The notes beneath the pieces were generated by a model. The model saw nothing but the letters and a program-made list of their open reading frames with translations, had not been told where the DNA came from and did not search any database. Shown here in pieces: positions 1 to 64,000 of a stretch of DNA of 64,000 nt; within the stretch, counting starts at the first letter, position 1, and each line of letters opens with the position of its first letter. The stretch comes from Vermamoeba vermiformis. Lineage: Eukaryota. A program made the translations under genes and the position numbers. Location: contig JBEWZL010000124.1 in assembly GCA_045837725.1 (NCBI GenBank), forward strand, positions 434,001 through 498,000. The letters are read 5' to 3'.

Positions 1-1184
<1,184 letters not shown>

Positions 1185-1324
1185 GCGGCATTGGCCATCA
1201 CTTGTGCTTGTGGAGGACTGTTAGAGTCTGTCCAAACAAAGCCAAATAAAAGCATGTGACATGTACACGAGGGTATTGCGTTTAATTAGTATGATACAGG
1301 CATATATTTACTCGACAAGACTGC

Positions 1325-2985
1325 TTAGTACTTGTTCGTGCGCGTTGGTTTCCAGTTCAGCGGGTGACTCTCAGGCGTGGCCTCTTCGTCCTCGCGCCAC
1401 ACTTTGATGGACTTGTCAGCCTCGCACGTGAACAGACGCGAGCCAGTGCGATCGAACGTCGAAGCAAAGATGCCTGCTTCACTCTCCAACGAGCCTGGCT
1501 GCGGCTGCGTCTCCATGCGCTGAAAGTTGTAGCCGCTCTTCCAGTCCCAGAAGTACATGGTGCCGTTGTCCGCAGAACTGACGAGCACGCCTTCCTTGTT
1601 CACGGCGAGGGTGTTCACGATAGCTTTGTGGCCCGACAAGTTGCTCATGAACATGGCTTCAGGCAGCTTCCACTTCTTCACATTGTCCACACTCGCGGAT
1701 GCAAAGGTGTACTCGCTCGGATGCATCACCAGGGCACGCACTGCTTTCTTGTGATTGGTCAGCACGGTGCGCACTTTGCCCGCAGCCAAGTCCCAAGTAC
1801 GGATCTGACTGTCGTGCGAACCCGTGATGACTTGCGGGTCAGTGCTCTGCGTGAGAATGGAGTCGACAGCACCCGTGTGTCCGGCGAGACAGTGGATCTG
1901 CGACTTGGTGCGAATGTCCCACACGCGTGCAGTGGCATCACGACCCCCCGTGACGATGATGTCGATGGTCGGGTGCATGCTGATCGAGTAGACACCGCTC
2001 AAGTGTCCGTGGTAGTGTCGAATCACCTTGTTGTACTCGAGGTCCCAGCACAGCACCTTCTTGTCCTCGGCCACGGTGAACATGTACGGATGTCGATCGC
2101 TGATGGCAATGCCGCGCACAGGACCGATGTGATTGGGCAGCGTCAGCTTCAGCGTGCCAGTCGCGAGGTCCCAAATCTTCACCGTGTTGTCCGCTGCACC
2201 CGTCGCGAACCAGTCGTTGCTCTTGTCCACGGCAATCGAGCGCACCCAGCCTCCGTGGCCAGCAATCACGCGCATCAACTTCCACGGCGCGTGCCACACG
2301 GGCTTGATGGCTTCGGAGAGCTTGGGTCCGCGCAGAGCGAGTTGATTGACAGCTGTGGCACCGCCGCGGTAAATGTCGAGCACACCAGTGGCCACTTGCG
2401 GCTTGTTGGCGGAGGTGAGTGTGTTGAGCAGCTTGTTCATGGCACCGTCACTCACTTCACTGCGCTCGCTGGTGTCCTCGCTCAGTGACACGCCTGCAAG
2501 GGGGTGGTTAGTAGGGACTCGAATAGCGTGCGTGATATTATGCGAGGAATTATATGCAACTGTGCGCGCATGACGAAGAGGGTCAGCACGGAACAGAAAA
2601 TTAAGCAAATTACTGGATAATTCAATAAAAATAATATTATTATTATTAGTTTTTTCAAACACTTCGGACACGTACCAGGAGCTGAAGGAAAATCATGTAC
2701 GCCCATAATCTTAATTGAATTATTTTTTGGTTCCTCTGTGGCGTCTGTGATTACTGCATCTGTAATATTTGTGGTGGTTTCAGTGCCAGGCTGTACAGTG
2801 GGCATATCCTTAACACTTTCATATTCGCTGAATACTTTGGCTGCGACTTTCAATCGTTGAGTTTCATAATCATCGTCAGGTGTCTGATTCGCTCTAAACA
2901 CGTCGTAAGTGCGCTTCAAAGATCTGAGGCACAGTGACTGCAATTTGGGCTTTTGATATTCACGCTTATCTATATCTGTGCTCAT
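1325..2985 (-). CDS. PLRG1: Pleiotropic regulator 1 / Prp46 WD40 splicing factor (2 exons, intron ~2494-2675)
   Basis: [39 protein letters not shown] and [13 protein letters not shown]-terminal SLKRTYDVF exon. Confidence 0.95.
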
Positions 2986-3191
2986 GATTGCTGTGTTTAG
3001 GACTGATCTGTTGCCGTTTCTGTTTTAAGATCTGACGAAAAAGAAATGCGAAAGCAAAAACAAGTTGACCCCCAACAAGTGCTAAGAATTCTCTATCTAT
3101 AGCCAGAGAGAAGCGATCGACTCTTTTACAGCACTGCATAGATTGCTACAAATTGTACAGTTTTATTTACAAGCAGATGCTGCACTTTGCA

Positions 3192-4329
3192 TCAAAGAGA
3201 GGCCAAAGAAGAGAGCTTCTCTTGATACTCTGCGCACAACTGATACGATAGTTGTATCATATCGAACAACTGATCTAACAGCGGTGACTGACACTCGATC
3301 TGCGTCTGATCGGCAATTTCAAAGTGTTGATTCTGTTGGCGCAAGAAGAAAGTGGTCTTAGTGGAGGGTGCAGCGCCCTTCTTAGGTGTCGCAATGGGCA
3401 GCAACAAGTAGGAGCTGACGAGCAGCATCTTGTGCGCGACCGAGAACTCGAGCACGAGCTCGCGCGGCAGTGCAGGCTTGAAGGTGAACTGCGTGTGCAG
3501 CGAGGTGAGGAAGGTCGTGCGACTCGGCAACAGCAGCTGATCACTCGCGCTCTTGATGTGCTCGGACACGCGACCAATCAGCTTGCTCGCCAGCACTGCG
3601 TGGAAGTGGTCCATGCGCGTGTAGTGTTCCGTGGCGCGGTCAATGCGCTCCAATTCTTCGAGGGCCAGGCGCATGAAGTTGGCGCTGTTCTGGATCTGCA
3701 CCGCTGTCAGCACTGACACGTGTCAATCAAAATGAGGACGCACCTGTGTCAACTTCCACGGCTCAGAGGATTGAATGCAGGTCTTAGTCGCGGTGTTGGT
3801 CTTGGTGTTGGCAGTCTTGGGGAAGTTGATCTCGATCTCACCCTCTGTGAGGTGCCAGCTTGATAGCACGAGCGAACCCTTCAATATTTTGCTGTGTATT
3901 CATTAGGCGATGAATATGCGCAATGTATGACATACTCTTGTGATTCGAACTGTATCGGCTTTGAATACGCCGAAAGGGCTGGATCCGGATCTGATTATTG
4001 TGTTAAAAAAAGATCGCATCATTTGGAAATAATATTCTACCATCTTTGTTTGCTTCTTTTGGCATTATGAACGATAAACAGGCCTTTTAACCAGTTAGAT
4101 AAAATGTAAAATTATTTATTAAATAAATGATTTTTGCGGTACCTTAACAGCCGTTTTGATCTCCTCACAAATACTAGGAAATTCTTCGTGCACCAGCCAG
4201 GCAATTTCTCGTCTCTGTCAACAATTTAGACCAACCAATCTAGATGCAAGAAGAGTTTAGACTTACCAAGCTGGACCGCTCTAGTTGAATAACTTCATCG
4301 TTCTCCTCAAACACAGCGCTCTGTGCCAT
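3192..4329 (-). CDS. ROGDI: Rogdi/Rav2-family protein (multi-exon)
   Basis: QIQNSANFMRLALEEL and FKPALPRELVLEFSV resemble the Rogdi leucine-zipper family; ATG at 4329 followed by GT-AG introns. Confidence 0.7.
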
Positions 4330-4501
4330 TCTTGTCCTGAAACATAAATGCAATAGAAACGATTTGACTGAAATTTCACACCCTGACTTAACTGAAAGTT
4401 GAGTTAAGTCACGATTTGGTATTTTTCGTCTTTTTCTTCTCGTCCTGTTCCCTTTTACTTTGCTCCTTTCAGCGTAGAAGAAGACCAGCAAGTAATTAAA
4501 A

Positions 4502-5453
4502 ATGGTAAGGCATCAGTTAGTATTTAACTGATAAAAACACTGCATATCAGCTCACAAACCAACTTCGTATTATTAAACCGGTGGTCGATGCAGACAATCT
4601 GCGTGGTTATTGCGAGTCAACCGTGTTAATAATAATATTATTACTATTTGATACATCAATGCTTACGTGAATGATTCATATTGAATAATTATTAACCCCT
4701 ATAATTTAATAATCATATTATAATTATAAATAACATTTGTAATAATCTAATAATTATTTCAGGCCACTAAGGATAAGACCGAGAATGTTATGCGTCAACT
4801 CAAAATCGCCAAGGTTATTGTCAACCTTTGTGTCGGAGAATCTGGTGATCGTTTGACCAAGGCCGCCAAGGTCGTCGAACAATTGACCGAACAAAAGCCC
4901 GTCTACTCCAAGGGTGCGTAAATTACACCAATAATTAGTGCAGCATTGAATTAATGGAATTTTACAGCTCGTTACACCATCCGTTCTTTTGGTATCAGAC
5001 GTAACGAACAAATCGCTGTCCACGCTACCGTCCGTGGTGAAAAGGCCCGCGAAATCCTCGAAAAGGCCTTGAAGGTCAAGGAATTCGAGTTGAACGTAAG
5101 TAGCTGAATCCAAAAAAAATTATTATTTTTAATTAATTTTGGTGGGCGAAACTAGTTGTCTAACTTGCTAAATTAAATAGGAGGAGAACTTCGCTGACAA
5201 CGGCAACTTCGGTTTCGGCATTAAAGAACACATCGATCTCGGTATTAAGTACGATCCTAGCATTGGTATCTACGGTATGGATATCTTCGTTGTCTTGGAA
5301 CGCGCTGGTGTCAGAGTCAGCCGAAGAAAGAGACGAGTTGGCGTTGTTGGAATTAAGCAACGCGTCACAAAGAAAGAGTCCATCAAGTGGTTCGTCGATA
5401 CTTTTGAAGGTGTTATCAGATCCAAGGGCAAGATCCAACAAAAACTCGAATAA
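4502..5453 (+). CDS. RPL11: 60S ribosomal protein L11 (uL5); ATG-only first coding exon, 3 introns
   Basis: Spliced translation contains [31 protein letters not shown] and [27 protein letters not shown]. Confidence 0.97.
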
Positions 5454-5672
5454 ACAGCTGGTCAGAATTTCTATCAAATAAAAAAAAATTAAAATCGAAA
5501 AACGATTTTTTTGTACAACCCCTGTCTATGTTAATATTCCTGGTTAATTTCTTCTTACTTCAACTTGGACACTTTTTGACGTCGGCCCAAAACTCTGTTT
5601 ATTTCTTTAGTTTGACTATGTCAAGCACAACTAAATCATCTTTATCACTTCATGTAAATACAAATAACTAGT

Positions 5673-7576
5673 ATGGAATATCGGTTGTATATTTTCCTTT
5701 TACTCGCCGTGGTGGCGTCAATTCCTCTTTGCTCATCTACAATTGTTGATCTGGACGACTTGGAGGTAACGATAACAAAATTTGGTATCTACAGTTACTA
5801 ATAAAACTGTAGCTCGAAGTTTCATCAGCAGACAAGCAAAGCGAAATATGGCTGTATCAAAATATGTATTCTTTGGAGGATGCACCTTCTGGTTCAGAAG
5901 AACCTTTCGTAGAGATTTATGGTATGATATTATTTGAAAAATAATAATTATTGTATCACCCGTGAGCAGCCAGTGCTCAAATCCGTAAAATCGCAAAAGT
6001 CTGACATGGCGTGCTTGCAGTGCAGGCCGAGTTCAAAGCAGCAGGCAGTGTGACGAGCATGATACTGCCCGAGTGGAATGCTGTGAAGAGTGTCGGTCAG
6101 AACGGCGCACTCTGCTGCACCGAGGAGCTGAAGGGGCAGGGCATGTGCGACAAGGACGGAGTTATCATTCTGCGCCCCTATGAAGGAGCGCGCGAGATTC
6201 GAACACTCCAGTACACGGGCAGTGGCGAGCACGAGTTCAGCTCCACGGTGCGCTACAATGTGACGAGCAGCGGCCCCGTGTACGTGATCATCGTGCACTG
6301 CAGCGACAAGATGGACACGGTGAAGATCGAGGGCTACATTCAGTGGTTCAATCCGTACGGTGAACTGCCTGGCAATGTCTATCCCGTGCTGCCCTTCACT
6401 GGCACCATGGCCCTGCTGTACCTGTTGTGTCTCTTGCCCTATCTCTATCTCATGCGCAAGTACCGCGGCACACTGCTCAAGCTGCAGTACGCGATTGGTT
6501 TTGTCATACTGTTAGGCATCATTGAGATGGGCTCCATGTGGATCTACTACATGGTGCTCAACAGAGACGGACATCACGTGTCAGGAGCGTTGGTCATTGC
6601 ACTGCTGTTCAGCAACATCAAAAAAGCACTCTCACGCGTGCTGGTCTTGTTGGTGGCCATGGGATTCGGACTCGTCAAGTACGTGCAGTGCGCTAGGCTC
6701 TGTATTTAGGTGCGATTAGTACTAACGCGTGGTTGATGTGCAGGTGGACGCTCGGCACCACGAAGTATCAAGTCGCATCGCTCGGCGTGGTAAGTCAATG
6801 AGCCGCGCACTGCGTCTATATTCAGCCCTCACTAACCACACTGGCGCAGCTCTACTTTGGCTTCTCCTTGGCCTATGACATCTCTGATTACCGCATGAAC
6901 AACGAAGTGATTCACGCTCGCGAGGGCAACACCTCGTTTGGTGACCTGTTGGTGGTGGTGATACTCGCAGTGCTCGACACGGCATTTCTGTGGTGGATCT
7001 TCTTGTCGCTCATTCGCCTCTTGCAACAACTCACTCTGCGCCGTCAAGTGCTCAAGCTGCAGCTCTACAAGCGCGTGTTGGCAGTGCTCGGTGTGGGTGC
7101 CGCGCTGAGTGTGTTCGTCGTGGTCACGCAGCTCATCGTGGTGTCGGTGGCAGGTGGCAATGATCGCGTCAACTGGCGCACTTGGTGGTTGTGGAGTGCA
7201 TTCTGGTCCGTGTTGTACTGGGCCATATTGGTGACCATTTCGTTCCTGTTCAGACCGCGCAGCAACAACATGCGCTACGGTCACGCAGAGATCTACGACA
7301 CGGAGGACGAGACGGCGAGCAGCGGTGTGGCGCTCAATGCCCTCACTGCGTACGGAGATGTGACGCAGCGTGTGGACTCACCTAAGGGCTCACACTACGA
7401 GAGTGAACGCGAGAAGAACATCAAAGAAACTTCGCAATCGCGTCTCTTGGACAAGTAAGTCATTGTTTGCTTCGAGGCCCAGATCTAAACTGATCACTCG
7501 CAGGGTGGCATCGTCATTCAGCTTGGCAGATGATGAAGATGATCCAACATTGACTGAGATCAGCAAACTTGATTGA
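5673..7576 (+). CDS. GOST family seven-TM protein (TMEM87/GPR107, lung 7TM receptor-like)
   Basis: Signal-peptide-like N-terminus; WFNPYGELPG, KKALSRVLVLLVAMGFGLVK, FLFRPRSNNMRYG; multiple TM helices. Confidence 0.85.
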
Positions 7577-7744
7577 GTTAAATAAATAACACGTAACAAT
7601 CAGTTCCCTTCGCGTTCACAAATCACATTGAATTTTCATGAAATTCCCGGCCACGTGTCCTCGAGAACCTTCTTTTGTGAAAGGACGCGGCTTGTTTGGT
7701 CATTTTTACATTTCTTTCGCGAGAATACAACACACTCAATCATA

Positions 7745-9290
<1,546 letters not shown>

Positions 9291-9497
9291 GCGCGTGTAA
9301 TAAAGAAGTATCGTAGCATTGTAACGGTGGGTTCTTGTACTATTATGAGCACGTGTCGGGGAATTAATCACGTGCTGCCTCTGGAAATTTCAGTGCAGTT
9401 GGTGACAGAAATGGAGTGCCGAGGACTGTGACAAGTATGTGCACAGTACTGCATTGAACGAGCACATCAGCTGTAGTTAATTAGAGCAGTCAGGGCT

Positions 9498-11192
9498 ATG
9501 TATTCGCAGTTTTTTATACTCTCCCTGCGCGGTGACACCCTCATCTTCAAGGACTGTAAGTTTACATACATTAATATTTATATGATTGTAATTGAGCTAC
9601 AAATGCACGTTATGTATTAATTTAATTAAATGCGACTGGCTATGGCAATCAACCGATTATTTGAAATATTTTGGTGATTGACGTGCGAAATAATGAAATA
9701 GAAGCTTCTACAACAATATACGTCATTATTCACATCAATAATGCAGCATTGTAATTAATGTTATTAATACGCGTCCAGATCGCGGTGATGCAGTCAAAAA
9801 TGCAGCAGAAATATTCTACGGTGTAATCTCGAAGCTCAAAGAAGAGAGCAATCCCATATTTGTAAGTAGCGATCACATATTATTAGTCTCGTCCATGCTA
9901 AACAAGTGACATTAGCACGTGGACGGAGTGCAGTACATCTACATGAAAAACAACGGCATGTATTTTGTGTTCACCACTAAGCGCAATGTGTCGCCTATCA
10001 TGTCCATTGAACTCTTAGAGCGCATTGCACAGCTCGTCAAGGACTACTGCGGTGTAGTGACCGAAGAGACGATCCGCAAGAACTTTGTGCTCATCTACGA
10101 GCTGTTAGACGAGATTATGGACCACGGCTATCCACAAGGCACCTCCACCGAGAAAGTGCGCGCCTTTGTGCTCAACACCCCCGAGTACAAGCAGCCCAAA
10201 CAGCCCAAGCACGGCTCCCTGGGCGGCAAGACCACACCTGGTGCCACGGCCAACAAGCCCATCACTGAAGAGGGTGCCAACAACGAGATCTACATCGATC
10301 TGCTCGAGAACATGACCGTGCTGTTCGGTGCTAATGGCAATCTGCTCAACTCGGAGCTCGAGGGCGTGGTCAAGATCCGCTCATTTCTCAAAGGCAATCC
10401 CGAGCTGCGCTTAGGACTGAACGAAGACATCAGCTTGAGCAGTGCTGCGCGCGATCTCAATTACAGAACGAGTGGCGGCATATGGCTCGAGAACTGCGCA
10501 TTCAACGAGATTGTCAACACCTCCGCGTGGGATGCAGATCGCGCACTGATTTTCAAGCCCCCCGAAGGCGAGTTCATTCTCTTGCAGTACCGCGTCGACA
10601 CGCAGCTCACGTCATTTGTGCCGCCATTCCGTGTGTTGCCTTATTTGGAAGTCTCGGACTCCACTCACGCTGAATTTTACATCAAGGTACGTCCATTGAC
10701 ACGTGTCACGCACCAGTTGACATATTTGCAGATTCGCGCAGACATTGCCAAACAATTCTTCGGCAACAACGTCACAGTCAAGTGTCACGTGCCGCGCTCG
10801 ACATTGAGGTACAGTGCATTGAAATTCCGCTCAAATCACGTGACTAATCAAGTGTCAGTGCTCACTGCGAGGTGTTCGACGAGACCAATCAAGCGGACCA
10901 ATCAGGACTGGACTACATCGCGCAGGACAAGCAGATTGTGTGGGTGATCAAAAAGTTCACTGGCGGCAGCGAATTGACACTGCGCGTCAAAGTGTCACTC
11001 AGCACTGACATTGCGCAATGCAAGCGCGAGTTTGGTCCCGTGTCGGTGTCATTTGAACTGCCGATGATGGTGTGCTCCAACCTCACGATTCGCTACTTGA
11101 AGCAGAATGAATACACCAAAGAGGCTGCGCCGCTCAGGTGGGTCAGATCCATCACGCAGTCCTCGTCGTATGTCACGCGCATTCCTGTCTAA
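9498..11192 (+). CDS. AP4M1: Adaptor complex medium subunit, AP-4 mu type
   Basis: MYSQFFILSLRGDTLIFKDYRGD start typical of mu4; IRKNFVLIYELLDEIMDHGYPQ; C-terminal RWVRSITQSSSYVTRI. Confidence 0.85.
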
Positions 11193-11399
11193 CCCTCTTA
11201 TTCTTGTGCATAAATACCACTTTATACTACACACTCTTTATGAATTGATGTAAACACTCACTGTATACATCACTAATAGAATCAAGCTCGTGCGCTACAG
11301 TTCGATTACAAAAACAAATTTACATTAAACATTAAACACTTGCAGCGCTGATGTCAAACAATGAATTAATAATAATACTGTACACTAATCACCAGCTGT

Positions 11400-14300
11400 C
11401 TATTTCTCTTGCAAGAAGTTGGTGAATGCTGCTTTGAGCACCAGTGACTCGACTTCAATTTGCGCGTCGTTGAACAGATCTGGTCCGATTCCTCCTTCGC
11501 GCACTGATTGCTTAATCTCGCGCATTCGATCTTCGTCGAGTGAGCTGAGATAATGATCTGAGTCCATATTGAAGTACTGCTCCATAATTTCTTTGGCTTT
11601 GATTGTCAGTTGCGGGTCATTGGCTGGAATCTTTTTGAACAGCTCCACCTCTGTGAGAATTAGTGTTAGATGCGAGGTCACTAGTGTGACACGTGTCACA
11701 TTCAGCAACGACTTGCCTTTGCAAAACATGAGGTTCTCCACGTTTTTAGCCTTGACCATGTAGGCCTTGAACTTGTCGAACAAATTCTTCTCGGCCCAAA
11801 TGTCGCTCAGTGTCACTGGGCCCGCACCGCTCTTCTTGCTCGATTTCTTGTCTTTGCTGCCCTTCTTCTTCTTGTCGCCTGGTGATGAGCTCGCCAAGTC
11901 CTCGTCCTTCTCTGCTGTCGCTGATCGTTCTTGCAGCTCGCGCTCAGAGAGAATGCGTGCTTGGTGCGGCAGTGCGAGCAAGAACGATGTGATTTGCAAG
12001 TCCTCTTCGAAGGCGTAGGGCACTTTTTGGAATCGAATGACATCGCCGAACACTTTGGCCAGCATGGTCATCTTCTCCCAATTGACGTACTCTTGCTTGT
12101 CGCCCTCGCGATCGGGCAGTTCTTCAATGTACACGAGATCTCCGAGGATGAAGCCTTGCACGGGCACACAGGACTGCTGCACATTCTCGAGCATGTCGCG
12201 ATAGATCTTGTAGTTCTGCGTGGTGGAGAGCAAGTGCTGAATGGACTTGAAGGTCGTGAGGGTCTTGCTGTCCAGCTCCGCCCAGCTCTTCTTGAGACGA
12301 GTGACGTACGAGTAATTGAGTGCCGCGTAGATCTGCATCATGCCGTTGAAGTTGCACTCTTGACGCAACTCGTCCATGATCTGAATGAAGCGTGTCAGCA
12401 CCTTGGCGCGCTCTTTGCTGTTGGGTGAGAGCACAATCTCCGTGGCCACCCAGTACGTCATTTGATTGAACCGCTCCGTGGCCTTGACGACTGGCGTCAC
12501 ATCGTCCGCGTGATTGGACTCGTTGCTCTTGCTCAACAGATTGCCGGAACTGCCCTCGCGCGTCATTTTAGGACTGGCAGGCAGGTGCGAGACCGAGCTC
12601 TGTTTCTTCAACTGATCTTTTTCGAACTGCTTGCGGAAGTAATTGGAGAGCGGAATGTTTTTGAACATGTAGAAGTCCACCAAGCACATGTTGCGCACGA
12701 ATTCTTTCACGGGGAAGTCCATGATTGATTTGGGCTTCAAATTGCCACTCTCTCCCGCACTGCGCGCACCCGTCAGCTGCGTCGGATTGGACGCTGCGGG
12801 CACTCTGAAGGACTTGCGAATGAACTCGCTTTGTTGTCGCTGACACGTGTCAATATTCATCGTGTCAAAGTGTCAAACAGCGGTACGTACCATCAATTTC
12901 TTCAAGTGTGCTGCCCAGCTGCGCTCGCGGTCACCCTTGGTGGCCAACTGTTTCAAGAAGCGCAGCAGTGCGTTGTGCCACTCTTTGTTGCGCTTGAGCT
13001 CGGTGTACTTCATCTCGAGCCACTTCTTGAGCACATTGATCACCCTAGTGGCACGCGGTCAGTCCTCAGTCACGCGCAGCACCGAGGTCAGTACGTACCG
13101 CAGTTGAATGAACAGCTTGGCGCGCTCTTCTGCTTCAGGCTCCGCGGGCTTGACACGCAGTTTGGGCAGGCGGAACTGCGAGATCAACATGCGCAGAAAG
13201 GTCACGCTGTCCGTCCAGTACTCGTACGTCAGCAGGAATGTGTCCACAAAGTCCTTGTCTGCGGGGCGGTCAGTCTGATTTCCTAATTAGGCAAGTACTC
13301 ACCCTGGTAGACAGTCGAGTCCGCCAGCATGTACACCAGGGCAGAGGGCGTGGCTGATTTGATCACTTTAGCACCGCGTCTATCCTTCCACACAATGGCG
13401 TTGTCCGCGAGTGGATCTTGCGCGCCGTTCAGTGAATCATCCTCCACGTGACTGATCGACTCTTGCTCGCTGTCTTCGGTCAAGTCAATCGAGGCTGAGA
13501 GCGGATCATCTGATGAGAAACTGCCCCACGACAACTCGTCCTGCATTGGTCGTCAGTCACGTGCGCAGCGATGGATTGCCTAATTAGGTAATTACCTCAC
13601 CGAGATCTTTGCCGTTGTGCAGTCCCCACGTGCCAGAGAGTCGCCAGTCGGTGGAAGTCGAGTCCGCGTCAGACAGCAATCTCGGACTCTTCGGAGATGG
13701 CTCCGACTGCACGCCGTTGCCGTCACTTTCCTTATTTGGTTCTGCCTCCCAGCTGTGCATGCTCGGCTCAGTCACGCGACGACGGCGCATTCGTGCCTCG
13801 TTCAACAATTCATCGCGCACTTCTTTGAAGGTCTCGACCACCGTTCTGTGAACAAATGCGTTATTAATCAGTGTTCGCTAACGTGTCGTGCAGTGGATCT
13901 TGGTGCGATCTTCAATTTGACACCTTGACATTTCACAGGCCAATAAAAAATTTATTATAACCACGAGAAATAGAAATTAGTAAATACCCCAAATAGGAGC
14001 AGTGTTATTGTATATGTTGCAATTTAATAATAAAACTAACTTGATAGCGCGTCAGTGATTGAATAACAATAAAAAAATCTTCGAGCGGGGGTGTCAATAA
14101 AAATTAAATTTTGAATAATAATCACTATTTCTCGTAGTTACAATAGGCCGTGTATCATCATATAATCACCGGTATCATATATGCATGTTCCACTGCATTA
14201 CCTAGACACCGGATTTCCGTCAGTTCGTTTTGGATTTTCGTTTGGCTTATTAACATTGAGTTTGATAACTTTAGGCACAGGTGAGGGTGGTGATGTGCTA

Positions 14301-14443
14301 TTTGCCATATTTTCTGTTGAGCCTGGTCCTGAATTACTTTTCTTTTCAACAGATTTGCTCGGCGTTAAGTTCTTCCTGCTGGTCTTCTTCTCTAATTTAC
14401 CGATCGACGCTGGATCATCGCTACTGCTCGTCTTACTGCTCAT
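11400..14443 (-). CDS. Ras guanine-nucleotide exchange factor (REM + CDC25) with C-terminal RGS domain
   Basis: DKDFVDTFLLTY (REM); FNQMTYWVATEI, CNFNGMMQIYAAL, VNWEK (CDC25); ENLMFCKEVELFK...AKEIMEQYF...LFNDAQ (RGS). Confidence 0.85.
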
Positions 14444-14873
14444 GATTATGGTGCTAGTGTGCTATCAATCGTCTGGTCATGAGTTATTTTTATTTGGCGT
14501 GAATGACACTTCAGGTTCGCCTGTCAAAAAAAAAACTTGTCCTACCGCGTGCAATCACATTCAATAGTACTCATATGACATTAAAAACACTAAGCACGCT
14601 ATTATATGTTATAATTTCTAACTTGCAATGCTCTTTACAACTTTCCAAGATTAATTAACAGATGTGTCAAGTAAATCATCACATGCTTGTAAGATACTCA
14701 TATATTCAACGCTTATTGTAACTCCATTATATTTAAACAGCATTGATGGGGTCGGAATAACTCTTCGAATTTAATTTTGTATTCTGATCCTGCCGCGAGC
14801 ACCGGTCCGCAGATCTTCCGAGCATGAGATAGCAAACACTAGCTATATATTGCATTTACATAAGGCTACATGA

Positions 14874-15802
14874 CTAGTAGTTGTACTCTTTATTTACATC
14901 ATTGGCGGCTGCTTTCTCTTCGAGCAGCTTGGCGAGCTTGCTCTTTTGTTTGTCCTTGACGATGTTCTGATAGCTGCGATTGTAGTAGTTCATCGCACTA
15001 TTAGCACCACTCTCTATTAGTAGTTCAATGCACTCGCGACTGTGCTTCAAACTCTCTTGCAGCAACCGATCGTCTTCAACGCGAAATTTACTCAACACAA
15101 ACGGCTTGAGATCTTTCATTTCCTAGCCACACGGTTAGAAAATACCATGCCTATTGTGCAGTAGCATACCTTGGGCACGGGACCCACACCCATAGCGAGG
15201 CGTGGGAACTGATCTGTTTTGAGCAGATCGATAATGTTTTGAACTCCATTCTGACCTCCTGAACTGCCCTTCGACCGCAGTCTAATGTCTCCTATCGGCA
15301 AGTGTATATTATCGAACACTATGATGCTGCAATAGTCGTTAGTGCAAATACAATTGACCGTGAATTCATTCATACCACCGATCGAGATCCAGCTTGAAAT
15401 AATCGACAAATTGTTTGACGGCAGTGCCACTTAAATTCATATATGTCATAGGCTCAACTAAGATCACTGGCTGACCTTTGATTTGACCCTCTGTACTGAA
15501 TATAATTATTTTTGAATTACAACCGTCAATGTTTTAAAGGCCGCTGCTATTAGTTGCCAATAATACATACCTCCATAGACGCTATTAAATTTATTACGAG
15601 ACAATTTAATATTGTGTTCTTGCGCGATGTGTTCTATGGCCAGGAATCCTATATTGTGACGCGTGTGTTGATATTCAGATCCAGGATTGCCCAGGCCCAC
15701 CAACAAATAGGGTTTTCTAGCAGGCGTTGAATATGGTCGAGTGAGACTCGCCTTTTTGGGCTTAATTAATTTCCTGCGCAGTACGTGTGCTACTGTGTTC
15801 AT
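14874..15802 (-). CDS. PTRH1: Bacterial-type peptidyl-tRNA hydrolase, probably mitochondrial
   Basis: [39 protein letters not shown]; basic N-terminal presequence. Confidence 0.9.
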
Positions 15803-16069
15803 CGCGGATGTGACACTGCTGTTGTTGCCTGAATTCTACCTTGTGCAGCACAATACTGTTATTATCGTATTATAGGAGTACTTTGAGCCATAAATAAGTT
15901 TTTTATTGCAATTACAAATACAACAGTTAATCACTAAGCAATAACAGTGAGGGAAAATTGTACAGATGTGGTTCGATTAGGGATCAAGTGTTTCTTAAAT
16001 AAGTTAAATAAGGTGTTATATTATCTCTAATTAATACCTCGCACGTGACGAGTGTGTCAATGGGACGGC

Positions 16070-17694
<1,625 letters not shown>

Positions 17695-18138
17695 TGTGTT
17701 AGTGAGATATCTGTGAGATTAATCGATTAAAATTTTGAATTGAAAACTTGACGGTTGATGATGACCGTTACGCACTGGACTAGCACCGTGAATAGGCGCG
17801 GCTGTATTATGCACCGTCATGACTAGTGTACTTGTACTCAATTTGACACCGGGAATAGGCGGTCTTGGGCAATCTGACTTTGAGTCCGGATGGTTCGGTC
17901 AGCCCGATTACGCATGCCCGAGTACTTGTTGAATTTACTCCACCAACCTACGCATATAATAGGGCACAATCGGGTCTTAAGTTGATTCTTATTCTTTTTC
18001 GGCGTCATTTTCGCTTTCGTCAAAAATGCCTTGTTATTCACAAATCTTGTTGTATAGACTAGACTTACCATGTATTTTAATATATAGATTTATTTTATAA
18101 CGTTGATATCAAGCAAGTGTATGATATACTTTATTTAA

Positions 18139-21100
18139 ATGTACAGCCCAGAACCGATCGCGCAAGTCTGTTTATTAATACAAGGTAAGACAATCCATGA
18201 CTTGAAATATGAACATATATTGCACTCTATAATCGTGTGATGTATTGTATGCTGGGATATTTTATTTGTACAGACGTCCACAATTAATTTGCATTGAATA
18301 GATGCGCATTAATTATCATTTAAGACGTCCCTGTCCAGCACTACCCCTTATTATTTATATATACTGATCCCTATTCTCACCCCTACACCTCGCAGTGCAA
18401 GAATCAGGTCAAGCACGCATCACTGATTATTTCCCACCTTCATTTCAAAATCACGCACTGCTCGCTAATGTCGCCATGGTGCGTCCAAATATAGTAACTG
18501 ACAGCACGTGACTCATGTCCAAATACAGTTCTGTTTCCCCACCATGCCCAAGGCCCCCGAGCCCTCGCCAGGTCGCAAGCGAGCACGCAGTCACGCGCGT
18601 GCAGTGAGTCGGAGCAAGACAGCCGTGACAGCTGCTGACACCGTGACTGACACGCGTGCTCGCAGCAAGACACGCGCTGATGCCGCACTCGTGCACACAC
18701 AGCTGGTGGCACCTGACACCTGGCTCGTGCATCACTTTGTGCTCACGGGCGGTGATGGCGCGCGATACTACGGCCACTGCTTGCGATTCTCAGCACGTGA
18801 CTTGCAACAGACACGTGACAGCAGCAAGAACACCACGCACCGCACGGCACTGGACGAATTCTTGCAAACACACTGGAGCGAGGGTGACAGCAGCGACCTC
18901 ACCGTGCCACTGGACAGCGCGATTTGCGTGCTGACCACACAGCCCTGGTATGGACACGTGACATTGAGGTGTATGACACTAACCCATATTAGGTATGACT
19001 CGGTGCGTGCCTGGCTGGTGCACACGTGGCGCGATTCACTGAAAGCACAACGGCCCATTGAACCGCGTCTGACGCAGCTGTTTCAAGAGGCAGTTGTTCC
19101 GCACTCCAAGAGCTATGCTGTCAAACTGCTGCTCGACACAGCTGTCACACCCTATTTGACAGGTGAGCACGTGACACACATGCGGCACCCGACACAGCTC
19201 GATCTCCATCGACTTGAATTTCGGTTCATGAAACGACTCGGAGATCAATTCCCACAACTCGACTTCTCGCTGGCACCGCTGCGCAATCTCTCGCCGGAGA
19301 TTGTGGCGACAGTACTCGCGGCACTGCTGCTCGAACGCAAAGTGATTTTGACCTCGGCGTACGGCTCAGTGCCGATAGTGCACGCGTGTGAGACCTTTGT
19401 GCAGCTGATGGTAAGTCTCAGTTTGACACCTGTCACTGTGCTCGCTGACACCTGTCATTCAGTGGCCGCTGCAATGGAGTCACGTGTACATTCCACACTT
19501 GCCCTTCGGTACGTGATTTGACACCAGCAATCTGTGCAGGTCATTCATTGACACGTGTCATTTGCAGAACTCCTCGAGCTCGTGCAGGCCCCCACACCAT
19601 TCTTCTTAGGTGTGCAGCGCAACATGTTGCCCGAGGACTTGTCCACACTCAATCTCGGCACCAATCTCGTGACTGACGCGGTGCTGGTCGTCGATCTCGA
19701 TCACAATCTCGTGTGTGGTCCGCACAACGTCAGTCTGAGCTCGAGTGGCACAGTGCCGCTCAGTCACTCGTCCCCGCAGCTGAATGTGCATCTGACCGAG
19801 TCGCAAGAGTTTGTCGATGTGGATCTGACGGCGAGTGCCCCCGTGCAGTCGATCAACAACACCAACATCAACAACCACAGTCCTCTCGCGGCCTCGCTCG
19901 CACTCAAGCGCAGCACCTCTGACGCGGCCTCGCTGGTCAATGTGCCCACACTGCCACGTGTCATGCACCTGCGACTGTGTGCCAGGTAAGTCACGTGATT
20001 GAATGTGCATGCGGAGTATTTACACGTGTCAGATTGGAGGCCGCACTGCGCAGTACACTGTTGGACGCGAATCAGGCGTACAAAGTGTCACGTGTCAACC
20101 AGGGCGATCAGACCGCACAGCGCGTGCAGAGTGCCGTGTACTTGATGTACTTGGACCTGCTCGCGGACTGCGATTTGACACGTGTCAGCTACTTCTTGGA
20201 CACCCTCGACAGCACAGAGTCACGTGTAAGTATTGCACCTATTTATAGCACCAGTCCCTCACCCCCGCGCAGTCATTCTACGAGCAGTTCTTCGAAACAC
20301 AGGCCTTTCAGCGCGTGATTGAGGAGCGATTAGTGGAGGGCAGTGGCGCGCACTTCTTGTTCACGTGCTTGGAACTGCCGGCCAGTGAAGTGCGTCAGAT
20401 GATCCTCGAGGCCTTTGAGAGTCCCAAACACTTCCTCGAAATCGACGAGCCCCTCGATGAGGACTGCGCGCCCCTGTCCCTCGAACACCAGCGCAATCCC
20501 ATGCTCAACTTCCGCAACGATCAGTTCCGTGCTGCGCGCTACGACTACGTGCTGGCCGAGGTGAACAGACTCATCTTCACGGACCCCGAGTCCACAGACC
20601 TCTACGTGCTGCGCATTCACTATCACATGCAGCACGAGAAGTACGACAAGGCACTCAGCGACCTCTACTCGCTCAGTGAACTCGACGCCGAGCACCCGCT
20701 GTTCAACTCGATGCAGCTGTTCCAAGAACTGTTCTGCAAGCTCACTGAAGAGCAGCTCGACAAGATTCGTTCACTGAACGGCAGTGCCAGGTCCAAGAAG
20801 CTGGCTGAACTCGCGCAACAGTACTGCGAAGAGAACGGTGTCGGTGCGAGTGGTGCGGCACTTGGGTCCGAGTCTGACCACAAGGCACGTGACACGGACT
20901 GGGAGAGCATCAGCACGGACTCGTCGGAACAGAACACGCCACAGGTAATGTGCAGTGACACGTGTCATCCGAGTAACAACTGACATGTGTGACAGATGAC
21001 GATTGGTGACTGGGCACACTTGGACAATATACCAGGGCCCGAGAGTGATCCTGCAAATATCGACAAAGAGCGGCAAACAATGAGCAAATATCAGCTGATT

Positions 21101-22833
21101 CGCTACATGTCACGTGTGCGACTGGTCGATGATCCACTCACCGCGAGCAGACTGTTCACCATTCTCTCGCAGGGCATGAAGCGCACCAGTGTCAAGCTCA
21201 AGACCGTGAAGCAGTTCGTGACGCAAGTGCAAGAGAATCAGCGACTGAACAAAGTGAGCTGGACGCAGACTGTCGGCACCACGCTCGATGCAGAGGGCGG
21301 GGACGAGCTCGACGGTGAGAGCAGCGAGATTGTGTTGCTGCACGGACCTGTCAATCTGCTCGCGGAGGGCTCGGACATCACGCCCACGCCCCTCACTGGC
21401 GCACACAGCACGCGCGGAGTGTTGTTCTTGACCAACAAGCGGCTCTTGTTTGTGGCCACCAAGACCAAGTCCAACAAGCCCCGCGTGACGGACATGCGCA
21501 TTCGATCGATCAGCAAGATTGAGAAGTTCGATCAGCGGCTCAGTGCACTGTGGCCTGCCCTGCCCTGCATACGCGTGCACAAGAGCACCGCGCACACACA
21601 CACCGTGCTCACATTTCACATCAGCAATCGCCGCTCGTTTTGGTACGACTGTCTGAACGAGATCTTTGCAGCCTTCAAAGTGTCACGTGATCTGGAAGAC
21701 GAGGCGTTCCTATTAAAGGCCATCACCACAGTGATACTGAGCAATGCGCTGCAACGACCGACGCACAAGACTGCGCAGAGCAGAGAGGTCGATCACTTGC
21801 TGTTCACCTTCCGAGACTTCACCAAGAGCAACTTCTATCAGATCGGGCGCGTAAGTCATTTGCAGTTCTGTTCATGAACGGCAGCTCTTCTGACCCTAAA
21901 AATAGATCCTAGCCTCCGAAGGCATGCTAAACACAGCGTACAAGTGGGAGGAGGCAGCACACCCCAAGCGCGACAGTGGTGCAGTGGCGAGTGAAGTCTT
22001 GTCCACGGCACTCAGCTGTTTCTGCAACGCCTCTGATCTCTTCAAGCTGCGGGCTAGTCGCGAGTTCAATGACTTTGTGATTGCCACTGCTGAGCTGCAA
22101 GTGGTAAGTACTGCGACACGTGCTTGTGATTGCTGTTCTCGGATTGACACGTGTCACAGATCTCGCTCAACAATCTCTCGCAGAAGGAGAAGACGTGTCT
22201 CTTTGTCAACATTTACAACGCACTTGTCATTCACGCACTCGTGCTCGGTGAGTAGACTGACCAATCACATCGCTGCGCTTGTAACTGACCAATCACATCG
22301 CAGTTGGATTCCCTCAGTCTCTGCTCGAGTGGCGCTACTTTGCACGCCACGCCTGTTTCAACATTGGTGGCTTTCCCTTCACGCTCGACGCACTCCACCG
22401 CATTCTGCGCGGTCGTCAAGCACTGTCAGGCCGCGAGACAGGCGACAAGAAGTTCAAGAAGAATGACCCGCGCTCTGAACACACACTCGCGCACTCAGAT
22501 CCGCGCTTGCACTTTGTGTTAGCGCTGCACAACAAGTCCTGTCCGCGCGTGCAAATCCTTCATCCACAGACCCTGGAGCAGCAGTTGCGTCACGCTGCAG
22601 CCTTGTACTGCGAGGACCACGTGCTCATCAGCCCGGAGTCGCACGAGATCACGCTGCCCAAGCTGTTCTACTGGTACTCGAGTGACTTTGGCGACAATGT
22701 GCTGCAGTGGGTGGCACAGCACTTGAGCCACGACAAGGCCAAGCAACTGACGCGCATCATTGAGAGCGGCAAGTACAGCGTCACATTTGACTACAGCTGG
22801 GAGCCACTCATTTTGTCACCGCTCATCATGTAA
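18139..22833 (+). CDS. Multi-exon DENN-domain protein with TPR-like, GRAM/PH-like and C-terminal DUF547-like regions
   Basis: FCFP, HFVLTGGDGARYYGHCL, ALLLERKVIL, LVQAPTPFFLGV (DENN); RGVLFLTNKRLLF (GRAM-like); FVNIYNALVIH, DPRLHFVL, LPKLFYWYSSDFG (DUF547-like). Start codon tentative. Confidence 0.78.
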
Positions 22834-22916
22834 TATAGAACATTTATTATTGTACACGCTTGCGTTTAACACTCAATCATCTTGTTTGCTGATCGCTTCG
22901 AGTCTATTTATCTCTT

Positions 22917-24053
22917 ATGAACAAAATGACTGAGGCAAGACAGTTTATTTACCTTCAATTTGGTAATGACTTGTTGCGTATCGAAGAGCCTGCCTTGGGC
23001 ACTCTGGCCTGGCAGCAAGATCAAGAGACAAGTCAAGAATTTGTAGATCAGGAAAATGGCTTGAAGAGGGCACTCAAGCCTGAAGTTGGAGTAGGCTGGA
23101 CCTCCGAGCACTTCGAGGACACCTTCATTAAAGATACTAAGTACCAAACTTTAGCAGTTCCCATCGATGAGAACTTAGTACCGTCGGAGGACTGGAAACA
23201 CACGAGCACCTTTAAGGATAATCACGGCAATATCTACAATGGCTACCAAGTTTCTAATTTTTTCAAAAAGCCTATCTCTGTTGCAAATTTATTGCAGGCT
23301 CATAGTCTCAAGAAATACGCTGAGCTGGCAGAGTATTTTGGAGAGCTAACAGTAGAAGATGTTCTAACTCTAGAAGAAGAGGATTTGGTGAGTGCCGTAG
23401 CAACGGGCAAGCAGCAATTGTTGATGAAAAGCTTTTGGCGGAATGAACTCCGCAAATTTACTGGGACAAAGACTGAATATCAGACCCTCTCACGCCGTGA
23501 TCGAGTAGTTGCGCCTCAGTTATTGATGCAACAAAGACGCGTTGTATTGGATTTGCAACAAAAAGTTACATCAATCCAATTTGCAGACCAAGTTCCTCCA
23601 ACCCAAATCTTGGCGAACAAGCTCGTGGCTAAGATTAAAGAAGTGAATTTGAATCCACAATTTGCTCTTGACATCAACTTAGCGGACTGCTTGCTAATTG
23701 ATGAAGACTTAATATATGTGGTGCAGCTGCTGGATTACTTCTCTAACTGTCTGCGAATAGATCTGTCTGGCAATCGCTTTATGGGCACCCATTCTCATTT
23801 TGTCGACAATGTTTTGCTTGATATGTTGGACAAGGATAAATACGCACGACTTGAATATGTCAATATTGTGCGCAATCCAATCGCTTCCAGTGATAGACGG
23901 GACCTGTTTCTAACTTTAAACAAGTCTCAACTCGAAAGACTCATTTGGGTGCCCGCGGCATGGCTTGAGGGTGTTTCTTGGAAACGCATGGTCAAAGAAG
24001 AGATGTACGACACCGTTATTCAAACTCATCAGAGGTACTATAAGGCTGTATAA
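22917..24053 (+). CDS. Intronless uncharacterised protein, SAM-like segment plus C-terminal LRR (paralog 1)
   Basis: Single 378-aa ORF; LRIDLSGNRF and LEYVNIVRNPI LRR-like units; SVANLLQAHSLKKYAELAEYFGELTVEDVLTLEEEDL is SAM-like. Confidence 0.7.
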   Translation: MNKMTEARQFIYLQFGNDLLRIEEPALGTLAWQQDQETSQEFVDQENGLKRALKPEVGVGWTSEHFEDTFIKDTKYQTLAVPIDENLVPSEDWKHTSTFKDNHGNIYNGYQVSNFFKKPISVANLLQAHSLKKYAELAEYFGELTVEDVLTLEEEDLVSAVATGKQQLLMKSFWRNELRKFTGTKTEYQTLSRRDRVVAPQLLMQQRRVVLDLQQKVTSIQFADQVPPTQILANKLVAKIKEVNLNPQFALDINLADCLLIDEDLIYVVQLLDYFSNCLRIDLSGNRFMGTHSHFVDNVLLDMLDKDKYARLEYVNIVRNPIASSDRRDLFLTLNKSQLERLIWVPAAWLEGVSWKRMVKEEMYDTVIQTHQRYYKAV

Positions 24054-24180
24054 GAATATAAACGAGCTTATAAACACTTACCAGTAGTATGATCCCGAAT
24101 AATGGAACTTGCAGTTGTTAAAAATAATCTCCGCAGCGAATTGAAACGCTATCCCGCCTGTAACATTTTTTTGTTGTGCA

Positions 24181-25280
24181 ATGGAACAGCTACAACAGAG
24201 CAGCGTGTATTTGCAGTACGAACATGATTTGCTCCGAATTGCTCCTCGCCCGTCTAAGTTGATTTTGAAGCAAGACCCAGAACAGTTGGGCAATTGGACC
24301 GATCCATCAACAGGGTTTCCCTACGGATTTAAACCAAGTGTTGGATTCGGTTGGGCTACACCAGATTTTTTTGTCTTGGATCGCAAAGCCAAAATAATTC
24401 TGTTGTCCCCAGCGGATCTGCCGAGCGAAGCAGATTGGAAGCAGAGTGGCGTCTTCAAAGACGAGACTGGCAACGCCTATATGTTGTACAAAGCTGTCAA
24501 GTATTTTCTACCACTAATCAAGATTCAAAGTCTTTTGGTAGACAAGTATGAAACTCTAGCCAAGTACTTTGGGCAGTTAACAGTGGTGGATGTGGAGTCT
24601 TTCTCTGAAGAGGAGTTCGTGGAGACGGTGCAATACAAGCACAGGCTACTAATGCGTAGTTTTTATCGGAATGAACTCTGCAAACTGCCGCAAAGGCGCA
24701 TTGAATATTATTATTACATATTGTTCAATTTGCTGAAGTCCAACCTGCCCAATTAACATTCGTGCAACGACGAGTAGTGCTGGATCTGAGACAAAAGGCG
24801 GTTTCTCTGCAGTTTGCCAATTCTCTACCTACCCAAATTCCAGTCAACAAGCTCGTAGAAAGGATGAAGTTAATGAATCTTAATCCACAATTTACGCTGG
24901 ACATCTGTCTTGCAAATTGTTTCCTGCGAGATGATGACATGCAGCACGTTGAGCAGTTACTGCAGTACTTCGTTAAGTGTCAGCGATTGGATCTGTCTGG
25001 CAATCGAATATGCGGCTCTGAATCACAAGCTGATACGATGTTACTCGCTATGCTGGATGAGGGCAAGTATCCGCAGCTCGAATATGTGGATGTAGTGCGC
25101 AACCCTGTGGCGTCCATCGAGAACAAAGAGCTGTTTGAATCGTTGACCAGCTCACAGCTCGAAAGGCTCATATGGGTACCTGCAGCGTGGATAGAACGTG
25201 CAACGTGGAGGACTATGGTCAAACAAGATATGTACGACACAGTGGTTCAGGCACACAAGAAGTATTATGCCATAGCCTAA
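24181..25280 (+). pseudogene. Frameshifted tandem paralog 2 of the SAM-like/LRR gene
   Basis: ORFs 24181-24756 and 24762-25280 align collinearly to paralog 1; frame breaks at TATTATTATTAC (~24706-24717) with no GT-AG intron available. Confidence 0.65.
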
Positions 25281-25370
25281 TAAATAGCACATTCAACTCG
25301 CAGTTGAAATACAATACAAACCCTTTATATACGAGTACTCTTATTGTCACAATGAGAGCTAGCAGACAAT

Positions 25371-27245
25371 TTACTGCTGCACGAAGTTGCTGGGGAAGAC
25401 ACCCTCGCGACCATCGTCAGTGTAGCCTCTCCACCAACCTCCAGGGTCAGAAGTGTCAGTCACTGTGATGTATTCACCGGCCTTGAAGCTCAAGTCTCCT
25501 TCTTGCGAGGCCTCGTAGTCGTAGAGTGCCACGACACGTTGACCAGAGCCCTCTTCTTGGTACTCCTCTTGCCCGTATTCCTCTTGGTACTCCTCTTGGG
25601 CGTATTCTTCCTGAGCGTATTCCTCTTGGCCGTACTCCTCTTGAGCATACTCCTCTTGCGCGTATTCCTCTTGAGCGTACTCTTCTTGGCCGTATTCCTC
25701 TTGAGCATATTCTTCCTGGCCGTACTCTTCTTGAGCGTACTCTTCTTGGGCGTGCTCTTCTTGCGCGTATTCTTGACCATATTCCTCTTGGGCGTACTCT
25801 TCACCGTACTCCTCTTGAGCGTACTCCTCTTGGTAAGTGGGCTCAGGTTCAGGTTCGGGTACGGGCTCGGGCTTCTTGATGACAGGAGGAGTGGGCTTGG
25901 GGATCTCCACGGGCTTGGGAGGAGGTGGCTGAACAGCAGGCTTGGCAACTTCAACAGGCTTGGGGGGAGGGACGTTGACAGGCTTGGGTGCAGGAGGAGC
26001 GACTTGAGAGACGGGCTTGGGGGTGTTGTTGACCTTGGGAGGAGCAGTGCTGGCAGGGGCAGTGAAGGCAGCAGTTGAGACCTTCTTGGGCGTGCTGGCC
26101 ACAGGCTTGGGAGGTGGGGCTTGAGTCTGTGCCTTTTGTGCGGCCTCGAAGCGACCCTTGACAGAACCAGCGCCTACAGGACCGCGAGGTTGTTGAGCCT
26201 TGGCTTGAGCAGCTCTCTTCTCTTCTTCTTCGCGTCTCTTTTGTTCTTCCCAGTACTGCGCGTGACGTAACATTAGTAACGGTGCGACGAATGGCAGCTG
26301 TGAAAAATATCTGCAATGTTAAGTGACACGTACTTTCTTGCGGGCTTCCTCGTCAATTTGAGCCTTGGTTTGTTGAGGCTTGCCAGGAGGAGTGGGTTGA
26401 GCGCGGTCTTGTTGCCAGAACTTGGCTGAAGCTTCTTTGTTGAACTCGAGCTTGGTGTCACCGACTGCGGCAGTCTGCGAGGCCTTTGAAATCTCTTCTT
26501 GGTGGATCTTCTTGCCTTGAGTTACGTTCTTAATGCCTTCGCTGACACCCTAAGCGATAAAAAATAAGAATCAGGTTCCTAGGACGCGTCAGATGTGAAA
26601 AATATCTCACTTACTTGTTTAACAGCACCAGCATCGTAGTTAGAACCGACGGCCTTAACGAGCTTTTCTTTGATTTTTTCTTCGTCCAAATCAATTTCAG
26701 AACGAGCGTTAATTTGAACGTGGATCGGATTTCCTTTCTGTTGTTAACCATCGTGTTAATTAAGTGTAAATAATCCTATTAATATAATCACGTATAATTG
26801 CAGCCAATTTTTCCACAAATAAACCTATCAGATTATTTGGTATTAAATTTCCATTTTTTTACCTTGATGAAGTTGGCCATATCAACGACGGTGTTGTTGA
26901 AGCTGCCCTTCAACATACCAGTCACAGCACTGCCGAGCCATGCAATGTACACGAATTTGTTGGTATTCTTGATGTTATAGCGCAGGTAAGCGTATTGCAC
27001 TTTTCCTTCGCTGAAATCCTCTGAGCACTCAGACAAACCGTCAGTACCGGTGCCTTCAACTCTAATCTTGGTCAATGATTTGGGGACAAAGCTAAACAAT
27101 GCCCTATTTAATTAAATAAATTAATTAGTTAACTCCATCTCGCTTTCTAAAACAAAAAAGATACGCACCAGTTAATGCCATCAGTGCCGTTACGCACATC
27201 TTCAAGGGCCTTGGAAATAGCCGCGTCGCTGAAGTCAAGCGCCAT
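25371..27245 (-). CDS. Abp1/drebrin-like actin-binding protein (ADF-H, Pro-rich linker, acidic repeat, SH3)
   Basis: N-terminal ADF-H (GTGTDGLSE, KVQYAYLR, KFVYIAWLG, IHVQINARSE); C-terminal SH3 (VALYDYEA...GWWRG...GVFPSNFV). Confidence 0.9.
25553..25835 (-). repeat. Coding ~15-bp tandem repeat, (EEY[A/G]Q) x ~19
   Basis: Repeated GTAYTCYTCTTG-type units on the + strand; translation QEEYAQEEYGQ... Confidence 0.95.
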
Positions 27246-27370
27246 TTGTGCTGTTTTTGAGCTAATAAAATAAAAATGTCAACTTCAAACCAACCCAAAA
27301 CTTTACGCGAGGTCCTATTTTTAGTAGGTCGATTTTATGATTATTTACAAGCGAGGACTGTTTTTTCCGT

Positions 27371-29244
27371 TCATAGGGTAGTGCTGGACTGCAGATTGCC
27401 ATCATTTGCCGCATGATTCTGCAACACGGTGACGGTGAGAATGTTATTGAAGTCGTAGATCTTGTCCGTCAGTGTGTCCACCACGCGTAACAGGGGCAGT
27501 TTCTGCACACCGGGTTTGAGCGGGAAGAGCGTCAGCTGGAGACTGGTGGATGATTTGGGCAGCAGGCGATTAGTGACGAGCTCGTACTGGCCCATGATCA
27601 TGAGGCCTTGCACTTTGTGTTTGAGCACGGTGAGTGAGGGCACAATGGGCTTGGTGCCGCGATTGACCAGCTCGAGTGTGACAGTGAAGGGTCGCTCGAG
27701 GTAGATCTGCTCGGGGATCTGTGTGAACACGACTGACAGCGTGCGGTCTTGTTGCAGCTGAGAGGAGGTCATGTTAGTCAAACGATCGATCGAACTTCAA
27801 CTAATCAGACAGGACTTACATTGATCACGAAGGGCTCTGAGAGGAACACACCTTGACCTCCAAAGTGAGTTCTCCATGTCAACTTGACACGCCCTAGCGA
27901 CGTGTAATTCTGCGAGTATTAGAATCATCTGAATGACACGTGTCAAAGTGAAGTACTCACGGGAATATTCGGGTCTAAAGGGTTCTTATACAGGACTTTA
28001 AATAGGAACTTGTGCACGTCCCCACTGCTGATAGAGACAATGTCACCAATCAACTCCGCCAAGCTGTCATTCGATTAGATCGTGGTAATTATTACGATGT
28101 ATTAATTTTGACAGGTGCAGGTGTCAATGTCATACCTTGGAGGCAGATCCAGATTGTTGAGTGCATTGCTCGTGTTTTGCAGATTAGTCGCGTGATAGGC
28201 CTCTTCAGCAACAAATTCCACGTGCTCAACTTGCATGGGCACTTTCATCATGTTGCACACTGAAGACTCGATGGCAAAACCACTCTATTGGCAATCATAT
28301 ATAAGTACCTGTATCAAGCAATGGAATTGACTATTGCACATACGTGTACTGGCACTATTCTGCTCTCGAGGGTGAGTGAAGGCAGCACCTGAAATTTGAA
28401 ATATTTTCGCAAAGTTTTCTTTTCATTTTGACGCTGATAATTGATCGTGACCATCATGCTGTTCACAATATTAGGACTGGCTTAGTAATGAAGTACTTCG
28501 CCTTACATATGAGTGTCGAGTTCAGTGACGGCATGCTGTACAATGTGATCGATAGACTGGCCTGGCGCTAATGCATCACTCAGCTCTTCTTCGAGCAGAG
28601 TCACGCGCTGCGATCTGGCTTGCAATTCGACCTATTTATTCGTTGAGTACGGTGCAGCAATTTTGTAATTCTAAGATGCTACCTTTGTAGTGACTTGCTG
28701 GAGCGGTTGGTCGGTGTGATTAAATACGGATACATAACACGAGAACGATTCGCCAAAATAAATATCGCTGCAGATCCGAAATTGAAAATTATTAGTCAAA
28801 TTCATTGGTGGCTGATTTGAGCTTACCCAGTAATAGGAAATGTAGCGGCTTGGGATAAACCGAAATTGGTGGTCGTTGAGTCTTCTTTGTCCTTATTAAA
28901 CGGTGATTTTAGAGCATCTGCTGCCCAATCTGTCTCCTCGTGTGATAAATTCAATTCTTGAGCCAATAATGGTTTGTATATCCGCATAACTATCCAGAAG
29001 TATATTAGTAGCTATCGTCATTATACCTATCAGCTAAACGAATTTGCAAAACAATTTTATTATTTATTAGCGCAAAATCAACAATTATTGAGCATATAAA
29101 TTGTAAAAAATAATTAAATAATTAATACATACTGCGGAAGGTCAAATAATGAACTTCTTTATCTGCTGGCTGTTTTGGTCTGGCCTAGTTAAATTTGTCA
29201 ATAACAAGCTTAATAACGATGAATATGCATACTGGTGAGGTCAT
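27371..29244 (-). CDS. TRAPPC13: Trafficking protein particle complex subunit 13
   Basis: Spliced HYLTFRxMRIYKP, DIYFGESFSCYVS, RKYFKFQV, LGRVKLTWRTHFGGQG, LFPLKPGVQKL. Confidence 0.85.
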
Positions 29245-29420
29245 AGTCTATGTATTATGTTAATAATGTTGAATATTTTGTCAGTGCACCATGTATGCCC
29301 TTCGATCCAGCCAAACAAATAAAAATGACACGAACAACAGCCGCGTGAAAATAAATAATGTACAAGATTTACATTCGCATGCCAGCACTGAGACTAAGCA
29401 CTACACGACTAGTATTAATA

Positions 29421-31167
<1,747 letters not shown>

Positions 31168-31346
31168 TTGTGGTCTTTGTGTAAAACAGTTACTGAACAA
31201 CTGAAAATTATTTACTGTCAGCCACGACGAATCCACAAAACAAGGCTCGCGGGCAGGTTTGGCAGGGGACGCACGACCTTTAAGTCAATGAAACGCATGT
31301 ATTTATTGAGTTATATCTACATTGGGGAGGCAGTGCTTGATCCCGT

Positions 31347-33736
31347 TTACAAAGCCTTGAACGAGAACAAGTGCTCGCGCTCTTTCTTGGCCTTGTTGTC
31401 TTCTTGCTTCTCGCGCACTTGCAAGATGATGATGACCACGCCGACTACTACGAGCCAGGCCACCACTGCAATCGCAATCCACGCCACGTAACTGCCGGGA
31501 CTGACATAGAGCTCAGCAGTCCAACTGTTAAATAACGGTTAGAAGTCTTATTGTGCATGTGAAACATCAGAGTGCACGTACGAAGTGGGTTCATCAGGTG
31601 GATAAGGAATAGTGACGACTTGACTGTTGGGAATGAGACCGCTCCAGAACATGGACGAGCCCTTGTCTTTGTTGCGCACGGAGACACCCATGTAGAGGTA
31701 GTCGACGTAGTTGCTGGGTCTGCCGAGACCGCCAAAGAAGTACGGAGGCTGCAGTGCCAAGTGCGAAGACTGCGTCAACTGTGACACTTGCACGACACGA
31801 CGAATGTTGTCGAGGTCCGTGGCAGTCCACTTGAAGATAGCACCGTGTTGATTCACACCGTAGGGCTTGGGGTCTGGTGTCGCACCATCGCACCAGTTCA
31901 TGCACACACCACTCAGGGCTGAACACGTGAGTTAGTAAGATGAACACCGTCACACTGTGCCTCGTGACCTACCGATCATCTTCAAGAAGTACGCGTCATT
32001 GTCGTAGTTGTTGAACAGCGCAGAAATGTTGCGTGTGACTGACGAGGCAGGGGCATCAGATTCAGCGAGCACGAGAATGTCATTGGTGCCGTCATCGTCC
32101 AAGTCAAAGAAGGCTGCAGCAAATGCACCGCGAAGGTTGACGAGTGCATTGGTGCCTTGAGTCAATTCAGTGAACGCACGACGCTTGGCACTGACAGCGG
32201 CGTCAACACACTTCAAGTCCCCAGTGCAGGGTACATTGTGATAGAGTGCAATCTGTTCTTGCATTAGTTACAGTGCCACTTATCTACGTCCTGGAAGTTC
32301 TTACGCGACGAGCACCAGAGCTCGGGTCGACAATGCTGATCAACAGATCGGGATAGCCGTCCAAGTCCACATCACCAACACGCACGACACGTGCGGGGAA
32401 GTGAGGCGAAGTAGAGAGCGGTGCTGCGAGGTCAATGACAGTGAGTGTGGCTGAGGGTGTGGCACTGATGTCTGACACGGCCCAGTTGTCATCAGCTTCG
32501 CAGAGTGACTCCAACGAGCGACAGTCTTTGGTCACATCAGTGGAGCACACGGGCTTTTGTTGATTGTACGCCACGATCAATTGCGTGCAGTTGGAGGTCG
32601 CGCAGTACGGGAAGAGAATGTCAGTGGTGCCATCACCGTCTACAGTTAGTTAGTGTACTAGTTCTAGAACTGATTGATTGTCACGCACCAAAATCAGCGA
32701 ATGAAGGACTGCCGAGGCCAGCGATGCCCTTGATGGTGCGGGCATGAGCGAATTGTTCGGGGCCGTTGATCCACACGTCATAGCTCACAACGCCGTCAGT
32801 GCCCTGTAAGAATGATGAATATGTGCCATTGGCTCAAGTGTTATGACGTACCACAATAGGGATGAACAAGTCAGGCATGCAGTCACCGTTCATATCAACG
32901 AAACCAATGGCAGATCCGCTAGCCAAAGTGAGTGGGGTCGCGAAGTCTTGCACGGTGAAGTTTGTTGCAGCGTCTTTGTTGTTCAACCAGATGGAGAGCT
33001 TAGTAGCGTTGTTGGCAGTATACGAGCCAATAAGATCGGGATACAAATCACCGTTGTAATCAATTACTGAGACTACATCCGCTGCACTGGGCAATTCAAT
33101 TCGGTCCGCTGAAATTACATAAATACGGGTTGTGTACATTATATTTGTACTTACTGAAGTGAGTCGTATTGCCAAAATATAAGAATAATCGTACGTTCTT
33201 GGCGCCAGTTTCAGCACCAGTTTGTACGAGCAGATCCAATCTACCATCGCGATTGAAATCAGTAGCAACAACATCGAGAATAGTTTGTGATCCTTCACTT
33301 GTAAATTGAGTGGTCGTCAATTGCTCGAATTGCCAGTTTGCTACAGAGAAATCTTAGATCGAATACAACAAAGGTATTAATTATGAATTTATTATTACCT
33401 GAATTCCAAAGCCAAAATGAGCCAGATGTGCGACTGGAATCGACAATAAAAATGTCTGAACTAAAATATGAAATTATTAATATTTTGCTGATTTTCGAAA
33501 ATTGAAAAAATAAAGGAAATAATTGCCGGACTGTGTACATACAATTTATCACTATTAAAATCTCCAAAATATGCAATGTGACCATTGGCATTTGCTAATC
33601 CAACATTATTAGGGATCTCCACCAATTGCGATCCTCGCGGCAATTGAGGCCGATTGCTGAATACAGGATTGAATGATATTCCTAATACAACCTCCACGAC
33701 AAGCAGTGTCGTGAGAAAATGAGCCAAGTGCTTCAT
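31347..33736 (-). CDS. ITFG1: T-cell immunomodulatory protein / LINKIN-like FG-GAP repeat membrane protein
   Basis: Signal peptide; repeated DFNSD, DFNRDGRLDL and GDVDLDGYPDL motifs; DAYFLKM, PYGVNQHG, GLGRPSNYVD, IPNSQVVTIPYP; C-terminal TM. Confidence 0.9.
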
Positions 33737-33996
33737 TGTGGTCGTATCTTTTTTGTATTTGACAAAGTGTTACACGGAACAAGACACAATAATAAAGTAC
33801 TCTAGACAAAAATTTAATTTCGAATGCCTCATTCTTGTGGCAAGTTTACTGCTCTTTGTGTATTACTGTCAGGTCTTACAACCATACACCGCACTTATTG
33901 TTATTCTTGTTACTGTAATCTACGGCAGCTTCAGAACGCAGCCTCAAAAGGCATCAACCATTGTCATCAACTCTCCTGTAGGTTTCACAGCTAGTT

Positions 33997-36526
33997 CTAA
34001 ATAGACACGTTTGCCAACAATGAGTTGCAAGTAGGACACAGATCTGGTTCAGCGATCCAATCGAAGTTGTTGTCTTTTTCATTACTCAATATCAATGCCT
34101 CTTGATTGCACGTTGCACACTTCAGTGTTCGTGTGGTGTCGATCATGATCATGGTCAAAGCACAGAATTGCAGTGGATGCGATGGATTGCGCGAACAATG
34201 ATCGCCGTTGGTGACTTGAGCTTGACAGAACGGACACAACAGCGCGGTGACTTGTTTCATCGATTGCAGAACCTTGTCGATGTTCGTGCGTTGTGCTTCG
34301 TCCAAGAAATTTCGTAGACGTGTCAACGAGGAAGCTTCGCGAGGAGTCGGGGATCTTTTCTTGGCCAAGAAGGTGTGAACTGCCCGTGTGGCATGGTCTT
34401 GCATGATTTGTAGTCCCAGCTGTGTAATGCGCGAATTGATATGTGGCAGCTGATCGTCGTTGGAGCCAAGCTTTGATTTGACCCAGCGATATAACACATA
34501 AGCGAGCTTGCTGGCCTTGATGCGCGTTTGAGTATTTGTATTGTTGGCGATGTAGCGCTCTTCAATGTGTTTCAACAGCTCGAGGCAGATCTGACTCTCT
34601 TTGTTGCTCAGCACGAGAATCAAGTCCCAATACGTGGCGGGGGGAGGTTGGTCTGATCACAAATCATCGATTAATACACCGTTGTTAATAAGTAGCAACA
34701 ACACTTACTGACAATAAAGTCGATGGTGTCCTCCAATGAGCGTCGCATTAGTCTCCACGAGGGACAGTGATGCAGCCGCGGATCTGTTGCTGAACATGCT
34801 CGTGCCCACTGTCTCGGCTGGTTTACTGCATCGAATGTTAGACCAGACTACAGTATGACAGTAACATACAAAGTGAGAATAGGTGCCACGAGACCGTTAG
34901 GTGACAGCGCCATGCCCATGACACCCCATTGCTGCGGAATGAAGTCCAAGGTGTTCAAATGCGACAGTTGACGAATGGTCTCAGTCTCCACTTCCATCAA
35001 CTCGTCTTGCGCGATGTTGTTGTTGTTGTTGCGCGGCAGATAGGTCCAAGACTTGATGATGGAGTCGAGGCCAGTCGTGAATATTATTTCACCACAGCTG
35101 CGCCATGCTATTTGCGTGATAGGCTTGGCGTGCACGACTGTTGGCTCTTGCGGCAGTTTACCATTCAAATCATACAACTCGAGCATGGTAGACTTGGCAA
35201 TGGCTAATATACCTTTCTGCATTCAATAGTGTTAGTCACGTGCATTGCAAATCTAAATGCCACGTACTTGTTTGGGAGCCCATGCCAGTGCTTGGACACG
35301 GTACATGTCATTCTCAGCCAGGTCTTTCACCGCTGACACGGTCGTTGGTTTCTTTGCATCTGTTTTCCACAATTTGACGCTGCCGTCTGCTGCACCCGTG
35401 GCTAAATACAACTCTTGGTTGTTCAATGTCCAGGCTGCGGCAGTGATCCAATCGCCGTGCGTTGCTTCAGCGACAAATGTCACGCTTGGTACATCTTCGT
35501 TCGGCTTTTCGGTGACTTTCCAAATATGGATTTCACCTACACGCGTACCCAGCACGACTAAAAATGATTCTTCACCATTATTGCTGATGACTGGCGAGCA
35601 AGCAATAGCTGCACAGACGATTAGCGTTGAAGATCAGACTGCGATGCTGACACGTACCTGATGGCACTAACTGCTCCATAATGTCGAGATATTCATTGAG
35701 ATCTACTTCATCTTGCTTTTCATGCTTCTTAAAATATTTTTCAACCAACAAGGCACCAAAATCTACGAGTGATCTATCACTGTTCATCTAACAATAGCAG
35801 CTCGTTATTACTTGCCATGCGACTGATGTCTAAAATAACCACTTACCATATATAGCAATACTCGTCCATCGGATTGCAGTGTCAGCAAATAACATTGGCG
35901 ACGCGGGCCAACTAATTCTGTACTGATCGATTGACTATAATGGTGTTATAATGATACTGGTATAATTCATAGCACGCCCTACGTACACAAATCGAGCTGG
36001 TTCATGAAATACTTTTTCTTTGCGTCTGCTTTTGCTGCTGCGAAAGATGTTTGTGGGGTGAGGACCGTCAGGCAACAGCATCAACTTCCAGAGATCTGAA
36101 CCCTCTACATCTGTATATAAAAGTCAGTATTATGCGGTGATATGCAGTGCCAGTGCTGTAGTACCTTTGCTAATGTCACCGACATCGATCGGATCTTTGA
36201 GTTGTTGTACTCGTAATAGTGTAGGTTTATCTAATAAATTTACCAGATTCTATTCAATACCAGGAGTTAATAAATGCAAATTTTAAGCTTAACACAGGTA
36301 CAGAAATATTTTCAGAATTTTTTTCGCTCCTTTAAATTAATGTCGTCACCAGTCGAAATTCTATAATTATTTACTCACACAACTATACTGTGGTGCATTA
36401 ATATAAATTACTTACGGAGATGCGCAACAATTGCCTGGTTGTAACGACCAAATCTCCCTTCGGTGACAGATGCAGCGCTTGATAAAATTCTGCAGGTGAT
36501 TTGATAGCAACAGAAGTGCCTAGCAT
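33997..36526 (-). CDS. GTF3C4: WD40 protein with C-terminal Zn-finger, TFIIIC subunit 4 (tau60/Sfc9)-like
   Basis: WD repeats (LATGAADGSVKLW); C-terminal CPFC...C..H...C...CATC...CPTC cluster resembling the TFIIIC zinc finger. Confidence 0.6.
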
Positions 36527-36664
36527 CGTTGTGTTCCACTAATATGTATCTAATTTAATACGCACTTAGCTGTTGTTCACTAGGTCATAAAAATTTGCAA
36601 CTGTTTTCTCCGCCTTTGTTTTGTTTTACGCTGCATACGACCACGGATCGTTTATAAAACAGCA

Positions 36665-38264
36665 ATGGAATTGATTATTGATCACTCAGTAGACTCCCTT
36701 GCCTTGGCTCTCTTGGCTCTTTACGTTCAAAAGCAAGCCAAGACTGCCATCGAAGTGACTGTATTCAGCCGCGAACAATGGGACCTCTTGAAGCAATCAC
36801 CACAATTCAGTTATTATCTCAAGCTCAATTCTAAGGGCGAGACACCCTTCTTAGTCAATAAGACCACCAAGCAAGTCGTGATCGGACCCAAGGACGTGCA
36901 AGCTGCTATTATCGCTGCCGCTCCTTCAGCCAACCAATTATTTACCGATAAAAAAGAAGTACGTATAATTATAATTAATACTAAAGATGGCCATTTACAC
37001 AGCAGCGAGGATATTTTAATTATTATTTTATTAGATCACAAAAATGATCATTATTTCTTTGGGTTATTATCAATTATTATTTATTCGCATAGCGTATAGC
37101 ACCCCATATAAAATAATATTCATAATTAATTTTGCTAATTTTCTCAGATCGACACTTTTGTCACTGTTGCATCCACCGAGCTCAATGCCACTGAACAACA
37201 AAAGCTCTTGCCCGCATTGAACAAGTTGAACAAGATGATCTCCACTGTTGTATTTGCCGCTAACAACCGCCTCTCATGGGCTGATCTCGTTCTGTTCGCC
37301 GCTCTGCAATCAAAGATCGCTTCTTGGTCTGAATCCGATCGCACTCACTTCGTGCACTTGTGCCGCTGGTTCGACAACATTCAACACTTGCCTCAACTCG
37401 AGGACTGGTTGCGCAAGGTCCATTTGTTCGTTGAATTGAAGCGCAACATTGGCAAGCACCACGTCGAAGAAAAGAAGCCTGCCGCCAAAGAGGACAAGCC
37501 TGCCGCGCAACAAGGCGAGAAGAAACAACAAGCCAAGCCCGAGGCCAAGGCTGACGACAAGAAAGCCGCTCAAGGCAAGAAACAACAGCAACAGCCCCAA
37601 GAGAAGAAGGAGAAGGCCAAGCCTGCAGCCAAAGCAGCAGCCAAGGCCGATGACCGTCCAGTCGACGTGTCACTCTTGGACTTGCGTGTCGGTCACATCA
37701 TCAAGTGCGAGCGTGTGCCCAACACCGAGAAGTTGTACATTTCACAGATCAATGTTGGCGAGGAGAAGCCGCGCAGTGTTGTGTCAGGCTTGGCTTTGAA
37801 CATCCCCATCGATGAGATGCAAAACAGACTTGTTGGTGAGTAGCTAGTCCACGTACATTAGTGTGCATTCGTGAACTAATCTCGTATTTAGTTGTTGTGT
37901 GCAACTTGAAGCCCGCCAAGTTGGGAGGTGTGGTCTCTGAAGGCATGGTGATTGCAGCCAGCAACGATGATCACAGCAAGGTTGAGATCTTGGACCCTCC
38001 TGGTACGTACTTTGGTTTGACTGTTTGAGCGGCGCTAATCGTGCTTGCACAGCTGGTGCCAAGGCCGGTGAGAGAATTAAGTTCGAAGGCTACAATGGTG
38101 AGCCTGAGGCTGAATTGAACCCCAAGAAGAAAGTGTTGGAGACTGTCAAGCCCGATCTGTCAACCAACGCCGAGTGCATTGGTGTCTACAAGGGCACTGC
38201 TCAGTTCATGACCACTTCTGGTCCTTGCCGCGTCAAGTCCTTGGCGAACTGCAAGCTCGGATAA
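36665..38264 (+). CDS. AIMP1: Arc1p/AIMP1-like aminoacyl-tRNA synthetase cofactor (GST_C, Lys-rich linker, OB tRNA-binding domain)
   Basis: HLCRWFDNIQH (GST-like); LDLRVGHI, PRSVVSGL, CNLKPAKLGGVVSEGMV, LNPKKKV. Confidence 0.9.
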
Positions 38265-38394
38265 ATCAGTCCGGTGTCATTTGTGCGAATAAACACGATA
38301 TTGAAAAATCACTCTGGTCGACACCCGCTTAAGATAATTACATGTTTATTTTACAATGACCTCGCTACACGCTCAGCTAATGTTGATTTTGTTT

Positions 38395-40987
38395 TTAATC
38401 TTGTTTCTCCTCCCCTGCGTCAGACTCAGCCCCAGTGCTTGCTCTAAACGCTGATCTGATCTGACTTTGTATTTCCAAGTTCTCGTTGGCTTGCAAGTTC
38501 GGAGTGTCTTCCATAACATCATCTGCCGCTATACTCTCAGTGCTGGCTAGCAGTGACGTTGTGCTATTATTGTTGTTATTATTGTCATTTTCAACGCTGT
38601 TAGTACTTGCTGCCAAATTATTGCGATCTTTTTTACTGCCACGAGGTCTGCCCACTTTACCCTTAGGCTTCTTGGGCTGAGCTGTTTCTGTCTGACTGTT
38701 GTTGCCATTGACGTGATTGTCCTTGTTAGCTGATGTTCGGCGACGTCGTCCAGTGTCTTCTACCTCCGTCACTTCAGCACCTTGCATGTAGATGTTGATG
38801 CGCGCGTCATCAGCACACGTGAACAACAAGGGCTTGTAGGGATGGAACAGCACGTCACGGACAGCATTGCCGTAATCTTGAGGCACTATTAGTCTCTGAT
38901 TTGCGTGGATAAAGCATTGTTGTGGTCATACCGTGATCAGAAAGAACGCCTGAAAGTCCACCGGTCAACAAGTTCCAAATGAATACTTTGCCGTCAGAAG
39001 TCGGGGCCAAGAGGTAACGACCATTCGTGGCAATCTTCACGGGCCAGATATTTGATTTGTAACTAAATAAAGTTGAGTATTACGGTCAATAGGTCACCTC
39101 AATGAACTTACGCTTCGTGCTCGAATGTGTACAATAAACTGAGTTGGAATTTGCCTTCAGGCGAGTCAGGGATAGTCAACTTGCGGATGTGACATGTGTT
39201 GGGCTTGTCAGCTGTTTTAAGTGTTAGAGATGAGTCCTTTTTCTATAGACACGATATCAAGACACTTACTTGTTTGTTTACTGTCATCGCTCACCAACTC
39301 CGAGCCACGAGTCAACAGATAATATTCACCATTGACTGCACGCACAAACTTGACGCAGTCACAATATGAAGTGTAGACGTCGGGGAATGATTGCACCATC
39401 TAACATGTACGATTAGGCTGAGCTAAATAGAGCACAATAGCAGACACTACGTACCACTTCCTCTTCAAAGTCAAACACCTTGATGCAGTCGTCACCACCA
39501 ATCACAAAGAACTTGTTGCCAGTGTCGGGTACAAATGCAATGGACAAGACGACGTTAGTGGAGAGGTCGTTGAAGAGCTGATGGGACTCGCATTTGGACC
39601 AATCAGCGCTCATCTTCCACTTGATCAGACGACCGTCATTGGAGCCTGTGAGAATGTAGTTGTGTTTGTCGAAAGTCACCAATTTGAGTGCAATGATCTC
39701 TTCTTCGTGTCCGTTCAACTTCAACAACATCTGGCCAGTCGCGAGGTCAAATATCTTCACGGGACTGGGCTCTACTTTGCAGTCATCATCGGCCTCAGAA
39801 AACACGTGTCGGTTCTTCAGTGTGCCGGCCACAATGATCTTGCTGTCGTCAGGAGTGAACTGCAGGGTCCAAAACTCTTCAATCTCTGGCTCTTGTTCGT
39901 CGCGCAGAGTTCTCAAACACTTGCCCGTGTCGATCTGGATTACGCACGTTAGATGAAATCACCGCAATGCTGATTACTTGATCTTACATCAAAGACTTGG
40001 ACAATGCCTAGGGTAGTAGCCGCTGCGATCATAGTACCGTCGTGTGACAGAGCCATGCTATAAATCGGGGCTGAAAAAAGACGGAAATTAGAACTGAAAA
40101 GAATTTCATTTTTTGCTTGTGTTTGCGACCACAGATCATTCTCGCGCAATACGCACCTTTTGTCACCAACTTGGTGGGCAACAAGCGGAGAGGATGGTCT
40201 TTGTTAATCAAGTCAATGGCGGGGTAGCTCGTCCAATATTCATCTGGATACATTGAAGCTAACTCAGCGACGCGCAGTGGTGCATATTCATAACGTTTAA
40301 TAGGGCGCGCAGGAGAGCTCTTTTCGTCGTCTTTGCCCTTGGAATTTCTCTTCTTCGTGGTTTTCTTCTGCAAATAATTATTAAATTAGAAATTGAATAT
40401 CCGGATAGCTGGATGGATCAATTAAGATGCGAAGAATATGGAAATTCAAATATATCATGGAAATTATAGTATCAAAAGCGCGCCAAAATAGCACAACCCT
40501 TTAGATCCGGATAGAGCACCTAGGCTTATTACGTCTTATATTTGCGTGCACAAGGTAAAGCGTAAGCTAGTTTAGTCATGAAAAGTCTAAATTGAGCAAA
40601 AATTTACGTCTAACGCTCGGATTAATTTAGCTGTAAAATCTTGGGTTGGATATCGTTTTAATAATGCGTTATAGAAATAATAATGCCAAAGCACCATAAA
40701 ATAATATGTAATGATATGCTACGAGGGTTATGATGTGCGTTTAGTTACCTTTGTAGTCGATTTAGGTGATCCGCTTGGAGCTTTTTTCTGCTTCTTTTCG
40801 ACTTCCATCATCACTGCACGGTAGTAAATATTAATAAGCAATTATTCTAGGGTGTAAGATGAATATTGGTTGACTTTTGATACCCACCAGTTGCATCAGA
40901 TACCTCACCAAGGAGGAACTTTGGCTTGGTTTTAGCACGGCTTGATCGTCTAACAATTCCGTCCTCAGTAATGACTTCTTCCGACAT
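38395..40987 (-). CDS. WD40-repeat protein with C-terminal AT-hook (EED/ESC-like features)
   Basis: WD repeats (GHEEEI, TGSNDGRLIKW, DGKVFIWNL, TCADDARINIY); KVGRPRGS AT-hook. Confidence 0.75.
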
Positions 40988-41125
40988 GATTGAGTGCTAT
41001 TATGTATCTTTGAATAAGGAATAAAGTCAAATAACGAAACATCCCGAGCTACATTTTTGGCGCCAAACCAAAAGAGGACCTCGCTGGTCGTGTTTAGTCA
41101 ACAACAAGTGAGAGACACAAGTACC

Positions 41126-41599
41126 ATGACTCAACAAGCAGGTGCTAAAGATAAATTGTACTTCAACGTGCTAGAAAAGGAAGTGACATTGAAGGATCTA
41201 GACAACAAGGTGCGTGACTTCACAGAAGCTCGATCTGGACTCAATTAACTTATAAAATTCATTTAATATTAGATTAAAGTTCTTACGGTCGAAAACTCTG
41301 AGTTGCAGTCCTTAAAGTCGGATAGGGTAAGAATATTTTAAAATAAATGTCAGAAAAATTAGACGATGCATTAACTTCATCATTTTGTAGAAAGTGTACA
41401 TGAAGCGATCGAATATATTATTTTTGGCTGATCCTAAACAAGGAGCAAAAGAAAAAGCTGGTACGTGCCCCATGCAGATCCCGAACTTTTTTCGCTGTAT
41501 TTAACAATATTCACAGACGAATTACAAAAGACAAAGCAAGAGAGAGAAAGGGTTGTATTTCAAATTCAAAAAGACAGCGAGACAATACGGAAATTGTAA
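41126..41599 (+). CDS. ASDURF: ASDURF-like beta-prefoldin microprotein, 96 aa, 4 exons
   Basis: Exons 41126-41209, 41273-41326, 41391-41460, 41517-41599 give ...NKIKVLTVENSELQSLKSDRKVYMKRSNILFLADPK...DELQK, resembling the ASDURF core as I recall it. Confidence 0.75.
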
Positions 41600-41664
41600 A
41601 TAGAAAAGTTGCCAACAAATGTAAATAGCGAAATTAGACAGATCTGCACACGATTATAGACAGT

Positions 41665-44330
41665 TTATTTACGTGTTCGCATGAGCTCTTTGAACTCACC
41701 AATGAGCTCGTCAACTGTTTTAAGACCGTGCACTGTACCATCACGAGTACGCACGTTGACTTTCTGCGCACTGACTTCTTCCTCACCAATCACAATGATG
41801 TAGTTGTATTGTTGTGTTTGACCGCCCCTGTGCGCGAGTAAGAACAACAGTTTAATATCAATTGTTAAAGACATTACCTGATCTTCTTGGGCAGTGTCTC
41901 GTCTGACTTAACAAAGTCCACGTAAAACTTTTCTTGCTTCAGCGCATCGGTCACTTGTTGTGCGTAGTCGTTGAACTTGTCCGAGACCGTGCAAATCAAG
42001 CCTAAAGATGCGCGTTAGAACATAGCAATCTAAGTGGGTCTGTGCGTACATTGACGAGGGCTGAGCCAGAAGGGCCATTTTCCGGCAGTGTGTTCGATTA
42101 AAATTGCAAACATTCGTTCCACTGAGCCTAAAATAGCGCGGTGAATGATGACTGGTGTCTTCTCTTGGCCATCAGAGTCGACGTATTTCAAGTCGAATCG
42201 ACGAGGCAACTGGAAGTCCAATTGAATGGTGGCACATTGATGCTTGCGGTTCAACACGTCGCTTAAAATGACATCAATCTTCGGGCCGTAAAATGCACCG
42301 TCGCCCTGCATTGATTTGATAATTGATGCCTCGCTTTTCGAGACAGTCTGCAAGTGCCTTTTCAGCTTGGTTCCAGGTCTCAATGTCACCCATGTACTTC
42401 TCTGGGCGTGTGGACAACAGCACTTGATATGTGAAGCCGAGTGTCGTGTAGATGTGATGCAGCATGTCAATCACATTGTCAATCTCAGTGCTGATCTGTT
42501 CGGGCATGCAAAAGATGTGGCCGTCGTCTTGTGAGAATCGTCTGACACGTGTCAAACCTGTCAAAGCACCCGTCTTTTCATTTCGGTGCAGCGGTGAAAA
42601 GTCAGCGAGTCTAATGGGCAGATCTTTGTACGAGGGGCGCATTTGATCGAACACCAGACAGTGACCAGGGCAGTTCATTGGCTTGAGTCCGAGCTCTTCT
42701 TTGTGCTCGTGCTCATGGGCGTGGTTGTGCTCTTGATTGTGATCGTGGGGCTGTGGCTCAGTGTTAAAATCCTCGCCTGGTGTAACGAGGAACATGTTCT
42801 CTTTGTAGTGTTGCCAGTGACCGCTCTGGACAATGATTAGCACAGTAACAATAACAATAGGACTATATTCTTACTTGTTCCCACAACTTCTTATCGAACA
42901 ACAATGGCGTGATAACTTCTTGATAACCACGTGTCAAATACTCGTTGCGCAAGAACTCAACGAGTTTGTTATAAATGCGTGTGCCGTGCGGTAAAAAGAA
43001 CGCGCTGAAAATAGCTATTAGTCTTCAAGCGTGCGACGTATTTGTATTTGCATACCTGCCAGGACTCAAGCTTGAAAACATTAGCAATTTTTGACTCTTG
43101 CCCACGACACGGTGATCACGCTTTTGAATCTCTTCGCGAATTCGCTTCCAATCTGCCAACATGTTCTTGTCGGGGAATGAAATGCCGTACATGCGCTGCA
43201 GAGGCAGGCCATTAGGATCACCCAAATAATAAGCACTCGAGGTCTTAGTGACATTGAATGCCTTGACAATGGCGGTGTTGGAGATGTGAGGACCGCGACA
43301 GAGATCAATAAATGTGCCGCTCTTGTACACGGTGATGGGCTCGTCAGCGGGGATGTGATGCAACAGATCGACTTTGAACGGGTTGTAGCCGAACATTTTC
43401 ATCGCAAAGTCTTTGCTCACCAACATGCGCTCGAATGGGTGGCCTTTCTTCACCGCTCGTCGCACAATCTCTTCGATGTTCGCGTAGTCCTCGGCATTGA
43501 CACTCATCGCCTTGTCGCCCAATTGAAATTCGTAGAAAAATCCACCGCCGTGCTGATCTTCACTGGACAGCGCTGGTCCGTCGCAGAGATGAATGTTTTT
43601 GTAGTGTTCTTCAACTGCTTGGCCCAACAAATGCGCGGATGAGTGCCAGAATGTATTTTGACCTTCCTTTGAGTCAAAATCAAATACTTCGAGCTCGCAA
43701 TTAAATTCGAGGGGCCGTGACATGTCCCACAGCTGTTTGTGGCCTGTACTCGGATCCGTTACGCGAGCAATCACGAGAGGTTGCGCTGGCTTGTATTCTA
43801 AGGATATTCATTAGATGCTTCATATTTAATATTTTTCTCGTACTTCCTACGAGTTGCCACGGTGTTGTTTGATTTTTGGTGGCGCGAATTGGATCTAGAC
43901 TTTGACCAGGGACATTCTTGACGATAATATCGATGGACTGTGGTGAATATTTAATAGAGTCTTCTTGTTTTAGTTTGTCTTGACGAGATTTCTCTTCTTG
44001 CCAGAGTTTCAAGCGATGTTCAATGTACTCGGGAAGTGGATCTGAACCAGTCACAAATTGTCAACGTAAGTAATAGTTAAAAGAGCTATATAAAATTATT
44101 GGTAATCTATTGAGCACGCGAATATGAATTTGAGACGTGTCATGAACAAGGTGAAGTCATTTTCTTGAAATTAATTAAAATATCTTACCTGACTGTCGAT
44201 TCTCTGATGAATATCTTCTATTAGTAATTATGAATACGCTGCTCTTTTTTAAGGAATTATTATCTCGAGTGATAGAGCAGAAACCAGATCTACAGCTTGA
44301 TCTCACTGAGCTTTGCAGTGCTCGCAGCAT
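41665..44330 (-). CDS. TARS: Threonyl-tRNA synthetase with mitochondrial-type presequence; one apparent +1 frameshift
   Basis: [70 protein letters not shown]; first exon [12 protein letters not shown]. Confidence 0.93.
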
Positions 44331-44456
44331 TTTTTCTTAGCGCACCTTGATATGACCGAAAAATATTATTTTGCTACGAAGGTGCGCTGCTGTTGATAAA
44401 TCTTTTCAAAATGAAAAATTTTTATTTTGCACGCAAGATCCCGATCGCGACCACAG

Positions 44457-45999
44457 ATGTCGAAGAAAAAAGTTGCTTATTTCTACGACCATGAGGTCGC
44501 TAATTATCATTATGGCGAGAACCATCCGATGAAGCCTCACCGATTGGCTTTGACTCACAATCTGGTGCTCAACTACGGCTTACACAAAAAAATGAATGTG
44601 TACAAGCTACGAAAATCTACATATGAAGAATTATTGAGATACCACTCGCAGGACTATATCGACTTCTTACAAAGGTAAAGTGCGATCGTTACGAATATTC
44701 TGAAATTATTATTTTTTCGTAATATATTCGATTCAATTATTTAATACGTTATTTGTCATCAAAATAATATTAATAATAATTACAAAATTAGAGTTACACC
44801 AGAAACACCTCTACGAGATAAGATCCGATTCAACGTGTACGGCGATTGTCCTGGATTCACTTCAGTTTACGAGTTTTGTCAATATTATGCATCAGGTAAT
44901 ATACATTAATCATGTGTGTATTTTTATTCAGCTTAATCTTACAATCGCTCGTCGATCGCGAAGATCACCGCCGCGCTAGCGTTAACTTGTTTTCTTTCTT
45001 GTTAATTAACACGATTATCGTGCAGGCTCAGTGGACGGTGCACAGAAATTAATCAACGGCGAGGCAGACATTGCCATCAACTGGGCTGGAGGTCTGCACC
45101 ACGCACGCAAAGACGAGGCGAGTGGCTTCTGTTACATCAACGACATTGTGCTCGGCATTCTCGAGCTGTTGCGCTATCACCCGCGCGTGCTGTACATTGA
45201 CATTGACGTGCACCACGGTGACGGTGTGCAGGACGCGTTCTATCTGACCGATCGTGTCATGTGTCTCTCCTTCCACAAGTACGGCGATGGATTTTTCCCC
45301 GGCACAGGTGACATGTACGAGATTGGTCAGGGCCGTGGCAAGTACTACTCGGTCAATGTGCCGTTCAAGGACGGTATTGACGACCAGGGCTACCTCTCTG
45401 TGTTCAAGCCAGTCGTGCAGAGCATCATGGACACGTACAAACCCACGGCCGTTGTGCTGCAGTGCGGTGCTGACTCACTGCGCGGCGATCGCATTGGCAG
45501 CTTCAACGTGTCATTTGAAGGACACGCCGAGTGTGTGTCGTTCGTCAAGTCATTTAACTTGCCCATGTTAGTGGTCGGTGGCGGTGGCTACACCATTCGC
45601 AATGTGGCGCGATGTTGGTGCAATGAGACAGCTGTGCTCGTCGGCGAGAATGTGCCCAATGAAATCCCAGCCAACGATTACAACGCACACTACGCCCCCG
45701 ACTATTTACTCCGTGGCGAGCCCAATCCAATTTTGCGCATCGAAAATCAGAACACAAAGCAGTACTTAGAATACGTCAAATCCACAGTATTAGAGCACAT
45801 TCGTCACATGGAAGGTGCGCCCTCAGTGCAGATGACACATTTACCACCGACACTGAACGACGAAGAACATTTGTTTGCTGACTCGAGCGATGAAGACAAG
45901 GACGAGGATGACGAGTATTTTATTTTCAACGAGAAAGAGTTTTACGAGGACGATTATGACAATGATAAGGACGCAGATTTCGACTACGACAAGGATTAA
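44457..45999 (+). CDS. HDAC3: Class I histone deacetylase, HDAC3-like
   Basis: [57 protein letters not shown]. Confidence 0.9.
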
Positions 46000-46155
46000 A
46001 ATAACAATGTAACCCCTGTAATTATAATTGATGTAAAATAAACAGCGCTAATAGAAGCTTCTGCTGTGCGTGATTTGATCGGTTCTTAGCTTCAAGCTGT
46101 TCGGTGCGTGTCAATCCTCGAGTTGTACTTTGCAACAATAGTGCTTTTTTTAGCT

Positions 46156-49100
46156 CTACTTGTAAATGGCCTCTAGTTTGCTGTTTTCAATCAAACTGAA
46201 CACCATGGCCTTGCTGTCACCCGATTCACTCGTCAACGTAACCATCAATAAATTGCCGTTCGTGTTCACAAAGAGTTGGCCACTGGTGAATGTTACACTG
46301 GCCACATCTTCCATCGATTCATCTGCTCGTTCAGCTCCAATGAGAACAAATGACTCGTGCAGTGGCGAGTATTCGTAGCGCTGCAGCGTAGTTGCTGTAG
46401 GTTTAGCTGCAGGCTGTGAGGCAGTGATGACCGCTGTTTCTGCAGGGAACGCGATTGAGACAATGCTCAGCTGAGGTTTAGTCGTGTTTGTTGCCTGCAA
46501 TACGTAGCAGAACTGTGACGCTGCTGGGTTAAACGCAACATTTGTAACATCCAGCATATTTGACAACTCGAACTTGGTCGGTGAAGTGCGATCACGAATC
46601 ATATCGTAAATGAGCAGATGACTTTGTTCTTGTCCTCGCATCTCTGCGGTTGTGGCTGGTGCTACAACGAGCCATCGCGTTGCGCGCTCTTCAGCAGTTT
46701 TAGGTTTGAGACACAATGAACTGACACGACCTGTGAAAGGATTAGTGATCGAAATATTATAACTGTGCGACATACTTGGAGCTTCAATGGCGTATTTCGG
46801 ACGAATGCTGCCTGTGACCATATCCCAGACTTTAATGACAGAGTTGCTGACTGACAAGAGGACTTCACCGTGTTGTGACCAGTGCAATTGAGTCACGCTG
46901 TTGGTGTCTTTGAGTGACTGGTAAGGGCTGGACAACTGCGTGACTAATTGTTTGTTTTGACCATATTTAGGGCGACGTAATTGCTGATATTGCCACACGC
47001 GAATCAATCCACTTTCGTCTGCTGAAGCTAAGTTGCCCTTGGCCGAGAACTGCAGTGCTGTAATCTTGTTGCTGTGACCGAGCAATTTCATCGTTTGCTT
47101 GCCTTCTGCTGCCTCGCTCACTTCGTAGACATTCACTTCGTTCCTCTGCTGGATTGATTAGCATGTATTTTCGATTGCAAAATTGCTGGAATTTGAGTAA
47201 TTAACCTAAAACCGAGTTACGTACACTACCAACGGCAATTATATTCGCGTCAAAGGATGTTAGAGCAATGACGCTGTCGATCGGAAACAGATTTGACTCG
47301 TGCCACTGATTGGGTCCTGATCGGTCGCGCACCAAACAACTCGTGATCTGCTTCGTGCTGTCGAGATTGAACTTCAACTTGCATGCTTCAATGGCTTGAT
47401 AAGGCACGACACGATCTTCTTCTTCTTTCTCAGTCTCGTGCCTTATGATGCCTGTAATGACACTTTTGTCGATGATAGCGGCATAGATGTTTGATTGCAA
47501 CACGAGTTGATCGAGTGCCTGTTCTGGTCGCTTGTGCAACAGCTTCACAAGAGCTTCTTGCAACAATGCCTTGATCTTTCTAACGTCATCCGTGCTAGTG
47601 ATTTTGACGGCCAAAGGAAGTTGTTTCACCTGTGCTCCATTAGCGGTGTTGTTAATAAAATCGACATATGACTTACGACGGATTTTAGTGTCTCAGTGGC
47701 ACTTTGCGGCTTGCTTGGAGTAGTGCTCTTCTTCAACTCGCTAATAAAGGTTAATATAGCTTTGTTGGAAAGGTTGTCAAGACGTACTTTAAGTTCATGC
47801 CCTTGGTGTTGAACGGCGTTGCTTTCTTCACAGATGGTACAGGTGGCTGTTTGACAGCTGGTTTGACAGGTTGCTTAGGCGCAGCGACGAATTTTGGCGC
47901 TTTGAATTTCATCGAGCCAGTGAGCGAAGAGACAGGTGTCACGTAGTGTTCATGCGATCTGTACGGCAATGTTCCAAAAGAGAATACTTTCTTCTCGTTC
48001 TCATTGACTGCGATTGGTGAACTCTCTTGAGCAGGTGCTCTTTCACCTGGTGTTCTAGGCTCTGCTTTGATTGGCAACTTTCTCTTTTCTAATGCAAAAT
48101 AACTCGTTAGACAGTACTTTGCAAGCAATTATCATCAACTTACTGGTTACTGCGTCATCAGTGGTGCTCGTAATCTTTCGCTTGCGATCAGGCTCTGCAG
48201 TGCTCAAGTTCTCCAACGAGTTGCCCCAATAGATGCCGCGTTTGTTCGCTTGAAAGATGAGTTCGGCACGCTCTTTCATCTTCTCTTTCTTTTGTTCTTC
48301 GGTCAGTCCCGCATACGGATCTTCGACCTTGCTTTCACGTTCTGAGGTGTCGCTCTCCGACTTCTCTTCGTCCTCCTCGTCAGCCTTGCTACTGCTCTTC
48401 ACAGGCTCGTCCTCTTCAGGCAAGACATGCACATCTTCATTGCGCTCAATGGCTGCTTCTTCTTCAGGCGTTAAAGCGACCACGAAGTTCTCTAACTGAT
48501 TAGTTTTCTTCAATCGGTAGTGCGCGTTGAGTGCAGGCTTGTAATAACCTTTCGATGCGCCGAGAATTTTGTAATAATTGCGCAAGCTTGATGCATTGCG
48601 CCCAGGGAAGTAGCTGACCATTTCATTGAATAGTGTGCCCCAGCGAGCCATAGTCTTTTTGAGTTGAATCTTTTCACGCAGTGTCCATTCAAGACCCACT
48701 CGCTTCTTTTTCTCTTTCTTATCACTCGATGCCTTCTCGTCACTGTTGTCACCGGTATCAGGTGTTGCAACACTAGGAGTGTTCGTCACTTCCACATTAG
48801 TGCTCGTGTCAACACTGATATTGTTCAGAATTGACCCGGTCAAGACGTATTTAGCTGGTGCTGTACCAGGACCGCTCTGAGGAGGTGGTGAGGCAGGTAG
48901 TTTGGGCTTGCCTGCACTCATGTGATACGATTGTGTGAGGAACTCTTTGTAGCCCTGAGAGAACTTGGCAATCTCTTCGGGAGTGTTCAATGAGCCCGGT
49001 GACTTGGCCAACTGTTTCATGATCTGCTGTTGAAACTGTGGCCACAATTGCGGCGGTATATTGTTAAGATTGATAAGGTGCTGCTTGGGACTGGCGGGTG

Positions 49101-49737
49101 TTGTGCTGTTAGTAATAGCGACTGGTACTGGTGCTGCTCTTGGTGCGCTCGTGTTCAGCTGCATGGCAGTGGTGTTAGTTACGGGCACCGCGACGGGTTT
49201 TGTCGTGAAATTAATGGGCATTGGCGCGTTAGATGGAGCAGGTCTCTGAACGGTCATCTTAGGAGCAATGACGACTTGATTCAGACCGTGCGATATCATC
49301 TGTGGCACTACCTGTGTACTGTTGGGAGGAGCGACGACTAGCATGGGCCTATTCACGGAGCTGTTGTTCGGCATGGAGTAATTAACGACACCCAGTGCAT
49401 TGGTACTAATTGCACCACTGTTTGCGCCGGGCTGGTTCACGATATTGACTCGCATCTGACCTAGACTTGCAGTCTGTTGAACAACGCTGAGGGGCATGCC
49501 AGTCGGGTATTGTATTCGGTTGGTTACTATATTTGGCTGCATTTGCCCTAAAAAAAATTCAATCAATCAGGGTGCCAATTCAAATTTTGTTCGGCCGGGA
49601 AGGTTATTTAAGGATTGGGCCTGATATGAAAGAACATAACGTGGTGCATATTTGTAATAAGGCAAGAAGGAAAAATATCATTGTGGTATTTCCGAATGCC
49701 TACCTTGGATTTGGTTTTGATTCTGTTGAGCCATCAT
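46156..49737 (-). CDS. Uncharacterised protein: low-complexity N-terminus, Myb/SANT-like domain, C-terminal WD40
   Basis: EWTLREKIQL...WGTLFNEMVSYFPGRNASSLRNYY (Myb/SANT); LLGHSNKITALQFS, ASADESGLIRVW (WD40). Start tentative. Confidence 0.7.
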
Positions 49738-50426
49738 TTAAGCTTTGTCTAAATAATAATTCTGGTAAGAATAATTAACCATTCGAAACAATCAAAGTAA
49801 TTTACTATTATTTTAATGATGTAAATTGAGTGCTCTGAAATTTTAGATCAAACTATCGAAAGAAAATTAAAATGCAGGAGAGCTGCATAAAATGCAAATG
49901 GTTATTGAATTGATAATGATAGCGTAAACGATCTACGCTGATCAGATATTCAGAATTTTCTTAATCTTATCGGTCAGATCGTCGAGTTACCGATCCGCCA
50001 AATTTGCATCGATAAGAGTTGTAAACAGATATATTGATCTTTCTATAGCTTAATAATCACTTTTTCCATATTATTCTGATTGATGAATCATTGTAGAGCT
50101 TTGAGACTTACGCTGCTCAATCTACTCCGTTAGACGCTTGTAAAGCGATAGTCGATCATTTAAATGCTTGATTTATCTTCAATGTAATATCATTCTTCCT
50201 GTAGTGTGCGAATGAGTTCTTTATGAGCGACAAAATTGATTTTATCGTCCTGTTTTGGCGCCTTTTCCGTCGTGTCCTACACCCACACTCCACTACAGAA
50301 CAAAGGCTATAATAATGAATTAGCATGCTACTGTAACTTAGATCGAGATCTTTTAGGTTGGCCAATCGCTTCGTAAACATTTTTGTTTGTCATCTGGCGC
50401 AAAGCTCATTTACGATTACACGCACA

Positions 50427-51603
50427 ATGGATAAACCACAAATCATCAAGTACAAAGCTGGCAAGAACACTTTTGAAGTGTTGACTAAGACAGGTACGGT
50501 ACTTAAGTACCGTAAAGGTCAACTTGGCTCTCTCGACAATGTTTTATTGGCGGACGAGGTAAGAAGTCTGCGAATCCTGTTTGTTTCTCGATTTTATTTT
50601 TATTTATTATAATTAGGTATTCAAAAATCACAACAAAGGTGAACGTGCTAGTGCAGCTGAATTGAAGTAAGAAGAAAAACATTCCAGAATATTTTCGAAA
50701 ATAATTATTTAATTAACCACTTGATTCTAGGGAGGCTTTTGGCACTGAAAATGTCAAAGAAATTCTTCAGACTATTGTAGAAAAAGGTGAACTTCAATTG
50801 ACCGAAGCTGAGCGCAAGGAAGCGATCGAAAAGAAAAGGCGAGAAATTGGTAAGATCTACACGTGCTAATTTATATTGCAACAAAATAGTACAGAAATCG
50901 CGCATATATTAACAAATGAATCTTAGTAACCTACTTGAACAAGTATTTCGTTGACCCTAAAACCAAAACTCCGCATCCCGTCACTCGTATTGAAAATGCT
51001 TTGGAGACCATTAAGGTACATTATAATTCTTCAATAATCGCGCTTCAAATATTAACCGAGCTGACTGCAGGCCCGAATTGATCCTGACATTCCCACCGAT
51101 CGACAAATTCAGGACTTGTTGAAGAAGTTACCGGGAGTTCTTTCGTTGAAGAAACAAGAAGTCGAAGGCACATTGTTCAGTGCGTATTATATTGTTATAA
51201 TAGTCATTCCGAGCTCGAGTACTGACACGTGATTTTAGTTCCCCACGCGTTCATTGGTCAAACTCAAGGTGTGATGCAGCGCTATGTGCGCATCACTAGT
51301 GACAAGTACGACGACAAGGGATGTCACTACGGCATTGCTATGGTCCCTGGTGGTGAGTAGACCTTTATATTTACACTCAGGTCCAAATTAATAATTGTAT
51401 TTACACGTAGATTACAATGCACTTTTGAACGAGCTCAACAACATCACTAAGGGCGATTTCAACTTTGAGATTGATAGCGCTGGTGTAAGTAGACATGGAA
51501 CAATGAGCACGAGTAGACAATGTCTAATTTGACTGTGCAGGTGAATAACGATGAGCCCGCGGAGAAGAAAGGCAACAAGAAGGGCGGCAAGAACAGAAAA
51601 TGA
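50427..51603 (+). CDS. SBDS: SBDS/Sdo1 family ribosome maturation factor (archaeal-like)
   Basis: Spliced KGERASAAELKEAFGT, IVEKGELQLTEAERKE, DPKTKTPHPVTRIENAL, LNNITKG. Confidence 0.88.
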
Positions 51604-51623
51604 GCGCTGTTCTCGGTGTTGAA

Positions 51624-51739
51624 GAGTCATCAGTGGTCATTTGATGTTGATCAATTTTTGAAATGTTAACTACAATGTACAGTGATCACATCAAATGATT
51701 TCACTGTGATTCGTTCTACTACCACATTGTAGTTAATAT
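51624..51739. repeat. Two interleaved inverted repeats downstream of the SBDS stop
   Basis: 51631-51653 pairs with 51683-51706; TTAACTACAATGT (51666-51678) pairs with ACATTGTAGTTAA (51724-51736). Confidence 0.85.
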
Positions 51740-51834
51740 AAATATAGCTCATTAACAATTATTATATTATTTTTATCTATTTTATTGGGCATTGGGCAGA
51801 AAATGTCAAATTTCAGTTCATTTTTCAACTCAAA

Positions 51835-53117
51835 ATGGAGAAAGACAAGCAAGATAAAGAACCTAAGTTAGATTTAGACATCGATCTATCGAAGTTTTCG
51901 ATTAGTAAGAAGGACAATGGCCAGCATCCGTTCTTGCACCGGATCGAAGGTTTTTTGCGTCCCAAAGAAATTGTCAATCAGCAAAAGCGAAGAGATGAAG
52001 TACTAAAAAGACAGAAGGCAGCTAGGCGAAATTTAATCAATTACGCTCGTCAACTGGCCGGATTCAAACCGAGCAAAGAGGCGGAAGAGGAAGAGAAAAA
52101 TGCAAAAAAATCTGATACTACGCCCACTCAATCACCGAGCAAAACAAATCATAATGCAGTCGAAAATAATATTTCAAATAATACTGATGCGTCAGGAAAA
52201 AGCATGGAAGAAGAGGTTTTGACAGAGGAGCCAATGGGCGACAAAATGGACGTGCAAAGGCCTAGAGTTAATAAACGCGAGCAAAGTAGAATTAAAGAAG
52301 GTAATTGATTCGTATTAAGCTTGGTTTTCCGGATCGTCCTGATCTTTTTTTCTCTAAAGGACTTAGTTACAAAGACCAGTTGATGATGCCTGAATTCTTG
52401 AGCGAAATTCCACCAGACTTCACCGAGAAGTGGATTGCTATGCCTTTTCCTCAAGGTACGTACGAGAACCGACGCTAAAGTGTCGAGATCCGAAATTAAT
52501 TCTTGAACAGGCCAGAGATGTCTGCTTATATCAGCTAAGGGCCGCACACTATTGATCAGACGCAATGGCACGGAGATTGCACACTTCCCTTGCAGACTAC
52601 CGGGTGGCTCGCAAAAGACAAATGTGCGCGAGTCCATGTTCACGCTGTTCGACTGCATTTTCGTGGAACAAGCGCTGAGTATCTACGTGATCGATGTGCT
52701 GGCATGGAAGGGCGACGTATATTACGACTATAATACGGAGTTTAGGATGAGTTGGCGCGATTGGAAGTTGGCTGAAACAGAGGACTTGACCGTACTGGAT
52801 CAGAACAACATTTACAAATTAGTAGCAGTGCCTTATTATCCTTGTACTATTAACGGACTAAAATCAGCGAGCACTGATCCGTTGCCATATGCGTAAGCCC
52901 ATACCATAATTGTTAATAGTGCCACATCTGTTACTAACATCTTGACAGACGAGAAGGTTACTTGTTTTATCATCAAGAAGCCACTTATGAGTTCGGTTTG
53001 ACACCTGCCATGGGTGTCATTCACGCGCACGTGATCGATAAATTATTGCAAAGTCTGCAAGGTACGAGGCCGCGAGAGAACTGGTACGAAGATGCACAAG
53101 ATAACACCACGAAATAA
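51835..53117 (+). CDS. SNUPN: Snurportin-1
   Basis: IBB-like QQKRRDEVLKRQKAARRNLINYARQL; QLMMPEFL, PQGQRCLLIS, LPGG, YVIDVLAW, TEFRMSW, GYLFYH. Confidence 0.9.
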
Positions 53118-53273
53118 TGTACAATTAATAAGCAGTTTGGGTGTGGTTTAATGAAGCACATTAATGTATAATAAAATTGTAAATGAGTTCGCGTGACAAG
53201 TTGCAAAATTTTCGCATCCAGCCATTTTTTACAATTCTTTCAATATAATAACAACGACAATGACACGAACACT

Positions 53274-56200
53274 ATGACAACATTAGCACCATATCAACGA
53301 GAGATATTGAAACAAGCGCTCACAGAAGAGGCATTGTGGATCTTAGGGTTTGGCCTCGGTGCTCTCAGTATTATCGAAGCTTTATTGGAAAAAATTACGG
53401 AAAAAAATGTAGACGAAACAGGAGAAGATGTAGCGAAGAAAACAGTTATTGTGTTGAATGTACATCCAGAAAATTTACCTTCTTTTTCACCACGCAAATA
53501 CTCCTACATCAATGCTGATTTCACGTCGGCCCAACGGTAATATGATTTTTCGTATATTTATTTTTTAATTATTCGGCCATTTTACTCGCACAAGTTTTCT
53601 CGTGACGCGTGAAATTCCCAGAACTTGCAGATCTGCATTAAACAACTATTAATCGTCTTTACACTAACAGAAAGGCAATATATTTGCAAGGTGGACCTAT
53701 TTTTATCACTAGTCGAGTTCTCATTGTGGATCTGTTAAAGAAACGATTGCCGAGCCATTTAATTTCGGGCTTTGTTATCAATCAGGCACATTATTTGAGC
53801 GAAACCTCGACCGAAGCATTTATATTAAGAACATATAGGCAAACAAATAAGGTACTTGCATACGACGAAGCTGTCACTAGTAGCTAACAAACGCGTGTCA
53901 GACTGGATTCATCAAAGCATTTTCAGAACACCCGTTAGAATTGAGTGGTGGATTCAACACTATGGCTAAAGTAATGCGCAATGCATTCTTAAAGAAAGTA
54001 TTCTTATGGCCGAGGTACGAACGGAGATTAAACACACCTTTTTCGTCTGACTAACGCGGCAATAGATTTCACAAAATTGTGCAAGAGAGCTTTGCGCAAC
54101 ATAAGCCAGAAGTAATCCAATTGTACAGTAAAATGACCCCTGCCATGGATAGAATTCATCAAAATGTCATTAGCATCATGAACGCGTGCATCAAAGAGTT
54201 GAAGAAGAGTTGCTCGGTAAGGCCATCTTATTATAATACTAATCTTCAATTGTAATACTTATATATTCTTATTTTTAGATCGATATCTCGGACCTTACAG
54301 TTGAAAATAATTTGTTCAAATCCTTTCACAACATGATCAAAATGCAGCTAGAGCCGATTTGGCACAAGATTGGTCCTAAGGCTAGACAGCTAGTTAATGA
54401 CTTGGACACACTGCGCAAGTTACTAATGTAAGTATTATAAAGGTACTAATCACGATTATTAATATTTTCAAAAAGACATCTTGTGCGTTATGACTGCGTG
54501 TCATTTAATGAATACGTAGAAAATATGAAAACAAAGGAATTGGGCGAGCATTCCAATTGGCTGTTTTTAGACGAGGCCGACAAAGTATTTTTAGATTCGA
54601 GAACTCGTGTCTATTTAACGCAAAAGAAAACAGTGGCTGAAAAGGTACGTGTTCGCAAAAGTATAAAAAATGTCAAAAATTGACCGTGTCACTAGGCAGA
54701 AGAGAAAGACGACGATGAAGTGGTGCAAGTGCAAGAAGAGGGCGATAAAGTGCTGGAATACAAATTGATTTTAGAAGAGCAGCCAAAGTGGCAAATGTTC
54801 AAAGAGATCCTCGATGAAATTGACAAAGAAATTTCGAGCAATACAACCAACACGAGTCCCGGGCCTATTCTCGTGTTAGTGCGCGAAGATCGCACGTGTT
54901 GGCAGCTGCAAGATTATTTGACACTTGGCGGCAGAAAAATGTTGAAAGAATCGTTCAAGAAGTACTTGTTGCGCAAGCGACACCGCATGCTCGTGCAGAA
55001 CTCGAGTTATTCGTACAGAGCACGTGGCAGAGGACGAGGACGAGGCAGAGGAGCTAATAATAGAGGCCGCGGTGGATTTAAAAAATTAAATAATAACAAC
55101 AAACAAACTCAACTCGTGTTCCCAAGTCAATCGATCAACAATCCAGCTAATTGGCAAGCTTATATGGACCTCGCTGAACAACAGTCACAACAGTACGTGC
55201 TTCATTAATATTTCTGAATAGTAATTAATCGGATCGCATTAGGGTGTCCGAGCAAGATGGAGTAATTATAGCGAAAGTTGATGACGATACTATTCAAGGC
55301 AATGTCGTCAATGAATTTGACGCGTTCTTCGGTTTAATTCCTGAACCTCAAATTATTTTCCAGCCGTTGATGGATAATCTCAATTTAATCTCGCTATTGA
55401 CCCAAACAAGGCAAGTACATACTCAATAAGGAATATTAACTTACTAATATAACTGACAGACCTAACTTTGTAATTCTATTTGACGGTGATGTGAGTGCTA
55501 TTCGTCAATTAGAGCTGTACAAATTGATGACACCTGGCGCCAATTTGCGAATTTATTTCGCGACGTATCAGAACAGCATTGAAGAACAAAAATTTTTGAG
55601 CTCTATTAAGAAAGAACAAGACGCGTTTGATAAATTAATCCGCGAGAAAGCTGTAAGTGTTAACGCGACATTATTGACACGTGTCATATTCTCAAAATGT
55701 CACATTTGCGCCTAGAGCATGGTCATTCCTGAAAATCAAGATGGAAAGCAAGAAGAGCCTGAAAATCTATTAGAACCAATTAACAGTCGCAAAGGAGGAC
55801 GAATGATGAAAGAAAAGCCAAGAGTGAGTGTCAATATGAAAAGTTATTCTAGTCTTACTAACATCTTCGTCATCAGATACTAATTGACGTTCGCGAGTTC
55901 CGTTCAAAATTGCCTTCGTTGCTACACTCGCGCGGATTTGACGTGGTGCCGATGACACTCGAAGTCGGCGATTACATTCTAGCTCCTGATGTCGCTGTAG
56001 GTCAATCATAATGATATGTTAAGAGGACATATTATAATGCATATTTAATAGGTTGAAAGAAAGAGTATTAGTGATTTGTACCAGTCTTTTTACAGCGGAA
56101 GATTGTACAACCAGATCGAGGCCATGGGAAGGTACAAATGCGTCTTATTTACATGAAAAATAGCTAACGCCTGTCCAGAGCTTTTCCAAACCCTATTTTA

Positions 56201-56738
56201 TTGATCGAATTCGAGGAACATCAACCGTTCTGTCTGCAGGTACGGATCTCGTTGAAATTTTTAAAGGTTGAGCTAATTTTATTTAGCCTGAGCGAGAAAT
56301 AGGTCAAGATATCGAGTACAATAATATTATATCAAAATTGGTCCTCTTGACGCAACACTTTCCTAAATTACGATTGTTATGGAGCAAATCACCGTTTGAA
56401 ACTGCCACGCACTTTGAAGCGCTTAAAGAAAAGCGTGCTCAACCCCAAGAAGCTTTATTTGCCTCAAATAATGAAGAAGCAATAGAAGACTCTGGTGAGT
56501 ATTTATTTTGACGAAATTGAAAGCCTGATCTGATTTTTAATTAGCTGTTTTCGATCCTATATCCGTGCTACGACGGTTACCCGGCGTAACAGAGCATAAT
56601 ATGCAGAATATAATTAAGCACGTTGAGAATTTGAGTCACTTAGCTACAATGGACTTGAAAGACTTGTCCAATCTCATGGGCAAATTCAACGCGAAGCAGT
56701 TGTTTGATTTCTTCAAGAAAACAAAATTTACTAACTAA
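53274..56738 (+). CDS. ERCC4: DNA repair endonuclease XPF/Rad1
   Basis: [56 protein letters not shown]-terminal HhH. Confidence 0.95.
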
Positions 56739-56961
56739 TAAAGCGGTTGTGTACAATATTCGCTTCAATTGTTACCTCGAGGGTAACATTTAGTGATCAG
56801 ATCCACGGGCCATTTATTGTAGACGCTGAGCGTCCACTGCGCTCCAATTGGGAAATGTATTTCTCCATTGCATTACTAGGTAGTAAATTCTAGGCCGCTT
56901 TGGTCGTTCTGGCCTTCTCGTCGTGACATTTGTGACAAAATTGAGATCTGTTGACCACAAG

Positions 56962-58094
56962 ATGCAAGCACTCACGAACAATCAAAACCAAACTACTACA
57001 ATTGGCAAGCTATTCGAGCGTATTATCACTCATTGCGGTAGTGATATGCAAGAAGAACAGCAATGCGACGCACGCAACGAAACGACAAATCCGGCTGCTT
57101 GCACTCGCTTTGTTCAAGCCACAGATGATTGCTATGAGAAGGTCATTTGTCCTACTGAGTGGAAAATTAAGTCTGAATGTATGAAAAAGAACCCTAACAA
57201 CCCTGAAGTAAGCCAGATCTATTTTCTGAAAATAATTGCATTATTCCAATTAATTTATTTTAATTGATCTACGCTGCCAAAATGTTTCTTACATATTCGA
57301 ATGACTAAATAATGCATTAATAATTAATTCTAAAATTGATCAGGTTTGCGCTAGTGCAGTTCAGGCTTCTCAAAATTGCAAACGAAACTTCTTCCAATCA
57401 GTTATGCCCGCTCCTGTTATCAGCTACATTCAAAAGATGAGTACGTACCATTATTTTAATCGATTTGGCCAGATCGCGATGAATTCACTGAAAATTCGAA
57501 CTCATTCGTGATCCGCAGCTGCTATTGGCCAAGATTGTCAAGCTACTATGGCTAAGTACGCCGAGTTAGTCGAGAAGCACGGTACGTTACATTAATCAAA
57601 CAAGAAGTTTACTTAGTTAACATGCGACAAACAGGTGAGTCACATCCACTCGCTCTTGACGCTGAATTCGCGCACGTGCGATGCATGTGGTCGCGCATGT
57701 TGCCGAAGAGCATTTGGAACGACTTTGAGAACTGCTACACCAAGAGCAAGAATGACAGATCCAAGTGTCAAGTTGAAGTCGAACAGTACGTAATACTTGC
57801 CCATGCTGTTACTTAAATCATACCATTCTATATTAATATGTATATGATATTACGATGGCAAAGAATAAGGGTTAACACTTCTGTTGCAGGATCCAATTAG
57901 CGCTGCACAAAGAAGGCGAGATGGTGACACGTGCCATGGGATTTATTCCGCAAACAGATTACAGACGGTACGGCGGACCAGCAGCCATCTTGCAGAACTT
58001 GGTGGCACCTGTCATGTACAGCGCACACGTGGATGATTTGTTGACTGAAGCGATCAACAAGCAGAACCAAGCGAACAATACCAACAAGAAATAA
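56962..58094 (+). CDS. Multi-exon protein with four CX9C motifs (CHCH-type, likely mitochondrial intermembrane space)
   Basis: CGSDMQEEQQC, CTRFVQATDDC, CPTEWKIKSEC, CASAVQASQNC; consistent GT-AG introns. Confidence 0.7.
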
Positions 58095-58278
58095 GAGCTG
58101 GAAATAAACTCCGCAAAGTGATTACTCAAAATTCGACTGGGGCTGAGTCAAGGTCTGACCACAAAGTTATACACTATCAAACGTATCGTTGCCTATAGTT
58201 TGCATCAGGTTAGTATATTTACGTTGCAAAATGTGCAAATTTTTTATTTTTAACAATTGAAATGGTCACGTTGTTCTC

Positions 58279-60678
58279 TCAGAGTTCGTCTTTGATTTCT
58301 GCCACATTCTGCACCTTAGTTAATTCGATTGCATTTGCGATGAAGTCGATGATTTTTTCTTTATCGAAGAGGGCAAGGCTATGCTCGCTCAGTGTATTTC
58401 CGGCAAATCTTGCTTTCAGTGTTGCCCCACAGCCATATTCATCACTGTTCAACTGCAGGGTGAGTGAATTTGCAATGTCATATCCACCGGATAGGTCGAC
58501 AAAGTACAAATCCACATTGGAATTTTGAAAAAACTCAGCAACTTGACGAAGCAATGCTCGCTGTGCCACTGATAGTACACGAGAATAGCCAAGGGCCAGG
58601 TAGATGCTCAATTTGACCGATGTGAGTCGTTCAAACTCGTATATTTGAATCTTCTTCCAATGAGTATCTAGTTGTATAGTCGGAAGACTAGGTATGTAAT
58701 TGTTTAATGTAGACGCTATTTCATGCTCATCCATCTCCCATTCTTTTTCCTGCCTGTCAGCATTATTAGGTAGATTGCAGGTTCAATCAGCCTGATTGTG
58801 AGAGCTCGCTAAGAAGTGTTCAATAAATCGCAAGCAAGGCTCCACGCAATATCGCTGCGATAACCTATAATCGTCATTAGCGATTTCTAACTACGGATCT
58901 GTTGCGTACATCAATGCTTCAGGCAGAATATCTACGTTACTAATATCGCACTGGTCCAAATACAAGTACTTGATTAACCACAGCACCGCTGTAAATAGTG
59001 TTAGTGAGCTGTAGGTACGTCTGTGGTGCTTAGAATTTACCTTCATATGAACAATCGTCTATTGTCAGAGTGCTTTCGTTCGTCTCTTTGAAGCCACCCT
59101 AGGGTCGAAGGTAAGCTCGAAATTAATTAAGTTTGTACTAGGTGGACGTACCTGGTACATGGCCCTAAAGTACTCGCTGCGGGCACACAAGATCATTTTG
59201 TGACAATAAATCTCTTTGCGCTTCTTCTTCTTTTTTTTCGAGAGGACAACTACGGTCAAATCGCTCATAAAGTTAAGATTGAACAGACGATCGAACTTGG
59301 TTTCAAACTCTTCCACTGGCTCGTTCTGCGTCTGTTGTAAGCCATTTAATGCTGCTTTCTGTTTCTTACCTTCAGCACGGGCAACAATGTAAACACTTCC
59401 CATCGCTTGATGACCGCGAGGTACTCTTCGTTAGTTATTTTGGAATCACTAACACGCATTAGAAACGAGACGTGGATTGTTATGTTGGTGACTTACCGCT
59501 CGAATTTGCCAGTGTAGACGTATTTCAATACGTTTAGCATGGCTGCGTGTTTAATGGAAGATTCAAGGACGATCTCTTTGTCCTCCTGTCAAAAGTGTCA
59601 AAAAGCGTCACTCGAAGACAGCTGTTACGCACCAGTTTGATGCGCTCCATAAAGCTCGGGAATCGAGAAAAGAGAATTGACTCTAAGGCATAATTAGAGC
59701 ACAGTTTGACGAGAGTCTATTTGCAGCGATACTTACTGTGTACGTAGATTGGTGTGTTCTCAGCAACGAGTGTCAGGTCCGAGTACTTGTTGTTGAATAG
59801 ATGGGTCATGATATCATTGATCTATGTACGATGTAAATATAATAACTTTGGCCAAAGGTGACACGTACCATGGTAGAGGGCTTGAGCGGTGGAATTTCCA
59901 ACTTCGGATTGGGTTTCTTATAGGTGCCTTGTTGCTTCATCAACTCGATTTGTTTGTACGTTTTGATCTCGCGTACAAGCGCAACGATTGCCTCCCGAAT
60001 ATTGACAGAGGTGAGTGCTGAAGTTGAAATGAACGGCACTCTCCAGCTACGTGCCACTGCCTCGCCTTCTTCGCGAGTAACAGCTCGTGCTATAGATAGG
60101 TGTTAGTAACGTAGTTATTAAAAGTTAGTGTATTACGTATTCTTACCTGGCTCTAAATCGCAATGGGTCTCGATTAAAATCATCGGAAATTGCTCTTTTT
60201 GCACTATTCGCAGCACATTCGTGCGTGTCTGTTCGATTTCTGCGAAAGAGCTTCTGCTCGTCATATTGTATGCGATCTGTAACGGTGTTAGCCAGATCCG
60301 ACATCGTAACTAATATTCCGTACAACAATGCCGTCGAGACCTTTAATCATGTGCTCAATAGCTGGCACCATAAGTGGTTCGTATTCATCGATCAAATGGA
60401 TGTCATGATTAAGCACGACCGTGTAGTCTTCACCGTCGATCCGCTCAATCCTACTCCAATCTGCGCTCGTTAAAATTTATATTAAATTGGGCCAAGACAT
60501 ACGTTCTTCTACCGTGGGGTTGTAACTATCTGGGTGACCGTCAATAATTTTAAAAAATAAACTAAATATTGAATTTTATTTTCCGACCTATCCAGTGGTC
60601 CCACAAGTATCTCGATTCAATCGCTGATTTTCCACATCGTGAACTGCCAATGAAAGAAATTTGAAATTTTTTGTTCAT
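58279..60678 (-). CDS. Atypical Ras-like GTPase fused to two BTB/POZ domains
   Basis: GSSRCGKS P-loop, YNPTVEE, VPFISTSAL; BTB motifs YSDLTLV and MSDLTVVV...CHKMILCARSEYFRAM. Confidence 0.8.
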
Positions 60679-60967
60679 CAAAGCGGAGGTGCTTTGTTGG
60701 AGATTAAAAATTGAATTGGACGGTTAACCTCCCAAGGCTACATGCAACCTTGCAGCTGTTTGACCTTTCGTCTTCGAATTTCTTAAAGAAAGCCCAAAGG
60801 CGAGAAGTCACGCGATCCACCTGCTTTTTTGCCTTTTTAGGCTACGCTAAACCTGGAGACCTTGCTATCTCCGGAATTTCGGGTTTCATTTCCGAATTTT
60901 CGGCTGGAGCTCAAGGCTTTATTCTTAACAGTCGCCATGAGCGTTATTTTAAGATTTATTCGAGAGG

Positions 60968-62024
60968 ATGGCAGCAAATGCCGTTAAAATTTTGCACGTT
61001 CCTGGGGCGATCGCGCTGCTGGTGAGCATCGCAGTTACTCGCGGCGTAGCATTCATATTCGGCAGATTAATGTCCCGACCTTCTGTGCCAGTGCTACAGA
61101 CTATCAAGCTGTCGCACTATTGCGAGAAAGCTAGATGGGCACTCGATCTGTGTGAAGTTACCTTCAAAGAAGAGAGTAAGTTTCGCTACACTTATATTAC
61201 CTTAAATTATTATGTTTTTCTTCGCGTCTAACTAAGTGCACAGCGCATCCGCCATTATTGCACCATCCTTATTTGTCGATGGCAACACGAGGCAAGACCA
61301 CACAAACACCAGTGCTCAGGCTACCAAACAAGACAGTTATAGGCTCGGGGTAAGTGACTTTGATAAGGGCTTACGGGCACGTGATCAAATCTAACGCGTG
61401 CTGTCCAGATCCATTTTGCGGCACTTGAGCGAACAAGGCCACGAGTGGTTGTACCCCAACGAACAAGTTGCTGAGCTCGAGCAGTATTTTGACAAGGAGC
61501 TCGGTCCTAACTCTCGCCGCATCGTGTATCATTACCTCTTCAAAGACAAAGTCGGCAGCAAGACAATCAAAGAGACGTGGGCCAAGAAGTACACGTACGA
61601 GTGGGAGAGTAGCTGGCTCAAAGTATTGTTCCCCAGCATATCCTTGTTGATGGGCTTGGGACTCAATTGCTCAGCAAAGGGTTGTCAGCAAGGAATAGTG
61701 ACAGTCCGTGCAATATTTGATCGTGTCGAAGCACTGCTGAGCGATGGTCGGAGGTACTTGGCCAACACTGAACGCATCTCAGCTGCGGACATTACATTCG
61801 CTGCATTGGGCTATCCACTCGTCATGCCGCCGCAATTCTCCGAGATAGCATTCCCTTATTCACCAGAACTGATGCCGCAAGAGCTGTACGATCTCGTTGC
61901 CGAGTTCCGCGCTCGTCCTGCTGGTCAAGTAAGCACTCAGAACCGAAGCGGAATAATACTAACTCGATTTTCATAGTTCATATTGCGAATGTATAATGAA
62001 GAGCGAATAAAAGAAATTGTGTGA
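60968..62024 (+). CDS. Glutathione S-transferase-like protein with N-terminal hydrophobic anchor
   Basis: LSHYCEKARWALD, TPVL, LLSDGRRYL, ISAADITFAAL, FRARPAGQFILRMY. Confidence 0.82.
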
Positions 62025-62194
62025 ACAGTAAAATTAGGTACCAAATACAAGATCCAACTTGACCACCAATGATGTAGAAAATCTTATGTACTATAAATTC
62101 AGAAAATGATCTTCAATTTGTAAAATAAGTTTTCCTAGTTCATTAGTCTTTTTTTGTCAAAATGGTATTAAAGTTATTAATTTACTGACCGCAT

Positions 62195-64000
62195 TTACAA
62201 CGGCAAAGAGTTGTTAGGCTTGTTGATATCAAATGAAACAAAGGCTTCAACAGCTTCGTACTCGGGCAAACCAAGCTGATCGTACAACTTGGCCGTGGCT
62301 CTGTTACGTGCTTCAGCGCGCACCCAGAACTCGCGCTTGTCACCACCAGGGAACGGCGCGGTGTCTTTTTGAGATTGGTGCTTGAAGATTGCGAAGCCTG
62401 CACGCGATTGGTCAGAATTTGAGAGGACAATAGAGGCGAGTAAGACTTACGCTTTTGTTCGAGTTCCTGAGGGCTCATAGGGATGGCCATTTCAATGTCC
62501 TCAGGGTCCCATTCTTGCCAAGCACCGCGGTACAACCACAACTGGCAATCTTTGAACCATTCCTCGGTCTTAATGACGTGCAAGGCCTTCATGACAGCTT
62601 GCAAGCAGACACGGTGAGTGCCGTGAGGATCGGACAAATCTCCGGCAGCGTAGATCTGGTGAGGCTTGACCTTGCGCAACAATTCAGCGACGATTCTGAC
62701 GTCCTCTTCGCCCAAAGGCTTCTTCTTGACGGTACCAGTCTCGTAGAACGGCAATTCGCAGAAATGAATGTTTTCGGGTTGAACACCAGTGTAACGAGCG
62801 GCGGATCTAGCTTCAGTAGAGCGGATCAACGACTTAATTTTGCGGATCTCAGCGCTGTCGACTTGACCAGCAGACTTGGTGTCCAAGAAATGTTCAACGC
62901 CTTGTTCAATCTTTTGGAAGCCTTCAACATTGCCCATGTTGAACTGCTTGGCGAATTCAGTAGCGAAGTTAGCAAATCGGCGAACATCGTCGTCCCACAC
63001 AGCAATATCACCGCTAGTTTGGTAAGCAACGTGAACCTTGAATTAAAATGATTGGTCAGAAATCTCCGATTCAGATGCAGATCTGGTACTTACAATGTGG
63101 CCTTGTTCAACGAGACGGATCATAGTACCACCCATGCTAATAACGTCATCATCAGGGTGAGGACTGAAGATCAACACGCGCTTAGGGAAGATTTGGTTCT
63201 TGATGTTAGGGTTGACTTCAGGGTTGATGTGCTTGTAGCCCTCGAGCACGTAGTCAGTGGGAATACGAGTGGTCGTGCCGCCGAACTTGAGCTTGGGGAG
63301 CTGTTGACCGGAGTTAATAAACTCTTGGCTAGGCTTGCCTCCAGGCCAGCCGGTGATAGTGGACTTCAAGTAGCTGAACACTTTGACGTTCAACTTGTGC
63401 ACGGGGCCGTGTTTGTTCAACAAAGAGGTCAAATTAGCTTCAATGTAGTCGTCTTCAGTCAACTTCAACAAGGGCTTGTTCGTGTGCAAAGAGAGCCAAA
63501 TAACGGCACGACGCATCGTGCGCTCGTCGAAGTCTAACTGGTAGTTGCTACTGTTGCCGATCAACAACCAAGGTGACTTGATGCGGGTCAATTGTGTGGC
63601 GGCGGGCATGTCCAAGACCACTTGTGAGTTGGGGTGTTCTTGCAAAAAGCTGGCAGCTACATTGCGGTCAACTGGACCCTCAACAGCTTTCTTGACGATG
63701 TTAGCTGCGAGACACAAGACATTAGCACTGCGCTCTCGGTCCTACTATAATATCATATGCACCTACATTTGCCTTCAGAGAATGCCAGCATGAAGATCTT
63801 CTTGGCGGAGAGAATAGTGCCGACACCCATAGTAATGGCACGACGAGGAACAGCTTCCAAATTGAAGAACTACGTAACATAACGTGAGCTCATTGTAATT
63901 TAAGCTATTTAAAGGACTTACATCGCTAGCAGCATCCAAACGAGTAACTTTGTCGAGATACAACAAACGAGTAATGCTCTTGTTGCTCGATCCAGGCTCG
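62195..64000 (-). CDS. nagB: Glucosamine-6-phosphate deaminase fused to PIG-L/LmbE-like domain; 5'-truncated by window
   Basis: TRLDAASD, AITMGVGTI, ASFLQEHPN (NagB); FSPHPDDDVISMGG, AAGDLSDPHGTHRVC, WLYRGAWQEW, IFKHQSQKD. Confidence 0.92.

Follow-up and report, generated by a model that had tools for sequence, protein, structure and literature searches.

An over-represented 12-bp palindrome in short introns of Vermamoeba vermiformis, a putative gene-body site for a dimeric DNA-binding protein

A 12-letter palindrome, TGACACGTGTCA, recurs as 11 perfect copies in a 64,000-nt stretch of the Vermamoeba vermiformis genome (contig JBEWZL010000124.1, positions 434,001 to 498,000; hereafter the window, with coordinates counted from its first letter). 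The word is over-represented, palindromic in architecture, located mainly in short introns, conserved, and accompanied by a bias in codon choice. The 12-mer is probably a working signal, kept in a relative of the species. Our preferred reading, to which we assign a probability of roughly 40%, is that it represents a putative gene-body site for a dimeric DNA-binding protein of the G-box/E-box type.

The 11 copies start at exactly the positions given by a first-pass annotation of the window, and its description of the motif as highly iterated was borne out: an order-0 Markov model predicts 0.0036 copies per 64 kb, matching the equal-base figure of that annotation, and 100 dinucleotide-preserving shuffles of the window yielded 0 copies (mean 0.00). 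Lower-order k-mer composition, named earlier as an explanation that would refute the idea, gives only 0.004-0.09 copies across orders 0-4 (0.0088, 0.0106, 0.0185 and 0.089 for orders 1, 2, 3 and 4). Expectations rise to as much as 0.5-4.1 under orders 5-7 only because these models were trained on the same 64 kb, the motif's own copies included. No 8-, 10- or 12-mer of the window is more frequent than the motif and its sub-words. Sites at zero, one and two mismatches number 11, 8 and 10, against 0.00, about 0.25 and about 3.5 expected; when these classes are added up, 19 sites differ from the motif at no more than one position (0.25 expected) and 29 at no more than two (3.72 expected). The perfect form is sharply preferred, with 11 copies compared with 8 across the 36 possible single-mismatch forms. 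The earlier list of one-mismatch copies was correct for those at 19424, 19446, 29951 and 57925 and missed four others (19952, 20020, 20086 and 44131). Two near-copies, TGACACCTGTCA at 19424 and 19446 (19424-19457), share one 52-nt intron (19411-19462), and three more lie within 19952-20097, in an exon (19952), an intron (20020) and an exon (20086). The copy at 29951-29962 is in a minus-strand intron (29938-29999), the one at 57925-57936 in a weakly supported gene model, and the one at 44131-44142 is the sole near-copy in intergenic DNA.

Nine of the 11 perfect copies fall in short introns, which make up 8% of the window (P = 7e-9), and two fall in exons; this is the same split as in the first-pass annotation. 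None of the 11 is intergenic, so that the confinement to gene bodies described earlier holds for the 12-mer. All nine non-coding copies are intronic although introns constitute 15% of the non-coding DNA, and 9 of the 64 short introns in the window (14%, about one in seven) carry a perfect copy. Six of these introns were called by the gene finder. They hold the copies at 3714-3725 (48-nt intron 3696-3743, minus strand, Rogdi-like gene), 10697-10708 (45-nt intron 10687-10731, plus strand, adaptor-complex mu-subunit gene), 12841-12852 (3' end of the 51-nt intron 12840-12890, minus strand, RasGEF/RGS gene), 19549-19560 (59-nt intron 19509-19567, plus strand, DENN-domain gene, gene finder only), 22145-22156 (56-nt intron 22104-22159, plus strand, 3 nt from the 3' end and with a second CACGTG at 22117) and 27934-27945 (51-nt intron 27910-27960, minus strand, TRAPPC13-like gene). 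Three motif introns are backed by sequences of the relative: intron 10687-10731 by its DNA, intron 12840-12890 (which contains a stop) by its protein, and the 66-nt GC-AG intron 11651-11716 of the RasGEF/RGS gene (minus strand, copy at 11687-11698) by both. The extension of the 11687 copy to a 16-bp palindrome, as first described, is present in its flanks. Two motif introns were called by inspection only. The putative 51-nt intron 20945-20995 (plus strand, GTAATG donor, copy at 20956-20967) contains two in-frame stops, leaves the frame intact once removed and includes a two-mismatch copy at 20981-20992; the putative 63-nt intron 55653-55715 (plus strand, copy at 55675-55686), in an unmodelled gene, is the weakest intron call. 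None of the listed RNA junctions spans a motif-bearing intron. Both exonic copies read L-T-R-V: one, at 20176-20187, lies in the DENN-domain gene as D-L-T-R-V-S, and the other, at 42543-42554 on the minus strand, belongs to a class II aminoacyl-tRNA synthetase gene with threonyl/alanyl-type domains, where L-T-R-V falls inside the class II core domain. We also observed that the TGA within the 3714 copy is the in-frame stop bounding the open reading frame 3195-3722.

For comparison with the window, metagenome contigs from a relative (about 79% identical in DNA) provided 3.5 kb of orthologous sequence, which contains one perfect and one one-mismatch copy. The motif is kept in both orthologous motif introns covered (2/2), while the remaining intron sequence is unalignable, which indicates that the motif is under constraint. 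The counterpart of intron 10687-10731 is 52 nt long (the two lengths differ by a number that is not divisible by 3) and retains 12 of the 13 letters formed by the motif and its preceding T as well as all 14 letters of the block from the branch site to the 3' splice site. In place of 11651-11716, the relative has a GT-AG intron of 62 nt, in which a perfect copy lies displaced by 7-11 nt. The relative's protein P0121 lacks exactly the 22 codons of intron 11651-11716 and the 17 codons of intron 12840-12890. All introns covered by the relative's DNA or by P0121, three motif introns included, are common to both species; these introns are thus old and predate the split. Conservation extends to the core of the motif. 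A CACGTG copy at 9347-9358, about 150 nt upstream of the start codon of the adaptor gene, sits in a block, TGAGCACGTG, that is identical at 10/10 positions inside otherwise unalignable DNA, and the palindrome TCACGTGA at 10836-10843, in the next intron of the same gene (10809-10858), is also found at a shifted position in the orthologous 50-nt intron. Across the stretch covered by the relative, five of seven CACGTG cores are kept (two in place in non-coding DNA, one exonic and two intronic but shifted), a pattern that resembles the maintenance of binding sites with turnover. The first-pass annotation had proposed a sequence-specific force maintaining the motif, and this proposal gains support from the two orthologous introns and from the codon bias at L-T-R-V sites described below.

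These comparisons also bear on whether the palindrome could be the remnant of an introner or a miniature inverted-repeat element that created or invaded the introns. The word can be read as 6-nt inverted termini, TGACAC and GTGTCA, fused head to head, and single TGACAC units occur in introns too. However, the flanks of the copies are unrelated, with a mean of 15.6 of 60 anchored positions identical (26%, the random level) and 23/60 for the best pair, which agrees with the earlier exclusion of a transposon family. Moreover, the three comparable motif introns are not recent, and a motif kept while its intron diverged is the opposite of the decay of a neutral relic. A mobile origin is largely refuted by these data and we consider it highly improbable.

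The CACGTG core is itself about 3-fold over-represented, with 61 occurrences in the window against 20.0 ± 4.1 expected. The full 12-mer surrounds 9/16 intronic and 2/33 exonic cores and none of the 12 intergenic cores in the window, around which the outer TGA/TCA flanks are lacking. The earlier statement that promoters are free of the motif applies to the 12-mer (0/11 intergenic) but not to its core, which is found upstream of genes and is conserved in one such case. A dense cluster overlooked in that reading comprises 22 cores in 4.1 kb (18502-22623, plus strand) of the DENN/GRAM/DUF547 gene, in exons as well as introns. Codon choice is biased toward the core: of 21 His-Val pairs, 16 are written CACGTG (about 9 expected), and of 31 Thr-Arg pairs, 7 are written ACACGT (about 1.6 expected); exonic cores use all three codon phases (14/14/6). 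At L-T-R-V sites, where a check of synonymous codon bias had been suggested, two of three coding cases are written with the motif, compared with about 1% per site predicted from codon usage. When the half-sites TGACA and TGTCA were considered in four arrangements and at spacings of 0-12 nt, TGACA-NN-TGTCA was the sole enriched arrangement, with 13 sites (11 CG and 2 CC); the others yielded 0-4 sites each.

Such a pattern might alternatively reflect a HIP-like self-maintaining word, whereby a sequence-specific enzymatic process (e.g., modification-linked or transcription-coupled repair, or a conversion bias) would create and restore the palindrome in transcribed DNA while individual copies would be functionless. 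The sharp peak at the perfect form (11/8/10 at 0/1/2 mismatches), the retention at orthologous sites, the attraction of codon choice to the motif, the confinement to gene bodies and the unrelated nature of the host genes are all compatible with this process. On the other hand, we know of no such process in eukaryotes, and our search of the literature found none. One-mismatch forms are enriched rather than depleted, and the asymmetry of the flanks on the sense strand (see below) is left unexplained. CpG observed/expected ratios of 0.96-1.08 across exons, introns and intergenic DNA show no sign of methylation-driven CpG decay; the methylation idea of the first-pass annotation thus receives no support, although these ratios neither prove nor exclude modification at the site itself. 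We regard a HIP-like origin as improbable.

Several features of the introns suggest instead that the motif could be read on the pre-mRNA. It might combine a branch-site-like Y-TGAC-A with its own complement, dock or divert the factors that recognize branch sites, or act as a 12-nt self-complementary tag that pairs two introns or two copies within one intron. Beyond the restriction to introns (9/11 copies in 8% of the sequence), the 7-mers of the motif are the most abundant intron-enriched words after splice-site and branch-site words. The base preceding the motif on the sense strand is T in 7/9 intronic copies, while the mirror base following it is A in 0/9 (Fisher P = 0.002), and this T makes the left half of the motif resemble the YTGAC branch sites of the organism. 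In three of the nine introns (12840, 19509 and 22104), by our reading of the sequences, nothing at 11-17 nt from the acceptor looks like a branch site except the TGAC of the motif. Together with the next base, G, the end of the motif makes up the acceptor of intron 12840-12890 (as CAG) and, from the near-copy at 20020, that of intron 19986-20032; in 22104-22159, 3 nt separate the motif from the acceptor. In five introns, pairing is predicted between two copies, full or partial, and the calculated self-duplex energy is -19.3 kcal/mol. Nevertheless, recognition of single-stranded RNA needs no reverse-complement symmetry, the predicted hairpin is weak (-2.1 kcal/mol), and only 2/9 motif introns fold with z below -1.8. 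No pattern of compensatory changes is seen in the near-copies: of seven single changes, compared by eye in intronic one- and two-mismatch copies from the window and from the relative, only one is G-U-preserving. The position of the motif is variable: the donor is 10-41 nt away and the acceptor 1-36 nt, with no fixed distance to the 3' splice site. Canonical branch sites are not significantly rarer in motif introns (4/9) than in the others (36/55, P = 0.28); by eye, at least 4/9 motif introns have a canonical or TTGAC-type branch site downstream, and the one in intron 10687 is conserved in the relative. Finally, a transcript-level role explains neither the exonic codon bias nor the conserved copy upstream of the adaptor start codon. 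Overall, we consider this explanation fairly unlikely.

Binding of a dimeric protein to DNA is favored by the perfect reverse-complement palindrome with its CACGTG core and single enriched half-site arrangement, by the behavior of the core as a DNA element in introns, exons and upstream DNA, by its homotypic clustering (22 cores in one gene), by its conservation (5/7 kept), and by the lack of a fixed intron geometry or RNA-helix signature. Under this reading, the 12-mer would be a cis-acting DNA element under purifying selection and the high-affinity site of a homodimeric factor of the basic-leucine-zipper or basic-helix-loop-helix type. The dimer would read the motif on double-stranded DNA inside transcribed regions and may act on the transcription or chromatin of the host gene. 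We propose that introns retain most copies because no other part of the transcribed regions is free of constraint. The host genes may form a set enriched in membrane-trafficking functions: perfect copies are found in 4/5 trafficking-type genes (Rogdi-like, Golgi 7TM, adaptor mu, DENN and TRAPPC13) and in 3 of about 20 others (hypergeometric P = 0.012, with categories chosen post hoc), which makes a trafficking-gene regulon possible. Several observations weaken the DNA-binding reading. The 12-mer is tied to introns, whereas the best site of an ordinary factor is expected upstream of genes too; motif introns are not near gene starts; the preference for the perfect form is sharper than at most transcription-factor sites; and a symmetric dimer on DNA does not predict an asymmetric flank. 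The intron restriction, perfect-form preference and flank asymmetry keep the transcript-level and HIP-like readings alive. We found no candidate zipper or helix-loop-helix gene among the 30 open reading frames scanned in the window.

It is also conceivable, but somewhat unlikely, that the motif is a new kind of eukaryotic gene-body mark, either read in a strand-aware manner during or after transcription or maintained as a counterpart of HIP1 by sequence-specific, transcription-linked repair. An exact 12-nt word would then occupy a sizeable fraction of short introns, and exons where the protein allows. Such a mark could be, for instance, a tag recruiting the branch-site machinery, an intron-pairing tag, or a signal that licenses transcribed DNA or identifies it as self. 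Should the whole genome follow the pattern seen here, one exact 12-bp word under selection would be present in roughly one intron out of seven. This would imply an abundant gene-body DNA-binding factor whose sites are limited to introns, a signal that very short introns carry as a fourth sequence element besides donor, branch site and acceptor, or the first eukaryotic equivalent of the palindrome iterated in cyanobacteria, and each of these outcomes would be unusual. Because the motif is short, exact and conserved, the question is open to experimental testing.

Among known systems, G-box and E-box sites, bound by basic-zipper and helix-loop-helix dimers, share with the motif the CACGTG/ACGT core, dyad symmetry and conservation in orthologous non-coding DNA, and plant regulatory-motif papers are among the matches listed for the inner 10-mer GACACGTGTC. 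The CLEAR element of lysosomal genes (GTCACGTGAC) and a 12-bp palindromic site recognized by ER-tethered zipper factors, regulators of secretory-pathway genes, have a similar shape, and the trafficking bias of the host genes echoes both. Unlike these sites, the motif keeps all 12 positions almost perfectly and is found in short introns across gene bodies rather than upstream, and its binding by a protein is putative. HIP1, the highly iterated 8-bp palindrome of cyanobacteria (GCGATCGC), is likewise a short perfect palindrome with a central CG that lies far above Markov expectation, is scattered over unrelated genes with unrelated flanks, and is retained between relatives. However, our motif is eukaryotic, 12 bp long, and limited to introns and a few permissive exon contexts, whereas HIP1 occurs in all classes of DNA.

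Introners and other intron-generating transposons also place a repeated sequence in many short introns of unrelated genes, but the copies described here share 12 bp only, without terminal repeats or target duplications, and lie in old introns common to the relative, where the motif was kept and the rest diverged. Introns of Trichomonas and Giardia carry an extended, non-palindromic motif from the branch site to the acceptor at a fixed acceptor distance. Both cases involve tiny introns and a conserved word, about 12 nt long, that includes a branch-like TRAC. Our motif also forms the acceptor AG with a following G in two introns and lies 3 nt from it in a third; by contrast, its acceptor distance ranges over 1-36 nt and only 14% of the introns carry it. 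Lastly, the periodic A/T clusters of germline genes in C. elegans and the intron-mediated enhancement motifs of plants are non-coding signals found in introns of many unrelated genes that affect the expression of the host gene rather than splicing chemistry. Both are degenerate and composition-like, whereas the signal described here is one exact 12-bp palindrome.

The palindromic 12-mer TGACACGTGTCA is present in 11 perfect copies in the 64-kb window, and both this count and every start coordinate (3714, 10697, 11687, 12841, 19549, 20176, 20956, 22145, 27934, 42543 and 55675) agree with the first-pass annotation. No copy was generated in 100 dinucleotide-preserving shuffles of the window, and Markov models of orders 0 to 4 predicted 0.0036 to 0.089 copies, expectations at still higher orders rising only because the models were trained on the same 64 kb, including the motif's own copies. 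The top 8-, 10- and 12-mers of the window all correspond to the motif and its sub-words. One-mismatch copies were more numerous than the four reported initially: eight were found relative to 0.25 expected, together with 10 two-mismatch copies, when 3.7 sites with at most two mismatches were expected overall. Enrichment drops from over 100-fold for the perfect form to about 30-fold and about 3-fold with one and two mismatches, and this steep fall indicates a strong preference for the perfect form. When the half-sites TGACA and TGTCA were counted in every arrangement with spacings of 0-12 nt, only TGACA-NN-TGTCA was enriched (13 sites, the spacer being CG in 11 and CC in two), and each other arrangement and spacing was found 0-4 times. 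The CACGTG core presented a 3-fold excess (61 sites against 20.0 +/- 4.1 expected). All these statistics were computed on a single 64-kb window flagged for its dense motif, so the density may overstate the genome average.

The window is gene-dense and eukaryotic, with introns mostly of 45-65 nt, GTAAGT/GTACGT-type donors, CTAAY/CTGAC branch-like words and YAG acceptors. Using a gene finder based on codon usage and splice sites, we obtained 27 gene models and 69 introns; compared to nine listed RNA junctions, four were exact, two were approximate and three were missed. The RNA came from three raw-read runs of a strain 95-99% identical to the window, with low depth over the motif genes. Nine intron-type junctions were listed, seven more junctions falling outside the listing; none of the nine crosses a motif intron, and the evidence for these introns is therefore indirect (six were called by the gene finder and two by inspection only). 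Over positions 9800-29799, the runs presented 95-99% identity with many fixed differences, and so derive from another strain or a close species; their organism code is that of the best DNA match. Runs from water, aquifer, soil and root metagenomes contributed small shares, from which we draw no habitat inference.

We recovered the split of nine intronic and two exonic copies described previously. With three introns added by hand, 9/11 perfect copies are intronic although introns represent 8.1% of the window (binomial P=6.8e-9), and the same trend holds within non-coding DNA, where 9/9 copies fall in the 15% that is intronic (P=3.7e-8). The 12-mer is present in 9/64 short introns (~14%) and CACGTG in 14/64. 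The full 12-mer accounts for 9/16 intronic CACGTG cores, 2/33 exonic cores and 0/12 intergenic cores; four of the eight one-mismatch copies are intronic and one is intergenic. Intron length was divisible by three for 7/9 motif-carrying introns versus 16/55 others (P=0.008) and for 10/14 CACGTG introns, an excess that may reflect chance or a bias of the gene finder; neither of the two orthologous introns in a relative has a length that is a multiple of three.

Perfect copies are hosted by a Rogdi-like gene, an adaptor-complex mu subunit gene (intron 10687-10731), a RasGEF/RGS gene (two copies, introns 11651-11716 and 12840-12890), a DENN/GRAM/DUF547 gene (four perfect and five one-mismatch copies), a TRAPPC13-like gene, a class II aminoacyl-tRNA synthetase gene with threonyl/alanyl-type domains (an exonic copy inside the class II core domain) and an unmodelled gene near 55.6 kb. 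The region 49500-62000 has few genes, 40-42% GC and two weak gene models only, with one perfect and one one-mismatch copy. CACGTG cores are clustered: 22/61 lie within 4.1 kb of the DENN/GRAM/DUF547 gene (18502-22623), in both exons and introns. The 5' part of this gene also contains seven sense-strand copies of CACGTGAC[A/T] (table read by eye), and RNA reads gave almost no depth across the region. No match was found for an exon of the DENN gene among longer proteins or for a RasGEF exon in a viral-contig scan, and Rfam and tRNA scans of the window identified no non-coding RNA.

Several other features of the window were recorded. The 56-nt intron 22248-22303 contains the 17-nt direct repeat CTGACCAATCACATCGC twice, and a CCAAT-like word, CTGACCAATC, is found at the branch-site positions of two introns (62398-62450 and 63037-63093). 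The CCAAT-like 8-mer GACCAATC was rejected as a second intron motif, with 4/12 of its window sites being intronic. A 15/30-nt tandem repeat (~9-19 copies, 73-78% matches) occupies positions 25560-25833 within the coding sequence of a gene with an SH3 domain. The phosphoglucose isomerase gene at 3-1184 has no intron in this stretch; its close relatives (one transcriptome and three metagenome/run-assembly proteins) are 96-75% identical, and its other best matches are 68-71% identical, the named ones being bacterial (Acidobacteriota, Chthonomonas and others). This gene may have been acquired from bacteria.

The motif is also favored in coding sequences. His-Val is written CACGTG in 16/21 cases (~9 expected by codon usage), Thr-Arg is written ACACGT in 7/31 cases (~1.6 expected), and exonic CACGTG cores are found in all three codon phases. 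The synonymous codon bias raised by the first-pass annotation for Leu-Thr-Arg-Val (LTRV) sites was observed, since two of the three coding sites use the full motif when codon usage predicts ~1% per site. It is conceivable that a sequence-specific process maintains a self-restoring word similar to the highly iterated palindrome (HIP1) of cyanobacteria, as the first-pass annotation proposed, and the overrepresentation of the 12-mer is consistent with such a process. However, the observed/expected ratio of CpG is 0.96-1.08 in every sequence class of the window, leaving no trace of methylation-driven CpG loss, and we consider this explanation improbable.

Two of the motif genes were compared to those of a relative. 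An exon of the adaptor gene, used to scan metagenomes, yielded two contigs, L001 (3,460 nt) and L003 (1,821 nt), from a relative whose DNA is ~79% identical across 8747-12235; the outside evidence consists of one protein in addition to 3.5 kb of orthologous DNA. Two blocks survive in the adaptor-gene motif intron, which is 45 nt long versus 52 nt for its orthologue: the motif with its preceding T (12/13 letters, one T-to-C change) and the branch-to-acceptor segment (14/14), the remainder being unalignable. The RasGEF/RGS motif intron 11651-11716 (minus strand) is a GC-AG intron of 66 nt with donor GCAAGT, whereas the orthologous intron (62 nt) has normal GT-AG ends and the donor GTAAGT; both present a perfect 12-mer in a register offset by 7-11 nt, and nothing besides aligns. 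In a relative's protein (P0121; 85-96% identical and colinear), the codons missing are exactly those of the two RasGEF motif introns (22 and 17). In the next adaptor intron, both species have another CACGTG palindrome, TCACGTGA, whose position differs between them. The block TGAGCACGTG, located upstream of the start codon of the adaptor gene, is identical in the relative amid unalignable DNA. The earlier claim that the motif is absent upstream of genes thus stands for the 12-mer, which has no intergenic copy, but not for the CACGTG core. In the adaptor gene, the long first intron (9556-9778) also contains blocks identical in the relative amid diverged DNA, e.g., TTATTTGAAATA, TGACGTGC and GAATAGAA, which look like further conserved regulatory words.

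Overall, 5/7 CACGTG cores of the covered region are kept in the relative. Judging from these alignments, motif retention is attributable to purifying selection or to an equivalent force restoring the sequence. A transposon relic undergoing decay is thereby ruled out, and the average identity of the sequences flanking the motif, 26%, is at the random level (best pair 23/60). An origin of the motif as a relic of a mobile element is therefore very improbable, in line with the initial view that it is not a transposon family. Recent intron gain is ruled out by the same retention, and a family of introners, i.e., mobile elements creating introns, was rejected on its defining tests.

The restriction of the full 12-mer to introns argues for a role at the transcript level, in which the motif would be read on the RNA. 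Motif 7-mers come just behind splice-signal words among intron-enriched words. On the sense strand, a T precedes the motif in 7/9 intronic copies and the mirror A follows it in 0/9 (Fisher P=0.002); this T is shared by the two orthologues of the relative, and with it the left half of the motif resembles the YTGAC branch-like words of the organism. The motif's TGAC is the sole branch-like word at branch distance in three introns, the motif and the next G form the acceptor in two introns, and a third acceptor lies 3 nt past the motif. However, in at least four of these nine introns a separate branch-like word lies downstream of the motif (identified by eye), and the one that could be compared is kept in the relative. 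Canonical branch words were found in 4/9 motif introns versus 36/55 others (P=0.28), and compensation for weak splice signals by the motif was rejected as not significant. A fixed branch or acceptor motif was also rejected, the acceptor distance ranging from 1 to 36 nt. Two full or partial copies able to pair are present in five introns, and the predicted self-duplex of -19.3 kcal/mol makes intron-intron pairing via motif copies physically possible. Taken together, we find a transcript-level role rather unlikely.

Our preferred reading, to which we assign a probability of roughly 0.4, is that the motif is a selected DNA element, putatively bound by a dimeric protein of the G-box/E-box class and active in gene bodies. 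The dimer would read the 12-mer on double-stranded DNA, and the predicted bound dimer would act within gene bodies. This reading is supported by the exact dyad symmetry around CACGTG, by the single half-site arrangement allowed, by the variable position within introns (donor distance of 10-41 nt, acceptor distance of 1-36 nt) and by the combination of a conserved upstream core, exonic codon bias and homotypic clustering. There is also no signature of an RNA helix: the hairpin is weak (-2.1 kcal/mol) and near-copies display no compensatory or wobble-preserving pattern, and a structured RNA was rejected on this weak fold and the lack of covariation. The DNA-site reading leaves unaccounted the intron restriction, the sharp perfect form and the flank asymmetry. 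Trafficking-type genes more often have a perfect copy (4/5 versus 3/~20 other genes; hypergeometric P=0.012, with categories picked post hoc). This bias hints at a regulon, as a lead rather than a test, and echoes the lysosomal or secretory genes controlled by factors through similar palindromes. Like the flank asymmetry and the length-by-three excess, it was found after looking at the data.

Titles and abstract beginnings in the literature gave no description of the behaviour of this exact 12-mer, returning only primers, plant promoter motifs and HIP1. In these records, the exact 12-mer retrieved Ebola-virus papers only, and nothing relevant appeared for palindromic motifs with introns, CACGTG and amoeba or, among the listings viewed, for ACACGTGT with intron. 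Within these titles and abstract beginnings, an exact 12-mer in ~14% of short introns was not found described before; that the motif is something categorically new is rather unlikely. The records combining highly iterated palindromes with eukaryotes and introns concerned cyanobacterial HIP1 only. The inner 10-mer occurs in plant regulatory motifs according to several titles, none of them on a protist or introns. The 12-mer has the same shape as G-box/E-box sites but differs from them in that one exact sequence is found in ~14% of short introns, is conserved across species and is not intergenic.
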